Positions 1 to 64,000 of a stretch of DNA of 64,000 bases are shown one piece after another. Numbering within the stretch: the stretch's first letter is position 1; every line of letters starts with the position of its first letter. The position numbers were made by a program, and so were the translations under genes. Origin of the DNA: Patescibacteria group bacterium (GTDB lineage Bacteria > Patescibacteriota > Minisyncoccia > Phycocordibacterales > UBA2100); NCBI GenBank assembly GCA_038064535.1, contig JBBTSX010000009.1, positions 1,603 through 65,602 on the forward strand, in the 5' to 3' direction. The notes under the pieces are model-generated. The model made no database searches. It saw nothing but the letters and a program-made list of their open reading frames with translations, and had not been told where the DNA came from.

Positions 1-824
1 TGCGCAACAAGCTCAGGATGCATCAACACCTCCAGAATCTTTTCTGCGGGAATGATTATTGCGATACCCGTATTTATTTTGCTTTGGTCCTCTGAAGCAT
101 CGATATCTGCAGAATCGCTTTTTGCAGAATCAACACTCCAATGTCCGTGAATAAGACCTGCGAGGAACAGTCTAGTCCCACCCCCGAGAGACGTACCGGT
201 GCCAGTCAATTTGAAATAGGGTTCCTTAAAGAATACGGGCGAACCACTCAGTCCACCGATAGACCGCGCCTCAATTAAGTGTGCATCTATTTCTGCGTTG
301 TGCCACTTTACTGCGACCTTCTCGTTCTTATCGGTAGTAAGCAATGCAATATTCCCAACGCGCACAATTGGTAGATTTGCAAACTTGCCATGATGCTGTG
401 AAAAAAGACCTACAATCACTGCCTCGTTTGCAACTTGCACGTCACCCTTCTCAATATTCTCCGGTTTTAGAAACAACGAAGTCGGTACTGTTCTGTGAGC
501 GTGCTCTATTGTTCCAAGCGGGAAAGGAATTACCGCAACATCCACATCTGAATCGCTCGGGTGCGTGTACCACTTGGAGCCCTTCATAACATAGTCGAGT
601 CGGCCTCCATCTTTTCCATTCAAACGAACGCTTATATTGTCCAAATTCTCATTTTCGAGGTTGTGTAGTGCGGTGACGAGGTAGATAAAATTCAACTGGT
701 TTTCATTATCGGGAACGCTCACAAAGAAACCTGTACCCTGTGGCGTATATATCTCTTTACCGTTAACAACCTTTTTCTCGCAAAGAAATACCACACATTG
801 ACGGATATTGTCGGGGATTTCCAT
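1..824 (-). pseudogene. Trypsin-like serine protease (S1/Trypsin_2-type), N-terminal part. The gene runs off the window start. The frame is interrupted by two in-frame TGA codons at 450-452 and 441-443.
   Basis: Hand translation of the minus strand from ATG at 824 gives MEIPDNIRQCVVFLCEKK...GTGFFV...YLVTALHNL (His box) ...TSFVVSKTGEY, then TGA, EG, TGA. The same frame stays open to position 1 and encodes ...GVIVGLFSQHHGK...SIGGLSGSPVFF (Ser box GxSGSPV). It is absent from the supplied ORF track. Confidence 0.5.
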
Positions 825-1017
825 GGTCGCCTCACAGTATGCTCATTGGCACGCAAATCAAGCGGTTGCGGGTGAAAATAGTCAATTTGTTATAATGGGA
901 CATATGGCCAAACAACCCAAGAATACAATTTGCCTCTGGTATGAAAAAGATTGACGTCGCCGCTATAGAGGCCGCGTGCCGCGGGTAAGGAGCGGTTTTT
1001 TTGTGATGTGATACCGC

Positions 1018-1818
1018 TCAAAGCTTCCTGTGTTTTTTGAGTAACGTGTCTATTTTTTCGAGCACTTCTCGTAGCGTGAAATTCGCTTTAACGAGGAAAT
1101 CGTCCGCGCCGAGCTCGCGTGCGTCCGCGATCTCCTGTTCCTGACCGAGGTTCGAGAAAATAATCACGATAACGTCCTTGAATCGTTCCTCGGCCCTGAT
1201 TTTTTTGAGCAGATCGAAACCGTTCATGCCCGGCATAATCATATCCAGTAGCACCAGGTCCGGCGTGCGTTTTTGGATGAGCTGCCAGCCTTGCTCTCCG
1301 TCTAGCGCCGAACTAACGGTGTAGCCTTCCTGCGCGATGCGAGTCGTGGCAAGGGACGAGAGAAACGAGTCGTCTTCAACGACGAGAATATGTATCTTCT
1401 TGCGAGCGGATGGTGTACCGGCATCCGTCTCCGGCGTCTGGTCGGCCGAAAGGTATTTATGCATTTTAGATAACACCTCGTCGGGGCTGAACTGGGCTTT
1501 CACGATGTAATCTTTGGCCCCGAGCGCCAAGATGCGCTCGATTTCTACCGGCTGGCCGGAATTTGAAATCACAATGACCGGTATCTTCTTCAGCTCGTCG
1601 TCCTTGCTGATATCCTCTAGCACCTCGTACCCATCCTTTTTCGGCATAACGATATCAAGCAGGATGAGATCGGGCTTGAATTCGCGCACAGCTACGAGCC
1701 CCGCTTGACCATCGAGCTCCCACTTCGCATCGAAGCCCTGGCTACTGAGTTTAGCGAAGAGGATTTCCCCGAGAATTTTCTCGTCCTCAATAAGGAGTAC
1801 TCTTTTTCGTTGTTGCAT
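1018..1818 (-). CDS. Response regulator with two tandem receiver (REC) domains and no output domain
   Basis: Two CheY-like REC modules (LLIEDE...DLILLDIVMP and ILVVEDD...DLVLLDMIMPGMNG...LGADDFLVK). Stop is TGA at 1018-1020, 48 nt downstream of the kinase gene. Confidence 0.85.
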   Translation of the reverse strand: MQQRKRVLLIEDEKILGEILFAKLSSQGFDAKWELDGQAGLVAVREFKPDLILLDIVMPKKDGYEVLEDISKDDELKKIPVIVISNSGQPVEIERILALGAKDYIVKAQFSPDEVLSKMHKYLSADQTPETDAGTPSARKKIHILVVEDDSFLSSLATTRIAQEGYTVSSALDGEQGWQLIQKRTPDLVLLDMIMPGMNGFDLLKKIRAEERFKDVIVIIFSNLGQEQEIADARELGADDFLVKANFTLREVLEKIDTLLKKHRKL

Positions 1819-1865
1819 GAAAGTGTGAGGTGGGGTGGTGTAGCGCTAAGTGTAATACAGATTCA

Positions 1866-3566
1866 TCATGTGCGCGCGGGGTTTGTGGACACCGGGATCG
1901 TAAAGGTGAACGTCGTGCCTTTGCCCTCTTCACTCTCAAAGGTGAGACGCCCTCCGTGCTTTTCGACAATGCTCTTCGCGATAAACAGTCCGAGGCCCGA
2001 TCCGTCTGTTTGTTGCCTCGCCGCATTGTCGGCGCGGAAGAATTTATTAAAGATACTCGATTGCTGGCGTTGGGGAATCCCGATGCCGGTGTCGGTAACG
2101 TTGACTTTCACCATATGGTCGGTCGCACTTGCGCTCAGCCGTATCGAGCCACCCTCGAGTGTATACTGGGCGGAATTTTCGATGAGATTTTGGATGACGT
2201 TACGTATCTGCTCGGAATCGGCTGATATGAACGGTAAGCGCTCTTTCGGCGGATCAAAGGTAAGAGCGATCTTCCGCACATGCGCCTGACTGGCGAAATC
2301 GAGCACCGTGCTCTCGATGAGGTCCTCAATGTGAATGGGGGCAAACGCAAGACGAATCTTGCCCGACTCAATACGAGTCACGACAAGCATTTCATTGATG
2401 AGTTTCAGCATGCGCTCATTACTTTCAAAGCCTTTCATGAGCAGACTTCGTTGCTGAGGGGTAAGATTCTGGGACTGTTCGTCGATGAGAATTCCGAGTG
2501 TCCACTTGATTGCTGAAAGCGGAGTGCGAAGCTGGTGCGCGGCAACCGAGATGAATTCCGATTTTATTTTGTCGAGTTCTTGGAGGCGCGTATTTTTCTC
2601 TAGCAGGTCGATTCCTTGGGCGCTGAGTCGATCGTTGAGCACCGCCTGATGCCAATAGCTCCAGAGTGCGACGATAATAGCAAAGAGTCCGAGTATGAAG
2701 ATGGCGACGGCTAGCCATGTGACGACCGTCGCTTCCCTCAATGCTTCCGACTGCGGCCGCTCTACGAAAAGGCCCCAATTCGCGATTGGTATCGGAATTC
2801 CCACCGCAAACATGCGCACGCCGCGGTCATCTGCGTAAGAATCTTCAGTAGCGAGTCCGTCCACCGCTTGTCCATCCACCGCGACCTTTTGCACTATGGG
2901 CCGATTGAGCAGGTTGTGTCCCCCCGCGGCACGAGAGGAATCGGGATCCAGTATCTCGAGACCTGCGTGGTCCGTGATGTACACCCGCCACGTGTCCGTC
3001 TTCGGCAGACCGACGATTTCCGTAAAGCGCTCCAAGTTGACGTCTACGGCGAGTACGGAGTGTATCCCGCTCGCGCGCACGATGGGAACCGTAACGACAG
3101 ACGTGGGCCTCCCGTCTTCATCTCTCGTTACGTCACCAAAACTCGAAGATCCTGCAAGTGCGAGGTATAACCCGGATAATTTCGAATAGTCTCGCATGTC
3201 GTCTTGGCCGGCATGGAGGTGCGAGCTGACCATCTCCGAACCGTAGTGTTCGACTACGGCGGCATGAGTGAATGATGGATTTCTTTGCAGAAGTCTGTCG
3301 ATAATCATCTTCGAACGATCGGGTTCCGCCTGCATATCCAAGGCAGCATCCTGAACTTTCGCCAGGACGGCTTCGAGTGATGTGCTGATGTCGGAACTTG
3401 CGTTTTCCGCGACCTGCATTGACAGTTCTGATGCGGACGAACGCACGCTTTTCTGCGTGGGAAGCAGCCACAAAAGATCCAGTAGGACCAGCCATAAAAG
3501 GAAGAATAAGAAAATGAAGACGGTACGTCTTCGCGAGAGAAACTCAACAAAAGCAAATATATCCAT
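1866..3566 (-). CDS. Sensor histidine kinase (N-terminal TM and periplasmic sensing region, HisKA and HATPase_c)
   Basis: H-box HQLRTPLSAI, plus N, G1 and G2 boxes (NLIENSAQY, DTGIGIP, GSGLGL). N-terminal hydrophobic segment FIFLFFLLWLVLL. Co-operonic with the SBP and RR genes. Confidence 0.9.
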   Translation of the reverse strand: MDIFAFVEFLSRRRTVFIFLFFLLWLVLLDLLWLLPTQKSVRSSASELSMQVAENASSDISTSLEAVLAKVQDAALDMQAEPDRSKMIIDRLLQRNPSFTHAAVVEHYGSEMVSSHLHAGQDDMRDYSKLSGLYLALAGSSSFGDVTRDEDGRPTSVVTVPIVRASGIHSVLAVDVNLERFTEIVGLPKTDTWRVYITDHAGLEILDPDSSRAAGGHNLLNRPIVQKVAVDGQAVDGLATEDSYADDRGVRMFAVGIPIPIANWGLFVERPQSEALREATVVTWLAVAIFILGLFAIIVALWSYWHQAVLNDRLSAQGIDLLEKNTRLQELDKIKSEFISVAAHQLRTPLSAIKWTLGILIDEQSQNLTPQQRSLLMKGFESNERMLKLINEMLVVTRIESGKIRLAFAPIHIEDLIESTVLDFASQAHVRKIALTFDPPKERLPFISADSEQIRNVIQNLIENSAQYTLEGGSIRLSASATDHMVKVNVTDTGIGIPQRQQSSIFNKFFRADNAARQQTDGSGLGLFIAKSIVEKHGGRLTFESEEGKGTTFTFTIPVSTNPART

Positions 3567-3583
3567 GATACGCGTCGCGGATG

Positions 3584-4606
3584 TTACGGCACCTTGTTCT
3601 GGAGTATGATGTCTGCCTTCTTCAGGAACGAATCACTGAATGACACGCCGATTGCTTTCGCGGTGTCCTGGTTGACGACAAGAATGAGTTTTTCCGGGAC
3701 CTGCACCGGAATAGCGCCGGGGTCCCCGCCCCGAAGAATCTTATTAGCAATATCGGCCGATTGGCGTCCGGAGACGGCGAAATCGGGACCGAGTCCGAAC
3801 AGTGCTCCCGACTCTACCTGTGAACGGCTAAACACGGAAAAGGGAATTTTCTCATCGATTGCCCGCCTAATGTACGTGTCTATACTGCCCCAGACAAGCG
3901 AATCTCCGCCCACTATCATGCCGTCAAAATCCTTGCCGGAGATCCGAGCGGCTACGGCCGCGTTATCCTCCTTTGTTTTCACCGGGAATAGCGAGAGTTC
4001 TATTCCGAGAGCTTGCGCCGTCGCCTTCGCTATCTCGACGGATTTGGTCGCCGCAACGTCGCCGGCCTCTTTCGCGGTGTGCGGCATCGCGACTCGCTTT
4101 ATAGACGGATTGAATTCTTTCAGAAGTTGCAGTCGTTGCGACGTGAGGTCTGTCGAGAGGCTCGCGACCCCTGTCGTATGTCCGCCGGGATGACTAATGG
4201 ACGTTACATCGGGAAGCAGAAGCGGATCGCCAACTGACCCGAATACGATTGGGACGGGCGTACCGGCATCCTTTGTCGCCTGTATTGCCGCTTCGGTTGC
4301 CGGGGTCGAGTAGGTGTGGATCATGTCCGCTCCATCTTTGATAAATTTCTTGGCCACTACCGCCAACTGGTTTTTGTCGGAAATGAGCTGGACATCATAG
4401 GTAACGTTCTTGCCGTCATGGTATCCCAGCTCATCCATGCGCTTCTTGAAACCTGCGACGGCTGCATCATATCCGGAGCCGCGCACCAGGATTCCGATTC
4501 GGTACGTTTTCGCGGGGTTGGCAATCTTTCCTGTCGTCAGATAGTACGCGGCACCCGCGAGCGCAACGATGCCAATGATGATTCCGATAACCCAAAGACG
4601 GTTCAT
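3584..4606 (-). CDS. ABC-transporter-type periplasmic substrate-binding protein (PF04392-like) linked to the two-component system
   Basis: Signal or TM segment MNRLWVIGIIIGIVALAGAAYY. RIGILV...TPATEAAIQATK...IPIVF pattern of the ABC_sub_bind family. Lies 18 nt upstream of the HK gene. Confidence 0.7.
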   Translation of the reverse strand: MNRLWVIGIIIGIVALAGAAYYLTTGKIANPAKTYRIGILVRGSGYDAAVAGFKKRMDELGYHDGKNVTYDVQLISDKNQLAVVAKKFIKDGADMIHTYSTPATEAAIQATKDAGTPVPIVFGSVGDPLLLPDVTSISHPGGHTTGVASLSTDLTSQRLQLLKEFNPSIKRVAMPHTAKEAGDVAATKSVEIAKATAQALGIELSLFPVKTKEDNAAVAARISGKDFDGMIVGGDSLVWGSIDTYIRRAIDEKIPFSVFSRSQVESGALFGLGPDFAVSGRQSADIANKILRGGDPGAIPVQVPEKLILVVNQDTAKAIGVSFSDSFLKKADIILQNKVP

Positions 4607-4769
4607 ACAAGAGTGACAATGAAGCGCATCACTTATGCATTGTAACGGTTGCTGGCTGTTCGACTAGGAGTTTCGGTGGACATCCTCCGATTCGAACACA
4701 ATTACGAAACTCTTGGATAAGCCAAAAGCACGGAGATCATTGTGCCGGCACTTGTTTCGCTGGGGTCTG

Positions 4770-6002
4770 TTACACGCAGTATGTCTTGAGCGGAGCAAAG
4801 CCGTTGAAGCCGACTGATGAGTAGCTCGATGTGTACGCACCCGTGGCATGGATGCGGATGCGGTCGCCGACTTGGAGCGAGAGGGGGAGCCGGTATTGGA
4901 ATTTCTCGTAGAGGATGTCGACTGAGTCGCACGACGGCCCCGCGAGAATCACCGGACCTGTCGCCCCCTTCCTGCCGACGACTTCGATGCGGTATTTTAT
5001 TGCTTCATCGTGCGTTTCCGCCAAGCCGCTGAATTTGCCGATGTCGAGGTATACCCAGCGTGTGTCATCGCCATACGATTTCCTGGAAATGAGGACCACT
5101 TCGGCTTCGATAACACCCGAATCGCCGACGAGCGAGCGGCCCGGTTCGATGATGATTCGCGGGAGATTCTCGCCGAAATGTTCGGTCATAGCCGCTTGGA
5201 TGGCCGAGGCGTACGCTTCGACCGGTTCCACGGAATCGCGGTAGTGGGCGGGAAGTCCGCCGCCGATATTCACCATTTCAAGTGAGATGCCGTCTTGTTT
5301 GAGTGACGCAAAGAGCCCCGCGGTCTTCTCGAGCGCGAATGCCCACTGGTCGGTACGGGTTTGCTGGGAGCCCACGTGGAATGACACACCGTACGGATGC
5401 AGGCCAAGTGCCTTTGCCTTGATGAGCAGGTCGCGGGCCATATCCGCCTCGCAACCGAATTTGCGTGAGAGCGGCCAATCGGCGCCCTCGCAGTTCATGA
5501 GCAAACGGCAGAACACTTTTGCATTGGGGGCGGAGCGGGCGAGTTTGAGAAGCTCCGCCTCGGAGTCGAATGCAAACATACGCACGCCGCGCTTGTAGGC
5601 CATGGCAATGTCGACCTCTTTTTTGATGGTATTGCCGAAGGAGATTTGCTGCGGCTTTGCTCCGGCACCCATCACGAGCTCGATTTCTGCGGGGCTTGCG
5701 ACGTCGAAGAATGAGCCGAGCGAGACGAGTCGTGTGATGACTTCGGGGGCAGGATTTGCTTTGACCGCGTAGTAGACCTCGGCGATGGGCAGTGTGCTGC
5801 GCAGCGCAAGGTAGTTGTCGGCGATGATATCCAAATCGACGACGAGCGCAGGCGTCTGCGGCTGATGCTCTGCGATAAAACGGGAAATCTTATCAAGCTC
5901 CGGTGTCGACCGCTGCTTGCCCGACGAACTTTTCTTTTGGAGACGGTTTGCTGTTCGTGAGGACCCCTCACGCACCGGCAACGTTCCACTGTGTGCTTCC
6001 AT
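4770..6002 (-). CDS. Ornithine/lysine decarboxylase, eukaryote-type (Orn/DAP/Arg decarboxylase family 2, PLP-dependent)
   Basis: Motifs YAVKANP (PLP-Lys), FDVASPAEIELV, GVSFHVGSQ and GGGLP. A ~40-aa N-terminal extension precedes the fold. Confidence 0.85.
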   Translation of the reverse strand: MEAHSGTLPVREGSSRTANRLQKKSSSGKQRSTPELDKISRFIAEHQPQTPALVVDLDIIADNYLALRSTLPIAEVYYAVKANPAPEVITRLVSLGSFFDVASPAEIELVMGAGAKPQQISFGNTIKKEVDIAMAYKRGVRMFAFDSEAELLKLARSAPNAKVFCRLLMNCEGADWPLSRKFGCEADMARDLLIKAKALGLHPYGVSFHVGSQQTRTDQWAFALEKTAGLFASLKQDGISLEMVNIGGGLPAHYRDSVEPVEAYASAIQAAMTEHFGENLPRIIIEPGRSLVGDSGVIEAEVVLISRKSYGDDTRWVYLDIGKFSGLAETHDEAIKYRIEVVGRKGATGPVILAGPSCDSVDILYEKFQYRLPLSLQVGDRIRIHATGAYTSSYSSVGFNGFAPLKTYCV

Positions 6003-6473
6003 TTCTGATGTGCATAACTAATTGGCTGACAATATTTGTATAGTACATCCCTGTGGGGGTAGAGAAGGGTCACGAGGCTTGAGGTGTGCATAAGTCCGCG
6101 TGTAGCGGATTTTCCAAAAAAACTTGCCGGGCCCCCGCATGGGGACCCGGCGTTACGAAATCGAAACTTGGTCGCTTGATCAAAAGACCGGTCGAGCTGG
6201 CGGCGGGACTTCAACCATGCGCCTGCCGTGCGGGCGGTGAGGGTCCGCCTTTTGCTTGTTGCTGCGGTTCTTGCCACCGCGCTTACGGTGTCTTGCTTGC
6301 CAAAGCCCCCCGTTGCACTTCATCTCTTGTTTCTTGCGCCTGCTCCTGCAGCGTGTTTTTGGTCCCATCGCTTCCTCTTTCCATTGCTGTATCCGGCTGC
6401 CCTAGTCCCAGCCGTTTCGCAAAGTAGCACAGGGGCCTCATTTTTGCTACTATCGCCCGTACATAAGGAAGAT

Positions 6474-6545
6474 GCGCTAGTAGTTCAGTGGTAGAACGCT
6501 GTCCTGATAAGACAGAGGTCGAAGGTTCGATTCCTTCCTGGCGCA
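6474..6545 (+). tRNA. tRNA-Ile (anticodon GAT)
   Basis: Hand-folded cloverleaf. Acceptor GCGCTAG/CTGGCGC with one G-U pair. D stem GTTC/GAAC with GG in the D loop. Anticodon stem CTGTC/GACAG, loop CTGATAA (U33, GAT, A37). T stem GAAGG/CCTTC with TTCGATT loop. 72 nt, CCA not encoded. Confidence 0.9.
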
Positions 6546-6742
6546 CAGATTGAGTGAAGCGAAAGATGTGCACCAGGAGCACAGTGCTGAGCACTGTGCG
6601 TAAGGAATCGAACGCCGGAGCGGGCCCCGCGCGACTACGCGCGGGTGCGAGGCGGTGCCTAGCCCGAGTCTGCCGACGGGCGGACGAGAGGCGAGGGAGA
6701 GTCCTTCCTACCCCGCGCACCGAATAAAAGTATAATGCTCTG

Positions 6743-8047
6743 ATGAACTACCGTGTCCAAGGAGGCAAACAACTTTCGGGTACAGTCACGACCAACATCT
6801 CCAAAAACGCCGCTGTGGCTCTGCTCGCGGCGTCGCTCTTGAACCGCGGCGAAACGATTCTCAAGCGCATGCCGCGCATCGAGGAGGTGAAGCGGCTCAT
6901 CGAGGTGATGGAAAGTATCGGCGTGAAAATCGCGTGGGACATCAACGGCGACATGACCATTATGCCGCCAAAGAGATTCGACCTCTCGAACATAAACCGC
7001 GTGTCAGCCGAGAAGACGCGCTCCATCGCGCTTTTCATCGCGCCACTCGCACACATCTTTGAATCATTCGATTTGCCGGCACCGCGGGGATGCGATCTCG
7101 GCAAAAGGAGTCTTGGGGCGCACGTCGACGCGCTTGCAAAGCTGGGGATTACCGTAACGGGGGACGAATCTGCACACACCTACCATGTGGAGAGTAATGG
7201 AAAACATCCCGCGGAGCTCGTGATGTTTGAGGCGAGCAATACGGGCACCGAGAACACGCTCATGGCAGCGGCACGTATTGACGGCGTGAGCACGATTAAA
7301 TTCGCGAGTGCGGATTATATGGTCCAGGACCTCTGTTTCTTTCTTGAGCAATGCGGCGTCAAGGTCGACGGTATCGGCACGTCCACCTTGGTCGTTCACG
7401 GAAAGAAAGATATCGACGCGAGCATAATCGGATATCCGAGCGAAGACCCGATCGAGAGTATGTTCTTTTTCTCGCTCGCGGCGACCACCGGTTCTGAATT
7501 GACGATAGAGCGGTGTCCAATCGATGTGTTGGAGCTGGAGTTGCTCACGCTCGAGAGCATGGGTCTGCACTACGAGCGCGGGATTCCGTACACCGCCGAG
7601 AATGGGAAGACGCGATTGGTAGATATCATGATCAAGCCTTCGAAACTGATTGCACCGCCCGAAAAAATCGCCGCGCGGCCGTTCCCGGGCATCAATACCG
7701 ACAACCTTCCGTTTTTCGTCCCCATCGCGACCCAAGCGGAAGGCGACACGCTCATTCACGACTGGATGTACGATGGCCGCGCTCACTGGTATTTGGAAAT
7801 CAACAAACTTGACGCGCACGCTGAACTTCTCGATCCACATCGCGTTCTAATCAAAGGTCCCACACCGCTCCATGGGGGCGAAATCGAGGCACCTCCCGCA
7901 CTCCGTCCCGCCACCATGCTCTTGATCGGCATGCTTGCCGCAGAAGGTGAATCGATGCTCCGCAATGTGTATCCCATAAACCGCGGCTACGCCAATCTCT
8001 CCGAGCGCCTGAAGACCCTCGGCGCTTCCGTTGAAGCCGTGGAGTAA
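6743..8047 (+). CDS. murA: UDP-N-acetylglucosamine 1-carboxyvinyltransferase
   Basis: N-terminus YRVQGGKQLSGTVTTNISKNAAVALL and C-terminus RGYANLSERLKTLGASVE are colinear with E. coli MurA. Active-site loop PRGCDLGKRSLGAHVDAL carries the catalytic Cys. Confidence 0.93.
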   Translation: MNYRVQGGKQLSGTVTTNISKNAAVALLAASLLNRGETILKRMPRIEEVKRLIEVMESIGVKIAWDINGDMTIMPPKRFDLSNINRVSAEKTRSIALFIAPLAHIFESFDLPAPRGCDLGKRSLGAHVDALAKLGITVTGDESAHTYHVESNGKHPAELVMFEASNTGTENTLMAAARIDGVSTIKFASADYMVQDLCFFLEQCGVKVDGIGTSTLVVHGKKDIDASIIGYPSEDPIESMFFFSLAATTGSELTIERCPIDVLELELLTLESMGLHYERGIPYTAENGKTRLVDIMIKPSKLIAPPEKIAARPFPGINTDNLPFFVPIATQAEGDTLIHDWMYDGRAHWYLEINKLDAHAELLDPHRVLIKGPTPLHGGEIEAPPALRPATMLLIGMLAAEGESMLRNVYPINRGYANLSERLKTLGASVEAVE

Positions 8048-9265
8048 CTAGCCGTTTACGACGCGGATTTTCTTGGCGGCAATAGCCGCCTTTTTTCGTG
8101 CCTCGGCGACGGTTTTGCCGAGCGCGAGGACGACGGCCATGCGGCGATGGCCGGGGGACATGGGCTTGCCGAAGATGCGGACCCACGTTCCTTTTTCTTT
8201 CAATGCGTTCTCGACTCCTGTATAAGTGGGGTTCTCCGTTTTTATATCCGCGAGTATTGCCACCGAGGCTCCGGGTCGGCAGGGGATTTCGGGAATGGGG
8301 AGGTCGAGAATAGCTCGCACGTGGAGTTCCATCTCACTCATGGTCTGTGAGACCATTGTGACCATGCCGGTGTCGTGCGGGCGGGGCGAGAGCTCGGAGA
8401 ACCACACCTTGTCACCTTTCACAAAAAGTTCGACGCCGAAGATGCCGCGGCCATTCTTGCCGCACAAATTATCGACAACCTTCCTCGCGATGTCCTGTGC
8501 TTTTTTGAGCGCTGTTTTCGTCATCGGGTGCGGTTGCCACGATTCGCGGTAGTCGCCGTCTATCTGAATATGTCCGACCGGCTCGCAAAACGAAATGCCC
8601 GCCTCGGCTTCGCCTCGGCGAGACGGGCCGCCCTTGTGAGCAATCGTCAGCAGTGTGATTTCGTAATCAAAGTTTATTTTGCCCTCCACGATGACCATGC
8701 CGGTCTGCGCACGCGTACCCTCCATAGCGAATTTCCAGCACCTCGCCAAATCTTGCGGTTTTTTAGCCACGGATTGGCCATGACCGCTTGAAGACATTGT
8801 CGGTTTGATGAAGCAGGGGAATCCGACTGCCTTTGCGCCCGCCTCGAGTTCTTTGAGCGATGCGGCAAAACGGTACGGCGAAGTCGGCAATTTCAACTTC
8901 TCGGCGGCGAGTTCGCGTATACCGCGGCGGTCCATGGTGAGCCGCACGGCTCGCGCGGTCGGGATAACCCGCCAACCTTCTTTCTCAAGTTTGACGAGTG
9001 TGTCGGTCGCGATGGCTTCTATCTCGGGGACAATATAGTCGGGCTGTTCTTTTTCGATAACCTTGCGCACCATCTTTCCATCGCGCATGTTGAAGACATG
9101 CGAGCGGTGCGCGACTTGCATCGCAGGTGCGTTCTCGTAGCGGTCGCACGCTATCGTCTCAATGCCGAGACGCATGGCTTCGATGACGACCTCTTTGCCG
9201 AGTTCGCCGGAGCCGAGCATGAGGAGCTTGATGGCGGAGGGCTTGAGCGGCGTCCCGAATTTCAT
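8048..9265 (-). CDS. purT: Formate-dependent phosphoribosylglycinamide formyltransferase (GAR transformylase 2)
   Basis: Colinear with E. coli PurT over the whole length: LLMLGSGELGKEV, YIVPEIEAIATD, FPCFIKPTMSSSGHGQS, FDYEITLLT, GDYRESWQPHPM, FSELSPRPHDTGMVT. Its stop abuts the murA stop with 0 nt gap. Confidence 0.93.
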   Translation of the reverse strand: MKFGTPLKPSAIKLLMLGSGELGKEVVIEAMRLGIETIACDRYENAPAMQVAHRSHVFNMRDGKMVRKVIEKEQPDYIVPEIEAIATDTLVKLEKEGWRVIPTARAVRLTMDRRGIRELAAEKLKLPTSPYRFAASLKELEAGAKAVGFPCFIKPTMSSSGHGQSVAKKPQDLARCWKFAMEGTRAQTGMVIVEGKINFDYEITLLTIAHKGGPSRRGEAEAGISFCEPVGHIQIDGDYRESWQPHPMTKTALKKAQDIARKVVDNLCGKNGRGIFGVELFVKGDKVWFSELSPRPHDTGMVTMVSQTMSEMELHVRAILDLPIPEIPCRPGASVAILADIKTENPTYTGVENALKEKGTWVRIFGKPMSPGHRRMAVVLALGKTVAEARKKAAIAAKKIRVVNG

Positions 9266-9383
9266 CCCGTTAGAGGCAGGAAGCGTTGCTTCCCGCGCTG
9301 GTTACGCATGAGTAATCTCGACCACAGTGATTGTCCATATTGAAATCCGATAATCGAAATTGTCTTCCGCAGCCTCTAACGGG
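9266..9383. promoter_or_regulatory. Divergent purT/purN control region bounded by a 12-bp perfect inverted repeat, with a nested palindrome
   Basis: CCCGTTAGAGGC at 9266-9277 is the reverse complement of GCCTCTAACGGG at 9372-9383. An inner palindrome GGAAGC-GTT-GCTTCC lies at 9279-9293. Confidence 0.4.
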
Positions 9384-9422
9384 ATTCATGTACGCAATAT
9401 AGCAGGGTATAGTGTGTCGTCT

Positions 9423-10145
9423 ATGGCTCCGAAATTGATCGTCTTTGCCTCCGGTACTGCAGAGGGCGGGAGCTCGAGTACGACTCCACTTGGATTTTCT
9501 AAGACGATGCATCGTCAAGAAAATCTCGGCGGAGGCTCGGGATTTGAAAACCTCGTCAAAAGCCCGGACCTCAAGGCCGACATCGTCGCAGTCGTTTCCA
9601 ATCACGAACACGGTGGGGTGCGGGCGAGAGCCGAAAGGCTCAATGTTCCTTTTGTGCATTTTCCCGCACCGTGGGACGCAGAGCACTATGCTAGTGTTTT
9701 GCAAAAGACTGCAATAGGAAACGGGTGGGTCGCGCTCTCGGGTTGGTTCAAATTCGTGCACGGATTGAACCCCGCAAAGACATTCAATGTTCACCCGGCA
9801 TTACTTTCTTTCGACAATGGTCGCTTCGGAGGCAGGGCGATGTTCGGGCCGCGTATGCACGAAGCGGTGCGTGAAGCGTTTGAGCGGGGCGAGATCACCG
9901 AAAGCGGTTGCACCATGCATTTCGTTACCGACGAGTACGACCGCGGCCCCGCATTTTTCGAATATCGCGTACCCCTATCAAAAGGTATGGTGCCCGACGA
10001 CATTGCACAAGCTGTGAACAACGTGAAACACGAGTGGCAGCCGCGCATTACCAACATGGTCGTGCACGGCGAAATATCGTGGGACGGCAAAAACCCGCAA
10101 ACGCTGAAAGTGCCCGCGGGTTACGAATACTTCCCGAAACTCTGA
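9423..10145 (+). CDS. purN: Phosphoribosylglycinamide formyltransferase (folate-dependent formyltransferase domain, PurN-like)
   Basis: KLIVFASG..., NVHPALLS (HPSLLP motif), HFVTDEYDRGPAFFE are colinear with PurN. The track starts at a TTG at 9360; the first ATG is 9423, preceded by TATAGT at 9408-9413. Confidence 0.8.
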   Translation: MAPKLIVFASGTAEGGSSSTTPLGFSKTMHRQENLGGGSGFENLVKSPDLKADIVAVVSNHEHGGVRARAERLNVPFVHFPAPWDAEHYASVLQKTAIGNGWVALSGWFKFVHGLNPAKTFNVHPALLSFDNGRFGGRAMFGPRMHEAVREAFERGEITESGCTMHFVTDEYDRGPAFFEYRVPLSKGMVPDDIAQAVNNVKHEWQPRITNMVVHGEISWDGKNPQTLKVPAGYEYFPKL

Positions 10146-10167
10146 AATTGGCTACAATGCGCACCAC

Positions 10168-10249
10168 GGGCATGTGGCGGAACTGGTATACGCGTACGAT
10201 TCAGAATCGTATTCCGCAAGGATTGGGAGTTCGAGTCTCCCCATGCCCA
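10168..10249 (+). tRNA. tRNA-Leu (anticodon CAG), class II with long variable arm
   Basis: Acceptor GGGCATG/CATGCCC. Anticodon stem TACGA/TCGTA, loop TTCAGAA (U33, CAG, A37). 13-nt variable arm hairpin TCC-GCAA-GGA. T arm GGGAG-TTCGAGT-CTCCC. 82 nt, no CCA. Confidence 0.88.
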
Positions 10250-10251
10250 CT

Positions 10252-10971
10252 GTGAAAGTAACACCGGTCAAAACAGGGGTTTTTAAGGAACGCGAAAACC
10301 TCGCGGCTTTTGTGGCGCGTTATATACCGAAGCTTCAGAATGGTTCGATACTCGTTGTCACGTCGAAAATCGTCGCGCTTGCGGAAGGCTCCGTCGTAGC
10401 GGCTACGACGCCGCGCGCGAAGGATGCGCTTATCCGCGCAGAGAGCGATTGGCAACTTCAGGCGAAGGGCGGAAAAATAACTCTCAAAGACGGGTTGTTG
10501 ATGTGGAATGCGGGTATTGATGAGTCGAATGCAAAAGGCAACGTCATCCTCCTGCCAAAAGATAGTTTCAAAGCCGCCGCACGGTTGCGAAAAGCGCTCA
10601 TGCGACAGTTCCATATAAGGAACTGCGGCGTAATAATTTCTGACAGCCGTGTGATGCTGCTACGCGCAGGCGTCGTCGGCATTGCGCTCGGTTACGCCGG
10701 ATTCAAGGGTGTGCGTGATTACCGGGGCCAAAAAGATATGTTCGGTCGCAAACTCAAATTCACACAGACCGATATTGCAGATTCACTCGCGACCGCCGCG
10801 GCGCTCGTCATGGGAGAGGGGAGCGAGCAGCAGCCGCTATGCGTCATCGAAGACGCGCCGGTTGAGTTCGTCAATCGCGTCAACAAAAAGGAGCTTTTGA
10901 TACCGATGAAAGACGACATGTATGCGCCGCTGTTCGGGCGTGTTGTCCGAAGTCGCCGCACGAAAAACTAG
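10252..10971 (+). CDS. CofE-like protein (coenzyme F420-0:gamma-glutamyl ligase family, PF01996)
   Basis: VKVTPVKTGVFKE...ILVVTSKIVALAEGSVV...ISDS resembles CofE. The track ORF starts at 10174 inside the tRNA. Start is probably GTG at 10252, or ATG at 10243, which would overlap the tRNA 3' end by 7 nt. Confidence 0.6.
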   Translation: MKVTPVKTGVFKERENLAAFVARYIPKLQNGSILVVTSKIVALAEGSVVAATTPRAKDALIRAESDWQLQAKGGKITLKDGLLMWNAGIDESNAKGNVILLPKDSFKAAARLRKALMRQFHIRNCGVIISDSRVMLLRAGVVGIALGYAGFKGVRDYRGQKDMFGRKLKFTQTDIADSLATAAALVMGEGSEQQPLCVIEDAPVEFVNRVNKKELLIPMKDDMYAPLFGRVVRSRRTKN

Positions 10972-12587
10972 ATTCCCAGTTTCTTTCGGTACTTGAACCC
11001 AAGCGCGGCGAGGAGAATCAAAAAGGGTACGAGAAGCGTGTATTGCCACGGGTCCGTTGAGTTCACGCTCAGTACCGCGCTCGCCGCTTGTGCATCGGAA
11101 GAGGTGGCGGGGGAACCTGTAGCGGATGACTCGTTAATCGGAGTTTGCGGATTCTCATTGTCTGGAGCGTGTGCTGGAGCCGGTGCCTGAGCCGCGTTCA
11201 CTGCGGGGGATTCAGGCGTGGACGTTGCTGTTTCGGCAGTCGAAGTGGCCGCCGGCGCTGAGGTTGCAGAGGTTGTAACGGGCAGGGGCTTCGCAAATGA
11301 AGAGAGCAGGCTGTCCCACGTCGCACGTCTGATCCCCGGAATGGCATACGCGGTCGCCCACACACGGTCAGCGGTCGACGACGCATGTACGCCGCCGTCG
11401 CTGTCCTGAAGGGTTGCAAGGTAGTAATCGGGTGTGTAGCTGTCCTGTTGCCAATCGGTCGCGGTGCCGTTCATGGCGGCGATTGCCTGAAGCATCCAGC
11501 TTGAGGAATATGGGTCTCCGAAACTGCCGTCCTCGAGTTGCTTGTCGCGCAGGTACCCCGTAGCCTTGCTTATCGCATAGCGCACGTTGCCGCTATCCGG
11601 CATGAGCCTGAGGGCTTGAATAGCGGCGGCAGTGAGGTCGACACTGTCATTCCACAGACCGCTGGTTCCTTGCCTCGAAAGAATGAACGCAGTGGTCGAT
11701 GCGATAACAGGGTCGTTTTTTTCATATCCGGCATGGAGGAGCGGAAAGATTGCGAAGATGTCGTCGTTGACGAGCGACGGGTCGCCGAACTGTGTTCCGT
11801 CGAACGAACGTATAATCGGTTCGATGTAATCAACCGGCGTGCCCGAGTACGGATTTATCCCGAGCGCCTCGAGCGCCATCGCGTGGCGTTCATTCTCCGT
11901 GACGACCGTCGATATCACGGGGTGCGCTGTTTCGTATGCCGTGAGTTTTGCGCGCAACGTCGGGGATTCGCCGACCGCCGACGCAATCGCGACCCAGTCA
12001 TTGAGCATGGGCGACCCGAAAGAGCCGTCGGAATTTTGCACGCTCTCCAGATATTCGAATGCGGCCGGCACGTCGAAGGGCGGATGCATCCAAATGCCGC
12101 CGCTCCCGCCGCCTGCAGTTGTCGCGGCAGGCGGGCTTATCAGCGTGCCGATTTTGAATAGTACGGGAGAGCCGATTGTCGAGTTGTCGGTCCAATCCGT
12201 GAGCTGGAAGCTGAGCTGGTCGCCGCTCACGATAGTCATGGTGCTTAGGCCGGCATCGGAATATGCACCGTTTTTGTAGAGTGCCCAGTATTGGGTTGCC
12301 GAAGGCGCTGTGCCGTTGAGAGTCTGCACGTAAAAGCCGAACGTGTTGTCGTAGGTGAGTTGATACGAGCTTACGGCACCCTGCTCCTGTGCGGCGACCA
12401 GCGCGCAAATACCGAGGAACTGCGAGGTCGAATAAGTATGTGCGGTGCCGCCGCTGTCAGACGCGGTGCAGTGGTCGGCCACATTGACGGATAGTATCGG
12501 AGGAGGAGGCGGTGGCAGTACATCTGCGAGGGAGGCAGGGGGGAGGGCGAATAAAAGAGCGATTCCTATGCGCGCGAACGTTTTCAT
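10968..12587 (-). CDS. Secreted surface protein: signal peptide, DUF4430 (transcobalamin-like) domain, prenyltransferase/terpene-cyclase-like alpha-toroid repeats, S/T/A/P-rich linker and C-terminal TM anchor
   Basis: Signal MKTFARIGIALLFALPPASLA. DUF4430-like LTYDNTFGFYVQTLNG...YWALYKNG...GDQLSF. Repeats QNSDGSFG, QLEDGSFGD and QDSDGGV. C-terminus WQYTLLVPFLILLAALGFKYRKK. Confidence 0.65.
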   Translation of the reverse strand: MKTFARIGIALLFALPPASLADVLPPPPPPILSVNVADHCTASDSGGTAHTYSTSQFLGICALVAAQEQGAVSSYQLTYDNTFGFYVQTLNGTAPSATQYWALYKNGAYSDAGLSTMTIVSGDQLSFQLTDWTDNSTIGSPVLFKIGTLISPPAATTAGGGSGGIWMHPPFDVPAAFEYLESVQNSDGSFGSPMLNDWVAIASAVGESPTLRAKLTAYETAHPVISTVVTENERHAMALEALGINPYSGTPVDYIEPIIRSFDGTQFGDPSLVNDDIFAIFPLLHAGYEKNDPVIASTTAFILSRQGTSGLWNDSVDLTAAAIQALRLMPDSGNVRYAISKATGYLRDKQLEDGSFGDPYSSSWMLQAIAAMNGTATDWQQDSYTPDYYLATLQDSDGGVHASSTADRVWATAYAIPGIRRATWDSLLSSFAKPLPVTTSATSAPAATSTAETATSTPESPAVNAAQAPAPAHAPDNENPQTPINESSATGSPATSSDAQAASAVLSVNSTDPWQYTLLVPFLILLAALGFKYRKKLGI

Positions 12588-12611
12588 ACGGGTAACTGAT
12601 TAGAAATACTA

Positions 12612-13097
12612 TTAATAACTCTTTTCATAGCGCCACTCGACAGTGTCGCCGGCATGAATGGTCGCGTTTGAGGCTCCGAGGTCGGAAGATTTCCCGTTGA
12701 TATACAAAATCCAATACGCTCCGTCGCCGTTCTTTTTGCCGTTGATTGATTCGACGAAGAACCCGAGCGACGGATATTCTTTTCCCGTAAATTTGAAGTC
12801 GGTCGTAGATGCGAGGCTACGCATGAGTGCGAGGACGCTCTCGTTTGACGCGATGTATGTGCCATATATCCGGTCGCCGGCCTTGAACGTAACGTTATTT
12901 GCGGGAGATGGTGCCGCGGAGGTCTGTGATATTGAGGCGGGTGCGTGTCGCGGGGCAGTCTGCGCCGGTTCGGTCGTTGTAGCGACGAGCGGAGTCGCCG
13001 CCGCGCCCCCCGGTTCTGTGTATCCGGTGCGGGACACGGCGAAAATCGCCGCGACCAGCATGATGAGTATTCCGATGGTGATGTAATTTCTTTTCAT
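12612..13097 (-). CDS. DUF4430-domain membrane-anchored protein
   Basis: N-terminal TM IGILIMLVAAIFAV, a low-complexity linker, then FFVESINGKKNGDGAYWILYINGKSSDLGASNATIHAGDTVEWRY, the DUF4430 signature. Confidence 0.7.
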   Translation of the reverse strand: MKRNYITIGILIMLVAAIFAVSRTGYTEPGGAAATPLVATTTEPAQTAPRHAPASISQTSAAPSPANNVTFKAGDRIYGTYIASNESVLALMRSLASTTDFKFTGKEYPSLGFFVESINGKKNGDGAYWILYINGKSSDLGASNATIHAGDTVEWRYEKSY

Positions 13098-13118
13098 GTC
13101 ATAACAAAAATGTTTTGC

Positions 13119-14399
13119 CTATCGTAGCCCGCGCTTGATCGTCTCCTCGATAAGCATTCGCGGCCATCCGTAGGCGAGACGATTCAGCGTCACCACTTTG
13201 TCTTTCATTGGTCCCATTTCCGGTACCGATTCAGGCGGCAGGCTTGCGCCCGAAAATGGCGGACTCGTCTTCCCGTCAATCATGAGCTTGATGTAAAAAT
13301 TAAACCGCGGCAATCCCATGAAATCGGCCTCGGTTATCGGTGCGAACTCTTGGGCAAGAATCTTGGCGTCTTCCGCGCCAACCTCAAAAGAAACGAGAGT
13401 TCCGACATTGCCAAGGACGCTGTCACGGATCTCATCCGGCAACTGCGACAGGTATTGGTTAGTGAGGTGTACCCCTAGTCCGTATTTGCGCGATTCGCTG
13501 AGCAGGCTGATAAAAGTGTCGGTCGCGAAGTTCTGGAATTCGTCGACATAGAGGTAAAAGGGAGTCCGGTGTGTACTCTCTCGATTCGCGCGCTTGAGTA
13601 CCGCAACCTGTAATTTTGATATCAAGATCAACCCGAGCATATGCGCGTTCAGCTCACCGACCTTACCCTTCGACAGGTTCGCAAGCACAATGCTTTTGCC
13701 GTCCATGAGTGCGTCGAAGCTGAAGCTACTCGTGCGTTGACCCATGATGTTGCGCATCATCGCGTTGTTGAGAAACGGTCCGAATTTGGACATGAAGTAG
13801 TTGAGCATTTCGCTCTTGTGGAAGTCCGATGTTCTCGTCATTTGCTTGGCCCAGAAATCGATTACGAGCGGATCAGTCAGCTGCGCCCTCTTTTTCTTCT
13901 CGAATTCACGGTCAACGAACAGCCGCGGAATTTCCAGTATGTTCCCGCCGTCGGGCCCCGCCATGACCGTGAGCGCGGCATTGCGCAGCCAGTGCTCGAA
14001 TTGCGGGCCTATAACGCCGGTCTTTTTTGGGTCGAACAGTTTATAGAAGATCTGGATGCACTCGTTGACGAGGAAGTCTTTCTCAAATTCATCCCGCGCT
14101 TCCAGTATATTCAGTCCGAACGGGAACTCCGTATCACTCGGGTCAAAGAGTACAACATCTTTCAGTCGGTTGCTCGGGATGTGTTCCAAGAGCCAGTCGA
14201 TGGATTCTCCATGCGGATCGACGTAGCATACGCCGTGTCCATTCTTAATATCCTGCAGGCACATGTTCTGAAAGACGGTCGATTTTCCGACGCCAGTTTT
14301 CCCGATCATATACATGTGTCGCAGCCGGTCATCCGGCATATAACCGATGAGCTTTTTGCGGTCGCGCGTTTCGTGTACGCCTATATATACATTTGCCAT
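13119..14399 (-). CDS. VirD4/TraD/TrwB-like P-loop ATPase (type IV coupling-protein-like, FtsK-HerA superfamily). Soluble, with no N-terminal TM.
   Basis: Walker A MIGKTGVGKST and Walker B YLYVDEFQNF, with the TraG-D_C-like region. Paralog of 22425-24287. Confidence 0.65.
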   Translation of the reverse strand: MANVYIGVHETRDRKKLIGYMPDDRLRHMYMIGKTGVGKSTVFQNMCLQDIKNGHGVCYVDPHGESIDWLLEHIPSNRLKDVVLFDPSDTEFPFGLNILEARDEFEKDFLVNECIQIFYKLFDPKKTGVIGPQFEHWLRNAALTVMAGPDGGNILEIPRLFVDREFEKKKRAQLTDPLVIDFWAKQMTRTSDFHKSEMLNYFMSKFGPFLNNAMMRNIMGQRTSSFSFDALMDGKSIVLANLSKGKVGELNAHMLGLILISKLQVAVLKRANRESTHRTPFYLYVDEFQNFATDTFISLLSESRKYGLGVHLTNQYLSQLPDEIRDSVLGNVGTLVSFEVGAEDAKILAQEFAPITEADFMGLPRFNFYIKLMIDGKTSPPFSGASLPPESVPEMGPMKDKVVTLNRLAYGWPRMLIEETIKRGLR

Positions 14400-14403
14400 A
14401 GTG

Positions 14404-14724
14404 TTAAAAGATATCGGTGTCGAGCGGTTTTTTGACGAAATACTCGGTCTTGAGGGTCATGTGTAGTTTCTTGCGCGCATTCGCGGCCCGCGTCTCCGCT
14501 TCGATGTGTATCAGCAATACATCACGCTCGTACTGTATTTTCGTGCGGAGCGCTTCATAGAGGGGCGCACTGATGTCGGTTTCTAGAGAGGACAGCATTG
14601 TTTTGCGCAATTCGCACACCTCTTCCATCTGGATGTACGTCGGGTGCACCTCTGCCAATGTTTCCTGTGTCTCTTCACGAGAAGCAGTGCCCGGATAGCG
14701 TAGATGCTCGTTGGTTCGCGTCAT
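14404..14724 (-). CDS. Hypothetical 106-aa protein, translationally coupled to the upstream Clp ATPase gene (ATGA overlap)
   Basis: The track ORF spans 14404-14772. An internal Met at 14724 gives a 4-nt ATGA overlap with the stop of 14721-16385, and a 4-nt gap to the next gene. Confidence 0.5.
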   Translation of the reverse strand: MTRTNEHLRYPGTASREETQETLAEVHPTYIQMEEVCELRKTMLSSLETDISAPLYEALRTKIQYERDVLLIHIEAETRAANARKKLHMTLKTEYFVKKPLDTDIF

Positions 14725-16385
14725 ACAGAGGGAGAGTGTGTTAGCAATGACTGCGCGAGCAAGGTCTCGCACGTCTCTTCGATGAATCTCTTCACCGGCC
14801 GTGCCCCGAAACGCGGGTCCGATATGCGCTGCACCTGATCTTTCAGGACGCCGGGTTCGATCTCGAATTGCACACGGTGTTTTGCAAGCCGTCTTTCTAT
14901 TTTCTTGACCTCAAGCTGCGCAATCCGTATGAGGCTCGGTACGCCGAGCGGTTTGAATATCAGTATGCTGTCGAAGCGATTGAGGAATTCAAGGCGGAAT
15001 GTCTGCGCGAGGATGGGCATGATTTTCTCGGCGATGAACGATTCATCGTCGATATCACCGGCAGTGTAGGCCTCGAGAATGTGTGCGACGGCGACGTTCG
15101 AGGTCGCCATAATAATCGCATCGCGCGCGTCAACGGTATCGTTCTGTCCCGACGTCAGGCGTCCGTCGTCGAGCACCTGGAGAAAAATATCGAACACTTT
15201 TGGATGAGCTTTCTCTATTTCGTCGAGTAAGATAAGCGAGTGAGGCTCTTTGCGGAGTGCGTTGGTGAGCGCGCCGCCCTCTTCGTACCCGATATATCCG
15301 GCCGGCGCGCCGATGAGACGTTGTACAGTATGATCCTGCTGGAACTCCGACATATCAAAACGCATGAAGCGCTCGCTCGTACCGAACATAATCTCCGCGA
15401 CGCATTTCGCAGTTTCAGTCTTTCCGACACCGGATGGCCCGAGGAGGAGGAATGAGCCGAGCGGCCGGCGGGGGTCTCGTAGCCCGAGCTTCGCGCGCTG
15501 CAGACTTCGCGTGATTTTCGCGATTGCCGCCTCCTGACCGATCACGCGTTCGTTCAATTGCTGTTCGAGCGCACGTACGCCCTGCAGCTCATCTTCGCTC
15601 AGGCGCGCGCGCGGTACGCCTGTCTTGGCCTCGACGACGGTGGCGACCGTCTCATGCGAGAGTATTCTGCGGTTCGTCGAAGCAGAGAGTGAGATACTCT
15701 CATCGAGTAAGCGGATTGCCGAGCGCGGCAATTGGCCGAGCGTCGGGAATCGCTCCGCATACGCGACGATATCTTTCAGGATGTCCTCCGGGATGATGAT
15801 GCGGTGCCGGGCATTGAGCGTTGATACCGATGCGCGCGCAATGCGAACGCATTCGAACGATGTTTGATTCTTCAGGGCGATTGTCTCGAAGGCATTCAGG
15901 AACGAAGAGTGCTCTCGTTCGAGCCATGCGTGCTCATGGGGCGCGAGCGTGAGCACGACGTGTACGTCGGGTCGCCTCAGGATCTGCTTGTAGACACGAT
16001 GGATACGCTGCAAAAGCGGGCTGTTTTGATGCACCTCGTGACCAAAATCGTCGATGAAAAGAATGCACGGGGGAAGATGCGATAGTGCTTCTTGGAACCG
16101 ATCTTCAAGACCGCCGTTGTCATTGAGTGTGTGGAGATGTTCGACACTTATCTGGAGAAGTGCGAGCTGTTTGTTGCGCGCGCGGCTCGCCATGGCGCGC
16201 ATCCAGCCGTATACCATGGTGGACTTTCCGACACCGGCGGGCCCCACAATAACGGCATTGTTGCTGATGCGGCGATCGATCACGCGATCGAGTCGCGCCG
16301 TTTCGTCGCGCCGGCCGATGACGCGCGGGAGCCGACCCGCTACCTCGCGGAGGTCGTAGTATTCGATTTTTTCAGACATTTTCAT
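14721..16385 (-). CDS. Clp/Hsp100-family double AAA+ ATPase (ClpA/B/C-like D1 and D2), compact form lacking N- and M-domains
   Basis: D1 has Walker A GPAGVGKS and Walker B ILFIDDF (DD in place of DE). D2 has GPSGVGKTE, the pore loop RLIGAPAGYIGYEEGG and Walker B LILLDEIEKAH, typical of AAA_2. No IGF-type ClpP loop is obvious. Confidence 0.8.
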   Translation of the reverse strand: MKMSEKIEYYDLREVAGRLPRVIGRRDETARLDRVIDRRISNNAVIVGPAGVGKSTMVYGWMRAMASRARNKQLALLQISVEHLHTLNDNGGLEDRFQEALSHLPPCILFIDDFGHEVHQNSPLLQRIHRVYKQILRRPDVHVVLTLAPHEHAWLEREHSSFLNAFETIALKNQTSFECVRIARASVSTLNARHRIIIPEDILKDIVAYAERFPTLGQLPRSAIRLLDESISLSASTNRRILSHETVATVVEAKTGVPRARLSEDELQGVRALEQQLNERVIGQEAAIAKITRSLQRAKLGLRDPRRPLGSFLLLGPSGVGKTETAKCVAEIMFGTSERFMRFDMSEFQQDHTVQRLIGAPAGYIGYEEGGALTNALRKEPHSLILLDEIEKAHPKVFDIFLQVLDDGRLTSGQNDTVDARDAIIMATSNVAVAHILEAYTAGDIDDESFIAEKIMPILAQTFRLEFLNRFDSILIFKPLGVPSLIRIAQLEVKKIERRLAKHRVQFEIEPGVLKDQVQRISDPRFGARPVKRFIEETCETLLAQSLLTHSPSV

Positions 16386-16401
16386 ACTAAGAAGTCTTTA
16401 T

Positions 16402-18039
16402 TTACGCGGCCCGGCGGAGTGTAATACCATTGAGCTTGTGTGTCCGCTCCGCGCGAGTCGGGTCGCTATCGGTGTTTGGCGGTGGGGACGTGCGGAGCTT
16501 TGACAATGCTTCGGCATACCTGCGTTGGAGGAAAGGCGATACCGGCTGCTCTGCGGCCGCCACAATGCGCGGTCGTTCGACTCGCGGCTCCCGATCGCGC
16601 AGTACCTGTCGCAGAGGCGGTCCGGACTCTCGAGCGTCTGCGCGCGCGGGTTTCTCAGGCGTCTCGCGCACACTCGGGGCAGCTGTATCCGGAGTCGGTG
16701 CAGATTCGATCATGTCCTTGGGACCGTGTGGCCGTGCGTCGCGCTCCAATGGTTCGCTCTGCATATCTGACAGTGTGAGCAGTTCCTCTTTCAAGAATTG
16801 CTCGAGCGAAGCGATATGAACAATGGAGTCGTTGTGCGCCGGCTGCGCCAACTCGTGTATCTCCGATGTGAGGATGCCCGCCGCTTCTGATGTCGTCGGA
16901 GCAATGGACTCGACGCTGGTCGCGTCGATAGGCTCTTCACGTAGCGACTCCCGCGTGGCCGCGATATCAACAGCGAGGGTCTCGTCCGGCGTCCCGATAA
17001 CGGCAAAAAGATTTGCCTCGTGGAGCAGCTGGGTGACAGGCGACTCGGTGCGCTCACGTTGATATGGATCAATCGATGTTCGCTCGAGATTTTCGGAGTG
17101 ACGCCCAGACTCGATTTCTGTTGCCTTGTGGCGCGGCTCGTTTACGTGTTCGGGAACCGGGTGCCACTGTTCTGAGAATTGCGTTCGCACGTCTGAGAGG
17201 GTGGTGTGCTCCTGCGTTACAGACACGGGTGCCGCGACGCTCTCTCTGGAGGGCTCGTCTACGGATGTATGCAATATCCCATCTGACATATCGATTCCGG
17301 AGGCGTGCATGACGCCCGCTGCCTCGACACGGGACACATCGGTATGCAATGTCTCAGAAGTGCCGTTCGCCCCGCCCGTTGATTCTGCCGCTCGTGCGTA
17401 GGCGATTGCCGCGGCCTCTGCCGACAATGTGTCGTTCATGTGTTCTGTGGCTGGCTCTGGATGTTCTACAAAACGACCTCGTGTCTCTTGGTCGTGAGAA
17501 ACCTCGTGCTCGCGAGGCTCGATTTCCTCGGCTTTTCGCGGAACGAAAATCTCCCTGATCTCATACCGCACATTCTTGTCAGGGCCGAGTATAAGGACGG
17601 TGACGGATAGCCTTTCTCCGTCTGGCGTCGTTTCCTTGTGGTCGGGGAGCTGAAATATATGGTCCTTGTCTTGGTTTTCCTGCATCGCTTCGTTCCATTT
17701 CTGGACCATTTCCTGATGGACGAGCTCGTGCTCGGGGCTTCGTTCAACAGTGCCCCAATATGATTCCCCCGTTTGCGGATTAAATATCTCCTTGCCGTCA
17801 AAGACATACCCCTCGCCGCTGTATCGTAGTTCCCAATCCTCGGGCCTCGTACCGCCGATGTACTCGGTCAAGTGATGTGCAACCGGATCGATCGGGGCGG
17901 CCTCTTCCGACGGCCCGCTGTCGAACTGTGGTTGCGGGGTAGCCTCCGCATACGCAGGGGCCGGTTCGTATTCATCGTGCACTTCGAAATCACCGAGTTG
18001 CTCCTCGGTCTCGATAAATTCGTCGGTCTCTGTCGACAT
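16402..18039 (-). CDS. Hypothetical 545-aa highly acidic, low-complexity protein
   Basis: Long, strongly E/D-rich ORF on the coding strand of the operon, 16 nt upstream of the Clp ATPase gene. No recognizable catalytic motifs. Confidence 0.5.
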   Translation of the reverse strand: MSTETDEFIETEEQLGDFEVHDEYEPAPAYAEATPQPQFDSGPSEEAAPIDPVAHHLTEYIGGTRPEDWELRYSGEGYVFDGKEIFNPQTGESYWGTVERSPEHELVHQEMVQKWNEAMQENQDKDHIFQLPDHKETTPDGERLSVTVLILGPDKNVRYEIREIFVPRKAEEIEPREHEVSHDQETRGRFVEHPEPATEHMNDTLSAEAAAIAYARAAESTGGANGTSETLHTDVSRVEAAGVMHASGIDMSDGILHTSVDEPSRESVAAPVSVTQEHTTLSDVRTQFSEQWHPVPEHVNEPRHKATEIESGRHSENLERTSIDPYQRERTESPVTQLLHEANLFAVIGTPDETLAVDIAATRESLREEPIDATSVESIAPTTSEAAGILTSEIHELAQPAHNDSIVHIASLEQFLKEELLTLSDMQSEPLERDARPHGPKDMIESAPTPDTAAPSVRETPEKPARADARESGPPLRQVLRDREPRVERPRIVAAAEQPVSPFLQRRYAEALSKLRTSPPPNTDSDPTRAERTHKLNGITLRRAA

Positions 18040-18455
18040 ATTCTTTCGTTCCCATTCTTGTACGGAATGGACGCACGCACCGAAAACTCCCGGTTCGTGC
18101 CGGGGTCATAAATTACCTGCGAGGTGAAGACCTCTCAGAAGTGACTTGGCGCGAGCCGGATGTAGCCCCAGACAGAGGGGAATGTGTGCGGGACCCGGCT
18201 CTACGGTTACGCGATAGCGAGGGAATTGCGAGGGACTTTCTGAAGTCTCAGCTCACCCTACTTCACCGAACACCTACATGTTTCAATGGCGACTTACATT
18301 GTTGCATACAACAATGTCGTGTATCACGTGAATGGCGGTGGATAAGGAATCACAGAACGGGCTCAAGATAAGTAAAGTAGTCATGTCCATGAGATAAGCC
18401 AATATTAGTCATCGTTTGAGTTACGAAAGTGTATCTCACGGGGTATAGTGGCTCT

Positions 18456-19781
18456 ATGAAATGGTATGAAGAGCCGTTCAAGGGAAAGAAAATCACCGTG
18501 CTGGGTCTCGGGCTTCTCGGGCGTGGGGTCGGCGATGTCGATTTTTTGGCCAAGTGCGGGGCGGAGGTCCTCGTGACCGACAAGAAAAACGGCAGCGAGC
18601 TCGCGGCGTCGGTGGAAAAATTGAAACAATATTCGAATGTGCAGTTCAAGCTCGGTGGTCACGACCCCGAGGATTTTAAACACTGCGACATGGTGCTCAA
18701 GGCTGCGGGCGTGCGACTGGATTCGCCGGAAGTCGCCGTCGCCCGTGCCGCCGGCGCGCAGGTCGCAATGTCGACTGCGCTATTTGCAAAGTATGCGTCG
18801 GAAGCGGGAGTGAAAATTGTCGGTGTCACCGGCACGCGCGGCAAGTCGACCATCACCCACATGATTTACCATTCTCTAATTCGCACGAATAAGAGAACGG
18901 TTCTGGGAGGGAATGTGCGGGGTCTCTCGACGCTCGCACTTCTTCCGGAAGTAAAAGCGGGCGATATCGCGGTGCTTGAACTGGATTCGTGGCAGCTACA
19001 GGGATTCGGCGAGTTGAAAATGAGTCCGCACATCGCGATTTTTTCCAATCTCATGCCCGACCATCAGAATTACTACAAAAATTTGGACGAGTATTTTGCC
19101 GACAAGGCCAACATTTTCCGCTACCAAAAGCCGAGCGACGTGCTTGTTGTGGGGCAGGGTATTGAGGCGCGGGTTCGCCATGCGAACCCACCCGTTGAGC
19201 CGCTCGTACCGGGTGCGCTACCGGCGGATTGGACGCTACAGGTCCCCGGCGAGCACAACAGACACAATGCGGCGCTCGCCGCCGCCGCGCTTCTTTCGCT
19301 CGGCCTCAATTCAGAACAAATTCGCACCGGCCTTGAATCTTTTGAAGGTGTCGAAGGCCGCCTGCAGCTCGTCAGCGAGAAAAACGGCGTGAAGATTTAC
19401 AACGACAACAACGCGACCACGCCGGAGGCGACTGTCGCAGCACTCAAGGCACTGTCCGGCAATTATCGACTTCGTAAGTCGATAATTTTGATTGGGGGTG
19501 GTTCCGACAAAGGACTTGAGTTGGGTAATCTGGCGGCGGAGATATGCGACTCTTGTAAAGCAGTTGTGCTGTTGTCCGGAACAGGTAGCGAGAAATTGGC
19601 ACCCCTGCTTGATTCACGATTCACGATTCACGATTCTCTTTCATCTGCAGTGCAAAGCGCGCTCAAGCTTGCTGACGCCGGCGATATTGTTCTCTTCAGT
19701 CCCGCATTTGCATCGTTCGGCATGTTCAAAAATGAGTACGAGCGCAACGACCAATTCCTCGCACTCATCGCAAAGCTATGA
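18456..19781 (+). CDS. murD: UDP-N-acetylmuramoylalanine--D-glutamate ligase
   Basis: Colinear with E. coli MurD: KKITVLGLGLLG, IVGVTGTRGKSTIT, C-terminal GDIVLFSPAFASFGMFKNEYERNDQFLALIAKL. The track starts at GTG 18429. ATG 18456 is preceded by TATAGT at 18444-18449. Confidence 0.9.
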   Translation: MKWYEEPFKGKKITVLGLGLLGRGVGDVDFLAKCGAEVLVTDKKNGSELAASVEKLKQYSNVQFKLGGHDPEDFKHCDMVLKAAGVRLDSPEVAVARAAGAQVAMSTALFAKYASEAGVKIVGVTGTRGKSTITHMIYHSLIRTNKRTVLGGNVRGLSTLALLPEVKAGDIAVLELDSWQLQGFGELKMSPHIAIFSNLMPDHQNYYKNLDEYFADKANIFRYQKPSDVLVVGQGIEARVRHANPPVEPLVPGALPADWTLQVPGEHNRHNAALAAAALLSLGLNSEQIRTGLESFEGVEGRLQLVSEKNGVKIYNDNNATTPEATVAALKALSGNYRLRKSIILIGGGSDKGLELGNLAAEICDSCKAVVLLSGTGSEKLAPLLDSRFTIHDSLSSAVQSALKLADAGDIVLFSPAFASFGMFKNEYERNDQFLALIAKL

Positions 19782-19822
19782 ACCCCGTTAGATAACACAT
19801 ATAGTCTTTCAACACTGCCATT

Positions 19823-21199
19823 ATGTTTAGCAAACAAACAAAGTTACAACAAACATCCGGTTCGTTATCTAACGGGGTGAAGTTACCCGCGCATGTGTAC
19901 ATGGTAGGGGTTGGAGGTATCGGGATGTCCGCGCTTGCCCAGCTACTCAAACATCGTGGACACACAGTAGAAGGTTCTGACCGCGACGAATCCCCGACGA
20001 CGGAACTGCTCGCACACAAGGGCATATCGGTGACCATCGGGCACCTGCCTGCGCCTGCCGGCGCGAATGCAGGCGGGCAGGCTGGCGACCAGTGCAATAT
20101 TCCCGCCGACACGGAATTACTCATTTACAGCGATGCGGTGCCCTCGACCAATCGCGAACGCACGCGGGCGAAAGAGATGGGCATTCCGGAGATGTCGTAT
20201 TTCGAGGCGCTCGGAGAAGTTTCGGCCGGAGTGCAAACTGTTGCCGTTGCCGGCACGCACGGGAAGACCACGACGACCGGCATGCTTGCGGCGATATTGA
20301 AAGCGGCGGGGCGTGCGCCGACCGCAATTGTCGGCTCCATTGTTCAGGATTTTGGCTCCAATTTTCTTGCCGGTCGGGAGGACCTGTTCGTCGTGGAGGC
20401 GTGCGAGTATCGTGACCACATACTGAAGCTCAACCCGGAAATTCTCGTCATCACAAATATCGAACTCGACCACACTGATTATTTTCCGACCCTTGAATCT
20501 CTCATTGAGACGTTCCGCGCTGCGGTACGCAAGGTTCCACGCGAAGGTTTCATTATTACCGACCCGAATGGGGCCAACATTGCTGCGGCGCTTGATGGTG
20601 CGCAGGCCCGCATCATCGATTACACGCAGACCGACGTGCCGCCGCTTTCTCTCATCGGCGAGTTCAATCGTATGAACGCCCGAGCCGCTTCAGCTGCTGC
20701 TAGGGCCGTGTTCCCCGGTATTCCCGAAAGCGCGATACACGACACGCTCACCAATTTCCACGGCTCGTGGCGACGTTTCGAATACAAAGGCGAGACGCCA
20801 AGCGGCGCTTTGGTCTATGACGACTATGCGCATCATCCGACCGCGATGCGCAAGACGATAGAAGCGGCGCGCGAGAAATTCCCCGGCAAGAAAATCGTCG
20901 TCGCGTTCCATCCGCATCTCTACAGCCGTACGAAGTCGCTTCTCAATGAATTTGCCGCAGCACTCGCCAAGGCCGACAAGGCGATAGTCGTTCCCATATA
21001 TGCGGCACGCGAAGCCCCCGACCCCAGCGTCTCCAATCATATTCTCGCCGCGCTCGCGCGCTATCAGGGCGGCGATGTCTCGGCACTCGACGATTTCAGC
21101 GTCATCCGCGATGCGCTTCTCGAAGAAGATAAAAACTCGCTCATCATCACCATGGGTGCGGGAGATATCTACAAGGTCGCCGAACAAATCGCCGATTGA
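19823..21199 (+). CDS. murC: UDP-N-acetylmuramate--L-alanine ligase
   Basis: VHMVGVGGIGMSALA, VAVAGTHGKTTTTGM, ITNIELDHTDYF and DDYAHHPT are colinear with MurC. Confidence 0.9.
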   Translation: MFSKQTKLQQTSGSLSNGVKLPAHVYMVGVGGIGMSALAQLLKHRGHTVEGSDRDESPTTELLAHKGISVTIGHLPAPAGANAGGQAGDQCNIPADTELLIYSDAVPSTNRERTRAKEMGIPEMSYFEALGEVSAGVQTVAVAGTHGKTTTTGMLAAILKAAGRAPTAIVGSIVQDFGSNFLAGREDLFVVEACEYRDHILKLNPEILVITNIELDHTDYFPTLESLIETFRAAVRKVPREGFIITDPNGANIAAALDGAQARIIDYTQTDVPPLSLIGEFNRMNARAASAAARAVFPGIPESAIHDTLTNFHGSWRRFEYKGETPSGALVYDDYAHHPTAMRKTIEAAREKFPGKKIVVAFHPHLYSRTKSLLNEFAAALAKADKAIVVPIYAAREAPDPSVSNHILAALARYQGGDVSALDDFSVIRDALLEEDKNSLIITMGAGDIYKVAEQIAD

Positions 21200-21234
21200 T
21201 TTTTCATTGAGGTCAAATTGAAATCAAAAAGAGA

Positions 21235-21272
21235 GTACACTATAACAGGCCGACCGGCCTGTTATAGTGTAC
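21235..21272. repeat. 38-nt palindromic element, copy 1 (GTACACTATAACAGGCCG-AC-CGGCCTGTTATAGTGTAC)
   Basis: Near-perfect 16-bp arms. Each arm contains a TGTTATAGT-like extended -10 box facing outward. Related copies lie at 46950-46987 and 47551-47588. Confidence 0.7.
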
Positions 21273-21289
21273 TTATAAGGAGACGGTCT

Positions 21290-21349
21290 ATGGGAGGCGT
21301 TCATAACTCTTTACAGATGCGGCGCCTCGCTTTTTTTATACTCCAGTGA
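21290..21349 (+). CDS. Possible 19-codon upstream ORF/leader peptide (MGGVHNSLQMRRLAFFILQ) with canonical Shine-Dalgarno
   Basis: AAGGAG at 21277-21282 lies 7 nt before ATG 21290. The stop is 15 nt before the rsmI start. It is followed by GCGGCGCC and a T7 run. Confidence 0.25.
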   Translation: MGGVHNSLQMRRLAFFILQ

Positions 21350-21364
21350 TAGCGTCTTCACTAT

Positions 21365-22075
21365 ATGAGCGAAGTTTCGGACTATCCCCACGGCAGACTC
21401 TCTATTGTGGCTACGCCTATCGGCAATCTCGGCGATATGACGTTCCGGGGGCTCTGGACGCTCAAGGAGTGCACGGCTATTTATGCAGAGGATACGCGCG
21501 TGATTTCAAAACTCCTCACACACTACGGACTTCGTACGCCGGTTTTCCGCCTCGATGCGGCGACTGAGACGAAGAAAGCGGGGGAAGTAGTCGAGCGGCT
21601 TGAGCGCGGTGAGCACATTTCATACGTCTCGGACGCGGGTACACCGGGGATTTCCGACCCCGGTGCACGGCTTGTTGCCTATGTCCGTAAGCACCTACCG
21701 GAAGCGACAATAGAGGCGCTACCGGGCCCCTCATCGGTCGCGGCGGCTCTTTCGATTGCAGGAATTTCCGGCGATGCATTTACATTCCTCGGATTCTTGC
21801 CGCACAAAAAGGGCCGGCAGACCGCGCTCAAGAAAATCGCGGCGAGCGAATTTCCTGTCGTGCTTTTCGAATCCCCACACCGCATCATTAAGCTGATGGG
21901 GGAGTTAGAAGTTGCCGCACCGAAATGCAAAGTCACTATTGGGCGGGAACTGACGAAAATGCATGAAGAAGTGGTTGTGGGCTCGCCAAAAGAAGTTGCA
22001 GAAAGTCTTGAAAAAAGAAAAGCCGTCCGCGGCGAATTCGTCGTCATAATTCAGCCACTAGCCACTAGCCACTAG
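21365..22075 (+). CDS. rsmI: 16S rRNA (cytidine1402-2'-O)-methyltransferase
   Basis: IVATPIGNLGDMT, AEDTR, VSDAGTPGISDPG, LPGPSS, GFLP and RELTK are colinear with E. coli RsmI (tetrapyrrole-methylase fold). Confidence 0.88.
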   Translation: MSEVSDYPHGRLSIVATPIGNLGDMTFRGLWTLKECTAIYAEDTRVISKLLTHYGLRTPVFRLDAATETKKAGEVVERLERGEHISYVSDAGTPGISDPGARLVAYVRKHLPEATIEALPGPSSVAAALSIAGISGDAFTFLGFLPHKKGRQTALKKIAASEFPVVLFESPHRIIKLMGELEVAAPKCKVTIGRELTKMHEEVVVGSPKEVAESLEKRKAVRGEFVVIIQPLATSH

Positions 22076-22140
22076 ACACTTTGGGAATGCTATTGATTTA
22101 TTTCCTATTGGCTATACCCTAATGGCTAAGGACTATTTCT

Positions 22141-22383
22141 ATGACACTCGACGCACTCATTATGCTCTCCGGCGGATTCGTGGCCGTACTGCCGTTCCTC
22201 GGGTTCCCCAACAGTTGGGACAGCGTCTTTTTCTTCCTCGCGGGGGTACTCATCATCGGACTCGGTATCGTGGTGCGCCGCCGCGGTCTCGGCCTTGATG
22301 AAGACAAACGAAGAGAACTGCACGATAGAGAGCAAGACTTCCGCACGCCGCAGACTCCTGATACGACCGAGGGAGGGCTCTAA
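22141..22383 (+). CDS. Small (80 aa) membrane protein with two predicted TM helices
   Basis: LIMLSGGFVAVLPFLGF and VFFFLAGVLIIGLGIVV. AAGGA lies 9 nt upstream of the ATG. Confidence 0.45.
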   Translation: MTLDALIMLSGGFVAVLPFLGFPNSWDSVFFFLAGVLIIGLGIVVRRRGLGLDEDKRRELHDREQDFRTPQTPDTTEGGL

Positions 22384-22424
22384 CGGGAGCTACCACGCTC
22401 TCCGTGAAGCGGTATACTGCTCGT

Positions 22425-24287
22425 ATGCACGCCGATCATAAGGACGATGATCGTCGCATTACCTATTTTGCGGCGACACACACGCGCGGCAAGCGTGAGA
22501 TGTTTGGCATTCGCGCGATAGACCGAGGCAAGCACGTATATGTCATCGGCAAGACCGGCATGGGCAAATCGACCATGCTGGAAAATATGGCCATTCAGGA
22601 CATCCAGAACGGGGAAGGCATCTCGTTCATAGACCCGCACGGCTCGACCGCCGAAAAGCTGCTCGACTTCATCCCGCAGGACCGCATCAAAGACGTCGTC
22701 TACTTTGCACCGTTTGATACGGACCACCCCATCGGTTTCAATGTGATGGAGGACGTGGGCTTCGATAAACGCCACCTCGTCGTCTCCGGTCTCATGGGCG
22801 CACTGCGCCGCATTTGGGTGGACGCGTGGAGCGCGAGAATGGAATATATTTTGCAGAACACTTTGCTCGCACTCCTCGAGTATCCCGGTTCGACACTGCT
22901 CGACGTGAACCGCATGCTCACCAACAAGACATTCAGGAACACCGTCATCGAAAAAATAAGCGACCCCATCGTGAAGTCGTTCTGGACCGAAGAGTTCGCC
23001 GGATTCACCGACACATACACGCGCGAGGCGACGCCGGCCATTCAGAACAAAATCGGCCAATTCACCGCCAATCCGCTCATTCGCAACATCGTGGGGCAGG
23101 CGACCTCGTCGTTCGACCTACGCAAAATAATGGACGAGAAGAAAATATTCATCGTCAATCTCTCCAAGGGCCGCATGGGCGAAACGAATGCGTCGCTCCT
23201 CGGCTCGATGCTTACGGTCAAAATTTACCTCGCTGCGATGTCGCGCGCCGACGAGCCGGCCGCGCGCATGGCGAAATTGCCGCGCCACTATTTCTACGTC
23301 GACGAGTTCCAGTCGATGATGAACGAAGCGTTCGCCGATATTCTCTCCGAGTCACGCAAGTATAAACTCGCGCTCACGCTCGCCAACCAGTACATCGAGC
23401 AGATGGAAGAGGAGGTCCGCGACGCCGTGTTCGGCAACATCGGAACGCTCATCGTGTTTCGCGTCGGCCCGTTTGACGCCGAAGTGCTGGAGACCGTATT
23501 CGACCCCACGTTCACGCCTGAAGACCTTGTGGGCTTAGGCATCGGACAGATATATCTCACACTCATGATTGACGGCGTGGGTTCCCCGCCCTTTTCGGCT
23601 GAAACCATTCCGCCAATCGAAGTGCCCGCCATTTCGTATCGCAACGACGTCATTACAAATTCACGGGAGGCATTCGGCAGAGCACGTGCGGACGTGGAAG
23701 CGGCTATCGGCAAAAAACAGACAGATTTCGTCGCACCGCCGCGCGAAAAGAAAGAGCGTAGCGGCAGCACGTACGGAACGCGTCCGCGCTCGCCTGTCGC
23801 GCCCGCGCACACAGGGCAGGCGGGCGATGAAGCGCCCCGGCCCCTTCCGCCCCGCGCTCCCGATACTGCGTCTGCACTCGCCCGTCCGGAGGCGCGTCCT
23901 CCCGTCCCGCGCGTCGTGAGTGAGGCGGTACAACGCAACACACTCCGTGACGCCATAGAAAAAGCAAAAACCGAGGGCGTCGCAAAATCCTCGGGTGCGC
24001 CGGTTCGTTCACCGGCGGATATTCTCCGCGAAAAGCAGGGTAATCGTTCCGCGCCCAAGCCTCCAGCGCCGCCGCACCATAATCCGAAACACGCTCCGCA
24101 TCAGGCGCCGCGTCCGTCCGAGCAGCGCGACCCCCGCAAAAGCCACGCGCAACCCGTCTCGCCCGATGAGCGAGCGAGTCGAGGCGGGCCTCAGCACGCA
24201 GGAAGCGATTCGCACGACGGGGAAGTGTCCCCGCACGTACTGCAGCAGGTCATCAACGGCTCTAAACGGGACACAGACGACCTATAA
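22425..24287 (+). CDS. VirD4/TraD-like P-loop ATPase paralog with a ~200-aa Pro/Arg/Ala-rich disordered C-terminal tail
   Basis: VIGKTGMGKSTML and Walker B YFYVDEFQSM. About 50% identical to 13119-14399 over the ATPase core. The track starts at GTG 22404. ATG 22425 is preceded by TATACT at 22413-22418. Confidence 0.65.
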   Translation: MHADHKDDDRRITYFAATHTRGKREMFGIRAIDRGKHVYVIGKTGMGKSTMLENMAIQDIQNGEGISFIDPHGSTAEKLLDFIPQDRIKDVVYFAPFDTDHPIGFNVMEDVGFDKRHLVVSGLMGALRRIWVDAWSARMEYILQNTLLALLEYPGSTLLDVNRMLTNKTFRNTVIEKISDPIVKSFWTEEFAGFTDTYTREATPAIQNKIGQFTANPLIRNIVGQATSSFDLRKIMDEKKIFIVNLSKGRMGETNASLLGSMLTVKIYLAAMSRADEPAARMAKLPRHYFYVDEFQSMMNEAFADILSESRKYKLALTLANQYIEQMEEEVRDAVFGNIGTLIVFRVGPFDAEVLETVFDPTFTPEDLVGLGIGQIYLTLMIDGVGSPPFSAETIPPIEVPAISYRNDVITNSREAFGRARADVEAAIGKKQTDFVAPPREKKERSGSTYGTRPRSPVAPAHTGQAGDEAPRPLPPRAPDTASALARPEARPPVPRVVSEAVQRNTLRDAIEKAKTEGVAKSSGAPVRSPADILREKQGNRSAPKPPAPPHHNPKHAPHQAPRPSEQRDPRKSHAQPVSPDERASRGGPQHAGSDSHDGEVSPHVLQQVINGSKRDTDDL

Positions 24288-24363
24288 ACTCGGACTTTAC
24301 AAAATCCACATTATTTCCAACAATTCGGCTCTTTGTGCCAAGTTGTGAGGGATAATGGTCTTC

Positions 24364-25752
24364 ATGAAGACTTGGGTCGGGAGGTCAGGCCTCCTTTTCG
24401 TTTTGTTTTTCATCGTACCGCATGCGGTATCGGCGCAGGTAGCAAACGTTGTCTTTACGAGTGATGCACAAACTGTCCCAACGGATACGGTATCAAGTAC
24501 GCTGACTATTCAAACGCAAGATTCGACGGCCGGAAGCGTTTCGTTGCCGCAAACGGGCTGTCTGCAGTTGGAAACAACTTCCGCGAGCGGACAGTTTTCT
24601 TCGAGCGCGACTGGCTGGAATCCCGTGACGGTTTTGACCATGAACAAGAATACGGCCAATAAGAATTTTTACTACAAAGATGCGGCGGCGGGCACGTATA
24701 CGATAAAAGTCAGCCTTGCGCTGAAGCCGGAGACCGTAAGCGCCTCGTGTACTAACTGGCCGACATCGGGGTGGAATACAGAATGGTCCGCGACACAAAC
24801 CATCACTATTGGCGGCGGGCAAACAAACACAAGTACACAAGCGCAGGCAACATCGACTGATACGTCCGCAGGCACGTCATCGACCAACACAGCTCCGGCG
24901 CCCGCGCCCGTCTCTTCGTATGTCGCGCCGCCGGTACCACAGCTGTTTGCAGACGCGGGCGGTGACCGCACTGTCATCGTGGGCGCCGACACGCAATTCA
25001 ACGGCCGTGCATACAACCGGCAGAAGGAAAATGTCGAGCACGTCCGCTTCCTCTGGAATTTCGGTGACGGCTCCACCGCGGACGGCCCCACTGTCGTACA
25101 TCATTATGCATATCCCGGGCGCTATGCGGTGATGCTCACCATCGCTCAAAATCTTGACGCGGTTTCCGACCGCATCGTTGTGACGGCCGAGCCGGCCAAG
25201 CTCGCCTTTGACGTACCGTCCGACGGGAGTGTCGCCATAGAAAATCACGCGGGACGCGACCTCGACCTTTCGGGCTGGATAGTCCGTTCGACCGGTCAGC
25301 TATTCACCTTGCCGGAAGGTTCGGTCATTCTCAGCAATGAAACGATGCGCATCCCGCAGAAGACGCTGAAGTTCTGGAGCGGGACGCAAACGGAACTCGA
25401 TTACCCGAACGGCGTCGTCGTTCTGAGAGCAAATGAAAGTTCGGGAATGGTGGTTCCCGCTCCGGTTTCAGCTCCCTCGCCATCGCCGGTGCCATCCGTC
25501 GCTCCTGTCGCGCGTGCGCAAGCCGCTCCTAGCGGGAAGCCGGCGCAGGAAGACCTTCCTGAGGAAATTACTGCCGAAACCGCGCCGACTGCTTCACCGG
25601 AGGGGCAAACCGCGGCCGCGGCTGCTGCAGTTTCGTCAAACGGCATGTACTGGTGGTTGGGCGCACTCGCGCTCTCTGCACTTGCGGGAGGGGCTGTGTT
25701 TGTCGTCCGCCGCATCAAGGCGGGCGAGTGGGATATCGTTGAGGAAACATAA
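24364..25752 (+). CDS. Secreted surface protein with PKD domain, lamin-tail domain (LTD) and C-terminal TM anchor
   Basis: Signal MKTWVGRSGLLFVLFFIVPHAVSA. PKD motif FLWNFGDGSTADGPTVVHHYAYPGRYAVMLT. LTD-like VAIENHAGRDLDLSGWIVRS. C-terminus WWLGALALSALAGGAVFVV. Confidence 0.65.
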   Translation: MKTWVGRSGLLFVLFFIVPHAVSAQVANVVFTSDAQTVPTDTVSSTLTIQTQDSTAGSVSLPQTGCLQLETTSASGQFSSSATGWNPVTVLTMNKNTANKNFYYKDAAAGTYTIKVSLALKPETVSASCTNWPTSGWNTEWSATQTITIGGGQTNTSTQAQATSTDTSAGTSSTNTAPAPAPVSSYVAPPVPQLFADAGGDRTVIVGADTQFNGRAYNRQKENVEHVRFLWNFGDGSTADGPTVVHHYAYPGRYAVMLTIAQNLDAVSDRIVVTAEPAKLAFDVPSDGSVAIENHAGRDLDLSGWIVRSTGQLFTLPEGSVILSNETMRIPQKTLKFWSGTQTELDYPNGVVVLRANESSGMVVPAPVSAPSPSPVPSVAPVARAQAAPSGKPAQEDLPEEITAETAPTASPEGQTAAAAAAVSSNGMYWWLGALALSALAGGAVFVVRRIKAGEWDIVEET

Positions 25753-25773
25753 GAAGCGGGGTAGTCTTCCTCT

Positions 25774-27252
25774 ATGTCTGCTGAACAGAAGACGATACTC
25801 GTGACCGGCGGTGCCGGATTTATCGGTTCGAGGCTTTGCGCCCGGCTCGTACAAGAGGGTCACCGTGTTATCTCGTTGGATAATTACTTCGCGGGCTCGC
25901 GTGCAAATCACGTCGATGGCGTGGAGTATCGCGAAGGACACACCAAAGACATTGCGCTGTATGTGCCCGAGCATGTCGACCGTATCTACCATCTCGGCGA
26001 ATACGCCCGGGTGGAGCAGAGCATGCTGGAGCCTGATACGGTCCATGACCTCAATGTCATCGGTACAGAGGGGGTGCTGGCGTATTGGCGTGAGAGGAAG
26101 TGCAAACTCGTATATGCGGGGTCATCCACAAAGTTCGGCGACGGCGGGCTTGCGCGCGAAAAAACACCGTATGCATCGACCAAGGCGGCCAATACGGAGA
26201 AAGTAAAAGCACTCGGTGATGCGGAAAAGTTGCCGTATGCAATCACATACTTTTACAACGTGTACGGGCCGGGTGAACGGGCGGGTGTGTACGGAACGGT
26301 CATAGAAGCGTTCAAGCAGATGTATTTGCACGGCTCTCCGATTACCGTGACATCGCCCGGCACACAGCTGCGCAACTTCACCCACGTGGATGACATCGTT
26401 GATGCACTGGTACTCGTCGGGGAGAAGGGTGAGGGCGACGAGTACGGCATCGGCAATGAGCGGGCATATACGGTACTCGACGTCGCGAAACTTTTCCTGC
26501 CTGCGCAGGCAGGCGGCGGCGAAATCATCATGCTGCCGCCGCGCGCGGGTAATCGCATGCAATCGGGACTCGACGTGAATAAGACGCGAAACCTCGGATG
26601 GGTACCGAAGCGCAGTCTAGACGGATATATCGGAGAGTTCGTGCGCTCGCATCCGCGCGGCGTGTTGCGCGAGAAGCGCGTGCTCGTGTTCTCAACGACT
26701 TTTTACCCGGTGCAGGGTCCCGCCGAAGAGACGCTCGTCGAGCTCATGCGTCAGATGCCGGGCGTACAATTCGATATCATCACGACCGCGTTCTCACCGG
26801 AAGGGAGTGTGACGGTGTCCCCGCTTCCGAATGCGCACCTCTATCGCGTCGGCTCGGGTCGCACCGGCGACAAGTATGTACTGCCGGTCTTCGGATTTTG
26901 GGCCGCATATAAATTGCACCGGAAGCACCGGTATCTGTTCGCCTGGTCGCTTATGGCGAGCTATGCGGCGCTTGCCGGTATCTTGCTCAAATACAGTTCG
27001 TCGCTGCCGCTCCTCATCACGCTCGCAGATCAAAAATTGGACGAGGTCGCGCCGTTGGTGCGTTTTGCGCTCAGGCACATTCTTTCCAGCGCAGATCAGG
27101 TGTACGGCGCGAGCCCGGCGCAGGAAAAGCATGCGACGCGGCTGGCTTCCGGAAAATCACTTCGTCATTCAATCGGGGAGGGTGACGCCTTTGCAAACCA
27201 GCTACGCTACGCCTATGCCGAAATATTATTGAATCGCACACCGTCAGTATGA
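25774..27252 (+). CDS. Fusion protein: NAD-dependent sugar epimerase/dehydratase (SDR) plus a glycosyltransferase family 4 N-terminal-half domain
   Basis: N-terminus ILVTGGAGFIGSRL with YASTKAANTEK (YxxxK). The C-terminal ~180 aa (VLVFSTTFYPVQGPAEE...) aligns to the N-terminal domain of the downstream GT4 (ILIFSLAYFPKHVGGAEV...). Confidence 0.7.
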   Translation: MSAEQKTILVTGGAGFIGSRLCARLVQEGHRVISLDNYFAGSRANHVDGVEYREGHTKDIALYVPEHVDRIYHLGEYARVEQSMLEPDTVHDLNVIGTEGVLAYWRERKCKLVYAGSSTKFGDGGLAREKTPYASTKAANTEKVKALGDAEKLPYAITYFYNVYGPGERAGVYGTVIEAFKQMYLHGSPITVTSPGTQLRNFTHVDDIVDALVLVGEKGEGDEYGIGNERAYTVLDVAKLFLPAQAGGGEIIMLPPRAGNRMQSGLDVNKTRNLGWVPKRSLDGYIGEFVRSHPRGVLREKRVLVFSTTFYPVQGPAEETLVELMRQMPGVQFDIITTAFSPEGSVTVSPLPNAHLYRVGSGRTGDKYVLPVFGFWAAYKLHRKHRYLFAWSLMASYAALAGILLKYSSSLPLLITLADQKLDEVAPLVRFALRHILSSADQVYGASPAQEKHATRLASGKSLRHSIGEGDAFANQLRYAYAEILLNRTPSV

Positions 27253-28460
27253 AAAAAATACTCATCTTTTCGCTTGCGTACTTCCCGAAGCATGTCGGTG
27301 GCGCAGAGGTGGCGATTCAGGAGAAAACGAAGCGCATGCCGGACATAGAATTCCACATGGTGACGAACCGGTTTGATTCGACGTTGCCGAAGGTGGAAAA
27401 AGTAGGCAACGTGCTCGTACACCGCATAGGCATCACAAAAAAGAATCCGCTCATGGGCGACTTGCGCAAATGGCCGCTTCATCTCAACAAGTTCCTCTTT
27501 CAATTTCTTGCCGCATGGAAAGCGATACAGTTGCATCGTCAATACAAGTATGACGCCATCTGGGCGATGATGGCGCACTCATGCGGCGTCCCGGCGGCGA
27601 TATTTAAACTTGCGAATCCGCGTGTTCCGTTTGTGCTTGAGCTACAAGAGGGTGACCCGCCGGCGCATATCGAGCGTACGATGCTTCCGCTCTGGCCGTT
27701 TTTCACCCGCGCATTTACAAAAGCCGATATCATATCGGTGATTTCGACATTCCTTGGTCGCTGGGCACGTGCGAGAGGATTCAAAGGTCCGGTGGTGCTC
27801 GTGCCGAATGCGGTGAACACCGCGCATTTCTCGATGCCGGTAGCGCCACGGCGTATACAGGAGATACAAGAGTCACTCGATAAAAACATGGGGGATGTGT
27901 TCGTCATCACGACATCACGTCTCGTCCACAAGAACGCGGTGGACGACATGATACGCGCGCTTGCGTTCCTGCCCGGAAACGTGCACTTCATCGTGCTGGG
28001 CACCGGACCCGACGAATCAATTCTGCGCAAGCTGGCGTCGAAACTCGGCGTGTCGGGGCGGGTCAGGTTTGTCGGGCAGGTGGGGCATGCCGACATGCCC
28101 GCGTACCTCAAAGCGTGCGACATCTTTATCCGCGCCAGCCGGTCCGAAGGCATGGGGAATTCGTTCGTGGAGGCGATGGCAGCCGAATTGCCGGTCATTG
28201 CGACGCAGGAGGGCGGCATCGCGGACTTCCTTTTTGACGAGAAACGCAATCCCGATAAGCCGATAACCGGTTGGGCTGTCGACGCTGATTCGCCGGAGCA
28301 GGTCGCGGGTGCGGTGAAAGAAATCATGTCCCGTCCCGAGAAAGTCAGGAGCGTCGTTGCGACGGCAAAATCGATGGTGATAGAAAAGTATGATTGGGAT
28401 TTGATTGCGCGCGACATGAAAGAAAAAGTGTTCGACCCGCTCTTCACAAAGAGGGGATAA
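27249..28460 (+). CDS. Glycosyltransferase family 4 (GT-B fold)
   Basis: GT4 N- and C-domains. The E-x7-E region is present as FVEAMAAELPVIAT. It overlaps the upstream gene by 4 nt (ATGA). Confidence 0.85.
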   Translation: MKKILIFSLAYFPKHVGGAEVAIQEKTKRMPDIEFHMVTNRFDSTLPKVEKVGNVLVHRIGITKKNPLMGDLRKWPLHLNKFLFQFLAAWKAIQLHRQYKYDAIWAMMAHSCGVPAAIFKLANPRVPFVLELQEGDPPAHIERTMLPLWPFFTRAFTKADIISVISTFLGRWARARGFKGPVVLVPNAVNTAHFSMPVAPRRIQEIQESLDKNMGDVFVITTSRLVHKNAVDDMIRALAFLPGNVHFIVLGTGPDESILRKLASKLGVSGRVRFVGQVGHADMPAYLKACDIFIRASRSEGMGNSFVEAMAAELPVIATQEGGIADFLFDEKRNPDKPITGWAVDADSPEQVAGAVKEIMSRPEKVRSVVATAKSMVIEKYDWDLIARDMKEKVFDPLFTKRG

Positions 28461-28517
28461 CCCGCTAGGTAAAGTCGCTCATTGGGTGTCTGATGTTTAC
28501 AGAGGAGGAACCAAAGA

Positions 28518-28730
28518 ATGTCCAAGCATGTTCCGGGTCCAGCCGCGCAGCTTATTGACTTCGGTTTTGCAGTGAAGCAGCCGCTGTGCCAGGCAGTCGA
28601 CTATGCACTTGGTCTTCAGCAATCAGCGCCCTGGTCTTTGACGGGGTTCCTGGATTTCTGCTATGAGGTGCGTCGCCCGGGCTTTGAGCTTCTGGACACG
28701 CTGTACGGGTTCAGCTCGGTTTCCGACTGA
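28518..28730 (+). CDS. Hypothetical 70-aa protein with canonical SD, inside the GT cluster
   Basis: GGAGGA at 28504-28509 lies 8 nt before the ATG. The gene is followed by an intrinsic terminator. No recognizable motif. Confidence 0.4.
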   Translation: MSKHVPGPAAQLIDFGFAVKQPLCQAVDYALGLQQSAPWSLTGFLDFCYEVRRPGFELLDTLYGFSSVSD

Positions 28731-28759
28731 GACGAGCTGCTAATTCGGTTGGAGGTAAC

Positions 28760-28790
28760 GGGACGCGCCGCTCGCGTCCTGTTTCTCTTT
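28760..28790 (+). terminator. Rho-independent terminator candidate
   Basis: GGGACGCG-ccgct-CGCGTCCT forms an 8-bp GC-rich stem, followed by GTTTCTCTTT. Confidence 0.6.
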
Positions 28791-28806
28791 GCTATACAGT
28801 ACTCGT

Positions 28807-29802
28807 ATGAAGATTGTCATCGCAACGGGCATCTATCCGCCTGATATCGGCGGTCCCGCCTATTACGCCAAGGGTCTCGAGGACGCATTGCGCGCGCTGG
28901 GGCACGGGGTGGAAACGGTGGTCTACGGCGACTTGCGCACATGGCCCATGGGGGCGAGTCATTTGATGTATCTATTCCGCATCTGGCCGCATCTGCGCGG
29001 CGCAGACGCCGTCATAGCGCTCGACACAGCGAGCGTCGCCGTTCCGGCGTGGTTCGCATCGCGCATTCGCGGCGTGCGGCTCATCGTACGCACCGGCGGT
29101 GACTTCGTGTGGGAGCACTACATTGAACGCACGGGAGATTTACTCCCGCTGGTACGTTTTTATAGCGAACACAAACCGCTATCCCTCAAAGAGCGTCTTA
29201 TCTACGCTCTCACGCGTCTCGTCGTCCGCCGCTCGGTACTGGTTTTCAGTACCGAAATGCAACGTGACGTCTGGCTCCGTCCGTACGGACTCAACAAGGA
29301 ACGCACGCACGTCGTCGGCAATGCGATTGATGCGCCGCTTGCCGCGACGGCGCCGGCGCAGAAGAATTTTCTCTGGTATGTGCGTCCCAACGCGATAAAG
29401 AACGGCGCGCATGTGCACTCGGCGTTCGCGAAGGCAAAAGAACGACACCCCGATATCGTGCTTGAGGAGGGCATGGTGCCGCAGGAAAAACTTTTGGAGC
29501 GCATGAAGGGCTGCTATGCGGTAATCCTGCCGTCGGTAACCGAAATCAGTCCCAACTACATTCTCGATGCGCTCAGGTTCAAAAAGCCGTTTATTTTGGA
29601 CAAATATTCCGGCTATGCGAAATGGCTCGCGCCCTACGGTCTTCTCGTCGACCCGCTCGACGAGGACGATATCGCCCGTGCGGTGGGAGAGCTTGCGGAC
29701 GAGAGCGGCTATGCAAAAGCCGTTGCAAAGGCGGCCGCGTTCTCGTTTACGCGCACGTACGAAGAAGTGGCGCGTGACTTTCTTGCGCTCATGAATGACT
29801 GA
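28807..29802 (+). CDS. Glycosyltransferase (GT4-like)
   Basis: MKIVIATGIYPPDIGGPAYYAKGL. TATACA at 28793-28798 lies 8 nt upstream of the ATG. The track TTG start is at 28789. Confidence 0.75.
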   Translation: MKIVIATGIYPPDIGGPAYYAKGLEDALRALGHGVETVVYGDLRTWPMGASHLMYLFRIWPHLRGADAVIALDTASVAVPAWFASRIRGVRLIVRTGGDFVWEHYIERTGDLLPLVRFYSEHKPLSLKERLIYALTRLVVRRSVLVFSTEMQRDVWLRPYGLNKERTHVVGNAIDAPLAATAPAQKNFLWYVRPNAIKNGAHVHSAFAKAKERHPDIVLEEGMVPQEKLLERMKGCYAVILPSVTEISPNYILDALRFKKPFILDKYSGYAKWLAPYGLLVDPLDEDDIARAVGELADESGYAKAVAKAAAFSFTRTYEEVARDFLALMND

Positions 29803-30853
29803 TATGCGCGTACTTTCTATCGGGACTGACAGGGCATTATTCGACGACGGGAGTGCGTCGCGAATACGACATGAGGCATATGCCAAACAGTTCGGTTCAC
29901 TCGACATCATTGTCTTTACAAGCGGAAACAAAACACATGTACGGGCGGGGGCGCTTTCTGTCACTCCCACGAATTCTGTCTCAAGGTTTCTCTACGGTTT
30001 CGACGCGTTGCGCATTGCACGAAAACTTCCCAAGCCGGATGTCGTGACGGTACAGGACCCGTTCGAGACGGGCCTTACCGGCTGGCTTATCGCGCGGCGA
30101 CTCAACGTGCCGCTCCATGTTCAGATTCATACGGATTTCTTTTCTCCCGAATTTGCGAAACTTTCATTCTTGAACCGGACACGCGTGTGGATTGCAGGAT
30201 TCGTGCTTCGGCGTGCTTCGCACATCCGCGTCGTATCGGAAAGAATCAAGAAATCGATTGAGGAAAAATATCATCTCAATGTATCAGTTTCCGTACTCCC
30301 GATTTTTGTTGATGTCGCGAAGTTCCGGAATGCTGAGCCGCTTACCGACTTTAGCGATGACCGGATAACGAACTCCGCCTATAAAATTTTGGTTGTTTCC
30401 CGGGACGCTCCGGAAAAGAACATTCGTCTGGCCGTTGAGGCGTTCAAAAAAGCAGCTCCGGACAATGCCTGTCTTATTCTTATCGGGGACATTGACGTCG
30501 ATAATTTGAGTAGTCGCGAGCGTATCTATGGCATGGGCAGAAGCGATCCGGAGCGATACTACAAGAGCGCTGACCTCGTTCTCGTTCCCTCGAAGTACGA
30601 AGGCTACGGACTCGTCATCATCGAGGCGCTCGCCGCGGGGAAACCGGTGCTCTCGACTGATGTCGGTATTGCGCGGGAAGCGGGTGCCATCGTGACGTCT
30701 CCCGGGGGGTTTGCGGACGCACTTTCGGAGTGGTTTAAAAACGGTCCACGGGAAGGCCACTTGGTCGGCTATCCATACGCGAACTTCGAAGAGTACGTGC
30801 AGAAGTACTGTGCCGACATCGCACGGTGCGTTACACCCGTTGCAGTGGCGTAG
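29795..30853 (+). CDS. Glycosyltransferase family 4
   Basis: C-domain KYEGYGLVIIEALAAGKPVLSTDVG. It overlaps the upstream gene by 8 nt. Confidence 0.8.
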   Translation: MTDMRVLSIGTDRALFDDGSASRIRHEAYAKQFGSLDIIVFTSGNKTHVRAGALSVTPTNSVSRFLYGFDALRIARKLPKPDVVTVQDPFETGLTGWLIARRLNVPLHVQIHTDFFSPEFAKLSFLNRTRVWIAGFVLRRASHIRVVSERIKKSIEEKYHLNVSVSVLPIFVDVAKFRNAEPLTDFSDDRITNSAYKILVVSRDAPEKNIRLAVEAFKKAAPDNACLILIGDIDVDNLSSRERIYGMGRSDPERYYKSADLVLVPSKYEGYGLVIIEALAAGKPVLSTDVGIAREAGAIVTSPGGFADALSEWFKNGPREGHLVGYPYANFEEYVQKYCADIARCVTPVAVA

Positions 30854-30936
30854 CGCACATCGCTCGGATACACATGGATGCCACCAAATCCTTAATCATT
30901 CGCCATGGTGACGGGATAAGGATATACCAAGATGGA

Positions 30937-31515
30937 CTACAAGAGGTTGAAGTGTTTTTTAATCCACGCATCATGTTCGATACTTTCAACGACCACATAC
31001 AATACGTCTTTCCCGATGCGCAGATCCGCTTTGATGAGCGCTATGAGTTCTTCGCAGTCATACGGATATACCCACACACTGTTTTGTAGTCGCAGGAAAC
31101 CATATTCGCGCATGAGTCTCCTCAATCGGTCACGTGTACTCCTCCGGTACTGAGGCACATCAAACATGACGAGCCGGTATCGCTTATCCCATCGCGGCGC
31201 GCGCCTGTGTCGGTGTAAGGCCTTTGCTGTTTCAAGTATGAGCGCGCGCCTACCTTTTTCTGTGATTGTGGCGTAGCGGATTCCGCCACGCTCGACGAAA
31301 CGCAGAAGACCCTTCTTGGCGAGTCGTCCCGAAGCCGTTCTTGCCCGATACCCGAGCTTGTATTTGTCGCCCATGATACGGGGGAGTACTCGAAAGATAT
31401 TCGGAGCGATCATGGTGACGGCGAGAATACCCGCGATGCCAACAGCTCCGAGTACGGCGCTTTGTATGTTCCGTTTCCTCCTGCGCATTCGCGCTTCCGA
31501 TTCTACCAGCCCCAT
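30937..31515 (-). CDS. PaaX-like transcriptional regulator (N-terminal wHTH-like region plus PaaX_C/Cas2-like C-terminal domain)
   Basis: C-domain DKRYRLVMFDVPQYRRSTRDRLRRLMREYGFLRLQNSVWVYP matches the W-DGRW...D(I/V)PE...LQ.SVW pattern. Paralog of 46977-47546. The track start at 31656 is an N-terminal over-extension; the homologous start MGLVESE is at 31515. Confidence 0.6.
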   Translation of the reverse strand: MGLVESEARMRRRKRNIQSAVLGAVGIAGILAVTMIAPNIFRVLPRIMGDKYKLGYRARTASGRLAKKGLLRFVERGGIRYATITEKGRRALILETAKALHRHRRAPRWDKRYRLVMFDVPQYRRSTRDRLRRLMREYGFLRLQNSVWVYPYDCEELIALIKADLRIGKDVLYVVVESIEHDAWIKKHFNLL

Positions 31516-31554
31516 ATCCCTAATGGTACACCATGGCGCAGAGATAGGGATATG
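31513..31554. promoter_or_regulatory. 10-bp inverted repeat CATATCCCTA-N22-TAGGGATATG at the PaaX-like start, in the divergent promoter region
   Basis: Perfect IR arms at 31513-31522 and 31545-31554. Confidence 0.35.
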
Positions 31555-31624
31555 GGCGGATGGGAGATGGTACGGAGCGTGTGTTCTTGCAGGAATCGGG
31601 AAAAGCGGCAATAATGCGCGCACC

Positions 31625-32542
31625 ATGGGACATAAAGCTGGGAACACGGCACTCATCGGATTCGTCGGTCAGGGATTTATCGGCAAGAGCTACGCCGATG
31701 ACTTGGAAAAACGCGGTTATGCGGTTGTGCGATATTCACTCGAAGAGCCGTACAGAGCAAATAAGCACAAGATAGCGGAGTGCGGCATTGTCTTTATCGC
31801 CGTGCCCACGCCGACGACGCCGAAAGGATTTGATTACTCGATCATCCGCGGTTCGCTCGGGCTCGTAAAGCCGGGAGCAAGTGTCGTAATCAAATCTACG
31901 TTACTGCCGGGGACGACCGTCGTACTGCAAAAAGCATTTCCGAAACTCTTCATTATGCATTCGCCGGAATTTCTCGTCGCGAGAAATGCACGCGCCGACG
32001 CGAGTAAGCCGTCCCGCAATATCATCGGTATTCCGAAAAAGTCGGCCTCCTATACCAAACGTGCGCGGGAGATTTTGAAAATTCTACCGAAGGCACCGTT
32101 TGCGCTGGTGTGTTCCTCCGAAGAGGCCGAGATCATCAAGTATGCCGGCAATGCGATGCTGTATCTCAAAGTGCTGTTCGCCAACATGCTCTACGACACG
32201 GCGCGCGGGGCGGGGGCTGATTACGAGGTTATACGGGCCGCCATCGGGGCAGACCCCCGCATTGGGCCGTCGCACCTGCAGGTCGTCCATGACAGCGGGC
32301 ACAAAGGCGCCAAGAAAGGCCGCGGTGCAGGCGGACTGTGCTTCATCAAGGATGTCGCAGCGTTCACAGATTTTTACAGCGCACTCACGGGTGACGAGTA
32401 CGGAGAGGCTTGGTTCAGGGCGGCAATGCGCATGAACGCGAATCTTCTGACGAGCACCGGTAAGGATCTCGACTTACTCCAAGGGGTGCACGGCAAATCG
32501 TTCGTGACGCGGTTTCGTAAGAAGAAACACACAAAAAGATGA
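31625..32542 (+). CDS. UDP-glucose/GDP-mannose dehydrogenase family protein (short form)
   Basis: N-terminal Rossmann ALIGFVGQGFIGKS, IAVPTP, KSTLLPGTT, catalytic Cys in GAGGLCFIKDV. The first in-frame start after the divergent PaaX-like start is ATG 31625. Confidence 0.75.
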   Translation: MGHKAGNTALIGFVGQGFIGKSYADDLEKRGYAVVRYSLEEPYRANKHKIAECGIVFIAVPTPTTPKGFDYSIIRGSLGLVKPGASVVIKSTLLPGTTVVLQKAFPKLFIMHSPEFLVARNARADASKPSRNIIGIPKKSASYTKRAREILKILPKAPFALVCSSEEAEIIKYAGNAMLYLKVLFANMLYDTARGAGADYEVIRAAIGADPRIGPSHLQVVHDSGHKGAKKGRGAGGLCFIKDVAAFTDFYSALTGDEYGEAWFRAAMRMNANLLTSTGKDLDLLQGVHGKSFVTRFRKKKHTKR

Positions 32543-32554
32543 TGTCACGATGTC

Positions 32555-33601
32555 ATGAGGCTTCTCATTGTCACGCAGACGGTCGACAAAAACAGCCAGG
32601 TGCTGGGTTTTTTCCACAGGTGGATCGGGGAGTTCGCAAAACAGTTCGAAAGCATCTCGGTCATTTGCCTTTTTGAAGGGGAACATTCATTGCCCGCGAA
32701 CGTGCGGGTATATTCACTCGGCAAGGAATCAATGTCGGGAAAAAGTATGATATATCATACTTTTTCCCGGCGGATCTCGTATGTGGTCCGTTTCTGGAAG
32801 CTCATCTGGCACCTGCGGCGTGAGTACGATTCCGTGCTTGTTCACATGAATCAGGAGTATGTATTGCTCGGCGTATTCCCGTGGAAACTCATGCGCAAAC
32901 GTATCTACCTGTGGCGCAATCACTACGCAGGCTCTCTGTTCACCCGTCTCGCCGTCGCGTTCTCGCACAAAGTCTTCTGCACGTCGAAGCATTCCTATAC
33001 CGCCCGTTTCAAAAAAACGGTGCTGATGCCCGTCGGCATTGATACCGATGTGTTCAACGAAGACCCGCAGATGCCGCGTGACGCGCGCTCTATTCTCTCG
33101 CTAGGCCGCATCGCACCGTCGAAGCACGTCGATGTTCTCATCGAAGCGCTGCACCTGCTTTCGCGCAGGACTTCCTTCACCGCGGACATATACGGAGATG
33201 CGCTCCCGCAGGACGCCGGATATCTGGAGAAACTGAAGTGCATGGTCGCCGACTACGGACTCGGGAAAAGCGTCATCTTTCACGGCGGCGTCGCAAATCA
33301 CGCGACGCCTGCCGTGTACCGGAGCCATCGTATATTCGTGAACACGTCACAGAGCGGCATGTACGACAAGACCATTTTCGAAGCGGCGGCCTGCGGCTGT
33401 ACCGTCCTCGCTTCGAGCCGTGATTTTGCGGAACTTTTTGGAGCCGGAGGTTATTTTGCGGAAGGAAATAGTGAGGAGTTGGCGCATAAACTTGAGGGGT
33501 ATCTCACGGCGGAGACTTCGGCGGGTGAGAGATACCGCGGCATCGTCTCGAGCCACAGCTTGCGGGAGCTCGGGAAAGCGCTCGCCGAAAGAATGATGTA
33601 A
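32555..33601 (+). CDS. Glycosyltransferase family 4
   Basis: MRLLIVTQ..., C-domain FEAAACGCTVLAS. Confidence 0.8.
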   Translation: MRLLIVTQTVDKNSQVLGFFHRWIGEFAKQFESISVICLFEGEHSLPANVRVYSLGKESMSGKSMIYHTFSRRISYVVRFWKLIWHLRREYDSVLVHMNQEYVLLGVFPWKLMRKRIYLWRNHYAGSLFTRLAVAFSHKVFCTSKHSYTARFKKTVLMPVGIDTDVFNEDPQMPRDARSILSLGRIAPSKHVDVLIEALHLLSRRTSFTADIYGDALPQDAGYLEKLKCMVADYGLGKSVIFHGGVANHATPAVYRSHRIFVNTSQSGMYDKTIFEAAACGCTVLASSRDFAELFGAGGYFAEGNSEELAHKLEGYLTAETSAGERYRGIVSSHSLRELGKALAERMM

Positions 33602-33628
33602 TCTGTCCGTAACCGGCAGCCACTATAT

Positions 33629-34261
33629 ATGACAATACTTCGCAAAGAAGAACACAGGGTGCTGAGAAGCATACGTTTATCCGGTTCCATATTGGATCTC
33701 GGCGGAGATAAACGTTCCGAGTACCAGAAGCTGTTTCCCGGCGAGTACTCCATCAAGACGGCAAATATGAGCGACGAGTCGGAGCCGGATATTCGATGCG
33801 ATCTTGAGAAGCCCCTGCCGGTCAAGGACGCGTCATTCGACGGCGTACTGCTCATCAATGTGCTTGAGCACATCTTCGAGTATCGCCGCTTGCTGGAAGA
33901 GAGTGCGCGCGTATTGAAACCGAATGGCAAAATTGTGGTGGTGGTTCCGTTTCTTTTCCCGTACCATCCGTCACCCAATGACTTTCACCGGTATACGTCA
34001 TCCGCGCTCGAGCGCGCGCTCGAGTCTGCAGGATTTTCTGACATCACCGTCGCGCCGCTCGGCTCCGGAGTTTTTGCCGTGCGGTGGGTCCTGATAGAGC
34101 GCCTCTTACCCGCTCCACTGAGGGCGCTTTCTGTGATTGCCGGCCCGTTCGTCGCTTTTTTCGACCGGGTGCTGGTACGGCTGGCGCGGGCACTCAACAA
34201 GAAATACAATGCGTCCGATTATGCGCTCGGGTATGTCGCAACCGCGACACGCAGGGTATGA
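33629..34261 (+). CDS. Class I SAM-dependent methyltransferase (Methyltransf_11-like)
   Basis: ILDLGGD, FDGVLLINVLEHI, LKPNGKIVVVVP. Confidence 0.75.
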   Translation: MTILRKEEHRVLRSIRLSGSILDLGGDKRSEYQKLFPGEYSIKTANMSDESEPDIRCDLEKPLPVKDASFDGVLLINVLEHIFEYRRLLEESARVLKPNGKIVVVVPFLFPYHPSPNDFHRYTSSALERALESAGFSDITVAPLGSGVFAVRWVLIERLLPAPLRALSVIAGPFVAFFDRVLVRLARALNKKYNASDYALGYVATATRRV

Positions 34262-35133
34262 ACCCTGCCGATACTGTGCCGGGCACCCCGGCACGAAGCG
34301 CCGTGAAGAATCACGCGGACAACAAGGTTCACTGTTCTGTCGGTATCCTTACCTATAATTCGGAGAAAACACTCCGGCGCGCACTGGAGAGTGTAAAAGA
34401 CTTTTCCGACATAATTATTTGCGACGGGGGCTCTACGGACGGGACGCTCGATATCGCCCGTGGATATAACGCTCACATAATTCCGCAGGACAGGGTATTC
34501 AAAGATGAACTGGGCCGCATCGCGGATTTTGCCGGTGTTCGCAATCAGACACTCGACGCCGCGAAAGAGAATTGGTTCCTTTTTATCGATTCGGACGAAT
34601 ACATATCAAAAGAATTGGAGGGAGAGATACGACGCATAATAGCGAAGCAGACTGAGGGCGCTTTCACGCTCTTCCGGAGATACGTGGCGGGTGAAGAAGA
34701 AGTCATGTGTGCCACCGCATACCCGAACAGGTCCATGCGATTTTTCGCGAGGTCGTCCGCAGATAGTTTCATTAAGAAAGTGCATGAACGCATACGACTG
34801 AAGCCGGGAGTTACCGCCGAGAATATGGGAGGCGTTCTCTACGTGCCGGTCGACCCAGCGGAGGGCATCAATGTTGTAAAGATGGATTACTACATCAGTC
34901 TCCAGATTGAGCAATTAAAGACAAGCAACAGCGGGTTTTATGGGACATTCTGGACCATTTTCTGGAGACACGCACGGGTGTCTCTTCTCTACCTGTTGCG
35001 CTTGGTCAGAATCAGGTTATTTTGTACCGGCAAAAAGATGCCCCTGACGCACGAGCTTGGGGCGCACGTCTACCACGCGCGGCTGATGATTGCCATGTGG
35101 CGTCGCCGTGTGGAGTTCGGGCAAAATCAGTGA
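34258..35133 (+). CDS. Glycosyltransferase family 2
   Basis: SVGILTYNSEKTLRRALESV, ICDGGSTDGT, FIDSDEY (DxD). ATGA overlap with the upstream gene; the track ORF starts earlier at 34084. Confidence 0.8.
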   Translation: MNPADTVPGTPARSAVKNHADNKVHCSVGILTYNSEKTLRRALESVKDFSDIIICDGGSTDGTLDIARGYNAHIIPQDRVFKDELGRIADFAGVRNQTLDAAKENWFLFIDSDEYISKELEGEIRRIIAKQTEGAFTLFRRYVAGEEEVMCATAYPNRSMRFFARSSADSFIKKVHERIRLKPGVTAENMGGVLYVPVDPAEGINVVKMDYYISLQIEQLKTSNSGFYGTFWTIFWRHARVSLLYLLRLVRIRLFCTGKKMPLTHELGAHVYHARLMIAMWRRRVEFGQNQ

Positions 35134-35253
35134 CATCGGCACGGATACACAATGATGTCACGCCCCATCGGTCCTGAAATGCCGGAAGTGTAGCCGCTTT
35201 TTCCGGGAGGCGCGTGATTTGGAATATTTCGTCCAAAATGTAATACTGCTCGC

Positions 35254-35556
35254 ATGGCAAGTCCGAAAATAATAATAACAGGGGGGCTCGGGTTCATTTT
35301 CTCCCACGTCACCGAGCATTTTGTTAAAAAAGGGTGGGAAGTAATCGTTGTAGATAATCAATCGGCCGGTAGCCACCCGGAAATTATTGACGATTCTTTT
35401 GAGTACCACAAAAGGAAAATCAATACCTTCCCGGAGAAGCGTCTTGGCATGGACATGAAATACCAGACGGATGCATCGCGTATTCGTGAAGAGCTCGGCT
35501 GGGAGCCCTTGTATTCATTTGACGAAGGATTGAAACAATATTTGCTCGAAGCTTAG
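35254..35556 (+). pseudogene. Internally deleted paralog of the dTDP-glucose 4,6-dehydratase-like gene at 37371-38378. It keeps the first ~50 and last ~30 codons, fused in frame as a 100-aa ORF.
   Basis: The 5' region is a near-identical duplicate (promoter plus start plus first ~95 nt of CDS), at 35214-35345 versus 37332-37462. The C-terminus MDMKYQTDASRIREELGWEPLYSFDEGLKQYL matches MDIKYQMDSTRIRELGWKPLYTFEESLREYL. Confidence 0.7.
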
Positions 35557-35599
35557 TGTTTGCCACCTCGTCTTCGCAGGCACAGTGTGGCCGGATGCA

Positions 35600-36265
35600 T
35601 CATTTCGCATGAGAAAGCTTCTCAATTTGCTCTAGCCATTTCAGCGCGAGCGTTTTTTGCTGGCTATCCGGCTTTGCCTCGATTGCTTTCCGCAGGGTGT
35701 TCTCAAATCTCCTCTGGAGCGGACCCGAGAGCCATCTCACGTCGTCGATATATGCTATCGTGCCGTCTTCTTTTTTAACAAAATTTTCCCCCATTTTATC
35801 CGTGTAAATTCCAACCCGTCTGAGCGTTTTCGCAAGTTTGCGCGCTTCTCGTGCATCGCCAAAAAACCTGAACGCTACGGAAATCGGTTTTCCATCGATT
35901 CGCTGATCCGAGACGGTAAAGGGTTCTGATGTTAACTTGTATCGATTGGGTATATTGTCCGGGAACAGAAAGTGCAGAATCTTTATCACGAAAAATTGCA
36001 TTTTCTGCGAAAGTTCGGTTGGATTTTCCACTACTCCTTCGAGTGCCCGGGGAAGCGGTTCAGGGAACGGCCGGTATACTTTTCTTACCCGTGACGTTTC
36101 GTGACCGGGTTCTTCATACACATCTTTTTGTATCCCAGTGCTGAGAGGCTTTTGTTCAGAGCGCATTCTTTCAACCTTTTGCTCGAACGGAGTTTTTTCT
36201 TTAGGCGGTTCATTCCGAACGGGCGGTTTCTCAAATGTCTTACCAAAGCGTCTGCTTTCTCTCAT
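35600..36265 (-). CDS. Hypothetical protein (221 aa)
   Basis: ORF with basic/acidic N-terminal low-complexity region. No recognizable motif. Confidence 0.4.
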   Translation of the reverse strand: MRESRRFGKTFEKPPVRNEPPKEKTPFEQKVERMRSEQKPLSTGIQKDVYEEPGHETSRVRKVYRPFPEPLPRALEGVVENPTELSQKMQFFVIKILHFLFPDNIPNRYKLTSEPFTVSDQRIDGKPISVAFRFFGDAREARKLAKTLRRVGIYTDKMGENFVKKEDGTIAYIDDVRWLSGPLQRRFENTLRKAIEAKPDSQQKTLALKWLEQIEKLSHAK

Positions 36266-36317
36266 ACGTGTCTTATTATCGCACGCGTATGCGCCCGTAG
36301 TGTGAAGCGGGCAATCC

Positions 36318-37265
36318 CTATAAGGCCAAGCCGTTGAGCCCTAAGTCACGATAATCCCGCTCAGCGTCGTGGATGAATTCATCCACCCGTGTCCGGACAC
36401 TTGCCTCCAGCTCTCTCAACCGTAAGTCGTCAAGGACGCTCTTCGGGTGGTCTGCCGTCGATTCCGGATTGGGTCGCCCACTCAAGAAAGTAAATTCAAA
36501 AGCGGGAATTTCAGGTCGCGATTGACCCGCGGTAATGATGACGGCAATACGGGGGTCTTTCTCGATACTCTGTATCAGTCTTTCCATTCGCTCGCGAAGT
36601 CGCTCTCCCATCGCCTTTGCTTTCGATAGCCGCAATTGCGGCAGGTACTCCTTGATCATTATGCGTAAATCGTCGAGCACGCTTTTTGGCGAATGGTAGG
36701 TTGATCCGGGATTCGGCCTGCCGTTCAAGTGTTCAGATTCAAATGCGGGGATTCCCGGCTGGAACTGCCCCGCGCGGATTACGACCGTGTTCATGAGATT
36801 CACGAGCCGGTCCGCATCCATGAGCGCCATTTGGACAGTGCTCTGGTCTTCCTGATTGAGCTCGTCATGACGGCACGCTGCGGCGTACATTTCGCTGAGC
36901 TCTCCGCTCGAGAAATAGCCTGGCGGAATGTACTTCAGATTCTGCATTATTTCTTCTCCAACTTCGTGCGGACCCTCGGAGACTTTCGCGATTGCAGCGT
37001 ACCGGTCGGTAGAATGCAGCATGCCCGCGCACCACGCCTTCTCCGCGGTGCGCTCGTCGGGGGCGATGTGCGCGGCAAGCTGGGCGACGGTTACATCGTG
37101 GTCCAATCCGTGCCCCCGGTGCTGGCGGACGGATTCGCGGTGGTCGCTGGCAATTGCGTCGTAGAAAGAACGGAATCGCTCGCGATATGCATCGAAACTG
37201 CGTATGCCGGCTTCTTCTCTCAAGGCGTGTGTTTTGTTCGTGCGGTCGGGAACGGCTTCATTCAT
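36318..37265 (-). CDS. HD-domain-like protein with internal ~50-aa tandem duplication
   Basis: HRGHGLDHDVTVAQLAAHIAPDE...AGMLHSTDR (H...HD...H.D). The C-terminal repeats PGIPAFESEHLNGRPNPGSTYHSPKSVLDDLR and PEIPAFEFTFLSGRPNPESTADHPKSVLDDLR are mirrored by a ~125-nt DNA tandem repeat. The track ORF extends to 37769 only by reading antisense through the rmlB-like gene. Confidence 0.45.
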   Translation of the reverse strand: MNEAVPDRTNKTHALREEAGIRSFDAYRERFRSFYDAIASDHRESVRQHRGHGLDHDVTVAQLAAHIAPDERTAEKAWCAGMLHSTDRYAAIAKVSEGPHEVGEEIMQNLKYIPPGYFSSGELSEMYAAACRHDELNQEDQSTVQMALMDADRLVNLMNTVVIRAGQFQPGIPAFESEHLNGRPNPGSTYHSPKSVLDDLRIMIKEYLPQLRLSKAKAMGERLRERMERLIQSIEKDPRIAVIITAGQSRPEIPAFEFTFLSGRPNPESTADHPKSVLDDLRLRELEASVRTRVDEFIHDAERDYRDLGLNGLAL

Positions 37266-37335
37266 ATGGAGAAGTATTTCACATCCTCGCTCACGGAACA
37301 ATCGTTTATCGCAGGAGCAGTGCGGAGTCGGTGAT

Positions 37336-37363
37336 TTGGAATATTTCGTCCGAAATGTAATAC
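37336..37363 (+). promoter_or_regulatory. Sigma70-like promoter TTGGAA-N16-TAATAC. The -10 ends 7 nt before the ATG, implying a leaderless transcript.
   Basis: TTGGAA at 37336-37341 and TAATAC at 37358-37363. The same element is duplicated at 35218-35246, upstream of the truncated paralog. Confidence 0.5.
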
Positions 37364-37370
37364 TGCTCGC

Positions 37371-38378
37371 ATGGCAAGTCCGAGAATAATAATAACAGGG
37401 GGGCTCGGGTTCATTTTCTCCCACGTCACCGAGCATTTTGTTAAGAAAGGGTGGGAAGTCGTGGTTATCGACAATCTTTCGGAAGGTTCTCATCCGGAAA
37501 TAATCGACGGATCTTTTAAACACCACGATGTCCACATGGCAGAACCGGATGTGGTAGGCCTCATCGTTAAAGAAAAGCCCGATTACATCATCCATGCCGC
37601 GGCCATAACCGATGTGGACTATTCGGTACGCGAGCCGTACCGCACGCTCAAGAAAAATGCGCTGGGGACATTTCATGCATTCGAGGCATGTCGTCAACTT
37701 CCTCACCTCAAGAAATTCATGTATGTCTCGACCGACGAAGTGTACGGCGAGTGCGAACATCCCATGCACGAAGATGAGATTATCTTACCGCGCAATCCGT
37801 ACTCGGCCTCCAAGGCGATAGGCTCGCTCCTACGGGTCACGTATGATAATACGTACCCGAATTTGACCGGTAAGACGGTGGAGACGCGTTTCTGCAACGT
37901 GTTCGGTCCTCGGCAAGATAGCCGGAAGATATTGCCGAAAATAAAACAAAGTTTGCAGGAAGGACTTTCGATACCCCTCCACAATGAGGGTAGCGGGTAT
38001 CGCGAGTATATATATGTCAAAGATATTCCTCCTGCGGTCGAGCTTATTTTGGAAAAGGGAGACGGCACATACAATGTCACGCTCAGTGACGGTTTTACGG
38101 TCGCGCAGTTGATAGAAAAAGCAAAAGAGGTCGCGGGCAAGGATATTCCGACGCACACGTCACATCGAGCGGGTATGGACATAAAATATCAGATGGACAG
38201 TACTCGTATCCGCGAGCTCGGGTGGAAGCCCCTGTATACGTTTGAAGAGAGTCTCAGAGAATATTTGCTCGGCGAACACGTGGTGCCGCAAGCTATTTCC
38301 CGAGGAACCCGAACGCTTACCCCATGGAAGCGTTTGTGGAATTTGATTCCGATTAAGCGTATACTGGGACCGCGATAA
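37371..38378 (+). CDS. rmlB: dTDP-glucose 4,6-dehydratase-like NDP-sugar dehydratase (extended SDR)
   Basis: IIITGGLGFIFSH, YVSTDEVYGE (STDEVYG motif), YSASKA. Followed by rmlC. Confidence 0.75.
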   Translation: MASPRIIITGGLGFIFSHVTEHFVKKGWEVVVIDNLSEGSHPEIIDGSFKHHDVHMAEPDVVGLIVKEKPDYIIHAAAITDVDYSVREPYRTLKKNALGTFHAFEACRQLPHLKKFMYVSTDEVYGECEHPMHEDEIILPRNPYSASKAIGSLLRVTYDNTYPNLTGKTVETRFCNVFGPRQDSRKILPKIKQSLQEGLSIPLHNEGSGYREYIYVKDIPPAVELILEKGDGTYNVTLSDGFTVAQLIEKAKEVAGKDIPTHTSHRAGMDIKYQMDSTRIRELGWKPLYTFEESLREYLLGEHVVPQAISRGTRTLTPWKRLWNLIPIKRILGPR

Positions 38379-38425
38379 GATGTGGGATTGAAAGAATATT
38401 TAACCGGGCAATAACTCATGACACA

Positions 38426-38998
38426 ATGCATATGAATATTGAGCCGACATCAATACGCGACGTCTATATCATAACCACGCATGCGCACGAAGATGAGCGC
38501 GGGTTTTTGATGGAAACCTATCGTCAGGATATTTTTGCAAAGGCCGGCATCACCGACGTTTTCGTACAGGACAATCATGTAAAGTCTCACGTACGCAATA
38601 CTGTGCGCGGGTTGCATTTTCAATGGAATTCACCTGCGGCAAAACTCATGCGTGTAAGCAGAGGGAGTGCGTTTCTCGTCGCCGTTGATATTCGTAAGAA
38701 TTCTCCGACCTTAGGGCAGTGGGTGGGCATTGAGGCGAGCGCCGAGAATAAGAAGCAACTCTATGCACCAGCTGGCTGCGCGCGCGCCTACCAAACCTTG
38801 ACTCAGGACTGCGAAGTGCAGTATAAGGCCTCGGCGCTCTACAACCCCGAAGGCCAGGGCGAGATCGCCTGGAACGATCCGAAGATAGCAATCGACTGGC
38901 CCATCAAAGAAACGCCCCTTCTCTCGGCTAGTAGCAAGAATACGGGTTCTCTGCAAGATTGGCTCAAGAGCCCCTTCTCCGAATCCATCGTATATTAG
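38426..38998 (+). CDS. rmlC: dTDP-4-dehydrorhamnose 3,5-epimerase (cupin)
   Basis: HEDERGFLMETY, RGLHFQ, ...QLYAPAGCARAYQ are colinear with RmlC. Confidence 0.88.
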   Translation: MHMNIEPTSIRDVYIITTHAHEDERGFLMETYRQDIFAKAGITDVFVQDNHVKSHVRNTVRGLHFQWNSPAAKLMRVSRGSAFLVAVDIRKNSPTLGQWVGIEASAENKKQLYAPAGCARAYQTLTQDCEVQYKASALYNPEGQGEIAWNDPKIAIDWPIKETPLLSASSKNTGSLQDWLKSPFSESIVY

Positions 38999-39039
38999 TG
39001 TTTCTTGCAAGGGATGTTTTCTATAGTAAGATACCTCGA

Positions 39040-40302
39040 ATGAGCAAAATCAACCATGATGCGAAGCTCGGTAGATTGAGCCATTGTCAGATTACAGGCT
39101 CCCGAAATCTCTTTGAGGCTATCGATCTTGGCCATCAGCCACCTCCCAGCGCGTTGCTGACCGATGCGACTCTCCGTGAGCCGGAAACACACTACCCTTT
39201 GCGACTGATGATTTGTCCCGAATCAGGCCTCGGGCAACTCGACTATGTTGTAGATGGAAAAATTCTCTTTCCCACCGAATATACGTATAGGCCCGGTGTT
39301 ACACCTCCGCTCAGAGATCACCTGAAGGCGCTCTCTAACGAGATTGTTACAAATCTCAACATATCGGCTAAGTCGCTGTGTGTTGATATTGGATCAAACG
39401 ATGGAACCCTACCATCGTTCTTTAAGGCAAATGGTATGCGCGTTTTGGGCGTAGAGCCGACCAACATGGCGAAAGTTGCCTCGAAAGAACTTGGGATTAA
39501 AACCATACAGAAATTTTTTACGGAAGTGGTTGCTAAGGACATCGTAAAAAAACACGGTAGGGCAAAAGTGGTGACTTTTACCAATGTCTTCGCACACATG
39601 GCTACTTTGGGAGAAGTAATGCGAGGAGTCAGTCGTCTTTTAGACAAGGGTGGTGCCGTCGTTACCGAGAGTCAGTATCTTCTTGATATTTTTGAGCGTT
39701 ATCAGTTCGACCAGATATATCACGATCATGTTCGTATCTACAGCTTAAAATCGTTGGTCAAGCTTTTTCCGTATTATGGCATGGAAGTTTTTGATGCGAA
39801 GAGAACGACAACGCGTGAGGGCAGTATTCGGGTCTATGCCGGATGGAAAGGACAACACCCGATTAGTCCTGAAGTTAAAAGACTGGTCCAAGCAGAAGAA
39901 GGTGTAGGCTTGTTCAAGCCTGCAGCGTGGGCGAAGTTTCGGGCAGGAGTACAAAAAAGCAGAGATGAAGTATTTGATTTGGCCTGTAAAGCAAAAAAAG
40001 AAGGCCTTCGATTTGTAGCTGATTCAAGCCCGACGAGGGGTGTGGTTCTCGTAAATTATTATGGGTTGGATAAAAGACTTTTACCGTATAACGCCGATTT
40101 ACCAGGGACTCATAAGGTCGGTAAATACATGCCTGGAACGCATACTCCAATAGTAAGCAACGAAATTCTCCTCAAAGAGAAACCCGAGTATATACTGATT
40201 CTGGCTTGGCATTATGCTGATTTTATTATTAAGAATTGGCATGCAAAGGGACTCAAATCCAAATTCATTATTCCGCTCCCGGAGTTTAAAATTATTGAGT
40301 AA
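39040..40302 (+). CDS. NDP-hexose C-methyltransferase (TylCIII-like; zinc-ribbon N-domain, class I MTase and C-methyltransferase C-terminal domain)
   Basis: N-terminus CQITGSRNLFEAIDLGHQPP, MTase core VDIGSNDGT, C-domain typical of PF08484. Start re-set to ATG 39040 (track 38959). Confidence 0.7.
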   Translation: MSKINHDAKLGRLSHCQITGSRNLFEAIDLGHQPPPSALLTDATLREPETHYPLRLMICPESGLGQLDYVVDGKILFPTEYTYRPGVTPPLRDHLKALSNEIVTNLNISAKSLCVDIGSNDGTLPSFFKANGMRVLGVEPTNMAKVASKELGIKTIQKFFTEVVAKDIVKKHGRAKVVTFTNVFAHMATLGEVMRGVSRLLDKGGAVVTESQYLLDIFERYQFDQIYHDHVRIYSLKSLVKLFPYYGMEVFDAKRTTTREGSIRVYAGWKGQHPISPEVKRLVQAEEGVGLFKPAAWAKFRAGVQKSRDEVFDLACKAKKEGLRFVADSSPTRGVVLVNYYGLDKRLLPYNADLPGTHKVGKYMPGTHTPIVSNEILLKEKPEYILILAWHYADFIIKNWHAKGLKSKFIIPLPEFKIIE

Positions 40303-40334
40303 GGTACAGGTATAGGCCGAAACTATCATACCAG

Positions 40335-41390
40335 ATGAGAAAAATAAGTTTGTTTAAAACATATATCTCACTGCGTTCCATCTGGAATGTTTGTCTTCTC
40401 CTTATCAAATCCAATTACGGAACATATATCGGCGAGGGGCCGGAAGTAAAGGCGTTCGAAAAAGAATTTGCGGAAAAATTCGGATTTGAGAATGTTGCAG
40501 CTGTCAACTCCGGCAGTACAGCGCTTGAATTGGCGTATGAACTTGCGGGCATATGCGAGGGGGATGAAGTTATAGTTCCGGTATTAACGCATCCGGCAAC
40601 GGGCCTTCCCGCAGTCCATAGGAGAGCGAGCGTTGTCTTTGCGGACATAGATCCTGACCTCAATGTTTCAGTAGAAGACGTCAGGAATAAAATTTCACCA
40701 AAGACCAAAGCTCTGGTGTTTGTTCATTTTGGCGGCAATAATAGGGGACTTAAGGAGATTCTCCACATTGCCAAAGAAAAGAACCTGATTTTAATAGAAG
40801 ATGCCGCCCAAGCTGTCGGCTCGGATTTTTGGGGTAAGGCCGATTTCACATGCGTTTCACTGCAAGCTATTAAGGTACTTACTTCAGGTGATGGTGGTTT
40901 CTTGATTTGCAAAGATAAGAATCTGCATGAAAAAGCAAAAAGATTGCGTTGGTTTGGCTATGACAGGGAGCTTAAACAGAAACTTGGAGACACGGACATA
41001 GTTGAAGCGGGCTATAAGTATCATATGAATGATATTACGGCTGCCATAGGCAGAGGTAATCTTAGGACAATAGATAAAATAATTTCTCATCGCAAAAAGC
41101 TTTGTTCTGAATATGCAAAACATGGAGTACAGTCGTCGATATGGTTTGCCCATACACTCTCACCTAAGCGCGATGATCTCATGAAATTCATGCAGGAGAA
41201 CAGGATACACACGGGCGACTACCACTACCGTAATGACAAGTACACTATCTTTGGGGGTAAGAAAAGACTTCCTACGGTGGACAGGCTTGAGAATCAATAT
41301 CTTCTTTTGCCACTGCATCACGGCGTGTCGGTAAAGGATGTCCGAACCATCTGTTCGCTTCTTCGGCAATTTAACGCGTCACAGACATAA
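40335..41390 (+). CDS. DegT/DnrJ/EryC1/StrS-family PLP-dependent sugar aminotransferase
   Basis: GSTALELA, DEVIVP, FGGN, IEDAAQAVGS, catalytic Lys in SLQAIKVLTSGDGG. Confidence 0.8.
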   Translation: MRKISLFKTYISLRSIWNVCLLLIKSNYGTYIGEGPEVKAFEKEFAEKFGFENVAAVNSGSTALELAYELAGICEGDEVIVPVLTHPATGLPAVHRRASVVFADIDPDLNVSVEDVRNKISPKTKALVFVHFGGNNRGLKEILHIAKEKNLILIEDAAQAVGSDFWGKADFTCVSLQAIKVLTSGDGGFLICKDKNLHEKAKRLRWFGYDRELKQKLGDTDIVEAGYKYHMNDITAAIGRGNLRTIDKIISHRKKLCSEYAKHGVQSSIWFAHTLSPKRDDLMKFMQENRIHTGDYHYRNDKYTIFGGKKRLPTVDRLENQYLLLPLHHGVSVKDVRTICSLLRQFNASQT

Positions 41391-41399
41391 AAAAATGTC

Positions 41400-42200
41400 A
41401 TGAATATAGTAAAGAAGCTGAAGCAATTGAATCAAATGCCGTTCCCGGTAACCATACCGTATTACGTCTCATACGGCTTGCTACAGCAGAAATTCAAGGA
41501 CGGTGTCATGCGCTCCGGCGAAAGCTGGCTCGTATTGCGCAACGATCATCCGCACTATCGGATACCAAACTCCCGGGAGGAATGGCTCAAAGAACTCTCG
41601 CTCAATAAGGACGGGCAGGACAAGTGGCTTCAGGAGCGCGTGAGCTCTTTCGCTGCGTTGCTTAAACGCGAACGCATCAACACCGTATACTCCATCGGCT
41701 CGGGTGGCGGGATTTTCGAGTATTACCTCAAGAAGCATTCGCCGGATATCAAGGTAATCGGAACCGAGTGGAAAGCTGAAGGGGCGGAGCGGCTTCGCAG
41801 GGTCTGCACCGAACTGGACGATGTATGGATGTTCGATGCGCTTGACCCAGAACACTGGAAGAAGGTCGCGAATGACCCGTCGAGCGTCGTGTTTATTTAC
41901 CGCAACGAGCGAGAGTTCTCTGATAAACAGTGGAAACAGATATGGGAGAGCATGTACGAGGCCCGCGTCGAGCGCGTGTTTTTAGGGCTTATGTGGACAC
42001 TGACCATACGCGCATTGGTACAGCTGGGAGTGCGGAATCTGCTGAAAAGGCTCCGCGGAGAACGGCTGACCCTTACCGGATATCTGCGTAGCCTCGAGGG
42101 GCTGCGGCGCTTCTCTAGAGGGAAATACAGCGAAAAGGAATCCATCTATTTTCCGACCTGTACAGGGCTCTATTTTACGCGATATACTGCACGCACATGA
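41400..42200 (+). CDS. Hypothetical protein, possibly SAM-MTase-like
   Basis: Glycine-rich VYSIGSGGGIFEYYL. Otherwise no clear motifs. Confidence 0.35.
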   Translation: MNIVKKLKQLNQMPFPVTIPYYVSYGLLQQKFKDGVMRSGESWLVLRNDHPHYRIPNSREEWLKELSLNKDGQDKWLQERVSSFAALLKRERINTVYSIGSGGGIFEYYLKKHSPDIKVIGTEWKAEGAERLRRVCTELDDVWMFDALDPEHWKKVANDPSSVVFIYRNEREFSDKQWKQIWESMYEARVERVFLGLMWTLTIRALVQLGVRNLLKRLRGERLTLTGYLRSLEGLRRFSRGKYSEKESIYFPTCTGLYFTRYTART

Positions 42201-43033
42201 AGAAACTAGCCGTGGTCGCTAGCGGTTGGCATTTCCCGATAGCGTTTTTCGAGCAGATGAAGGGTCAGAAAGTGCCGGAAGGTTGGCAGGTTGATATGTA
42301 TTGTGTCTCTCATCGCGACCCCTCTCATGCGCGTACGGAAAAAAAGGAGATGCTCGCCGGATTGGGGTTCACCAGACGGGAACTGTATGACCGGATTTTG
42401 TACAGGTCTGTCGCATCGGTTGCGGACATAGAGGCGCTGGGCTGGCGGTATGTGCTGGAGCCAAATTCCGTCGGTGACTGGGGGAACAGTAATCAGTGGC
42501 TGGCGAAGAATGATTACAAACAATACGACAAATTTTTGTTCACGCACGACGACAATTTTATTTTGACCGATCAAATGTTTGAAGATTTGCTGCCCCAAAC
42601 TGATTGGCTCATAGCTACCAATTCAACCGGACATGCGCAGAGGCGCTTGCGGCAGTGGCTTCGCTTGCCAAAACCGTTCTTCGCCCGCGGTTCATTCGAA
42701 CTCTTTACTCGTGAAGCAATGGATATAATTGGAGGTAGTTTTGATTTGTCTAGAAAGACACTAACTCGTGAAGGGAAATTTGATTCACCCGCCGATTTTG
42801 GAGAACTCTCGAATTGGAATGAGAACGATAAAGCCGTTAGAGAGTTAGTCGAGAAAAGAGGTCTTCTTCCTAAGATTAAATCTCTCTCCCCATATTATCG
42901 GATGAGCAAATACTGCCTTGAGGGTGAGCGCGGTTATATCCACAAAACCGAGCGGTCCAACACAAGAGAAGAAGAAAAGGGCCTTGACGCCGTAGAGCGC
43001 CACTACGCGTCGAAGAAAGTAACTGAAGTATAA
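42197..43033 (+). CDS. Hypothetical protein (278 aa)
   Basis: Translationally coupled (ATGA) to the upstream gene. No recognizable motif. Confidence 0.4.
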   Translation: MKKLAVVASGWHFPIAFFEQMKGQKVPEGWQVDMYCVSHRDPSHARTEKKEMLAGLGFTRRELYDRILYRSVASVADIEALGWRYVLEPNSVGDWGNSNQWLAKNDYKQYDKFLFTHDDNFILTDQMFEDLLPQTDWLIATNSTGHAQRRLRQWLRLPKPFFARGSFELFTREAMDIIGGSFDLSRKTLTREGKFDSPADFGELSNWNENDKAVRELVEKRGLLPKIKSLSPYYRMSKYCLEGERGYIHKTERSNTREEEKGLDAVERHYASKKVTEV

Positions 43034-43069
43034 AAGAGCCACGCTCTCTCGCCGGCTTGGCGTATTCCC

Positions 43070-43732
43070 TTGCCATTGGGGAATCACTGCGCTTTACGGT
43101 ACTATACACGGGTGAAAAGACCGTGGGACACTTTTTCCGAGGAAAAGATGAGGCGGATATTCTCCGAGAAGCGCCGCGTTATAGACATTGGCGGCGGGCT
43201 GCGCGTTGATCCGGGAAAGAATAACCGGTTCAACGAAGGTCAGGCGGCGTGGTTACGGCCCCTCATCAAACAGGTGGAGTATCTGATACTCGACAAGGTA
43301 CCGGATTTCCACCCGGACATAGTAGGAGACGTGCATGACCTGCCGTTTGCCGACGCGTCGGAGGAGGCCATCCTCTGCATAGCGGTGCTTGAGCATGTAG
43401 AGAACCCGATGCGCGCGATGGATGAGATTTACCGGACGTTGCAACCGGGCGGCTTTGCGTTTATCTACGTTCCGTTTCTCTATTACTATCACGCGCACCA
43501 CGGCTATTACGGCGATTTCTGGCGCTTCACCAAAGACACGCTCGAATTGTTCGGCAAACGTTTTTCAACGTGTGAAATTATGCCTGTACGCGGCGCCATC
43601 GAGACGTGGATACGGCTCAGTCCGCTGGGTCGCCGGAAGCTTTTCTGCGATATCGGGTATATACTGGACCGCGTTACCGGCAAGATACACAGCAATCAAA
43701 CAAGCGGATACCATGTTTTCCTCGTCAAGTAG
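43070..43732 (+). CDS. Class I SAM-dependent methyltransferase (Methyltransf_11-like)
   Basis: VIDIGGG, FADASEEAILCIAVLEHV, LQPGGFAFIYVP. An alternative start is at 43148. Confidence 0.7.
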   Translation: MPLGNHCALRYYTRVKRPWDTFSEEKMRRIFSEKRRVIDIGGGLRVDPGKNNRFNEGQAAWLRPLIKQVEYLILDKVPDFHPDIVGDVHDLPFADASEEAILCIAVLEHVENPMRAMDEIYRTLQPGGFAFIYVPFLYYYHAHHGYYGDFWRFTKDTLELFGKRFSTCEIMPVRGAIETWIRLSPLGRRKLFCDIGYILDRVTGKIHSNQTSGYHVFLVK

Positions 43733-43769
43733 CCCGTCAGTCACGTTCATACTGTCGACATATTGAGGT

Positions 43770-44336
43770 ATGGTTGATCCGGAAAAAATTGCACATATGC
43801 CGCCACGCGTATATACAGAAGACCCCGAGTTTACAATGTCACCGGAGCATCTCCCCGATGACGTGTATGCGCAGGCCATTTCGTCGCTCGTCGTTGTGTG
43901 TGCCGATGTTCTGTTTGCCGATCGTGCAAGGAAAACGGTTTTCCTGGCGCACAGAAAAGTAAAACCCATGATAGGGCTGTGGCTTATCGGCGGTAGGATA
44001 CGGGCGGGAGAGCAGGCAGATGCCGGTATGGCGAGGATTGTACAACGGGAAACATCGCTCACACTTCCCGCCGGACGATTCGAATTTCTGGCGATGCACC
44101 GGTACTTTTTTAAAGACAGGAAACAGCAACCGCAGGAGAAGGGCACAGACGCTCTCGTGTATACATTTCTCGCGGAGGTTACACCGGATGAATTACGCAT
44201 TGCCGCGGCGCATCTCGACCCCGGCGAGTATGAGACCGCGGGTTTTGAAGAATGTAATCGCGATGCACTTGTCGCAGCGGAAGTGCACCCGGCAATCCTT
44301 GACCTGTACGATTCCGCTTTTCCCGAACGCGCATGA
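43770..44336 (+). CDS. Nudix-hydrolase-like protein (degenerate Nudix box)
   Basis: GGRIRAGEQADAGMARIVQRETSL loosely matches GX5EX7REUXEEXGU. Confidence 0.4.
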   Translation: MVDPEKIAHMPPRVYTEDPEFTMSPEHLPDDVYAQAISSLVVVCADVLFADRARKTVFLAHRKVKPMIGLWLIGGRIRAGEQADAGMARIVQRETSLTLPAGRFEFLAMHRYFFKDRKQQPQEKGTDALVYTFLAEVTPDELRIAAAHLDPGEYETAGFEECNRDALVAAEVHPAILDLYDSAFPERA

Positions 44337-45451
44337 ATATTATTTACATAAGCAACGCCAGGATACCGACCGAATGGGCCCACGGTCTCCAAATCATGAA
44401 AACGTGCGAGGCGCTGGCGTTGTCCGGTGCCCGTCTTGAGTTGTGGATTCCGGACAAAAAGATGGATATCCATGAGGACCCGTTTGCATACTACGGTGTC
44501 AAAAAAGCCTTCCCTATAAAACGGTTCTTCACGTTCGACCTGATATGGCTCGGGAAAATAGGCTTCATCATTCAAAGCGTGTCGTTTGCCCTCGCAGTAC
44601 TTCCGTCGCTTAGGCGCACAAAACGCGACACCATTTATTGTCGTGATGAAATAATTGTCGCACTGCTTCTTTTCTTCGGTGTTCGGGACATTGTCTGGGA
44701 GTCACACGACGGGTCGTGGGGGGTGTTTGCACGATATGCCGCGCAAAACGCACGCCGGATGGTCGTCGTGACACAGGGGCTAAAAGATTTCTATTGCGAA
44801 CGCGGCATGGTAGCCGGGGACATATACGTTATCCCGAACGGCATTGACTTGAAGTCATTTGAACATCCCGAATCCGGCGAGAAGGCACGTGCCCGCCTGG
44901 GGCTCCCGCTCGGAAAAAAAATTGCATTGTATATAGGAATGCTCGAGGGCTGGAAGGGTACCGGCACATTGCTGAAGGCTTCGTCATTTGTTTCGAGTGA
45001 CACCGTGATAGTGATAATCGGCGGAGAAAGCGAACAGCAGGTGGCACGTTTGGCGGATGAGTATCCGCGCGTACGTTTTCTCGGCTTCCGGCCCGTGCGG
45101 GAGCTGGCGGACAACCAAGCAGCCGCTGACGTGCTCATTTTACCGAATACCGGTGTCGGCGATATTTCAGTCCGATTCACGTCGCCGCTTAAGCTCCTTT
45201 CGTATATGGCGTCGGGGAGGCCGGTTATTGCGTCCGACCTGCCGTCCATACGGGAAGTTGTCGGTGAAAAAGACGCTTTTCTCGTACCGCCGGATAATCC
45301 GGACGCTTTGGCGAAAATGATTGATACGGTACTCGAGAACCCCCATGATGCGCAGATGCGTGCGCAGGCGGCACGCGAGCGGGTGCAAGAATACACGTGG
45401 GAAAAGAGGGCGCAAAGAATTCTTGATGCTCTGGAAGAGAAAACGGTATGA
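44333..45451 (+). CDS. Glycosyltransferase family 4
   Basis: MNIIYISNARIPTEWAHG, C-domain LLSYMASGRPVIASDLPS. ATGA overlaps with both neighbours. Confidence 0.85.
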   Translation: MNIIYISNARIPTEWAHGLQIMKTCEALALSGARLELWIPDKKMDIHEDPFAYYGVKKAFPIKRFFTFDLIWLGKIGFIIQSVSFALAVLPSLRRTKRDTIYCRDEIIVALLLFFGVRDIVWESHDGSWGVFARYAAQNARRMVVVTQGLKDFYCERGMVAGDIYVIPNGIDLKSFEHPESGEKARARLGLPLGKKIALYIGMLEGWKGTGTLLKASSFVSSDTVIVIIGGESEQQVARLADEYPRVRFLGFRPVRELADNQAAADVLILPNTGVGDISVRFTSPLKLLSYMASGRPVIASDLPSIREVVGEKDAFLVPPDNPDALAKMIDTVLENPHDAQMRAQAARERVQEYTWEKRAQRILDALEEKTV

Positions 45452-46152
45452 CTATGATACGGAATATATTGAAACGCATAGCGCCGCTACGCCGGGCGGT
45501 ATTGCGTCTCAGGCGCGGGAAGCCGTATGTCAAAAGCTACTCGCAACTCGGTGAGGACATAGTCGTTCGTCATGTGTTCCGGAAGCTCGCGATTGCGCAC
45601 CCGACCTACATTGATATCGGCGCAAACGACCCCCTGCGGTTCAACAACACGGCGCTGTTATACGAGACGGGTTCGCGCGGTGTCACCATTGAGCCGGACC
45701 CGGCGGTTTTCAAAGAGATAGTGAGAAGGCGCACGCACGATATCAATCTCAATATAGGAATATCGGATGCGAACGGAGAAGCCGATTTTTATCGTTGCAA
45801 TGACGATAAACTCAGCACGTTCTCAAAGGAAGAGGCCGAGCGCGTGGCCCGCACAACGCCCGCCTTGTCGTTCGAGGTAATGAAAATCCCGACACGTACC
45901 ATAGGTTCCGTCATCACCGAATATTGCGGAGGGGTGTTTCCTGATTTCCTGTCGCTTGATGTAGAAGGTCTGGATTACATGGTGCTCAAATCCATTGATT
46001 ACGCGAAAAGTGCTCCGAAAATCATCTGCGTCGAGACCGCGCATGCCTACGATGAAATCGACAGCCTCCTCACATCAAAGGGATACACCAGACTTTCCAC
46101 AACGTTCCTCAATACAATTTATTGCAATACGGTACTCTGGGAGAGCCGCTGA
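45448..46152 (+). CDS. FkbM-family methyltransferase (Methyltransf_21)
   Basis: YIDIGANDP, ...DFLSLDVEGLDYMVL. Confidence 0.75.
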   Translation: MTMIRNILKRIAPLRRAVLRLRRGKPYVKSYSQLGEDIVVRHVFRKLAIAHPTYIDIGANDPLRFNNTALLYETGSRGVTIEPDPAVFKEIVRRRTHDINLNIGISDANGEADFYRCNDDKLSTFSKEEAERVARTTPALSFEVMKIPTRTIGSVITEYCGGVFPDFLSLDVEGLDYMVLKSIDYAKSAPKIICVETAHAYDEIDSLLTSKGYTRLSTTFLNTIYCNTVLWESR

Positions 46153-46167
46153 TATACGCGGTTGTTT

Positions 46168-46812
46168 ATGGAACACGAACTTTCGTCACAAATAAATCCG
46201 GACCACTACGTCCACGGGTACGACCACCAGCCGCGCTGGCTCGCGTATTTCTACCAGATAGAGAATGTCCTGAAGCTGGGCAAACGCTCGATTCTGGAAG
46301 TGGGGCCCGGCAACGGGACTGTTTCCAATTATCTGAAGATGAGCGGCATGGATGTCACGACGGCGGATATCGACCCGGCGCACGGACCTACCGTCGTCGC
46401 CTCGATTCTCGACTTGCCGTTGCCGGACAATCAGTACGATGTTTCCATGGCGTGCGAAGTTCTCGAACACATTCCGTTTGAAGAACTTCACGTCGCCGTT
46501 TCCGAGCTTGCCCGCGTGTCCAAGGAGTATGTGATTATCTCGGTTCCGGATGTGCGCCGGACGCTCCTGTATCTGGTCTTGAAGCTCCCGTTTCTGCCGG
46601 AGGTGGCGTTGCGTATCCGCATGATGACGAGGAAAATACACGTATTTAACGTCGGACACTTTTGGGAGATAGGAAAACTGGAGTATCCTCCGTCCCGCGT
46701 GCGCGCCGTCATAGAAAGTTGCGGTCTGACGGTAATTGACGAGTTCGCCCCGCACGACGCGCCGTTTTTCCATTTTTTCATCATGCGCAAATCTAAAATA
46801 CAAAAGACATAG
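46168..46812 (+). CDS. Class I SAM-dependent methyltransferase
   Basis: ILEVGPGNGT, YDVSMACEVLEHIP. The track TTG start is at 46162; the first ATG is 46168. Confidence 0.75.
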   Translation: MEHELSSQINPDHYVHGYDHQPRWLAYFYQIENVLKLGKRSILEVGPGNGTVSNYLKMSGMDVTTADIDPAHGPTVVASILDLPLPDNQYDVSMACEVLEHIPFEELHVAVSELARVSKEYVIISVPDVRRTLLYLVLKLPFLPEVALRIRMMTRKIHVFNVGHFWEIGKLEYPPSRVRAVIESCGLTVIDEFAPHDAPFFHFFIMRKSKIQKT

Positions 46813-46949
46813 AAAGCGGTGGCCGGTATGTTACGGCACAAAACCGATTTAAAAATCGACTAAATCTCGCACTTTAACACCCAGTGCTTTGAGTTTCTCT
46901 TTCCAAAACACATAGGAACCATTGGATGATTACTTCTAGCCCTTGTGCA

Positions 46950-46987
46950 GTACACTATAAGAAGCCGGTCGGCCGCTTATAATGTAC
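46950..46987. repeat. 38-nt palindromic element, copy 2, overlapping the stop codon of the PaaX-like gene
   Basis: GTACACTATAAGAAGCCGGTCGGCCGCTTATAATGTAC. The gene's last codons STL and its TAA stop are encoded by the right arm. Confidence 0.7.
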
Positions 46988-47546
46988 TCTCTTTTAGACC
47001 GAAATGCCGGCGAAGACGCAGGTCGTTCTCAATGCTGTCAGCGATGATATAGAGAACTTCTCTGCCGAGACGATAATCTGCCTTGAGAAGAACGAGGATT
47101 TCCTCGGAGTCGAACGGGTGGACCCACACACTATCTTGTAATTTGACATACCCTATTTGAAATAGGGTGTCGCGCAGTCGCTGTCGCAATAATCGCTTTG
47201 ACTCTGGGATATCAAAAATGACGATGCGCCACCTGCCATCCCATTTGGTTGATTTGGGTGTTGAGCCCATTCGTGTTGCCAAAAAGACTTTGCCACGCTC
47301 CGTGAGTTGAATAAATCGCTTCCCAGACTTGGTCTCAACTGTAATGAGCCCGGCTCGTATCAAACGGCCAACGGCACCGCGCGCACTGTTTATATTCTTT
47401 TTAGTGATAGCTCTCCCTAATACTGAAAGGGTGTTGGGTGCAAGTGCGGTGAGAGCAATAATGCCGCCCAGTTGCAGAGTCGTAAGGATTGCTTCCCGTA
47501 TTTTCGTCCTACGCAACCTTCTCGCAGAGTCTTTTTCAATGCTCAT
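46977..47546 (-). CDS. PaaX-like transcriptional regulator, paralog 2
   Basis: WDGRWRIVIFDIPESKRLLRQRLRDTLFQIGYVKLQDSVWVHP (PaaX_C pattern). About 45% identical to 30937-31515. Confidence 0.6.
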   Translation of the reverse strand: MSIEKDSARRLRRTKIREAILTTLQLGGIIALTALAPNTLSVLGRAITKKNINSARGAVGRLIRAGLITVETKSGKRFIQLTERGKVFLATRMGSTPKSTKWDGRWRIVIFDIPESKRLLRQRLRDTLFQIGYVKLQDSVWVHPFDSEEILVLLKADYRLGREVLYIIADSIENDLRLRRHFGLKESTL

Positions 47547-47550
47547 TCCG

Positions 47551-47588
47551 GTACATTATAACAGGCCGGTCGGCTCGTTATAATGTAC
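47551..47588. repeat. 38-nt palindromic element, copy 3, immediately upstream of the PaaX-like start codon
   Basis: GTACATTATAACAGGCCGGTCGGCTCGTTATAATGTAC. On the gene's strand it reads TGTTATAATGTAC-cgga-ATG, i.e. an extended -10 box 8 nt before the start. Confidence 0.7.
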
Positions 47589-47626
47589 CGGGTGTAGTGG
47601 GGATAAGTTGACGGAAATTAGCGTGG

Positions 47627-48298
47627 GTGTGGGATACTATTTCGCATATGCAAGACGCCGGAGGGTCGGGCACCGTTAGTCGTTTCGTCAAAATATGGCG
47701 CCGCGTCCGCTGGCCGCTCGGTATCATTGTGATTGTATATATCGCCCTCGTCATCTTGCGCATTCCTGCGGTGCTGGAGCAACGGCGGACGGCGGAAACA
47801 GTCGACAGGATTCATGCGCAAAGGCTCACGCTCGAAAATGTCGACGGCAAACATCTCCCGCCGCCGCCCGACCCTGCGCAAGTAGACGCGACGATTGAGG
47901 GTGTGGATGCAAACGCAAACGGCATTCGCGACGACGTGGAGCTCGCGATTTTCGAGAAGTATCCCAGCTCCCCGTATACCCGTGCGGCCGAACTGCAGTA
48001 TGCAATGGCGCTACAGATGTATTTGACCGAGGTTTTCAACTCGGAGACGTGGGTTGCGGTAGCAATTCGTTCGGGAAAAGGCTATGGCTGTCTATACGAC
48101 ACGGTACCGAGAGTGAAACTGTCGGATAGTGACGAAGTAATACAACAGACTTTTGAAATAGTCCAAAAACGAATTGATGAAACGGAAAATCTAGTTTTCA
48201 ACACATCAAAGCGAAAGCATGTATACGATGAGGTAAACAGAAAGTTTACAACATCTTTTGGTGGGTCAGCGGACAAAAGCTGCGACTTATCATTGTAG
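47627..48298 (+). CDS. Hypothetical membrane-anchored protein
   Basis: N-terminal TM WPLGIIVIVYIALVILRIPAVL. Otherwise no recognizable motif. Confidence 0.4.
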   Translation: MWDTISHMQDAGGSGTVSRFVKIWRRVRWPLGIIVIVYIALVILRIPAVLEQRRTAETVDRIHAQRLTLENVDGKHLPPPPDPAQVDATIEGVDANANGIRDDVELAIFEKYPSSPYTRAAELQYAMALQMYLTEVFNSETWVAVAIRSGKGYGCLYDTVPRVKLSDSDEVIQQTFEIVQKRIDETENLVFNTSKRKHVYDEVNRKFTTSFGGSADKSCDLSL

Positions 48299-48308
48299 AC
48301 ATCAAGCC

Positions 48309-50135
48309 ATGAGGAAGGTTTTTGTTTTTATCTTGCTCATCGTTTTTCTACCGAACGGAGTGATGGCATTGGGCTGCTCACTAAACGGGTATTCTGTGGT
48401 TTTCGTGAATGGAGTTTTAAACGATCAAGAAAAAGCGCAGGTTGGTAAGGCTGCATTGGAGGAAAAGTATAAGTTTCTTTCAAAGCGGAATGATGTTTCC
48501 TTTTATTTAGGACACAATCAATCGCACATTGCGGGGCTAGGCGACTTTGCTCAGTCTGTCGGACAGATTTTTGATAACCCGATTTCGTACTACGACCGAG
48601 ATACGATTCTTCGGGAAATGCATTCGAAGATTACAACTCGAAAGGTGCTGCTGGTCGGGCATTCGCAAGGCACGTTTTATACAAACGAGATATATAGCTA
48701 CTTAGTCGAGCACGGAGTACCGAGAGAATCAGTCGCCGTCTACAACCTCGCTACACCGGCGAGCCGCGTCGCGGGAGAGGGTGGCTACCTCACGTCCGCG
48801 AACGACCAACTCGTACTGCGAGTCCGGCAATACGCCGCAGCAGCAGGAGCCCCGGAGCCTTTGCAATCGAACATCCTTATTCCGATACGTGCTGAAGAGT
48901 CAACAAAATTATTCGGTGGGCACTCATTTAGCGGTGCTTATCTAACAGGAGCCGCCGCGAGAATCGTAGGAGATATCGAAAAAGCGCTCTCCGAGCTCAG
49001 AGCGTCGGAAGTATCTGAGTCCGATGGTTGTTTCACTCCACCTTCGGCGACGGTGACCTACAAAGTCCAAAAGCTTGGATTTGCCGCACTGGACCCGCTG
49101 GCCAACAAGAGCGTCAACGCCGCCGCGGGGACAGGGAAGGCGATTGCCGCCGCTACGCAAAAAGCATATGCCGCCGCCGCGGCTCTTGCCCGGACCATCA
49201 AGAGCGCGGTTGCCAACTTTACAGGAAACACTCAAGTGAGCGCGGCAACACAAGGCGCCGCGGCGGCGTCGGCACTGCCGGCGAGTCCGTCTCCCGTGCC
49301 CCGGGCGGCGGTCTCCGCCAACACCGCGCCGCCCACCGCTTTGGTAGTAGCTCCGGCTCCGCCTGTTCCCAATCCGCCAACGCCTACGCAGACTGAACCG
49401 CAGCCAATCCCACCGCCGGCACCTGCTCCCGCGGCAATACCCGCGCCCTCGCTTTTTCCCATTTCACCAGGCTTTGGCGGCGACGGCGGGGCCTCGGCCC
49501 CGAGTGTAGCGGCTGAGGTCGAAGAGCCGCAACCGGCGCCGGTCGTTTTTGTGCCCTTGGCGGTCACCGCGCCGGCCGATGCTTCGCTCTTCGTCACCTC
49601 GTCGGTCACAGTTGCCGGCACCACGACTCCTGGTTTGCTCGTCGTGTTTTCATATGGGACAGATACTGCCAGCACGACCGCCGACACGAACGGAGACTGG
49701 TCGGCAGTCCTCGTGCTTCCGGAAGGAGCGACGGCGCTGGGGATCGTCGCATCGGACGCCGACGGCAACACCTCCGATGCATTGACGCGCAGTATCACCA
49801 TCGACACGACGGCACCTGCTACGCCCGTGTCGGCCATTACCGAATGCGCCGCGTTCGGCTCCGGCTACTGCGAGATAGCGACCACGACGGTGAACGTGTC
49901 ATGGAGCCCCATCGCAGACGCTATCTATTACGCGCTCACAAAAGACGCAGCAGTCACCGCAACCACCACGGCAACGAGTGTGCAGTTTGTTATCGACAAC
50001 AATGCCACGACGACCTTTTCCGTCGCGGCATACGACATGATTGGTAACGGCGCAACGTCGACCGATGTAAGTGTGTACGTGCACATTCCCGCGCCCCCGC
50101 CGCCACCGTTACCTCCTCCGCCCATGATGATGTGA
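48309..50135 (+). CDS. Secreted alpha/beta-hydrolase (cutinase/lipase-like GHSQG nucleophile elbow) with Ala/Pro-rich linker and C-terminal Ig-like/beta-sandwich repeats
   Basis: Signal MRKVFVFILLIVFLPNGVMA. VLLVGHSQGT resembles the cutinase GYSQG. Long A/P-rich region, T-rich beta-strand repeats and a poly-Pro tail. Confidence 0.55.
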   Translation: MRKVFVFILLIVFLPNGVMALGCSLNGYSVVFVNGVLNDQEKAQVGKAALEEKYKFLSKRNDVSFYLGHNQSHIAGLGDFAQSVGQIFDNPISYYDRDTILREMHSKITTRKVLLVGHSQGTFYTNEIYSYLVEHGVPRESVAVYNLATPASRVAGEGGYLTSANDQLVLRVRQYAAAAGAPEPLQSNILIPIRAEESTKLFGGHSFSGAYLTGAAARIVGDIEKALSELRASEVSESDGCFTPPSATVTYKVQKLGFAALDPLANKSVNAAAGTGKAIAAATQKAYAAAAALARTIKSAVANFTGNTQVSAATQGAAAASALPASPSPVPRAAVSANTAPPTALVVAPAPPVPNPPTPTQTEPQPIPPPAPAPAAIPAPSLFPISPGFGGDGGASAPSVAAEVEEPQPAPVVFVPLAVTAPADASLFVTSSVTVAGTTTPGLLVVFSYGTDTASTTADTNGDWSAVLVLPEGATALGIVASDADGNTSDALTRSITIDTTAPATPVSAITECAAFGSGYCEIATTTVNVSWSPIADAIYYALTKDAAVTATTTATSVQFVIDNNATTTFSVAAYDMIGNGATSTDVSVYVHIPAPPPPPLPPPPMMM

Positions 50136-50146
50136 GTTGGGAGGTC

Positions 50147-50180
50147 TGTACGCGAAAACATGTACGCGAAAACATTCGTA
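50147..50180. repeat. Tandem direct repeat (GTACGCGAAAACAT)x2 plus a partial third unit, upstream of gmd
   Basis: Units at 50147-50160 and 50161-50174, then GTAC at 50177-50180. Confidence 0.6.
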
Positions 50181-50246
50181 CTATGGGCTCCTTGTGTTAT
50201 GCTGGCCGACACTATGGCAAAACAGGCCAAGAAAAGACCAAGGACC

Positions 50247-51251
50247 ATGCCGCGCAAGAAAAAGACGGCCATTATCACCGGTATCACCGGCCAGGACGGT
50301 TCGTATTTGGCGGAACTCCTGCTCTCCAAGGGGTATGAAGTGCACGGTCTCATGCGCCGCGTTTCATCGTTCGCCTCCACCAGCAGGATTGATCATTTGT
50401 TGGAGAATCCCGATTTTTATAAGCATTACGGCGACCTGGACGACAGCCCATCCATCAATGCGCTCATTGCCCGCATACAGCCGGACGAATTTTATAATCT
50501 CGCCGCCATGTCGCAGGTCGGCATCTCGTTTGAGATTCCACGCTACACCATCGTGGCGAATACACTCGGCGTGCTCACCATCCTGGAGACTATCCGCCGC
50601 TTCTCGCCGCACACGAGATTTTACCAGGCATCGAGTTCCGAGATGTTCGGGATCCCGGGAGTGCCCACCCCCTACAACGAGAAGACGCCGATGAATCCAC
50701 GGAGTCCGTACGGTGTCTCAAAGCTCGCCTCGTACCATCTGACGAAACAGTATCGCGACGGATACGGCCTCTTCGCGACCACCGGCATCCTCTTTAACCA
50801 TGAGAGCCCCCGTCGTGGCGAGAACTTTGTCACAAAAAAGGTGACGCAAGCGGTTGCCCGCATCAAGCACGGCCTGCAGAAGACACTCGAACTCGGGAAC
50901 CTCGAAGCGAAGCGGGACTGGGGCTGGTCTCCGGAATTTGTCGAAGCAATCTACCGGATCGTGCAGCACGACAAACCGGACGACTTCGTCGTCGCGACGG
51001 GAGAGACACATACCGTCGGAGAATTCGTCAAAGAAGCGTTCTCGTGCGCCGGTCTCGACTGGAAGAAATATGTAAAACACTCCGATAAACTGACGCGACC
51101 GAACGAGGTACCGCTCCTCCTCGGTGATGCGACGAAGATTAAGAAGACGCTCGGGTGGAAGCCGACGATGAAGTTTAAAGACATTGTGCGGGCGATGGTT
51201 GAACACGATTTGGAGCACCTCGGCAGCTTCCATCAGAAGCGCAACCTATGA
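50247..51251 (+). CDS. gmd: GDP-mannose 4,6-dehydratase
   Basis: TAIITGITGQDGSYLAELLLSKGYEVHGLMRR, TRFYQASSSEMFG, NPRSPYGVSKL and ILFNHESPRRGENFVT are near-identical to Gmd signatures. The start is ambiguous between 50214 and 50247; the track gives 50160. Confidence 0.9.
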   Translation: MPRKKKTAIITGITGQDGSYLAELLLSKGYEVHGLMRRVSSFASTSRIDHLLENPDFYKHYGDLDDSPSINALIARIQPDEFYNLAAMSQVGISFEIPRYTIVANTLGVLTILETIRRFSPHTRFYQASSSEMFGIPGVPTPYNEKTPMNPRSPYGVSKLASYHLTKQYRDGYGLFATTGILFNHESPRRGENFVTKKVTQAVARIKHGLQKTLELGNLEAKRDWGWSPEFVEAIYRIVQHDKPDDFVVATGETHTVGEFVKEAFSCAGLDWKKYVKHSDKLTRPNEVPLLLGDATKIKKTLGWKPTMKFKDIVRAMVEHDLEHLGSFHQKRNL

Positions 51252-51640
51252 TCCAAGAGATTGCCTCGGAGGGTACGGTCTTCGCGATTATCGCGGACAC
51301 AGCCGGCATGTCTGACGGGATACACCCGCTGACCGACCCTGCATTACCGCTCCAAGTGCTCATGCGCAAGCACGGGAAGGGACACCGGATTGGAAAGCAC
51401 GCACACAAGGCACTCGAGAGGACAGCGACACATCTGAACGAGGGCCTGGTCGTTATCAGAGGGGGGCTCCGTGCCCGTATTTTTGACGCCGGAGGAAAAG
51501 ACATCGGTACGTATGATGTCGCACCGGGACAGTGTTTGCTGATGCTCGGCGGCGGGCACGAGCTGGAGATGACGGCGGATACCGTCGTATTCGAATTCAA
51601 AAACGGACCGTATCGTGACGACAAGATCCCGCTTGTATAA
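51248..51640 (+). CDS. Small cupin-like protein, possibly a sugar ketoisomerase of the FdtA/WxcM type
   Basis: 130 aa with a beta-rich HGKGHRIGKHAH...LLMLGGGHELE pattern. ATGA-coupled to gmd. Confidence 0.35.
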   Translation: MIQEIASEGTVFAIIADTAGMSDGIHPLTDPALPLQVLMRKHGKGHRIGKHAHKALERTATHLNEGLVVIRGGLRARIFDAGGKDIGTYDVAPGQCLLMLGGGHELEMTADTVVFEFKNGPYRDDKIPLV

Positions 51641-51650
51641 ACAATATTCT

Positions 51651-52856
51651 ATGGACGCCGCGCGTAAACGGAAAATCGCGATCGTGACTCCCTATGGTGC
51701 GCAGTCGCGTTTCGATAACTACGCCGAATTTATCCTCGGGCAGACTCTCCAAGAGAGGAATTGGCGTGTGCGCTTCTATACGTACGCGGTGTGGAGCGTC
51801 CCCGCATACCGGCACAGCACCACCTACAAAGGTCTCTCCGTCATCCGTTGCAGACAGCGCGTGGGGATTTCTCCGCATCTTTTCTTTGACATACTGTTCA
51901 CCCGGCCCGACGTGGTCATCTGCTTCCATCCGAAGAGTTTTCTGAACTTCACCGCATATATGGCGGCGCGACTGGTCGGCGCAAAGTTTGTTGCGGATAT
52001 CGTGGGAATCTTGCACGACCCGTACATAGTGAATGACACCGACTCGCCGGAAGACAACTTCAAATCTCCGATTCACCTTGTCACAGACTTCAGGGCGTTG
52101 TTGAAAGATGTGTCCGCACGCCGGCTTAAGGGTCTGTGGACGAATTACGTGTGTCACATGCCGACCAAGCACGCGGATGCCATCGTCTCCATGAACACCG
52201 ATGAGAAGAAGTTTGTGCAGATGATATACAATCGCCCGTCGGAACTTATCTACTGGAGCACGCCGCGATACATGGACTATACCGAGTCGAAGCCGGACGC
52301 GGATATCCCGGAACGTTTCTTTCTGTTCATAGGCCAGATCAAACTGCGCAAAGGATGGGACACGGCACTCGAGGCGATGGCCCGTCTGAAGAAAGAAGGG
52401 AAAGACGATGTGCATCTCGTGTTCGTGACACCCTTCAAAGACATGAGCGAGCCGATTGCCTACGCCCGCAAGCTCGACATTCTGTCTTCGGTGACGTTCC
52501 TGTCGGCGGTTTCAAACGAAGAGAAGGGTTGGCTCCTTACCCATTGCACGTACGTACTGATTCCGAGCCGGTACGAGGGATTCGGGCTGGTCGTATTCGA
52601 GGCGTTTTTGGCCAAGAAGCCGGTGTGTGCGACGACAATCAGGAGCTTCCTCGAATTCTTGGAGGACCGGAAGAATGCCATGCTCTATGCCCCGGGAGAC
52701 AGCGAGGGGCTCGCGCGCGCCGTCATCACACTCGATGCCGATACGGGGCTTCAAAAGACGCTGGTGGAAGAGGGTACGCGCACGGCGGAACGTTTTAACT
52801 ACAACCGCATGGTTGACGCATACGTGAACCTTTTCGATTCATTGGGAAGGTCTTGA
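51651..52856 (+). CDS. Glycosyltransferase family 4
   Basis: IAIVTPYG... and C-domain SRYEGFGLVVFEAFLAKKPV. Start taken at ATG 51651, just after the upstream stop; the track gives 51615. Confidence 0.8.
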   Translation: MDAARKRKIAIVTPYGAQSRFDNYAEFILGQTLQERNWRVRFYTYAVWSVPAYRHSTTYKGLSVIRCRQRVGISPHLFFDILFTRPDVVICFHPKSFLNFTAYMAARLVGAKFVADIVGILHDPYIVNDTDSPEDNFKSPIHLVTDFRALLKDVSARRLKGLWTNYVCHMPTKHADAIVSMNTDEKKFVQMIYNRPSELIYWSTPRYMDYTESKPDADIPERFFLFIGQIKLRKGWDTALEAMARLKKEGKDDVHLVFVTPFKDMSEPIAYARKLDILSSVTFLSAVSNEEKGWLLTHCTYVLIPSRYEGFGLVVFEAFLAKKPVCATTIRSFLEFLEDRKNAMLYAPGDSEGLARAVITLDADTGLQKTLVEEGTRTAERFNYNRMVDAYVNLFDSLGRS

Positions 52857-52877
52857 TGTATCTAGTAAGATAGCTGC

Positions 52878-53771
52878 ATGTCGAAGTCTAATGTACTTAT
52901 AACCGGAGCGGCGGGCATGCTTGGCAGTGCGTTTTCCGACGAATTCAGTACAGCGGAGTATGATGTCCGCGCACTTTCTCATGAGGAGCTTGATGTCACC
53001 GACAGAGATGCGGTACTGAAGGAAGCCGCTTTCGCGCCGGATATCGTCGTGCACACCGCCGGCATAGTAGATGCCGATTATTGCGAAGTGCATCGCGACG
53101 AGTGTTTCGCCGTTCACGCGGGCGGCACGGGGAACATCATCGAGCTGTGCCGGAAGACGGGGGCCAAGCTACTGTATCCGCAGTCGTTTCTTATCTTTGA
53201 CGGGAAGGAGCAGCCGATAACCGAAGAGACGGAGCCGCGCCCGCTGTCCGTCTACGGAGAGGCCAAGTGGGCTGCGGAGCAGGCGATACGGGATGCTCTT
53301 CCCGACGCACTCATCATCCGCATGGGAGGTTTTTTCGGCGGGTTTGAAAAAGACAAGAATTTTGTCGGCATGTTTGCGCGCTTCATGAAAAAGAATATCG
53401 ATGCGGGGAATCGCTCTCTCGTCGGCACGTCGCGGGTGTGGCAGCCCACGTCGACCGTGGCGCTGGCACACAATGCCCGTATTCTCATTGAGGCCGGCAA
53501 GTCCGGTGTCTATGCGATGGCGAGTCAGGGCAGTGCGTCGTTTTTTGATGTGGCGCGGGCGATGGTGGAGATCATGCATCTCGAAAATCGCATGACTATC
53601 ACCGAAGTCCCGTCGAATCATTTCAAGGAGAAGTGCAGGCGTCCGGAAAACGGGACAATGGAGAACCGGCGCTTGAAAGAGGAGGGGCTTGATATGATGT
53701 CTGAGTGGCGCGACAGTCTCGCGAAGTACCTCTCTGAACCCTACTTTACAGACCTTTTTTCATCATCATGA
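52878..53771 (+). CDS. RmlD-family NDP-4-keto-6-deoxyhexose reductase (dTDP-4-dehydrorhamnose reductase-like)
   Basis: VLITGAAGMLGSAF, LDVTDRDAV, PDIVVHTAGIVDADYCE, YGEAKWAAE (YxxxK). Confidence 0.7.
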   Translation: MSKSNVLITGAAGMLGSAFSDEFSTAEYDVRALSHEELDVTDRDAVLKEAAFAPDIVVHTAGIVDADYCEVHRDECFAVHAGGTGNIIELCRKTGAKLLYPQSFLIFDGKEQPITEETEPRPLSVYGEAKWAAEQAIRDALPDALIIRMGGFFGGFEKDKNFVGMFARFMKKNIDAGNRSLVGTSRVWQPTSTVALAHNARILIEAGKSGVYAMASQGSASFFDVARAMVEIMHLENRMTITEVPSNHFKEKCRRPENGTMENRRLKEEGLDMMSEWRDSLAKYLSEPYFTDLFSSS

Positions 53772-54811
53772 GCGAGTACACGTTTCTGACACCGTTCGAG
53801 AAGGAAGGACTTTCTCTTAAGAATCATCTCGCCATGACGGCGATGACGAGAAACTTCGCCGACGAAAACCATTGCGCCACGGATTTGATGCGGGAGTACT
53901 ACGAGCGCCGCGCGAAAGGGGGAGTGGGACTTATCCTGACCGAAGGCACGGTCATTCATCCCAACGCCGACGGATATCCGGATGTGCCATACATCTATAC
54001 CGATGAACAGATGGAAAGTTGGAAAAAAGTGGTGGCCGCCGTGCAGGCGCAGAACACCAAGATGTTCTGCCAGCTCTGGCACTGCGGACGCATCTCCGAC
54101 CCGGTGTATTTGAACGGAGGGATTCCCGTCTCTGCATCGGACCTGCCCGGTATAGGTGTGCACAGCAGGACCAAGAAACCGTTTGTCGCGCCGCGGGCAC
54201 TCCAGACAGTGGAGATTCCTGATATTGTCGACATGTTCGCCCACTCGACAAAGCAGGCGCTACGCGCGGGGTTTGACGGCGTCGAGGTACATGCCGGTCA
54301 CGGGTACCTCCTTGACGGCTTTTTTGACAGTAACGTGAATAACCGGACGGACGAGTACGGGGGTTCCGTAGAAAACCGCTGTCGCTTCCCGCTGATGGTC
54401 TTCAAGAGGGTGCTGGAGATTGCGGGACCTGTGCGCACGGCCGTGCGCATCTCCCCGTCGCGGGAAATGAACGGCTTGTACGAATGGCCGGATATTGAGG
54501 AGATGCTCGCCTATTTGATTCCCGAGCTTGACGGTATGGGATTGAAAATTCTCGACGTCAGCAGCGCCAGCAGCGATTATTGGAAGACATCGGGCCGCAT
54601 GGTGCGGGCCATACGACCGATGTGGCCGCACGTGCTCATCGCGGGAGCGAGTCTTCCGCCCGAAAAGGCCGACGAAGAGATACAAAGCGGCCTCGTCGAT
54701 ATCGTCACGTACGGAAGGTTTATCCTTGCAAATCCCGATTTTGTGGAAAAGATAACGAAAGGGGAAGAACTCGCGCCCTATTCCAAAGAGCTTCTGAAGA
54801 CTTTGTACTGA
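53768..54811 (+). CDS. Old Yellow Enzyme-family NAD(P)H:flavin oxidoreductase (FMN ene-reductase)
   Basis: NHLAMTAMTRN, GGVGLILTEGT, FDGVEVHAGHGYLLDGFFD...NRTDEYGGS. ATGA-coupled to the RmlD-like gene. Confidence 0.8.
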   Translation: MSEYTFLTPFEKEGLSLKNHLAMTAMTRNFADENHCATDLMREYYERRAKGGVGLILTEGTVIHPNADGYPDVPYIYTDEQMESWKKVVAAVQAQNTKMFCQLWHCGRISDPVYLNGGIPVSASDLPGIGVHSRTKKPFVAPRALQTVEIPDIVDMFAHSTKQALRAGFDGVEVHAGHGYLLDGFFDSNVNNRTDEYGGSVENRCRFPLMVFKRVLEIAGPVRTAVRISPSREMNGLYEWPDIEEMLAYLIPELDGMGLKILDVSSASSDYWKTSGRMVRAIRPMWPHVLIAGASLPPEKADEEIQSGLVDIVTYGRFILANPDFVEKITKGEELAPYSKELLKTLY

Positions 54812-54966
54812 CTGGGGCATGTTTGACCTCCACTTCAGGGCGAGCCTCCCTGCGGTCGCTGTCTGCACCTGCTGGTGCAGCGCTCAATCTCGGCGTCGTC
54901 ACGCCTGCGAAGACCGCAGGGAGGCTCGCCCCTCGCTCCGGTTAAACGTTTTCAAACATGCGCTAG

Positions 54967-56742
54967 CTAGATAGACGGCAGTGCATAGAGAATAATGCTT
55001 CCTTTTTTGCTGATTTGTTCAAGCGGCGCGAGCGGCGACAGGTCCCACTCGGGGTAGTAGTCGGTATCCCACAGTACGTACCGGACGCCGCTTGCTATCA
55101 GTTTCGCCCGTAGCGCTCCCTTTGGCGCGATGGTCTCACGGTATTCTTTGCCAAGCAGCGGGAGAAGTGCGGTGCGTTGCTGGAGCAGCGCCAGGTCGTC
55201 GGTGCGCACTTTTGCTCTGTACGTTGCATAATCAAAGCCGGATGAGAATCCTTCGATATCCTGATAGAGCCGGAGGTACGGAGAATCTGCCTTCGTTTCG
55301 GTCAATGTGCCGAGATATTGTACCGGATCAACCCTGCTGTCCTTGTTGAGCGCCAAGTAGACAAGTAGCATCTCCCGCATTTTCTCCAGCGGTACGTGGA
55401 ATACAAGCGCCGAAGGTGTGAAGTACAAATCGTCGGATGTGTACGACGTGACGAGAAGAGGATGCGGTTCGATGCCGTGTCCGGCGAGGACCACCCCGTA
55501 CGGGAGGGTATTGAGTGCGTGCAATGCTTCCGCGTACGACTGGTCGTGCAATTTTTCCGGCACGGTCGTGAAGAACGACATGTATTGCCCGCCGATGCTG
55601 TTGACGCTTGCCACAAGGATAAGCAGGCCCGCGAACCACACACGCATCTTTTTTGGCATGAGCGCGGAGACCATGTAGATGCCGACCACGATGGCAAGAG
55701 GGACGATAAAGTACCAATAGTAGTGGCCGTATTCTATGGAGCGGCCGGTGAGCATTTGCTGTTCGAGCGCTACCCACCCCGCAAGTATGACGGCAAGAAT
55801 AAACGGATTATTGGTGTCTTCCGGTCTGCGCCACGCATACAGACAAAAGAGGGCAAGCGTTGCAAGCCCCAGTGCGCTCATTACGAATTCATGAGAACGT
55901 TCCGCGTGAAGGAAATATGCGATTTGCGCGCCGTCGCCGGAGGCGAAGAAGTGGTAAAAGGAGAGCAAAAACGGGATAGCGATGGCCGCGGCGACGGCGC
56001 CGATGCCGGCGACGGTCGCAAGTGCCCTCCAGTTTTTTGTGGTAAGCGAGATGAGGAAAAGCGAGCCGAGCACGGCCGCCGCGAATGTCCATGCGTAGAA
56101 ATAGTCGTAAAAGAGAAACCCGAAACACGCTCCGGCGCCGAGTGCGGTCAGATAGCCCCGTTTTTCCACCACGGCTTTGTACAGCAGAATGAGATACGCA
56201 AAGAACGGGACCGACGCGGCATACGGGAAGATTGAACGGCCGTACACATTGAAACTGTCGTAGAAGAGAGTTTTGTAGAAGATGAGAGTGTGACCGCCGA
56301 TGACAAACAATGCGATTGTAAATGCGAGGAGCCGGTTCTTAGACAGAGAAAACGCAAGTGCGTACAGCAGAAGCGTCAGCACAAACACCCCCAGAGCGTT
56401 CGCCACGTTGTACCAGGTAACCACATCCACTTTGTCGCGGATACCGAGAGCGATTGCGGGTAACAGAACAACGTTCTCTATTTTGTAAAACGTCGGGTCG
56501 GTAAATTCTTTCCCTTCGGAAAGGAACGGCTGACCCAAGCGGTGCCCCTCCAAGACATCTTTTGCGCGCGTGAGGTAGTAATCCTCATCCGTGCCGTAGT
56601 GGTTGATATTGATACCGCGGTATTCGTCTCCCGCGTAGAAAGGGAACGCGGCGAGCGGAGCGATAATGAAGAGTGTGCTCAAGAGGGCGGCGAGCATGCC
56701 CGCCCAATGGAAACGCATAAGTGAGAGTGTCCGCGGAATCAT
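54967..56742 (-). CDS. Large polytopic membrane protein with extracytoplasmic C-terminal domain (putative GT-C-type glycosyltransferase/polymerase)
   Basis: At least 10 hydrophobic segments. Start set at MIPRTLSL (56742), which gives an ATGA overlap with the flippase gene; the track gives 56901. Confidence 0.45.
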   Translation of the reverse strand: MIPRTLSLMRFHWAGMLAALLSTLFIIAPLAAFPFYAGDEYRGININHYGTDEDYYLTRAKDVLEGHRLGQPFLSEGKEFTDPTFYKIENVVLLPAIALGIRDKVDVVTWYNVANALGVFVLTLLLYALAFSLSKNRLLAFTIALFVIGGHTLIFYKTLFYDSFNVYGRSIFPYAASVPFFAYLILLYKAVVEKRGYLTALGAGACFGFLFYDYFYAWTFAAAVLGSLFLISLTTKNWRALATVAGIGAVAAAIAIPFLLSFYHFFASGDGAQIAYFLHAERSHEFVMSALGLATLALFCLYAWRRPEDTNNPFILAVILAGWVALEQQMLTGRSIEYGHYYWYFIVPLAIVVGIYMVSALMPKKMRVWFAGLLILVASVNSIGGQYMSFFTTVPEKLHDQSYAEALHALNTLPYGVVLAGHGIEPHPLLVTSYTSDDLYFTPSALVFHVPLEKMREMLLVYLALNKDSRVDPVQYLGTLTETKADSPYLRLYQDIEGFSSGFDYATYRAKVRTDDLALLQQRTALLPLLGKEYRETIAPKGALRAKLIASGVRYVLWDTDYYPEWDLSPLAPLEQISKKGSIILYALPSI

Positions 56743-58040
56743 GGTGTCAAGTTTCCAACTCCGGGCTCCGCTGACACTTTCCGGTAGAGGACATAGGAGA
56801 GTCCGCCGATGATAAAGCGACTCGCGACGCGCGCGACGATAATACCCCACAGGCCCCACCAGATGACGCCGACGGCAAGCAGGAGTATCTGCGTCAGCCA
56901 TCCGACGACGCTGCTGATGTATTGTTCGCGGATTTTTTTCTTGGCAACGAGATACGAACCCGCCGGGCCGAATGCGAGTCCGAGGAGTGAAAGCGCATAT
57001 AGTTGTGAATACGGCACCGCTTCAATATAGGCGGGGAAGAGAATGAGGTACAAGAACGGAGCTATGAGTATGTATGCCGCCACGACAAGCGCGATAGAGA
57101 GAAAGAGCCATAAAAATTTATTCGACATACTCTGCCGTATGTGCAGGTCTTGATGATTCGCAAACCGGGCCTGCGTCATTGTGTCGAGATTTTTCAGCGG
57201 CCCTTTGACCTGGTCGAGGATTGACGTGGAAAAGACATAAATTGCGACTTCCGCCGCGCCGACATAATGGAACAAGAGCACCTGGTCGATACTGGTCGCG
57301 ATGCCTCCAAGTATCCCGATAGCGCTTAAGTGTTTCGCATAGGAGAGCATGCCGGCGTCTTTCTTTGCCGGGTCGGGACGGTATACGGCGAGAGTACGTA
57401 TATAAAAGTAGAGACTCGCGGCGGTGTTCGTGACGCAATAGATGAGTATGAGCCACAGAGGGTCTTGCGTTACAAAGATAGTGGCGACGAGTACAAGTAT
57501 CGGAAGGCCGTTCCCGATGCTCCCGAAGTAGAAGGATTGGCGGAAGAAGTCCTTCTTGCCCGCCAGAAATGAGCTTGCAAGATTCGCGCTGGAAAGGAAC
57601 GGCGAGAGGCTTCCCGCGATAAGCATCCCGATGGCAAGTGTCGTGTTGTCGTGGGCGAAATACCAGACCGAGGCCGCGAGCGCTCCCGCAAACACGAGGG
57701 CTCCCCAGCGCAGGTTTATCCAGAACCCCTCGTGTAGCGCCCCGTCATATCCGCGTGCAGTTGATTGGAAGACAGCAGCCCCCACATTATTCAGTGAAAA
57801 AGTGGACAGAAAGGCGACGGCAGAAAAGATGTATTTGTAGGTACCGTATGTCTCTTTGGGGAGATAGCGGCTGACAACGTACGCAAGTGCGAGCGAAATA
57901 AGCATGCTCACGAGTTGAGCCAGTATGGACCAAAAGCTCCCCGAGATGAGATATCGCGTGTCGATTTTGAAGTATCTTGCGCTCCAGTCGAGAAGTCTGG
58001 AGAGCCGTCCTGGCAGAGGTACCGTTGGCATTCCGCCCAT
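56739..58040 (-). CDS. Wzx-type oligosaccharide flippase (polysaccharide biosynthesis protein, MOP superfamily)
   Basis: About 12 TM helices, typical PST-family size and topology. Confidence 0.7.
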   Translation of the reverse strand: MGGMPTVPLPGRLSRLLDWSARYFKIDTRYLISGSFWSILAQLVSMLISLALAYVVSRYLPKETYGTYKYIFSAVAFLSTFSLNNVGAAVFQSTARGYDGALHEGFWINLRWGALVFAGALAASVWYFAHDNTTLAIGMLIAGSLSPFLSSANLASSFLAGKKDFFRQSFYFGSIGNGLPILVLVATIFVTQDPLWLILIYCVTNTAASLYFYIRTLAVYRPDPAKKDAGMLSYAKHLSAIGILGGIATSIDQVLLFHYVGAAEVAIYVFSTSILDQVKGPLKNLDTMTQARFANHQDLHIRQSMSNKFLWLFLSIALVVAAYILIAPFLYLILFPAYIEAVPYSQLYALSLLGLAFGPAGSYLVAKKKIREQYISSVVGWLTQILLLAVGVIWWGLWGIIVARVASRFIIGGLSYVLYRKVSAEPGVGNLTP

Positions 58041-58089
58041 AGTAGCGAATCAAGGCACCGATGGCCAGCTAAGGTAACGCTCTACGGCG

Positions 58090-58566
58090 TTACCGGTAAT
58101 CAATACCACCGGGTTCGCGAATGGGCGCACCGGACGGAGGAGTCGGTTTCTCCTCTGCAAACACGAGATGCTGGTATCCGACGTAACTGATGAGAGCAAC
58201 GACAATTCCCGCAAGCACTTGCGCAACGAGGTACCAGACAGTAAACCACTCGACAAAAACATACATAAGAAGCGTATTCACCATCAGGCTGAAAAGTATG
58301 ACCGCGCTGTATTTCGCGAACTGGAAATGCAAGCCGCTCATCCGGCGGTCACTAAATGTCCAGAATTTCTGTAAGGTAAAACTGGTCGCCGTAGAGAGAA
58401 TGAATGCCAAGACCGAAGCGGGGAGGTAGTGGACGTTTCCGAAGCGGACAAGTACAAAAAGAATACCGAGGTTGCAGGCCATTGCCGTTACTCCCGAAAT
58501 AACAAAACGGGCGATTTTCAACATCTGCGGAGAAAGAAGCTCCCCGATTATTCCTATTCCGCGCAT
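58090..58566 (-). CDS. GtrA-family small membrane protein (flippase-like component for polyprenyl-phosphate sugars)
   Basis: MRGIGIIGELLSPQMLKIARFVISGVTAMACNLGILFVLV...QKFWTF (GtrA pattern), 4 TM helices. The track ORF is over-extended to 58938. Confidence 0.65.
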   Translation of the reverse strand: MRGIGIIGELLSPQMLKIARFVISGVTAMACNLGILFVLVRFGNVHYLPASVLAFILSTATSFTLQKFWTFSDRRMSGLHFQFAKYSAVILFSLMVNTLLMYVFVEWFTVWYLVAQVLAGIVVALISYVGYQHLVFAEEKPTPPSGAPIREPGGIDYR

Positions 58567-58593
58567 ACCGCCATTGTAGCAGGCACCAAGGTT

Positions 58594-58621
58594 CAAACCC
58601 CGGGGCTTGCCCCGGGGTTTG
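58594..58621. promoter_or_regulatory. Perfect 13-bp inverted repeat CAAACCCCGGGGC-tt-GCCCCGGGGTTTG in the 76-bp divergent GtrA/GT-C promoter region
   Basis: The arms are exact reverse complements. It is centred about 36 nt upstream of the GT-C ATG (58643), overlapping the presumed -35. A CATACT -10 lies at 58630-58635. Confidence 0.5.
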
Positions 58622-58642
58622 ATACACTTCATACTTGATTGC

Positions 58643-60112
58643 ATGAAGCGCAGTGTTGCCGACTTTATAAAAAATGAGTGGATTTTTATAGTGCTACTGA
58701 TACTGGTGGGAGGCTTTTCGCTGTATGACCTCACCGAGGCGCCCCGCACGTGGTACGACGAGGGAATGATTATGCAATTGGCGCAAAATTTGGCTACGTA
58801 CGGAACGATGGGAACGCAAATCGCACCGGGTGAATTTGTATCTGCGGCGTACACGTCGACCGGATATCCGCTCGTCGCTCCGATTGCAGGTGCGTTCGCG
58901 CTTTTCGGGGAATCGCTCGCGGTAGCGCGTCTCGTCATGGTGGCTTTTATTCTGCTCCTGTTTTCCGCCTCGTATGTTTTTGTGCGGCGATTGGCGGGCA
59001 GAACGTACGCTCTTGCCGCCGCCGCTCTGTTGGCGACCTTTTCGACGCTCTACGGCGACGGAAAGAATGTACTGGGAGAGGTCCCGGGTCTTTTTTTCTT
59101 TGTTATGTTCGCAATCTATGCGCACCGGATATTCGACGAGGGAGTGATTACAAAAAAGAATGCCGTCCTGGCGGGACTGTTTTTGGGGTTGTGTGCCGCA
59201 ACGAAACCGACATTTCTCGTGCTTGGCGGGGCGGTGTGCGTCGGGCTTATATACGCGTGGATCCGGAAGGGGGCAACAATCCCGCTCCATATCGCGCTCC
59301 TGGCTACGGGTGCGACACTGCTACCCGTACTGCTATGGCTTATCACGCAGTTTAGTCTCAGCGATTCTCCCGCCCGCGTATTGTCATTTTATGCCAACCC
59401 CTACCTCCTGCAGGACTTCTCGCAGGTCATGTCACACAATGCGCTTCGATTCCTTACCGAGCAGACGCCGATGTATTTGCTCGGCATGGTTGCGGTGTGG
59501 GGCGCCGCTGTAGTTGTCCGCCTTGTCAGAAAAGAGCGCATACCGTTCGTGGAAGTGGTGGCCATCTCGTTCACAGGACTCATTCTCATGGCATACCTAC
59601 GTACCCCCGGCTGGTACCGGTATCTCTTTCCGGCGCAGATTGTGTCCATGATTTTCTTTCCGGTTGCCCTCATGCACTATGTGCGATGGTTGTCGGCGTG
59701 GCGATTCGCGCGCGCGGCCCGCATAGGAGCCGTCGTCCTTTGTGCGGCACTGATTGGTCTCCAAACGTACGTACTGCTTTTCTCATCATGGGTCGGCACA
59801 TATTACGGAGCAACCACTACGGCACAAATGGGACAATATTTTCACGGGCTGAATCCGGACAGCATTTTCTTTGTCTATGATATTCCGGAAGTTGTTATCT
59901 TTCTTCCGCGCGGCGCTCCGTACTATCAGTACCTCTCGGTGAACGGCAGCGGGTACTGGGGAATCGGCAAGGAGGAGCTTGCGGTTATCAGCGCAAGAAT
60001 CCCGGACGTGCTCATCATTCCGTCGGAACTGGCGGAAGGCACGACGCCACTGTTTCCCGGGTATGCGAAGAAAACGCAAATCGCAGGCATAAGCGTGCTT
60101 GAGCGGGAATAA
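58643..60112 (+). CDS. GT-C fold glycosyltransferase (ArnT/PMT-like, GT39/GT83 type)
   Basis: First TM, then the loop motif RTWYDEG (DE/DD motif), and more than 10 TM helices. The track TTG start is at 58607. Confidence 0.7.
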   Translation: MKRSVADFIKNEWIFIVLLILVGGFSLYDLTEAPRTWYDEGMIMQLAQNLATYGTMGTQIAPGEFVSAAYTSTGYPLVAPIAGAFALFGESLAVARLVMVAFILLLFSASYVFVRRLAGRTYALAAAALLATFSTLYGDGKNVLGEVPGLFFFVMFAIYAHRIFDEGVITKKNAVLAGLFLGLCAATKPTFLVLGGAVCVGLIYAWIRKGATIPLHIALLATGATLLPVLLWLITQFSLSDSPARVLSFYANPYLLQDFSQVMSHNALRFLTEQTPMYLLGMVAVWGAAVVVRLVRKERIPFVEVVAISFTGLILMAYLRTPGWYRYLFPAQIVSMIFFPVALMHYVRWLSAWRFARAARIGAVVLCAALIGLQTYVLLFSSWVGTYYGATTTAQMGQYFHGLNPDSIFFVYDIPEVVIFLPRGAPYYQYLSVNGSGYWGIGKEELAVISARIPDVLIIPSELAEGTTPLFPGYAKKTQIAGISVLERE

Positions 60113-60145
60113 GGGTTCCGTGTTACCCTGTCGGAGAACATACCA

Positions 60146-60877
60146 ATGGAGTCACACAAGACACAAGGCGCACTGCGTTCGGTGGTGGTCCCCGCTCACA
60201 ACGAGTCGGAGAACTTGGTGGTACTGATACCGCTTCTTACCGGGGCACTGCGTGCGGCAGGTGGACGATTCGAGCTCATTATTGTCAACAATGCGTCGAA
60301 CGACACAACGGCGCAAAAAGTGCCGGAATTTCAAAGGACCATTCCCGAGCTTCGTATGGTCGACGAGCCGGTGCTGGGGTACGGGCGGGCGGTGCTCGCG
60401 GGCCTACGGTCTGCGCGCGGCGATAGTATCGGCATCATGCGGGCGGATAATCAGGAGAAGCCGGAGGATTTGTGCCGCATGTTCGCGGACCTTACGGAGC
60501 GTAACCTGTCTTTCTACAAGGCGGTCCGCAAACACCGCATGGGCGACGGCCTCCTGCGGGTAGTGACCAGTCTTTTCTACAACACTCTCTTCAGGATTCT
60601 GTTCCGGTTGCGTTCACGGGATTTGAATGCGACGCCGAAAGTTTTTACCCGCGAGTTTATGGATGCCGCGCATCTCGTCTCGACCGATTGGTTTATTGAT
60701 GCGGAGATGGTAATCAAAGCGGAGCACATGGGGTACCGTGTCGGCGAGACGGAGATAGAGTACCTTCCGCGCCTCAAAGGGAAGTCGACCGTGCGCGTGC
60801 GGCACGTCTTTGAATTCCTTCGCAATATGATATCGTGGTTCTTTCGAATAAGAAATGGAAAACTTCTGGAACAATAA
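60146..60877 (+). CDS. GT2 polyprenyl-phosphate sugar synthase (DPM1/ArnC/GtrB-like)
   Basis: VVVPAHNESENL, IIVNNASNDTT, ...DNQEKPEDL. Confidence 0.8.
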   Translation: MESHKTQGALRSVVVPAHNESENLVVLIPLLTGALRAAGGRFELIIVNNASNDTTAQKVPEFQRTIPELRMVDEPVLGYGRAVLAGLRSARGDSIGIMRADNQEKPEDLCRMFADLTERNLSFYKAVRKHRMGDGLLRVVTSLFYNTLFRILFRLRSRDLNATPKVFTREFMDAAHLVSTDWFIDAEMVIKAEHMGYRVGETEIEYLPRLKGKSTVRVRHVFEFLRNMISWFFRIRNGKLLEQ

Positions 60878-61859
60878 GAAGGTTTTTATCACGGGGGCGA
60901 ACGGTTTTCTGGGAAGCCATCTGGTCCGGGAGCTGGTACAGCACGGCGCCCGCCCGGTTGTTTTGGTGTACGAGGAAAATCCGGGGGGGATTTTTGAAAC
61001 GGAAGGTCTCGCCGCTCAGACGACCGTCGTACGCGGTGACGTCCGCGACCTTAAGCAGATGAACGAGATTGTGAACTCTCACGGTATAGATACCATATAT
61101 CACCTCGCGGCTCAGGCCCTCATCGACCAGGCAATTGACGACCCTATTGCGACATTTGAGGCGAATATTCAGGGTACATGGAATATTCTGGAAGCCGCGA
61201 AAAAGAGTCCGCAGGTCAAGAGGATAATCGTCGCGTCGTCCGACAAAGCCTATGGAATGCACGAAAACCTCCCGTACCGCGAACACGTGCACCACCTACG
61301 GGCGGGTTACCCGTATGAGGTATCCAAGACGTGTGCCGACCTTATCGCCCAGAGTTTCTACAAGGCATTTCACTTGCCGGTTGTGATAACGCGTTGCGGC
61401 AATCTGTACGGCCCCGGTGACCTGAAGTTGAACCGCCTCGTGCCGCACACAATCTGTCAGCTGTATCACGACCGGCCTCCAATCATCAGGGATACGGGCA
61501 CGTCGGTGCGCGATTATGTCTACATAGGCGATGTGGCGGAAGGGTACCGTCTGCTCGCGGAAAAGATGGATGCCACCTTTTACGGGGAAGCGTTTAATAT
61601 ATCGACAGGCACGCCGCTTTCCGTAGCCGAAGTGATTGCTATGATTTCAACAGAAATGGGAAAGGACATCGAGCCGCAGGTCATCTCGACGCACGGACTG
61701 GAGATACCGCACCAATATGCCTCGTATGATAAAGCAAAAAAGACGTTCGGATGGGAACCCAAGCATTCTTTTGTAGAGGGACTCAAAAAGACTATTCAGT
61801 GGTATGTCGCACACTTCGAGCATGAAAAAACAAAACGGACAATCGCCGTACAGAAATAA
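60855..61859 (+). CDS. NDP-sugar 4,6-dehydratase, CDP-glucose 4,6-dehydratase-like (extended SDR)
   Basis: KVFITGANGFLGSHL, SSDKAYG (the CDP-glucose dehydratase-type SDK motif), YEVSK. It overlaps the upstream gene by 23 nt. Confidence 0.7.
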   Translation: MENFWNNKKVFITGANGFLGSHLVRELVQHGARPVVLVYEENPGGIFETEGLAAQTTVVRGDVRDLKQMNEIVNSHGIDTIYHLAAQALIDQAIDDPIATFEANIQGTWNILEAAKKSPQVKRIIVASSDKAYGMHENLPYREHVHHLRAGYPYEVSKTCADLIAQSFYKAFHLPVVITRCGNLYGPGDLKLNRLVPHTICQLYHDRPPIIRDTGTSVRDYVYIGDVAEGYRLLAEKMDATFYGEAFNISTGTPLSVAEVIAMISTEMGKDIEPQVISTHGLEIPHQYASYDKAKKTFGWEPKHSFVEGLKKTIQWYVAHFEHEKTKRTIAVQK

Positions 61860-61863
61860 GCGC

Positions 61864-62796
61864 GTGCTCGTCACGGGCGCGGACGGATTCATCGGTTCGC
61901 ATCTTGCGGCCCGTCTCGTGCATGTGGGAGCAAACGTGAGCGCTTCGGTACATTCCGCAAAAGATAATTGGAGGCTCGCGTCCGTCGAGGAACAGATACA
62001 GGTGCATGCGGGTGACCTCAGCGATAAGGATACTGCACGTAGAATACTGAAAACGAGCAAGCCCGAAATCGTTTTCAATGTAGCGGGGTCGGTAAATACC
62101 AAGCGCGACCTCAGTGTCATGGACGACGTTCTTCTCAATACGTATGGTCTTACGCATGCAACGCTTCTTGCCTCGCTCGAGGCCGGCGTGGAAAACTTCG
62201 TGCAGTTCGGGACATACGAAGAGTATGGGGCGGCCAAAGCTCCATTCGCCGAATCCGCGCACGAAGAAGCCGTTTCACCCTATTCTCTCGGTAAGCTCAT
62301 GTCTACCAACGAGGTGCGTGTCGTCGCGCGCCTGAAGGGTATACGCGCAACTATCGTGCGACCCGCTGCTACCTTCGGCCCGATGCAGGGTTTCGGCATG
62401 CTGATCCCCAATCTCATACAATCCGGACTCAGGGGGAGTGATTTCGATATGAACGGGGGAGAACAAATCCGTGATTTTGTGTACATCAATGATCTCGTAG
62501 ACGGAGTTATTCTCGCGGGAGCGGCAGAGGGCGCCGCGGGCGAAATTGTCAATCTCGGCGGCAATCGCGGAATCAGAATCAGAGACGTGGCGGAGATGGT
62601 GAACGAGGCGATGGGGAATCCGATAACAATACATTTTGGAGCCTTACCGTACCGCGACCCCGGCAGTAAGGAATTTTATATGGACTCGACGAAGGCAAAG
62701 AAAATACTCGGTTGGTCGGCGAAAACACCGCTCAAAGACGCTATCAGTGAAACGGTGGCGTGGTACCGGGAGCATCTCAACGAAATGTTGTCGTGA
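61864..62796 (+). CDS. NAD-dependent NDP-sugar epimerase/reductase (SDR)
   Basis: VLVTGADGFIGSHL, YSLGKLMS (YxxxK). The start is ambiguous: GTG 61864 lies 4 nt after the upstream stop, while ATG 61822 or 61804 would overlap the upstream gene. Confidence 0.65.
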   Translation: MLVTGADGFIGSHLAARLVHVGANVSASVHSAKDNWRLASVEEQIQVHAGDLSDKDTARRILKTSKPEIVFNVAGSVNTKRDLSVMDDVLLNTYGLTHATLLASLEAGVENFVQFGTYEEYGAAKAPFAESAHEEAVSPYSLGKLMSTNEVRVVARLKGIRATIVRPAATFGPMQGFGMLIPNLIQSGLRGSDFDMNGGEQIRDFVYINDLVDGVILAGAAEGAAGEIVNLGGNRGIRIRDVAEMVNEAMGNPITIHFGALPYRDPGSKEFYMDSTKAKKILGWSAKTPLKDAISETVAWYREHLNEMLS

Positions 62797-62923
62797 TGGC
62801 GCGGTTCTGGCTTGGTGCCGGCCCGAATCCGCTGGCAATGTTGTTCTGCGTTTTCGTCGCACCCCACGTGGCCAGGCTCAAAGGTATTTTCCTTATAAAC
62901 CAGCTGTGTTAGAGTGTCTCGTG

Positions 62924-64000
62924 ATGAAAAAAAGCAGACAAAAGCCGGAAATACGCGTTTCGTACGCACAGGCGGTGTACGGCAAAGAAGAGATAGACGC
63001 GGTCGTTAAGGTGCTCGGAAACCCGAGTAAAATCTCCCCGGGGGCGGCGGTGACCGAGTTTGAAAATAAAATAGCGAAACTGTTCGGAAAGAAGTACGGC
63101 ATCATGGTCAATTCCGGCTCGTCGGCCAATCTGATTGCGTTTGCGGCTTTGGATTTGCCGCCGGGCTCAGAAGTTATTACGCCGGTCCTCACATTCTCGA
63201 CGACCGTTGCGCCGCTTGTGCAGAGAGGTCTGGTGCCGGTGTTCGTGGATGTGGTGGAAGGAGCGCATATAATAGACATCGACAAGGTGGAGGCCGCGAT
63301 AACGAAAAAGACGCGCGCGCTCATGATTCCGTCGCTTTTCGGCAACATCCCGGACTTTCCACGCCTGAAGAAAATTGCCCGTAAGCACAAGCTCGTTCTT
63401 ATAGAAGATTCCTGCGACACACTGGGTGCACAGTGGAACGGAAAGTCTACGGGAATTCACACTGACATCTCGACGACATCGTTCTATGCGACACATGCCA
63501 TCACGGCGGCCGGCGCGGGAGGTATGGTGTGCTTCAACGACCCCAAGCTCGCAAGGCGCGCACGCGTTATGGCGTCGTGGGGGAGACAGTCGACGCTCTT
63601 CGGCGCGTTCGAGAAATCGGAAGATATCAAACGGCGTTTTGCCGGCAGGATAGACGGAGAAGTGTACGATGCAAAATTCCTTTTTACGGAAGTGGGGTAC
63701 AACATGCAGTCGACCGAGCTCAACGGCGCGTTCGGTCTCGTACAACTCACGCGTCTTTCCGGCTTCACGAAACTCCGTCAGCACCGCTTCAAGCAGATTT
63801 ACGATTTTGTAAAGAAGTACGGGCACCTCTTCATTCTTCCGGTACAGGATAGACGTGCTCACACAAGCTGGATGTCGTTCCCGCTCATCATCCGGTCCGG
63901 TGCGCCTTTCACGCGCGCGGAGATAACGAAGTATCTGGAGGAGAGGAATATCCAGACGAGACCGCTTTTCACCGGCAATATTACGCGTCAGCCTGCGTAT
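62924..64000 (+). CDS. PMP-dependent NDP-4-keto-6-deoxyhexose 3-dehydrase (E1/ColD-type, DegT fold with His replacing the Schiff-base Lys). 3'-truncated by the window end.
   Basis: Hand translation MKKSRQKPEIRVSYAQAVYGKEE... In SFYATHAITAAGAGG the His sits exactly where DegT aminotransferases carry Lys (SFHxxK). Not in the ORF track, because there is no stop in the window. Confidence 0.7.
   Translation, partial: MKKSRQKPEIRVSYAQAVYGKEEIDAVVKVLGNPSKISPGAAVTEFENKIAKLFGKKYGIMVNSGSSANLIAFAALDLPPGSEVITPVLTFSTTVAPLVQRGLVPVFVDVVEGAHIIDIDKVEAAITKKTRALMIPSLFGNIPDFPRLKKIARKHKLVLIEDSCDTLGAQWNGKSTGIHTDISTTSFYATHAITAAGAGGMVCFNDPKLARRARVMASWGRQSTLFGAFEKSEDIKRRFAGRIDGEVYDAKFLFTEVGYNMQSTELNGAFGLVQLTRLSGFTKLRQHRFKQIYDFVKKYGHLFILPVQDRRAHTSWMSFPLIIRSGAPFTRAEITKYLEERNIQTRPLFTGNITRQPAY

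Follow-up and report, generated by a model that had tools for sequence, protein, structure and literature searches.

Leaderless transcription units of the group C type have been described in Actinobacteria and Deinococcus-Thermus, for example in Mycobacterium tuberculosis and Deinococcus deserti, where a Pribnow-type -10 element is found 6-8 nt before operon-leading start codons, with little or no -35 element (PMC6028130). A quarter to half of the transcription units are affected, and start prediction goes wrong in gene finders that do not model the signal; its absence before operon-internal genes is the property by which GeneMarkS-2 separates group C from group B (PMC6028130). Loss of the anti-Shine-Dalgarno (anti-SD) sequence was independently published for a subgroup of the Parcubacteria; that report never uses the word 'leaderless' and gives no alternative way in which initiation sites would be chosen (Tsurumaki et al., 2022, RNA 28:1041; PMC9297842).

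The DNA analyzed here, a stretch of 64,000 nt referred to as the window, derives from a groundwater Candidatus Kaiserbacteria (Parcubacteria, CPR), a tiny bacterium whose lineage lies outside the taxa named as group C-rich in the GeneMarkS-2 text (PMC6028130). We consider it likely that the hexamers positioned closely upstream of many of its start codons are sigma-70-type -10 elements, and that the corresponding mRNAs are leaderless and initiate without SD/anti-SD pairing. This architecture is the known group C type, here in the Kaiserbacteria lineage, for which we found no report of it in the literature. The spacing, the TAnnnT core and the restriction to first genes are the same as in group C proper. 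There, however, the other genes use ordinary SD sequences and the 16S rRNA keeps CCUCC, whereas the tail of the Kaiserbacteria clade lacks CCUCC and SD-like motifs form a small minority. At the rRNA level, the clade shows the same anti-SD loss as the Parcubacteria subgroup of Tsurumaki et al. (2022; PMC9297842), and a promoter placed at the ATG would be a candidate answer to the question how start sites are chosen in its absence.

The model that we propose is straightforward. A sigma-70-type -10 element, often extended to TGnTAnnnT and accompanied by little or no -35 element, would make RNA polymerase initiate on the A of the ATG or no more than about 3 nt away from it. Transcripts made in this way would possess no 5' UTR, the ribosome would initiate on their 5'-terminal AUG without SD/anti-SD pairing, and downstream genes of an operon would mostly be reached via stop/start overlaps (ATGA). 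We infer both the leaderless translation and the position of the transcription start from this sequence signature.

All 11 hexamer-ATG combinations of the original prediction are present in the window (Table 1), and they correspond to 10 independent sites, since the two rmlB-like ones belong to a single duplicated 196-nt segment (88% identity). Five additional sites precede the ORFs that are listed by length. The spacing of 6-9 nt given previously narrows to a modal value of exactly 6 nt (N6), and several hexamers read better 1-2 bases downstream. TATACA at N8 does exist before the GT4 gene, but TACAGT at N6 is the better register; likewise, TAATAC at N7 and TTGGAA are present before the rmlB-like copies, but TGn-AATACT at N6, with TTGGAA 17 nt upstream, fits better. 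Four of the hexamers are not TANNNT in the register in which they were proposed, and GATAAT and CATACT are non-canonical in any register. What had been called widespread is a large minority (about 20-25% of all genes), mainly operon-leading ones; if only window genes with enough upstream space for a promoter are considered, the signature is found in more than half, an approximate figure that we counted by hand and not with a tool.

Table 1. Candidate -10 elements at start codons and MITE insertions in the window (Nx, x nt between hexamer and ATG)
Feature	Sequence elements	Positions (strand)	Remarks
murA	TATAAT 6731-6736, N6 gctctg, ATG 6743	6731..6745 (+)	EPSP_synthase from residue 5
purN-like	TATAGT 9408-9413 N9, or TAGTGT N7, ATG 9423	9408..9425 (+)	Formyl_trans_N needs ATG 9423
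murD	TATAGT 18444-18449, N6 ggctct, ATG 18456	18444..18458 (+)	MurD-like_N from residue 11
T4CP-like	TATACT 22413-22418, N6 gctcgt, ATG 22425	22413..22427 (+)	longest ORF from GTG 22404
PKD-domain gene	GATAAT N7, ATG 24364	24351..24366 (+)	non-canonical first base, weaker case
492-aa ORF	TAGTCT, N6 tcctct, ATG 25774	25762..25776 (+)	
GT4	TACAGT 28795-28800, N6 actcgt, ATG 28807	28795..28809 (+)	longest ORF from TTG 28789
truncated rmlB-like copy	TTGGAA, 17 nt, TGt-AATACT, N6 gctcgc, ATG 35254	35219..35256 (+)	
full rmlB-like gene	TTGGAA, 17 nt, TGt-AATACT, N6, ATG 37371	37336..37373 (+)	duplicate of 35214-35409
420-aa ORF	TAAGAT N7, ATG 39040	39027..39042 (+)	
278-aa ORF	TATACT N8, ATG 42197	42183..42199 (+)	
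PaaX-like regulator	TGt-TATAAT N8 (or TAATGT N6), ATG 47546	47544..47560 (-)	
216-aa ORF	TACTAT N7, ATG 47648	47635..47650 (+)	
RmlD-like	TAAGAT, N6 agctgc, ATG 52878	52866..52880 (+)	promoter within upstream gene's end
158-aa ORF	TACAAT, N6 ggcggt, ATG 58566	58564..58578 (-)	divergent from GT-C gene
GT-C (PMT_2)	CATACT N7, ATG 58643	58630..58645 (+)	non-canonical first base; longest ORF TTG 58607
purT ancestral leaderless start (putative)	TATATT, N6 gcgtac, ATG 9389	9387..9401 (-)	
MITE, 120 nt	TCCCGTTAGAGG...CCTCTAACGGGA (minus-strand read)	9265..9384 (-)	
MITE, 95 nt	CCCCGTTAGATAAC...GTTATCTAACGGGG	19783..19877 (+)	

Scanned against background, TANNNT is enriched and position-specific in the window as well as in related loci, in line with the original prediction. 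Among the 49 window starts, called mechanically by a first-ATG rule, 9 are preceded by TANNNT at N6-7 (2.6 expected; P=0.0014). Our comparison sample comprised 80 related Kaiserbacteria/Parcubacteria loci with 711 starts in 319 orthologue clusters; TANNNT stands at exactly N6 before 114 of these starts, with 9.8 expected. When each cluster is counted once, 20.5% carry the signal versus about 3%, although this weighting is only a rough correction as all 80 loci are murA-centred with shared synteny. In both data sets a sharp peak appears at N6, the background being the other upstream offsets of the same genes. The same picture emerges when no start calls are used at all and one asks what fraction of TANNNT-Nx-ATG opens a long ORF (for the window, 100 codons or more): 19 of 35 at N6/7 versus 61 of 324 at other spacings in the window (P=1e-5), and 231 of 497 at N6 versus about 18% at other spacings in the loci (P=8e-58). 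The N6 signal is weak in CPR contigs sampled more widely and with lower GC content; hence, the trait belongs to this clade and is not shared by CPR at large.

One might suspect chance, or A/T-rich intergenic DNA from which favorable hexamers were picked by eye, given that TANNNT is a loose pattern, that its excess over the upstream background of the window is only about 3.5-fold, and that four hexamers needed a relaxed definition. Against this stand the confinement of the peak to one spacing, with the remaining offsets of the same genes at background, independent promoter features and conservation across orthologue clusters. This explanation has next to no probability in our view, and it is refuted by the spacing peak, the start-agnostic test, the cluster weighting and the P values.

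Several properties of the hexamer are those of a promoter. Its unconstrained positions in the N6 subset favor T (49%), A (64%) and A (47%), giving TATAAT, and flanking preferences exist at positions -15 (T, 46%), -14 (G, 62%) and -1 (pyrimidine, 69%). An extended -10 TG is found in 28% of cases versus 7% of controls (P=1e-14), and the enrichment is present for ATG starts and absent for GTG or TTG. The standard gap between a -10 element and +1 is 6 nt; as the modal spacing equals this value, transcription would start at or near the A of the ATG. The murA, murD, murC and purT orthologues have kept the hexamer and its spacing to the ATG in surroundings that are otherwise not conserved; TANNNT lies exactly 6 nt before the start in 32 of 78 murA orthologues, whose remaining upstream region is unconserved, and 48% of 25 murD orthologues have a -10 at N6-7. 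The motif precedes 21-26% of genes with an upstream gap but only 1 of 40 genes that share 4 or 1 nt with the gene before them (P=5e-4), and its frequency is 13% at gaps of 0-12 nt and 26% at gaps above 150 nt. ATGA overlaps dominate the same-strand junctions (38 of 304 at -4).

In Bacteroidetes, the anti-SD is kept but sequestered, and an upstream signal precedes all genes, including operon-internal ones. If the hexamer likewise acted in the RNA, as a non-SD ribosome-binding or enhancer element of a leadered mRNA of this 'group B' kind, it would supply the SD-independent signal that a missing anti-SD calls for; A/U-rich sequence close to the start codon might loosen structure or serve as a binding site for protein S1, and the occurrence of the motif even at the shortest upstream gaps would fit. 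Few SD sites upstream of genes are indeed a shared trait. However, the signal is missing here before overlapping operon-internal genes, which would still need a ribosome-binding site, the conserved positions are those read by sigma-70 (T-12, A-11 and T-7, plus the upstream TG), for which there is no RNA rationale, and the spacing is fixed at the 6 nt of the -10-to-TSS distance. We regard an RNA element as quite improbable. It is improbable, too, that the main transcripts begin further upstream and the leaderless form is minor, with the hexamers serving as genuine promoters or as sigma-dependent pause sites. Long same-strand arrays, such as 24364-34261 and 37371-46812, hold several of the genes and could allow read-through from upstream, promoters located in the 3' end of the gene before (25774, 52878) may have a secondary role, and murA, which in some relatives directly follows 16S and tRNA-Ile, may be co-transcribed with them. 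Yet divergent genes, among them murA, murD, the purN/purT pair and 58566/58643, have no upstream same-strand gene and a single good -10, hexamer and spacing are conserved in orthologues, and the motif is most frequent at large upstream gaps.

Initiation on leaderless mRNAs would also be consistent with the 16S rRNA of the clade, in whose recovered 3' ends the anti-SD is absent. CCTCC or ACCTCCT occurs in 0 of 44 such ends from related loci (0 of the first 32), including that of the closest relative, L001, whose MurA is 94% identical to that of the window, and all 44 read GGAUUCAUUC(C/A)AAA. In the lineage, GAUUCAUUC(C/A)AAA has taken the place of the tail GAUCACCUCCUUA; in the Rfam SSU alignment of L037, the consensus GAUcACCUCCUUu is paired with GAAUCAUUCAAAC. 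The window contains no 16S gene, and judged from its relatives' tails, the host's own 16S rRNA presumably lacks the anti-SD as well. The previously noted rarity of SD sequences is borne out, with SD-like 4-mers 5-8 nt before 0 of the 49 window starts, and can be attributed to the missing CCUCC of the clade's 16S. For the three genes credited with a strong SD, canonical anti-SD pairing would be impossible if the host 16S resembles that of its relatives. Nevertheless, GGAG/GAGG-type motifs show an enrichment of about 4-fold at 6-9 nt upstream of starts, also in genomes whose lack of CCUCC was verified, so that some SD-like initiation may persist. Collectively, the enrichment, the sigma-70 -10 properties and the anti-SD loss in the clade support the predicted leaderless initiation.

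Mammalian mitochondria, whose leaderless mRNAs come with tRNA punctuation, offer another parallel, with a small-subunit rRNA devoid of an anti-SD and, as predicted here from sequence, mRNAs starting at or next to the AUG. Unlike in mitochondria, most of the putative leaderless starts have their own promoter, and ATGA-overlap operons are common. In two of the related loci (L035, L037), the 3' end of tRNA-Ile touches the murA ATG with 0 nt in between, so that tRNA processing could create a leaderless 5' end, as in mitochondria. This arrangement exists in few genomes only and is not seen in the window, whose tRNA-Ile ends at 6546, well before the murA start at 6743.

The predicted consequence for start calling is real, as the longest-ORF starts at 9360, 18429 (GTG, murD), 22404, 28789 and 58607 are upstream GTG or TTG codons. 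Pfam confirms the gene identities, with domains beginning 5-15 residues after the proposed ATGs, and a public gene call cuts the purN-like gene to ATG 9507, into its Formyl_trans_N domain. A GCTC spacer does recur at 5 of the 11 originally listed sites (two being the duplicate pair), but it is not a feature of the lineage: GCTC occurs in 9 of 238 N6 spacers, which is no enrichment, and the murA spacer of L001 is aggccg versus gctctg in the window. The -10 of the PaaX-like gene lies inside a 44-bp palindrome (47548-47591), and the purN-like promoter stands back-to-back with a minus-strand promoter, TATATT 9396-9401.

Transposable elements (MITEs) have inserted exactly at start codons. The ancestral purT start is now parted from its ORF by the 120-nt MITE and opens a 39-codon uORF, and the empty-site orthologues in L012 and L025 read -10-N6/7-ATGAAATTCGGGACG. 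This MITE is flanked by a TGAA duplication (9385-9388 and 9261-9264), and the final nucleotide of the MITE itself supplies the A of the purT ATG 9265. The 95-nt MITE interrupts the overlap of murD stop and murC start at its TGAA, copies of which occupy 19779-19782 and 19878-19881. The start codon of murC is now either GTG 19877 or ATG 19823, which lies in frame within the MITE, and murC orthologues begin with M(K/N)IPQHVYMVGIGG right after -10-N6.

The candidate phyla radiation (CPR) comprises a large uncultured share of bacterial diversity and is equipped with stripped-down ribosomes. NCBI taxonomy places the Kaiserbacteria within the Parcubacteria group of the Patescibacteria, which are equivalent to the CPR. 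The MurA protein encoded in the window (GC content about 54%) shows 94% and 91% identity to its counterparts in two Candidatus Kaiserbacteria genome bins, and for about 80 further Kaiserbacteria/Paceibacterota/Parcubacteria genomes the identity is 65-82%; a protein identical to that of the window is also encoded on contigs from Hainich groundwater wells. While the loss of the anti-Shine-Dalgarno (anti-SD) sequence in a subgroup of the Parcubacteria has been published (Tsurumaki et al.; PMC9297842), how such cells pick their start codons has not; the cited study does not discuss a replacement of the SD sequence, and the word leaderless is absent from its text. Our own literature search, whose incomplete coverage does not allow absence to be proven, found no report on leaderless genes in CPR, Patescibacteria, Parcubacteria or Saccharibacteria.

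A scan for TANNNT near start codons, set against a control, bore out the recurrence of a -10-like hexamer in the window and extended it to related loci. As a lineage-wide test set we used 80 fetched loci centred on murA (L001-L080; 1.1 Mb in total), in which genes were called mechanically and roughly by a codon-usage score, each open frame being taken to begin at its first ATG. In the window, TANNNT is present 6 or 7 nt (N6 or N7) before 9 of 49 starts, as compared to an expectation of 2.6 derived from the remaining upstream offsets of these genes (P = 0.0014); among the 711 starts of the loci, 114 have it exactly at N6 (9.8 expected). Without recourse to start calls, 19 of 35 window occurrences of TANNNT-N6/7-ATG were found to open an ORF of 100 codons or more, compared with 61 of 324 for the remaining spacings (P = 1e-5); in the loci, 393 of 902 open a long ORF, compared with 18%. 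Orthologues repeat in this murA-centred set, and we therefore weighted each of 319 protein clusters once; 20.5% then carried the hexamer at N6-7, versus about 3% at three control spacings. Both in the window and in the 80 loci, the spacing distribution peaks sharply at N6 and extends as a shoulder over N7-9. The N6 signal was only weak in a broader, lower-GC set of CPR contigs, which makes the trait a property of the clade. The GCTC spacer that had been singled out is seen repeatedly in the window, whereas lineage-wide it does not recur (9 of 238), and L001, the closest relative, has a different spacer at the same gene; a mild preference exists only for G at -6 and C at -3.

All eleven hexamer-ATG pairs of the original prediction were found in the window exactly as described, and the gene names given to them agree with the Pfam domains. 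Since these domains begin 5-15 residues past the proposed ATGs, the starts are neither truncated nor over-extended. Some of the individual sites nevertheless call for refinement. The hexamer of the GT4 gene is present, but TACAGT at N6 provides the better register; likewise, the hexamers of the two rmlB-like genes are better read as TGt-AATACT at N6, with TTGGAA 17 nt upstream. These latter two sites belong to one duplicated 196-nt segment and are consequently not independent of each other. GATAAT (PKD gene) and CATACT (GT-C gene) occur as stated, yet they are non-canonical. Additional sites of the same kind are collected in the table. The rmlB-like duplication comprises the promoter and the first approximately 50 codons (88% identity; copies 2117 nt apart); copy one is a 100-codon fragment, minus-strand ORFs lie between both copies, and the arrangement probably arose through a rearrangement or an insertion.

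Coordinates of features in the window and in related loci
Feature	Location	Position	Strand	Remark
Orn/DAP/Arg decarboxylase gene	window	4770-6002	minus	
Leader of decarboxylase gene	window	6003-6045	minus	abuts ATG
tRNA-Ile	window	ends 6546		
murA	window	6743-8044		own TATAAT
purT start, rebuilt	window	9265	minus	ATG abutted by CTAACGGG
purT start, former	window	9389	minus	orphaned ATG; unlisted hexamer site
purT promoter TATATT	window	9396-9401	minus	6 nt before orphaned ATG
purN-like start	window	9423		ATG beside -10
purN-like start, public call	window; L202, L203	9507		ATG
murC start, rebuilt	window	19877		GTG abutted by CTAACGGG
Unlisted hexamer sites (starts)	window	25774, 39040, 42197, 47648	plus	
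Unlisted hexamer sites (starts)	window	58566, 58031, 14399	minus	
Over-extended starts	window	18429, 22404, 28789		examples
4-nt overlaps	window	27249, 44333, 45448, 51248, 53768		
8-nt overlap	window	29795		
rmlB-like duplication	window	35214-35409, 37331-37526		
14-bp inverted repeat	window	58593-58622		between starts 58566 (minus) and 58643 (plus)
Palindrome, copy one	window	21234-21273		precedes short ORF at 21290 and gene at 21365
Palindrome, copy two	window	47548-47591		immediately precedes PaaX-like gene (ATG 47546, minus)
GGTGGATAA	window	18337-18345		about 100 nt upstream of murD -10
MITE copy	window	9265-9384	minus	at purT
MITE copy	window	19783-19877	plus	at murC
MITE copy	L012	4835-4958		
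MITE copy	L014	152-266		
MITE copy	L043	4282-4396		
MITE copy	L074	411-534		
tRNA-Ile(GAU)	L035	3189-3264		0 nt to murA ATG
tRNA-Ile(GAU)	L037	9928-10003		0 nt to murA ATG
tRNA-Ile(GAU)	L017	9009-9084		1 nt to murA
tRNA-Ile(GAU)	L025	3266-3350		8 nt to murA

An upstream motif at a fixed distance from the start codon might represent either a promoter or a ribosome-binding site. GeneMarkS-2 knows both situations as genome classes, group C (leaderless) and group B (non-SD ribosome-binding sites, Bacteroidetes-like), and separates them by the restriction of the motif to operon-first genes (PMC6028130). In the N6 subset, the hexamer positions left free by the search spell TATAAT (T in 49%, A in 64%, A in 47%), and T at -15 (46%) and G at -14 (62%) form the TG of an extended -10 element, resulting in the overall consensus TGnTATAAT; this TG precedes the hexamer in 28% of cases at real starts versus 7% for the same pattern elsewhere. 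A pyrimidine occupies -1 in 69% of the subset. The hexamer is enriched before ATG and not before GTG or TTG, although TATAAT-N6-GTG nonetheless occurs in six murA orthologues. With our rough gene calls, the motif is found before 1 of 40 genes overlapping the gene upstream of them versus 21-26% of the genes with a gap of at least 13 nt, and in the murA, murD, murC and purT orthologues both the hexamer and its spacing from the ATG are kept while the surroundings have diverged. A -35 TTG at 16-18 nt spacing was not enriched (10% versus 9%). Four of these results point to the hexamers being sigma-70 -10 elements. As a -10 hexamer followed by a 6-nt spacer spans -12 to -7 and +1 then falls on the A of the ATG, transcription should start at the start codon itself, a deduction from the 6-nt distance between -10 and +1.

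Like group C genomes, the Kaiserbacteria clade thus possesses a Pribnow-type -10 element about 6-8 nt before its starts that is confined to operon-first genes, whereas in group B an upstream motif is found before all genes, including operon-internal ones. It differs from group C in that the remaining genes of the latter use SD sequences together with a canonical anti-SD, and hence would constitute a group C variant. The leaderless interpretation is backed by each test possible on sequence alone, and what we see appears to be the known leaderless architecture of group C combined with the published loss of the anti-SD sequence.

This loss is directly visible in the relatives of the window, whose own anti-SD status has to be deduced from them since it contains no 16S rRNA gene. 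All 44 recovered 16S tails of the clade, among them that of L001, whose MurA is the 94% identical one, read GGA(U/A)UCAUUC(C/A)AA; none contains CCUCC, and ACCTCCT is also absent from the 300 nt following the tails and from the spacer in these 44 loci. In an Rfam SSU alignment of the complete 16S rRNA from L037, the consensus tail GAUcACCUCCUUu is paired with GAAUCAUUCAAAC. The rarity of SD sequences in the window likewise held up: of the SD-like 4-mers counted at distances of 0-39 nt before the 49 starts, only two are situated at 5-10 nt (one at 5 nt, one at 9 nt). A position profile of 760 starts reveals no enrichment of purines or G at -7 to -12. SD-like 4-mers precede about 13-18% of starts versus a background of about 5%, and GGAG/GAGG/AGGA are about 4-fold enriched 6-9 nt before starts even in genomes verified to lack CCUCC. 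This residual GGAG excess is partly due to -10 hexamers of the TAGGAT type, yet clear GGAGG cases persist, and it is larger with a CAUUCC tail than with a CAUUCA tail. GGAG could pair with UUCC via one G.U pair, which we offer only as a lead.

As candidates for a replacement SD sequence, we considered 5-mers complementary to the new tail (UUUUGGAAUGAAUCC) and found them not enriched upstream of starts. Matches to GATCACCTCCTT in L007, L037 and L049 are located 8-11 kb away from the 16S genes and do not represent rRNA ends. The enrichment of ACATCAGA near starts traces to a single orthologue group, the Orn/DAP decarboxylase gene, whose leader is conserved; the motif was over-represented because the loci are all centred on murA, and this led to a cluster-weighted re-analysis. 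The leader in question, ATTGTCAGnnAATTAnTTATGnACATCAGAR, abuts the ATG in the window and in orthologues from about 20 loci; the gene is leadered, with a 5' UTR of conserved sequence. Among the other observations on the rRNA region, the order 16S rRNA, tRNA-Ile, murA is conserved in L037 (7593-9027) and about 45 other murA loci, many 16S genes carry insertions near positions 1305 and 1391 (L037 16S numbering), and no 16S gene precedes tRNA-Ile in the window.

Among 304 same-strand neighbours in the loci, 38 meet in a 4-nt ATGA overlap, the commonest junction, and 14 are separated by 1 nt, the second commonest; the window has six overlap junctions, mostly of the ATGA kind. The ATGA junctions are consistent with termination-reinitiation and fit an SD-free translational coupling. 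Promoters located six bases upstream of the ATG in a fifth to a quarter of all genes, in combination with ATGA overlaps within operons, provide a concrete and testable answer to the question of start-codon choice in the Kaiserbacteria clade: leaderless initiation plus coupling. The expected effect on start calling is also real, as over-extended starts were found in the window. The public call of the purN-like gene (L202 and L203) yields a protein of 212 aa and cuts into the Formyl_trans_N domain, while the ATG next to the -10 element gives the expected N-terminus MAPKLIVFASG. In these genomes, gene finders expecting SD sequences make both kinds of error, over-extension and truncation, which then spread into protein databases.

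Start codons of the clade are also sites of insertion for a miniature inverted-repeat transposable element (MITE), CCCGTTAGA...TCTAACGGG, with the invariant termini YCCCGTTAGA / TCTAACGGGR and a covarying extension. It has terminal inverted repeats, a small size (roughly 100-130 nt), no coding capacity of its own and many copies. Its right end, CTAACGGG, abuts the start codons of purT and murC in the window and the murA ATG in six relatives. We analysed at least 148 copies from an unbiased metagenome scan (at least 120 contigs; L081-L200) and from our own pattern searches, in which the permitted total length of 68-143 nt is the limit of the search and not a range of measured sizes. Of the 135 copies listed, 76 are flanked by an exact 4-bp duplication of the target (TGAA 42, TTTA 12, TAAA 10), and 49 of the 148 copies listed sit in A|TGAA of a start codon, where the old ATG stays upstream and the last base of the element (A or G) restores ATG or GTG. 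That insertion took place at purT and murC is proven by empty sites in relatives: L012 and L025 read -10-N6/7-ATGAAATTCGGGACG at purT, and in L006, L007 and others murC begins with MKIPQHVYMVGIGG after -10-N6. The purT promoter of the window is now positioned 6 nt before an orphaned ATG. CTAACGGG had also been considered as the -10 element of an alternative sigma factor or as the closing stem of a riboswitch; these readings were dropped because of the 4-bp duplications, the many copies located away from genes, and the empty sites.

Among the copies listed, 16 of 49 start-codon copies, versus 5 of 99 controls (P = 2e-5), have an upstream ORF (uORF) that begins at the old ATG and terminates at a TAA in the right repeat, 4 nt short of the rebuilt start, and the length of the element is 1 mod 3 in 26 of 49 versus 23 of 99. 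The main subfamily (about 19 copies), judged from arm sequences read by eye, has one orientation relative to the gene and none reversed; a BLAST comparison of internal similarity gave 9 same-orientation pairs and 2 opposite ones. The stem formed by the terminal repeats is 14-15 bp long, and the A and U of the main AUG are part of it (z = -4.5 and -3.1). Collectively, this suggests leaderless initiation on the MITE uORF followed by reinitiation. Rfam recovered only the two tRNAs from the whole window at the gathering threshold and no match for 9200-9450 in E-value mode; the inverted-repeat leader is consequently not a known RNA family.

In some relatives, murA directly follows tRNA-Ile(GAU); in L037, this junction is situated downstream of the 16S gene. 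Such an abutment leaves no room for a promoter or leader, so that processing of the tRNA would yield a leaderless murA mRNA, similar to the leaderless mRNAs generated by tRNA punctuation in mitochondria. As a tentative and rather doubtful overarching proposal, 5'-terminal AUGs might be the principal ribosome entry sites in anti-SD-less Kaiserbacteria, with the MITE/uORF arrangement and the tRNA-abutted murA built around them. The MITE would go into the TGAA of A|TGAA always in one orientation, leaving the old AUG at the 5' end of the mRNA, while its last base would remake AUG or GUG and, in a third of such copies, the uORF would end at a UAA within the right repeat 4 nt before the rebuilt start. 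A ribosome would then initiate leaderless on the uORF, terminate, and reinitiate at the main gene, whose AUG the terminal-repeat stem would mask until the uORF has been translated; in some genomes, 3' processing of tRNA-Ile would set free a leaderless mRNA of a promoterless murA located downstream of the 16S gene. If confirmed, a start-codon-seeking MITE and a tRNA-abutted murA would be unusual consequences of a leaderless regime.

A search for DnaA boxes in the window returned no perfect box, and only GGTGGATAA is present upstream of its murD gene; in L001, L002, L006 and L045, the DnaA-box sequence TGTGGATAA is located 15-25 nt upstream of the murD -10 element. A perfect 14-bp inverted repeat, TCAAACCCCGGGGC / GCCCCGGGGTTTGA, separates two divergent starts in the window. 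Finally, a palindrome of 40-44 bp (..CTATAACAGGCCG AC CGGCCTGTTATAG..) occurs in two copies, both of which overlap a -10 hexamer; these look like a candidate operator of the PaaX-like regulator, situated at the promoter of the regulator gene itself and at that of one target.

Follow-up and report, generated by a model that had tools for sequence, protein, structure and literature searches.

Substrates of type IV secretion systems (T4SSs) cross unfolded, and the word 'unfoldase' is absent from a 2025 review of these systems (PMC12857230). In Patescibacteria, the genes of most homologues of the type IV coupling proteins (T4CPs) lie apart from virB4, and these homologues 'may be exapted' (PMC12102498). 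The locus described here lies in a window of 64,000 nt (the whole stretch of DNA that was analysed) from a member of this group, and places a T4CP-like ATPase in one operon with a Clp-like protein that, like ClpB/Hsp104, ClpA, ClpC and ClpV, consists of two tandem AAA+ modules. Type VII secretion (EccC/EssC) differs from it in several respects: EccC contains membrane segments as well as three ATPase domains, unlike the ATPase of this locus; EccA is a single-ring AAA+ protein of the CbbX type with TPR repeats, unlike the Clp-like protein; genes for EccB, EccD and EssB are not present; and the small protein of the locus has neither a WXG motif nor detectable homology to the WXG100 substrates of about 100 aa. 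No description of this cassette, or of a combination of motor, unfoldase and two partners, was found in the literature. The features are as follows:

16402..18039, minus strand: core gene 1, acidic protein, 545 aa, 0 Cys
17530..17883, minus strand: conserved N-terminal region of the acidic protein, about residues 53-170
16405..16434, minus strand: LNGITLRRAA-COOH, the extreme C-terminus of the acidic protein
14721..16385, minus strand: core gene 2, Clp-like double AAA+ protein, 554 aa
14404..14724, minus strand: core gene 3, small protein, 106 aa from ATG
13119..14399, minus strand: core gene 4, T4CP-like ATPase, 426 aa
12612..13097, minus strand: adjacent gene outside the core, DUF4430 protein, 161 aa
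10968..12587, minus strand: adjacent gene outside the core, DUF4430 and toroid protein, 539 aa

The six ORFs (10968-18039) are all on the minus strand, with gaps from the acidic gene to the 539-aa gene of 16, -4, 4, 21 and 24 nt; the overlap is an ATGA at 14721-14724 that sets the start of the small gene on the stop of the Clp-like gene. Orthologue alignment supports the ATG start of the small protein; the alternative in the ORF list is a GTG giving 122 aa. Since terminator-like and promoter-like sites inside the six-gene run are not above chance, a single transcript across it is plausible. Around the cassette lie the housekeeping genes murA, purT, purN, murD and murC, recognised by eye from their translations, and an F420-ligase-like gene identified by Pfam, and the GC content of the cassette equals that of its surroundings. 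None of the four window ORFs of at least 550 aa outside the six genes matches the VirB4 family, and relaxase families were absent among the 35 ORFs scanned, a set that takes in part of those at ~42-64 kb. Much of the initial annotation is borne out: its strand, coordinates, spacings and overlap agree with the ORF coordinates, and its acidic disordered protein, its compact Clp/Hsp100 protein with an unusual D1 and its two DUF4430 proteins agree with the compositions and matches reported here. Its assignment of the 13119-14399 product to the T4CP/FtsK-HerA type, which it had opened to refutation by profile searches, survived these.

The order acidic, Clp-like, small, ATPase is kept in nine independent contexts, all in Patescibacteria of the Kaiserbacteria/Paceibacteria type, and a tenth contig, which is cut off (L166), keeps the small and ATPase genes along with the 3' end of the Clp-like gene. 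Across contexts the genes are separated by a few nt or overlap by 4 nt, and the flanks are different each time. Elsewhere the downstream neighbour of the cassette is a lytic transglycosylase, ribosomal protein S20, an S24 peptidase, YchF, Sua5 or an ABC ATPase, or else lies on the opposite strand; the transglycosylase, which is VirB1-like, adjoins the cassette in one context only (L001). Apart from this genome, DUF4430 genes lie downstream of the cassette only in L005, a fragment with a 100% identical ATPase; they are absent beside the cassette in all other contexts. The functional unit is a four-gene chromosomal operon characteristic of ultrasmall Patescibacteria of the Kaiserbacteria/Paceibacteria type. 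Of the six-gene unit of the initial annotation, whose gene order it proposed to check in relatives, the first four genes travel together and the two DUF4430 genes do not (nine contexts and the cut-off contig). In pairwise comparison the ATPase averages 74% identity, the Clp-like protein 59%, the small protein 26% and the acidic protein 18%; between L001 and L003, a Mur ligase is 71% identical and the acidic proteins can be aligned only locally.

The 426-aa protein is, judged by its sequence, a catalytically intact ATPase that belongs to the VirB4/VirD4(T4CP)/HerA clade and has no membrane anchor. It reaches the Pfam whole-protein cut-offs of TrwB_AAD_bind, T4SS-DNA_transf and TraG-D_C, the last exactly, and in Pfam and profile searches T4CP families rank over HerA or FtsK. 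The Walker A (GKTGVGKS) and Walker B (YVDEF) motifs are preserved, as are the conserved R/K/Q positions, and about residues 104-233 form a helical insertion. In contrast to the T4CPs (VirD4/TraD/TraG/TrwB/DotL), it has no N-terminal membrane domain, nor any hydrophobic segment; no VirB4, relaxase or other T4SS gene lies near it; its identity to solved T4CPs or VirB4 is no more than 12-16%; and its operon invariably joins it to a Clp-like AAA+ protein and two partners of unassigned family. The coupling protein TraJ of pIP501 likewise lacks a membrane anchor. Closer to the cassette ATPase are long-form T4CP-like proteins of Patescibacteria (orphan 't4cp', PMC12102498), whose ATPase domain is 44-53% identical to it and whose genes are also mostly encoded away from virB4. 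Unlike the cassette ATPase, these proteins of 760-2,006 aa carry a membrane segment at the N-terminus, together with an N-domain of ~370 aa without a Pfam match, and a Clp-like neighbour is absent; neither the N-domain nor an upstream small ORF is homologous to the cassette partners (hhalign probabilities <1%). In long-form relatives of 1,584-2,006 aa, the ATPase is fused to a C-terminal extension of 800-1,200 aa that is acidic in most (D+E up to 17%, K+R 5-6%) and ends in the conserved peptide GEVFVDExGNVIIGE.

The Clp-like protein matches AAA_2 (2e-56) and ClpB_D2-small in Pfam and appears to be ClpB-derived, with D1 a predicted pseudo-ATPase and D2 a predicted intact threading motor. Its D2 and D2-small regions align with those of E. 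coli ClpB (296 bits; 50-60% identical to ordinary ClpB D2), and the pore loop, Walker B, sensor and Arg-finger motifs are intact (GYIGYEEGG, LLDEIEKAHP, GARPVKR), as is D2 in all nine orthologues. D1 aligns with ClpB at only 40 bits, skipping ClpB residues 400-511; in 9/9 orthologues its Walker B has DD, DN or DT in place of the catalytic Glu (FIDDFGH here), the RR fingers are lost and the pore-loop Tyr is absent. It probably still binds nucleotide. Unlike ClpB/Hsp104, the protein has no N domain and no M-domain coiled coil, so coupling to DnaK is not expected. It also lacks the ClpP-binding IGF/IGL loop, as we take that loop to be in ClpA. ClpV was considered as an identity and ruled out because T6SS genes are not present.

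The two remaining partners evolve fast. A gene of the acidic type lies directly upstream of the Clp-like gene in every context, encoding 395-843 aa as called with a net charge of -41 to -119; the protein here (D+E 19.6%, pI 4.7, net charge about -54) has no Pfam or NCBIfam match and is predicted to be mostly disordered. Against P0272, its first 200 residues are 56% identical and its whole length 36%, and nine orthologues share GG, W, FDG, PD and DG..VTV positions. Residues ~53-170 probably form a small folded domain of beta strands, one helix and a three-stranded sheet; the region has no sequence match in the PDB. At its free C-terminus the family carries the motif [LF][ND]G[IV]x[LM]x[RI]x(0-1)A, which a regular-expression scan located nowhere except at the end of the gene that precedes the Clp-like gene; the scan covered 13,033 ORFs from 186 loci together with this part of the window. 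We read LNGITLRRAA-COOH as a putative docking or recognition peptide. Between the Clp-like and ATPase genes, every context has a gene for 69-111 aa whose product has a variable N-terminus and, in the alignment, a conserved L[DN]xxYF..K.L motif near the C-terminus; it has no Pfam or PDB match, and we read it as a candidate adaptor. By eye, the middle of the small protein has a helix-like residue pattern.

The 161-aa neighbour has a DUF4430 match of 8e-15 and a hydrophobic segment at residues 3-21. In the 539-aa neighbour, an N-terminal hydrophobic segment (7-25) is followed by DUF4430 (23.8 bits, exactly at the Pfam cut-off), an alpha/alpha-toroid of prenyltransferase or squalene-cyclase-like type (SQHop_cyclase_C 20.7, below cut-off; Cobalamin_bind weak), a Thr/Ser/Pro/Ala-rich linker and a C-terminal anchor (513-531); in NCBI it is annotated as a prenyltransferase/squalene oxidase repeat protein. 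The C-terminal domain of transcobalamin is a DUF4430 domain (PMC4350170), and in Microgenomates loci DUF4430 is clustered with ribonucleotide reductase, Cob_adeno_trans and DUF6580, a setting that suggests corrinoid handling. Both proteins look like corrinoid-binding surface proteins, the smaller one probably an exported or anchored binder of a corrinoid-type ligand. Their genes would represent a separate surface function and be chance neighbours of the cassette, with which they may be co-transcribed.

The best explanation, to which we give a probability of roughly 0.4, is that the cassette encodes a client-unfolding and hand-over module feeding an envelope channel. Two conserved motors with two fast-evolving partners, a fixed order amid different flanks, the chromosomal setting, the motifs of the ATPase, the degenerate D1 beside an intact D2, the fusion elsewhere of the ATPase to an acidic tail, and the published statements on T4SS substrates and orphan T4CP homologues count for it. 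Against it count the lack of a membrane or channel component in the cassette (hydrophobic segments occur in 0/4 of its proteins), the absence of VirB4 matches and relaxase families among the window ORFs scanned, the presence of the VirB1-like transglycosylase in one context only, the low confidence of the AlphaFold model of the acidic N-terminal region (pLDDT 46.9) and the degenerate D1 pore loops, unusual in an enzyme that threads processively from D1 to D2. A purely cytoplasmic machine without secretion, in which the two rings and an acidic hub act on an intracellular target, is doubtful, yet almost as likely as export. The polyanionic protein could mimic nucleic acid and regulate or occupy a DNA-translocase-type ATPase, or the pair could remodel a nucleoprotein or another large assembly that takes part in DNA uptake, segregation or repair. 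The ranking of T4CP families above HerA and FtsK speaks against this, as does the absence from the cassette of a conserved nuclease, helicase or DNA-binding partner; moreover, in its very fast evolution and length polymorphism the acidic protein resembles exported or interface proteins more than it does a housekeeping regulator.

Conserved gene order with no shared mechanism, in which the Clp-like protein is a general chaperone or disaggregase for cells with reduced genomes and the ATPase has a separate job, would suit the ordinary look of D2 but is improbable: four genes keep order and tight gaps in nine contexts while other neighbours are reshuffled, C-terminal peptides are kept in both partners, D1 appears dead and the M domain needed by a DnaK-coupled disaggregase is missing, and at least one patescibacterial lineage (L009) keeps an ordinary full-length ClpB. 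The secretion or surface-assembly system of the initial annotation, unfolding and delivering DUF4430 proteins, is very improbable. The shared strand, gaps of no more than 24 nt and lack of an evident internal terminator favour it, as do DUF4430 genes 1-3 kb upstream of long-form ATPase relatives in five Microgenomates loci; it is largely refuted by non-conservation, since other genes follow the cassette elsewhere, and the Microgenomates genes belong to the ribonucleotide reductase, cobalamin adenosyltransferase and DUF6580 cluster. Furthermore, the N-terminal hydrophobic segments of both DUF4430 proteins are consistent with Sec export, so they would need no cytoplasmic unfoldase. HerA-/T4CP-type and AAA+ ATPases are common in mobile elements and anti-phage defence, and weak PADLOC matches (HerA, mad8, PDC-M37B) and more distant anchor-less relatives (44-47% identity) with transposase, resolvase, SIR2 and ResIII genes as neighbours might suggest such a module here. 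That is the least credible reading: the PADLOC matches span generic P-loop and AAA regions only, members of the Clp-linked clade are surrounded by housekeeping genes, with an integrase absent here and GC as in the flanks, the best 120 database matches of the ATPase are full-length, 70-100% identical and, where named, from Kaiserbacteria, Parcubacteria or Paceibacterota, and 2.9 million viral contigs hold no relative above 42% identity.

For the unfolding and hand-over module, a sequence of steps can be proposed, in which the 'unfold and translocate' idea of the initial annotation is kept for the co-conserved acidic protein and dropped for the DUF4430 proteins. The acidic protein would be the client, as seems likely, or a hub, its C-terminal peptide docking on one ring. 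The D2 ring of the Clp-like protein would engage it and hold it unfolded, the small protein would serve as the adaptor or coupler linking the two rings, and the T4CP-like hexamer would take over the acidic protein much as coupling proteins read C-terminal signals. Ultimately, the hexamer would hand its client to an envelope channel encoded elsewhere, for which the relaxase-less T4SS of Patescibacteria is the most plausible candidate.

All six minus-strand genes between 10968 and 18039 were recovered at the positions reported in the initial annotation, and its domain descriptions proved correct on Pfam/NCBIfam matches, hydropathy and composition. From the 5' end of the run, the genes are as follows (from the ORF list, with the small protein taken from an ATG start at 14724):

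16402-18039, minus strand: acidic protein, 545 aa
14721-16385, minus strand: Clp-like protein, 554 aa
14404-14724, minus strand: small protein, 106 aa
13119-14399, minus strand: ATPase resembling type IV coupling proteins (T4CPs), 426 aa
12612-13097, minus strand: DUF4430 protein, 161 aa
10968-12587, minus strand: large DUF4430 protein, 539 aa

Successive genes are spaced by 16, -4, 4, 21 and 24 nt. For the small protein, orthologue alignment favours a start at the ATG of position 14724, where the gene overlaps the Clp-like stop codon, over the GTG start (122 aa) offered by the mechanical ORF list. A single transcript is plausible from this layout; promoter- and terminator-like sites in the 10-19 kb region were not above shuffled sequence, with none prominent within the run, and a tandem-repeat search of the region gave nothing above chance. 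The GC content of the run is that of its flanks, and its neighbours are housekeeping genes, including murA, purT and purN (recognized by eye from translations) and an F420-ligase-like gene (Pfam). To one side is a tRNA-Leu; murD, murC and a TP_methylase gene flank the other. The tRNA, tRNA-Leu(CAG) at 10168-10250, falls within the 5' end of a mechanical ORF (10174-10971), so the true start of the F420-0:gamma-glutamyl-ligase-like gene must lie further in, at about 10252; the stop codon of this gene overlaps by 4 nt (10968-10971) that of the convergent 10968-12587 gene. About 50 nt upstream of the acidic gene start, in the 389-nt divergent spacer toward murD, a GC-rich hairpin followed by a T-run (CCCGGCACGAACCGGG AGTTTTCGG) is found at 18089-18104 on the minus strand. 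Because such sites are below chance expectation in the region, this hairpin may mean nothing.

Comparison with relatives reduces the conserved unit to four genes. The best 120 database matches listed for the ATPase are 398-452 aa long and 70-100% identical, and the names on close homologues place the window among Candidatus Kaiserbacteria or Paceibacteria-type Patescibacteria. Neighbourhoods were fetched for eleven close relatives, and two more came from a metagenome scan, giving nine independent contexts (the window and loci L001, L003, L087, L167, L169, L170/L172, L180 and L181). The gene order is the same in all nine, with spacers of a few nt or 4-nt overlaps: a protein without Pfam match (395-843 aa as called), a Clp-like protein (553-562 aa), a small protein (87-111 aa) and the ATPase (426-442 aa). 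A tenth context, L166, has an ATPase 58% identical to that of the window and is cut by a contig end, retaining the Clp-like 3' end, a 69-aa gene and the ATPase gene. The genes around this cassette differ between all contexts, the 3' neighbours elsewhere being a lytic transglycosylase, rpsT, an S24 peptidase, ychF, sua5, an ABC ATPase or genes on the opposite strand. Apart from the window, DUF4430 genes follow the cassette only in the fragment L005, which has a 100%-identical ATPase. The initial annotation had treated the six genes as one unit; this holds for the four core genes and fails for the two DUF4430 genes, and the conserved unit is thus four genes, not six. Across the nine contexts, the ATPases average 74% pairwise identity and the Clp-like proteins 59%, against 26% for the small proteins and 18% for the acidic ones. 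In L001 (19455-21299) and L003 (14610-17133), genes for type IV pilus assembly (pilM and the ORFs after it) occur 3-8 kb downstream of the cassette, and the lytic transglycosylase is directly 3' of it in L001; neither is conserved near the cassette in the remaining contexts.

The ATPase meets the whole-protein cut-offs of three T4CP families in Pfam and weakly matches TraD-type NCBIfam models. Its NTPase domain is of the P-loop type, belongs to the VirB4/VirD4 branch within the HerA-FtsK superfamily and has both Walker motifs (A and B). Among solved structures, a profile of 18 homologues matched TrwB (6e-7) and DotL (2e-5) best and HerA next, and an AlphaFold model built on the same alignment was confident (pLDDT 90.6, pTM 0.91).

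Table. Scores tabulated with the ATPase model.
VirB4 C-terminal domain: 28.5
DptH (DndH) C-domain: 27.8
TrwB: 25.9
DotL: 23.3
HerA: 22.7
Cag-beta: 22.5
EccC, FtsK, TcpA: about 14-16

The model carries a helical block at residues 104-233, and 343 of the 420 TrwB residues align with the model. Since the VirB4 and DptH C-terminal domains fit as well as TrwB or better, this helical insertion is not discriminating. Walker A and Walker B (DE) do not vary among the homologues, nor do several R/K/Q positions, and on this basis the ATPase should be active. The NTPase domain is shared with the T4CPs VirD4, TraD and TraG, but the cassette ATPase differs from them in having no N-terminal membrane anchor and no nearby VirB4 or relaxase. 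Its NTPase domain begins right at the N-terminus, and no 19-residue window reaches a Kyte-Doolittle hydropathy of at least 1.6. VirB4 and relaxase families were absent from the 35 window ORFs scanned, among them all ORFs of at least 550 aa; neither Pfam family is listed in the neighbourhoods of related cassettes.

This short form is unusual, as most of the best 150 relatives among 1.84 billion cluster representatives have at least about 800 aa, and their ATPase occupies residues ~380-800. These paralogous long forms, found in Saccharibacteria, Microgenomates, Magasanikbacteria and Peregrinibacteria, carry a single membrane segment at the N-terminus as well as an N-domain of ~370 aa without Pfam match, and none of those examined has a Clp-like neighbour. 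They also made up most of the matches listed in genome and metagenome scans with the ATPase, which were used for contrast only. Further anchor-less relatives, 44-47% identical, lie among transposase, resolvase, SIR2 and ResIII genes with no Clp-like gene, and viral contigs held only six relatives, distant at 31-42% identity. In the places sampled, linkage to a Clp-like gene is confined to relatives at least 58% identical to the window ATPase. In the database relatives P0125-P0135 (1,584-2,006 aa), the membrane-anchored long-form ATPase is fused at its C-terminus to an extension of 800-1,200 residues, acidic in most (D+E up to 17%, K+R 5-6%), that ends in a conserved peptide, GEVFVDExGNVIIGE, unlike that of the cassette's acidic protein. 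A hint comes from the shared arrangement of ATPase family, long acidic tail and conserved C-terminal tip, in cis in the fusions and in trans in the cassette. A second T4CP-like ATPase without an anchor is encoded about 4.4 kb from the cassette, at 22404-24287 on the plus strand (true start probably the Met at residue 8). Across the whole ATPase domain it shares 38% identity with the 13119-14399 product, it matches TrwB_AAD_bind at 3.4e-7, and its C-terminal tail of ~190 aa is rich in Pro, Lys, Arg and His and so basic, not acidic. The next gene encodes a PKD-domain protein (24355-25752). Beyond it, the stretch from ~25700 to 58100 may be a large locus for surface glycans, judging from its long series of sugar-nucleotide, glycosyltransferase, aminotransferase, C-methyltransferase and polysaccharide-export genes; three large ORFs within it, at 36318-37769, 48258-50135 and 54967-56901, have no Pfam match.

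The Clp-like protein matches AAA_2 (2e-56) and ClpB_D2-small in Pfam. Its alignment to E. coli ClpB starts near residue 160 and jumps from residue 399 to 512, skipping 400-511, so it lacks both the N domain and the M domain. Its second AAA+ ring, D2, scores 296 bits against E. coli ClpB with all motifs intact (pore loop GYIGYEEGG, Walker B LLDEIEKAHP, sensor-1, Arg finger and GARPVKR), while the first ring, D1, scores 40 bits. When nine orthologues were aligned to the ordinary ClpB of locus L009, the D1 Walker A was kept in all nine; Walker B reads DD, DN or DT rather than DE, the RR fingers (ERRFQ in ClpB) are replaced by sequences such as LNAFE and VRLFE, and the pore-loop K[YF]RG gives way to a variable, non-aromatic sequence. 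With no catalytic Glu, RR fingers or pore Tyr, D1 is predicted to be a pseudo-ATPase tier, with D2 the sole motor. Thus, whereas the ClpB/Hsp104 disaggregases combine an N domain, an active D1, an M-domain coiled coil and an active D2, only D2 is canonical here. ClpA-, ClpC- and ClpX-type partners of ClpP have an IGF/IGL loop and an N domain, and the Clp-like protein has neither: by sequence reading, no IG[FL] tripeptide occurs between D2 sensor-1 and the Arg finger (SNVAVAHILEAYTAGDIDDESFIAEKIMPILAQTF), which we take, from ClpA, to be the position of that loop. It also differs from ClpV (TssH) of type VI secretion, which has a sheath-binding N domain; it scores 361.6 against TIGR03345 (cut-off 884.95), and type VI secretion families are absent from every cassette neighbourhood.

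The other two partners are far more variable. Neither the acidic nor the small protein has a match in Pfam, NCBIfam or PADLOC, and neither the acidic N-domain nor the small protein gave a hit below E = 0.06 in profile searches of the PDB. Database searches with the small protein found only itself, and those with the acidic protein only itself and one 36%-identical relative; because both evolve too fast for such searches, orthologues were collected by position from the loci. The window acidic protein has 19.6% D+E, a pI of 4.7, a net charge of about -54 and no cysteine, and its orthologues, after trimming of ORF start extensions, have 18-24% D+E, net charges of -41 to -119 and 0-2 Cys. They share a conserved block of ~120 residues near the N-terminus and an extreme C-terminus of the form [LF][ND]G[IV]x[LM]x[RI]x(0-1)A-COOH (LNGITLRRAA in the window), a pattern found only at the end of the acidic gene among 13,033 ORFs from 186 loci and this window region. 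The small protein has a conserved L[DN]xxYF..K.L motif near its C-terminus in the orthologue alignment. An AlphaFold model of the acidic N-terminal 200 residues from two sequences was of low confidence (pLDDT 46.9). Judged from sequence divergence, the acidic and small proteins evolve much faster than both motors. The Mur ligases of L001 and L003 are 71% identical, yet their acidic proteins align only locally; this yardstick is limited to the L001-L003 pair, the window MurD being non-orthologous (24% identity). The central region of the acidic protein also appears to vary in length within one population. In L170 and L172, where the ATPase genes are identical and the Clp-like genes near-identical, the acidic genes (2698-3963 in L170, 2176-3963 in L172) differ by an in-frame block of 174 codons, one extra copy of a repeat beginning ESQEAEGSIVTLEPP, which reflects either strain polymorphism or assembly collapse. 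Gene fission, with the acidic N-domain or small protein corresponding to the long-form N-domain or an upstream small ORF, was rejected at hhalign probabilities below 1%.

The two DUF4430 genes appear to have a separate role. The 161-aa protein matches DUF4430 at 8e-15 and the 539-aa protein exactly at the Pfam cut-off; in the latter, Cobalamin_bind and SQHop_cyclase_C fall below their cut-offs, leaving a squalene-cyclase/prenyltransferase-like toroid sub-threshold. Both have a hydrophobic segment at the N-terminus, and the 539-aa protein has one at each end. In transcobalamin-type B12 binders, DUF4430 forms the C-terminal domain (PMC4350170). From these features, we favour reading the two proteins as ligand binders that are exported or anchored, with corrinoids the probable ligand; no cobalamin riboswitch was found in the window. 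At five Microgenomates loci, a DUF4430 gene lies between genes for cobalamin adenosyltransferase and a DUF6580 membrane protein, beside a ribonucleotide reductase gene (families assigned by Pfam in L046; the same order read by eye in L050, L051, L059 and L063). At these loci the cluster, whose ribonucleotide reductase carries a TSCPD domain, sits a short way upstream of the long-form T4CP-like gene (cluster at 310-6927 in L046). As this cluster adjoins a long-form gene, DUF4430 occurs near this ATPase family in two distant lineages, which may be coincidence or old synteny.

What the cassette does is best approached through the behaviour of related machines. Coupling proteins and ATPases of the EccC type read signals at the C-terminus of unfolded substrates, and ClpX and ClpA latch on to free C-terminal tags, for example ...LAA-COOH. 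Substrates of type IV secretion systems (T4SSs) cross only in the unfolded state (PMC12857230). By analogy with these families, the acidic protein would be a client or hub that the Clp-like D2 ring threads or holds extended, the T4CP-like ring would then take it over toward a channel encoded elsewhere, and the small protein may couple or regulate both rings. We give such an export-linked role a probability of about 0.4. The cassette has no membrane component and no conserved envelope neighbour, the lytic transglycosylase occurring in one context only, and a purely cytoplasmic machine is therefore possible, being nearly as likely as export. A narrower form of the export-linked role is rather unlikely: an export-preparation machine for a polyanionic, DNA-mimicking effector, in which a DNA-translocase-derived coupling ATPase with its own ClpB-derived unfoldase would feed the fast-evolving acidic protein into the relaxase-less Paceibacteria T4SS, and perhaps into host cells.

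Other explanations fare less well. That the four genes simply share a location and serve unrelated functions is unlikely, set beside the order kept in every independent context. The initial annotation's proposal that the module delivers the DUF4430 surface proteins draws on the tight run in the window, where they adjoin the cassette as they do in L005; found beside it only there, they are read as not being cassette cargo, and a six-gene surface role is very improbable. The cassette also does not show the marks of type VII secretion (a three-domain EccC/EssC with membrane segments, a WXG100 substrate, and EccB, EccD or EssB). PADLOC returned partial generic matches (mad8, HerA, PDC-M37B and DolB), none of them to the acidic or small protein. 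As these are generic and the viral relatives distant, a defence system or mobile element was rejected for the Clp-linked clade and is considered hardly credible.

Patescibacteria form a large share of uncultivated bacteria. Of their 5,713 VirD4-like genes only 148 lie near virB4, and most 'T4CP' genes are orphans without an assigned role that 'may be exapted' (PMC12102498), and in one lineage tested the T4SS is essential for epibiotic growth (PMC12857230). Public records name the four cassette products 'hypothetical protein' or 'AAA family ATPase', and the literature searched gave no account of the Clp-like link, the pseudo-ATPase D1 or either partner, and no description of a dedicated T4SS unfoldase. 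By sequence, all enzymatic parts of the cassette belong to known superfamilies. One large orphan T4CP clade gains a fixed partner set with testable candidate docking peptides, in a cassette whose conservation is close to that of a core cell-wall enzyme. The ClpB-derived ring, genetically tied to a coupling-protein-like ATPase, offers a concrete candidate for a T4SS unfoldase; if cytoplasmic, the cassette would still pair a HerA/FtsK-superfamily ring with an Hsp100 ring bearing a pseudo-ATPase tier, a combination as yet undescribed. If the cassette did prepare a DNA-mimicking effector for export, it would be the first case of an unfoldase dedicated to type IV-like secretion, and a lineage-wide symbiosis factor of ultrasmall bacteria.

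Follow-up and report, generated by a model that had tools for sequence, protein, structure and literature searches.

ATPase2, a soluble P-loop ATPase encoded on a Kaiserbacteria-like (Paceibacteria, CPR) chromosome, is tentatively read here as the soluble part of a monoderm-type coupling ATPase that is split in two, working with a surface receptor for DNA or another polymer. We consider this reading possible rather than probable. It draws on the coupling-protein-type core of ATPase2, a recurring linkage to an anchored surface protein, and a membrane protein, DUF8128, that adjoins the ATPase in related lineages. The window (the whole stretch of DNA analyzed, 64 kb) contains the following features around ATPase2, and the gene calls and coordinates initially assigned to the 22141-25752 region hold.

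21234-21273, upstream of rsmI: bidirectional terminator-like hairpin, 18-bp stem (terminator scan)
21365..22075, + strand: rsmI-like TP_methylase gene (Pfam)
22141..22383, + strand: small two-TM protein, 80 aa, two hydrophobic helices (hydropathy; conserved rsmI neighbor)
22404..24287, + strand: ATPase2, soluble VirD4/VirB4-C-domain-type P-loop ATPase, 627 aa (core aa 1-444, predicted disordered tail aa 445-627)
22548..22574, + strand: Walker A of ATPase2, GKTGMGKST, aa 49-57 (alignment A1)
23289..23312, + strand: Walker B of ATPase2, YFYVDEFQ, aa 296-303 (alignment A1)
23736..24284, + strand: Pro/Ala/Arg-rich tail, 183 aa, aa 445-627 (composition, pLDDT, alignment)
23934-23978, + strand: tail helix motif, aa 511-525, restricted mainly to the Kaiserbacteria-type clade
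24003-24041, + strand: tail helix motif, aa 534-546, restricted mainly to the Kaiserbacteria-type clade
24219..24260, + strand: conserved C-terminal helix motif GEVSPHVLQQVING (clade alignment)
24355..25752, + strand: Sec-exported, C-terminally anchored surface protein, 465 aa (Pfam, hydropathy, family alignment A6), with a signal peptide (aa 1-28) and an N-terminal domain without family match (about aa 29-160) followed by a Ser/Thr linker
24949-25185, + strand: PKD of the surface protein, aa 199-277 (Pfam, 52 bits)
25228-25416, + strand: weak LTD-like region of the surface protein, aa 292-354 (Pfam, 17.4 bits against a threshold of 34.3, E 0.006)
25648-25716, + strand: TM of the surface protein, about aa 432-454 (hydropathy)
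25723-25749, + strand: cytoplasmic tail of the surface protein, GEWDIVEET
28757-28783, + strand: next strong terminator-like site (terminator scan)

A soluble, coupling-protein-type ATPase with a disordered tail

ATPase2, for which the ATG at 22425 is the more likely start, as in its orthologs, matches the Pfam models TrwB_AAD_bind (29.9 bits, gathering cut-off 20.5), T4SS-DNA_transf (26.9 bits, cut-off 20.1) and TraG-D_C (22.1 bits, cut-off 22). Across both clades of the family (alignment A1), eight of the nine Walker A residues are invariant, M53 being variable, as are Y298, D300, E301, F302 and Q303 of Walker B. TraD/TrwB models describe the protein better than VirB4/TrwK does (E 7.8e-12 vs 6.8e-4 for VirB4_CagE), yet the relationship to known coupling proteins is remote: a PDB profile search matches only the P-loop of TrwB (E 0.004), and scores against NCBIfam TraD models fall far under their cut-offs (44 vs 366 bits). 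Unlike TrwB (R388), TraD (F) and VirD4 (Ti), which have an N-terminal TM domain, neither ATPase2 nor its paralog ATPase1 shows a transmembrane segment (maximum 19-residue Kyte-Doolittle windows of 1.47 and 1.60), as had been proposed at the outset. ATPase2 also differs from canonical type IV coupling proteins (T4CPs) in being chromosomal, highly conserved and not on a mobile element, with no relaxase or T4SS genes nearby.

The roughly 200-aa Pro/Arg/Ala-rich tail of the initial annotation corresponds to 183 residues (P 16%, A 12%, R 11%), predicted by AF2 to be disordered, with pLDDT <50 outside predicted helices at 510-524, 537-546 and 610-617. Its C-terminal motif has the consensus [G/K]-E-[V/I]-[S/P]-x-[E/D]-x-L-[R/Q/K]-[K/R]-[V/I/L]-L, with E in 85% and L in 89% of 105 ATPase2-clade sequences. 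Present in most of the tailed clade, with or without a surface partner, this motif is replaced where DUF8128 adjoins the ATPase.

Two old paralog clades

ATPase2 had been described as an approximately 50% identical paralog of the ATPase at 13119-14399; paralogy is evident, but BLASTP identity is 38% (59% positives over 424 aa, E 8e-105). Each paralog has at least 8000 homologs, and the top 120 in either set share 66-100% identity. A neighbor-joining tree separates them into two clean clades, one tailed (530-805 aa total length, the disordered tail always present) and the other tail-less, and on sequence grounds ATPase1 and ATPase2 represent two old, strongly conserved Paceibacteria clades. ATPase1 closes a conserved operon of its own:

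13119..14399, - strand: ATPase1, tail-less paralog, 426 aa
14404-14772 (likely start 14724), - strand: small protein, conserved upstream partner of ATPase1
14721-16385, - strand: ClpB-like double AAA+ protein, conserved upstream partner of ATPase1 (Pfam)
16402-18039, - strand: acidic low-complexity protein, 545 aa, C-terminus ...NGITLRRAA, conserved upstream partner of ATPase1

Of 68 loci, 56 have the small protein directly 5' of ATPase1, and the ClpB-like gene is found upstream in 53 of 58; DUF4430 genes beside ATPase1 are not conserved neighbors across relatives' loci.

A role for ATPase2 in anti-phage defence, as kin of MADS mad8, DndH/DptH or HerA, is extremely improbable. The neighborhood contains no further mad, dnd or dpt genes, and the mad8 model is generic because it also matches the unrelated ClpB-like AAA+ protein. 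Moreover, ATPase2 is a core chromosomal gene, its best 120 homologs sharing 66-96% identity and its housekeeping context stable, unlike patchy defence islands.

Recurring linkage to an anchored surface protein

Recurrence of the ATPase-PKD/LTD gene pair, which the initial annotation had named as its own check, was observed in 35 of 72 species-level loci, where a member of the surface-protein family lies directly 3' of ATPase2 on the same strand. Gaps range from -19 to +132 bp in 26 of the 35; in 8 further loci the surface ORF, called from its earliest candidate start codon, overlaps the 3' end of ATPase2. Outside these positions the family is nearly absent from sampled DNA: control loci totaling 785 kb contain no member, and 1.09 Mb yields one weak, non-adjacent match. 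In this part of the window, intergenic gaps are 20, 67 and 21 nt; ATPase2 and the surface protein are probably co-transcribed, and the rsmI-like gene is possibly the first of the operon.

That this adjacency is inherited gene order without functional coupling, ATPase2 acting independently of the surface protein, carries a low probability. ATPase2 lacks a surface partner in roughly half of its loci, where the next gene encodes a glycosyltransferase or PGK, which also counts against our preferred reading; the C-terminal motif of ATPase2 is kept irrespective of partner; and more than 15 kb of synteny persists in the three close relatives examined. The arrangement of the whole region could even be a product of gene order decaying slowly in small genomes, again to the detriment of the preferred reading. 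However, flanking genes vary, and the pair persists as they change both upstream (DUF8128, DUF4015, an L,D-transpeptidase (Ldt)/PBP5-like gene, the small TM gene) and downstream (epimerase, GT4, a YvcK-like gene, opposite-strand genes), with short or overlapping gaps, an invariable strand and almost no family members elsewhere in the 1.9 Mb sampled.

The small two-TM protein, by comparison, flanks ATPase2 as first described, but its partnership does not stand: the gene stays by rsmI where DUF4015 or other genes part it from ATPase2 (e.g., L003, L012, L038) and is absent from DUF8128-linked lineages. It is probably not a specific partner.

The same neighborhood bears on a quite improbable alternative, in which ATPase2 is a translocase co-opted for envelope growth or cell division, an FtsK in reverse with a motor, a flexible linker and a C-terminal peptide tethered to a divisome or membrane protein. 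ATPase2 follows murD, murC and rsmI in the window and many relatives. DUF4015, a membrane-anchored putative glycosidase, is encoded upstream of ATPase2 in 34 of 62 loci, and other flanks include an L,D-transpeptidase/PBP5-like gene, genes that are MurI-like and YvcK-like by sequence, and glycosyltransferases. The core of ATPase2 is extremely conserved. FtsZ carries a C-terminal peptide, D-I-P-x-F-L-R-K, which the motif E-V-P-E-x-x-L-R-K of ATPase2 resembles. This resemblance is short, however, and the mur context is lineage-specific: in early-branching lineages ATPase2 instead follows SecA, SecDF, a HARE-HTH gene and DUF8128, and precedes PGK. Exaptation of T4CP homologues is raised as a possibility in PMC12102498.

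The surface protein as a candidate polymer receptor

The surface protein was first described as a secreted PKD plus LTD protein with a C-terminal anchor. Its signal peptide, PKD and C-terminal TM (also placed at aa 433-452) are clear; the LTD is sub-threshold here, while the family as a whole matches LTD (E<=0.001) and PKD in 26 of 27 members each. The typical family layout comprises a tip LTD or ComEA-type HhH, a PKD, an LTD, a TM and a short cytoplasmic tail, about half of the family carrying a tail motif (W/F)-x-I-(I/V)-E-E. The suggestion that the protein binds an extracellular polymer gains sequence support from five relatives with ComEA-type HHH_3 domains, four of them (L009, L017, L026, L020) found with Pfam above the gathering score (E 1e-12 to 3e-21) and L013 detected only by an HMM built from these four. 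The domain takes the place of the tip LTD in four of the five; the exception, L020, is short and lacks both PKD and LTD.

Several observations count against a DNA receptor. HhH variants are a minority of partners (5 of 35), and the window's own protein has neither tip LTD nor HhH, its remaining LTD being below threshold. A DNA-binding role of bacterial LTDs is not established; ExeM without its LTD shows residual activity in vitro and near wild-type DNA clearance in vivo (PMC6085458).

DUF8128 and plasmid relatives

The ATPases had been called orphans, with no VirB/Trb partners in 64 kb. Among the 54 window ORFs covered by our Pfam scan, we indeed found no VirB/Trb, pilus or ComEC families, and a Walker A motif is absent from the 13 other ORFs of at least 150 aa and from four scanned ORFs without match. 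Two polytopic membrane ORFs inside a glycan cluster, 54967-56901 (Pfam-scanned, no match) and 58607-60112 (unscanned), may be VirB6-like. DUF8128, T4SS, relaxase, ComEC/ComEA, DprA and nuclease genes were found neither in the window nor among recurrent neighbors, which counts against the preferred reading. Orphan status nevertheless holds within the 64-kb window only and is doubtful beyond it, as the tailed clade appears to have its own membrane partner elsewhere in Kaiserbacteria-like genomes. This putative partner, suggested by relatives, is DUF8128, which combines a long N-terminal hydrophobic segment with a VirB4 N-terminal-domain fold. DUF8128 lies directly 5' of ATPase2 in early-branching lineages (9 genome loci and all 3 metagenome places examined); two Kaiserbacteria-like contigs (L090, L091) carry it, in these genomes not next to ATPase2.

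Homologs occur in 684 plasmid records. In WP_213380696.1, the 913-aa 'DUF87 domain-containing protein' of B. subtilis plasmid NRS6107_2 (NZ_OX419568.1), a DUF8128-like N-terminus (E 3.9e-9) is fused to an ATPase1/2-like region (E 7.6e-46); similar proteins are found on Bacillus, Streptomyces, haloarchaeal and Sulfolobus plasmids. It shares the ATPase core with ATPase2, and also has a DUF8128-like N-terminal region with an EEL..FP motif, a C-terminal low-complexity tail and no TM. Its gene adjoins a replication-relaxation-family-annotated gene, TcpC, TcpE and AAA_10 genes, and holds the T4CP position beside the relaxase-family-annotated gene, on a plasmid typed as non-mobilizable by MOB-suite despite its conjugation-type genes. 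Whereas the plasmid protein is a single polypeptide, the Paceibacteria version consists of two genes, unlinked in Kaiserbacteria-like genomes, and its ATPase lies on the chromosome, has split by duplication into two clades and is linked to a surface-protein gene rather than to a relaxase-family gene.

A possible route across the envelope

Under the split coupling ATPase reading, ATPase2 would be the soluble motor half of a system of the kind used in monoderm conjugation, and DUF8128 its membrane half. ATPase2, a hexamer by analogy, would dock at the membrane on DUF8128, perhaps at the type IV secretion system that Patescibacteria encode elsewhere, with its C-terminal helix as a tethered docking peptide. 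It would then power the passage of a substrate bound by the surface protein, an extracellular polymer and most likely DNA. DNA transport, and uptake in particular, is what we infer for the locus, and the near-absence of relaxases from Patescibacteria favors import over export. The broad design, an extracellular DNA-binding receptor combined with a membrane-associated translocation ATPase, recalls ComEA/ComEC, the H. pylori ComB T4SS and archaeal Ced, through the HHH_3 domains of five partner proteins for ComEA and weak NCBIfam CedD matches (E 2e-4 and 4e-7) for Ced. Unlike these machines, the locus has no ComEC channel, pilus or CedA-like gene, and ComB, to our knowledge, works without a T4CP; DNA import by the present locus is a putative function.

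T4CPs also deliver proteins, which counts against a DNA substrate, and PrgB is an eDNA-binding adhesin in a T4SS context. Since such adhesins are known, extracellular DNA binding need not imply DNA transport. ATPase2 could be a conventional substrate receptor of the patescibacterial T4SS (virB4, virB3, virB6, virB8 and pilins elsewhere) that delivers proteins, with the PKD/LTD protein expressed alongside it for adhesion or host contact, in the manner of Gram-positive conjugation adhesins. We regard this as unlikely, though well short of negligible. It fits the T4CP-family fold and Pfam matches and the ClpB-like unfoldase of the ATPase1 operon, which would suit protein handling, and no PrgB-type adhesin was found in Patescibacteria, which leaves an adhesin role open. 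According to Quinonero-Coronel et al. 2025 (PMC12102498), 2,417 of 3,035 patescibacterial assemblies (80%) encode VirB4, as a full-length separate protein near dnaA, with T4CP genes usually far from virB4, a further reason to doubt orphan status; relaxases are nearly absent, and protein export has been suggested for this T4SS. Conversely, T4CP homologues occur in more assemblies than VirB4 (5,713 in 2,918 genomes, about two each), only 148 of them near virB4; the surface partner has ComEA-type DNA-binding variants; and the closest plasmid relatives adjoin a relaxase-family-annotated gene. The S. epibionticum homologue was not found essential, while the T4SS itself is; DNA uptake there proceeds via ComEC (PMC12102498, PMC12857230), which also weighs against the split coupling ATPase reading.

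The T4CP homologues of that study are very probably the same proteins, the window holding one of each paralog, so that their number and distance from virB4 were already known. The main text of the study makes no mention of transmembrane segments, and we did not find the two-clade split, tail motif, DUF8128, ClpB-like operon or PKD/LTD partner described in the sections available. New here are the DUF8128 partner, the conserved tail helix motif, the surface-protein linkage and the small gene that tracks rsmI. A nucleotide-acquisition route, as yet unidentified, has been proposed for Patescibacteria (PMC12102498), and the ATPase2 locus offers a hint at how these very small cells, reportedly without nucleotide synthesis, could transport DNA through their envelope.

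An anchorless ATPase of the VirB4/VirD4 branch

ATPase2, the tailed P-loop ATPase of the window, is encoded by a 627-aa ORF (22404-24287, plus strand), for which orthologs use the ATG at 22425 as start. Its VirB4/VirD4-fold nucleotide-binding domain, with Walker A and B motifs, scored above the Pfam cut-offs for TrwB_AAD_bind (29.9 bits, cut-off 20.5) and T4SS-DNA_transf (26.9 bits, cut-off 20.1), and above gathering for TraG-D_C. Scores against NCBIfam TraD/VirD4-like models were far under their cut-offs (44 vs 366, 35 vs 250, and 33 vs 648 bits), as was that against TIGR00929 (18 vs 643 bits). The sole match in a search of PDB sequences was the TrwB P-loop (E 0.004 with a profile), and kinship to solved T4CPs, judged by sequence, is remote. 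The AF2 model comprises a RecA-like domain (core pLDDT mostly 80-97) with an all-alpha insert between Walker A and Walker B (aa 123-244; pLDDT mostly 82-97, with one 10-residue block at 67).

Fold comparison of ATPase2 with known P-loop ATPases (comparison values)
VirB4 C-domain, 18.6
DptH, 18.4
TrwB, 18.0
DotL, 17.4
Cagbeta, 15.7
HerA, 12.9
EccC, about 8
FtsK, 7.3

Because of these values, which fall from the VirB4 C-domain down to FtsK, we place ATPase2 in the VirB4/VirD4 branch, an answer at the superfamily level to the phylogenetic check proposed in the initial annotation. Whereas VirB4 holds an N-terminal domain and a C-terminal ATPase domain in one polypeptide, ATPase2 corresponds to the C-domain-like part only. 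ATPase2 lacks any hydrophobic segment (maximum Kyte-Doolittle 19-residue window 1.47), so the N-terminal transmembrane (TM) anchor typical of T4CPs is absent, and its N-terminus lies only about 40 residues ahead of Walker A.

Two other readings of the motor were weighed. ATPase2 might be an FtsK analogue, or carry an FtsZ-peptide mimic; FtsK does appear in the fold comparison, at its lowest value, and ATPase2 does not have the FtsK/SpoIIIE motor fold with its gamma DNA-recognition domain. We give this reading a low probability. A role in anti-phage defence (MADS, Dnd/Dpt, or HerA-based) was rejected, as it drew on generic ATPase matches only and the neighbours are housekeeping and glycan genes. 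The PADLOC model mad8 (MADS) matched ATPase2 (E 2e-16) and ATPase1, its tail-less paralog (E 1e-12); since an unrelated ClpB-like protein was also matched, mad8 acts here as a generic P-loop detector. The N-terminal HAS-barrel of HerA and its usual pairing with NurA or another effector are likewise not found for ATPase2.

The Pro/Arg/Ala-rich tail described from the sequence was recovered as the final 183 residues (Pro 16%, Ala 12%, Arg 11%), predicted by AF2 to be disordered save for helices at 510-524, 537-546, and 610-617. Tails of the ATPase2 clade differ in length and sequence and keep a C-terminal motif, [G/K]-E-[V/I]-[S/P]-x-[E/D]-x-L-[R/Q/K]-[K/R]-[V/I/L]-L, which coincides with predicted helix 610-617 (C-terminal peptide of ATPase2, GEVSPHVLQQVING). 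Across 105 sequences, its E is conserved in 85% and its L in 89%. Two more tail helix motifs occur mainly in Kaiserbacteria-type sequences. The C-terminal motif is retained with or without the surface-protein neighbour described below, which makes a universal component, rather than the PKD/LTD protein, its probable target.

Two paralogous ATPase clades

The paralogy of ATPase2 and ATPase1 was borne out (E 8e-105), at a lower core identity than the roughly 50% first proposed (38% over 424 residues). The closest ATPase2 homologs are Candidatus Kaiserbacteria/Paceibacterota proteins (96%, 91%, and 88% identity). For each paralog the databases contain at least 8000 homologs, and the best 120 in each case share 66-100% identity. 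A neighbour-joining tree of 97 sequences split cleanly into two clades, namely the ATPase1 clade (including 13119-14399), tail-less and of about 426 aa, and the ATPase2 clade (including 22404-24287), in which every member carries a C-terminal extension (total 530-805 aa). Within each clade the cores are very alike, and both clades conserve Walker A (GKTGMGKST) and Walker B (YVDEF) (alignment A1).

This finding agrees with published counts. A phylum-wide survey of 3,035 patescibacterial assemblies reports 5,713 VirD4-type homologues, spread over 2,918 of the assemblies and with only 148 of the homologues near virB4; VirB4 was present in 2,417 of the assemblies, relaxases in just 103 (PMC12102498). 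T4CP homologues in Patescibacteria are therefore already known, and the ATPase family itself is already published. The same sources leave exaptation of these homologues possible because the homologue of S. epibionticum is dispensable and its T4SS essential (PMC12102498; PMC10633639). Our analysis assigns the roughly two T4CP homologues of each genome to two distinct systems, with ATPase1 coupled to a ClpB-like unfoldase.

The evidence for the ATPase1 system comes from 80 metagenome loci. A small protein of about 104-122 aa precedes ATPase1 in 56/68 loci and a ClpB-like double AAA+ protein in 53/58, usually together with an acidic low-complexity protein of 490-1020 aa. This operon is complete in the window:

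13119-18039, minus strand: four-gene ATPase1 operon (acidic protein, ClpB-like protein, small protein of about 106-122 aa, ATPase1)

The C-terminus of the acidic protein is nearly always -AA in relatives, often ...NGITL(K/R)xAA, and the window protein (545 aa, low-complexity) ends ...NGITLRRAA. By analogy, this ending resembles an ssrA-like tag, and the Clp-like unfoldase may therefore recognize the acidic protein. Two secreted DUF4430 proteins also lie next to ATPase1 (10968-13097, minus strand), the larger of them C-terminally anchored and with a repeat region of the prenyltransferase/cyclase-like kind. These DUF4430 and cyclase-like proteins were considered as ATPase1 partners and set aside, as they are not conserved neighbours.

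The ATPase2 gene and its neighbours

The ATPase2 gene lies in a stretch running from rsmI to a GT4 gene:

21234-21273: strong terminator-like hairpin bounding the putative operon (consensus-based scan)
21365-22075, plus strand: rsmI
22141-22383, plus strand: small two-TM gene
22404-24287, plus strand: ATPase2
24355-25752, plus strand: surface-protein gene
25774-27252, plus strand: epimerase ORF
28757-28783: strong terminator-like hairpin bounding the putative operon (consensus-based scan)

The hairpin at 21234-21273, between murC and rsmI, has a perfect 18-bp stem with a T-run on the minus strand, and from its sequence looks like a bidirectional terminator. The scan found no strong terminator-like hairpin between rsmI and the GT4 gene; the sole other plus-strand site is a weak 7-bp-stem hairpin (24379-24395) within the first part of the surface-protein gene. 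Gaps between genes in this stretch measure 20, 67, and 21 nt, which, with the lack of a strong terminator in these consensus-based scans, fits co-transcription. The epimerase ORF (492 aa) has a weak glycosyltransferase-like C-terminal part (aa 330-457). In orthologs the epimerase has about 290 aa, and a separate gene of about 217 aa comes next; the window ORF is either a gene fusion or a frameshift/assembly artefact.

As proposed from the sequence, VirB/Trb partners were not found: a Pfam scan of 54 window ORFs yielded no such family and no pilus or competence family either, and no Walker A motif occurs in window ORFs outside that scan. Other window content includes murD, murC, rsmI, an EPSP-synthase-family gene, a purT-like gene, and a large glycan-biosynthesis cluster. 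Two genes with a PaaX_M/Cas2-like central domain (30937-31656 and 46977-47546, both minus strand) lie inside this cluster, reversed relative to the genes around them. GC content is 0.46-0.48 at about 38000-42000, vs about 0.55 elsewhere in the window; this low-GC stretch encodes a dTDP-sugar epimerase, a C-methyltransferase, and a DegT aminotransferase, and was perhaps acquired horizontally as a sugar-modification cassette.

We compared ATPase2 neighbourhoods across 80 loci of GTDB species representatives (48-90% identity), clustering their ORFs and building HMMs for recurrent neighbours. Relaxase and mating-pair-formation genes were found neither in the 64-kb window nor among recurrent neighbours in 76 ATPase2 loci. 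The small two-TM protein noted as flanking ATPase2 is indeed present (80 aa, two hydrophobic helices), but a specific partnership did not hold, since the gene tracks rsmI. As a candidate for the missing anchor of ATPase2 it was rejected, because it stays with rsmI across intervening genes and is absent from basal lineages. A membrane-anchored DUF4015 protein, a putative glycosyl hydrolase (PF13200, E 1e-91), lies upstream of ATPase2 on the same strand in 34/62 loci (including L003 and L016) and is absent from the rest of the sample. Neither the window nor its closest relatives have it, this subclade having lost DUF4015 at that position. Five loci have instead a fused L,D-transpeptidase/PBP5-like protein directly upstream of ATPase2. 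By analogy, either neighbour could have a VirB1-like wall-opening role.

A linked family of surface proteins

Downstream of ATPase2 in the window lies the gene for a 465-aa protein that combines a signal peptide with a PKD domain and a C-terminal TM segment. PKD models scored well above cut-off (PKD_4, 52.1 bits, cut-off 27; PKD, 40.3 bits, cut-off 23.5), and the LTD match was sub-threshold (17.4 vs 34.3 bits gathering). Of the secreted PKD plus LTD protein with a C-terminal anchor initially described, the secretion signal, PKD domain, and anchor thus stand and the LTD is weaker than stated; the N-terminal LTD is missing and a different, unassigned domain occupies that end. Orthologs do exceed the LTD gathering score (77 bits in L001, 88 bits in L051), and LTD was detected at E <= 0.001 in 26/27 family members, as was PKD. 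Family members run from a signal peptide through LTD, Ser/Thr linker, PKD, weak second LTD, and linker to the TM segment; in about half of them a short cytoplasmic tail follows, bearing a (W/F)-x-I-(I/V)-E-E motif (GEWDIVEET in the window protein).

In four relatives (L009, L013, L017, and L026), a ComEA-type HHH_3 domain stands in place of the tip LTD, and in L020 a short HHH_3-plus-TM protein occupies the surface-protein position. Pfam matches were above gathering (E 1e-12 to 3e-21) in L009, L017 (from Kaiserbacteria chromosome OY969413.1), L026, and L020, and the L013 domain was found only with an HMM built from these four. Neither Pfam nor an HMM built from relatives detected HHH_3 in the window protein.

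Members of this family lie directly downstream of ATPase2 in 35/72 loci, always on the same strand, with gaps of -19 to +132 bp in 26 of the 35, while the genes flanking the pair vary. The linkage between an ATPase and a PKD/LTD gene seen in the window therefore recurs in relatives. No family member was found in 785 kb of ATPase1 loci, and a single weak, non-adjacent match in 1.09 Mb.

A candidate membrane partner and its plasmid relatives

In early-branching lineages (L070, L073, L075, and L077-L083), the gene directly upstream of the ATPase encodes a membrane protein of about 430 aa, DUF8128 (PF26449 by precomputed label; 2,584 cluster representatives). The ATPase C-terminus in these lineages is mostly (I/F)-L-K-P-G-x-x-(I/V)-(K/R)-F instead of the ATPase2 motif. 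Three further contigs (L164-L166) have the gene order SecA, SecD, SecF, HARE-HTH, DUF8128, ATPase, PGK, and their ATPases bear a precomputed zf_Tbcl_2 label at the C-terminus. A Sigma70_r4/HARE-HTH gene always precedes DUF8128. The window has no DUF8128 gene, and in two Kaiserbacteria-like contigs (L090, L091) it lies between HARE-HTH and MltG-like genes with no adjacent ATPase.

DUF8128 proteins had no match in Pfam/NCBIfam model scans or among PDB sequences, and we found no mention of them in the literature. Their predicted fold matches VirB4/TrwK only, presumably in the N-terminal domain. In relatives, the VirB4 N-domain-like fold is predicted for a separate protein, DUF8128, and is not part of ATPase2.

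No DUF8128-ATPase fusion occurs among the best 150 of the 2,584 cluster representatives, all <=551 aa. One was obtained from a tblastn search of plasmids, in which 684 records carried ATPase-core homologs (362 from Bacillus, 121 from Streptomyces, plus haloarchaea and Sulfolobus). Bacillus subtilis plasmid NRS6107_2 (NZ_OX419568.1; L168) encodes a TM-less 913-aa homolog (5948-8689) whose N-terminal region matches the DUF8128 profile (E 3.9e-9), C-terminal EEL..FP motif included, and whose middle region matches the ATPase profile (E 7.6e-46), with an acidic tail behind it. The gene after this one carries the annotation replication-relaxation family, and then come TcpC, TcpE, and an AAA_10 ATPase, which we take to be VirB8-like, VirB3-like, and VirB4-like, respectively. 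The fused Bacillus homolog is thus associated with annotated relaxase-family and mating-pair genes. It takes the place of the coupling protein in a Tcp/ICEBs1-like conjugation cluster, on a plasmid typed as non-mobilizable by MOB-suite. This fusion ties DUF8128 to the ATPase and places the family at the coupling-protein position of monoderm conjugation.

Possible function and significance

ATPase2 has the fold and motifs of a translocation ATPase and no anchor of its own, and its gene is specifically and recurrently linked to those of DUF8128, DUF4015, and the LTD/HhH-PKD surface protein. DUF8128 would dock ATPase2 at the membrane, and it is likely that the two work there together. That the surface protein is a functional partner of ATPase2 is, on balance, the reading we favour. 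This protein would bind an extracellular polymer. DNA heads the candidates, given the ComEA-type variants and the presence of LTDs in extracellular nucleases (PMC6085458). DNA as the substrate of the module is a tentative possibility. The module would then move DNA, probably inward, a direction favoured because relaxases are almost absent; overall, import is doubtful. The DNA-uptake or surface-display role initially suggested is supported in part, through the gene linkage, with DNA transport as a conjecture.

The main rival is that ATPase2 is an ordinary T4SS substrate receptor for proteins and the surface protein an adhesin. The ComEA-type variants speak against this rival. For the essential patescibacterial T4SS no substrate is known, and the experimental S. 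epibionticum study describes no recognisable coupling protein for it. Combining all steps, a Paceibacteria T4SS-derived DNA-import machine, in which an LTD/ComEA-tip receptor captures host or environmental DNA and a split motor of DUF8128 and tailed ATPase pulls it through the single membrane, is a speculative and, as a whole, rather unlikely proposal. Such a machine would parallel the Ced system of archaea and the ComB system of H. pylori while being independent of both.

To judge by our searches, three features are apparently new, namely the split architecture in which the partner is VirB4-N-domain-like, the conserved motif of the tail, and the specific linkage to a surface protein with DNA-binding variants. 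Several parts are testable, including a Paceibacteria-wide soluble motor, a candidate dock (DUF8128), a tail peptide usable as pull-down bait, and a surface family with DNA-binding variants. That ATPase1 and ATPase2 are distinct is also relevant to the divergence of coupling ATPases and VirB4 in the conjugation systems of monoderms and archaea. Nucleotide synthesis is reportedly absent from Patescibacteria, and the survey authors state that another route of nucleotide acquisition must exist (PMC12102498). If true, the import machine would be a major route of both nucleotide and gene acquisition in bacteria unable to make nucleotides.
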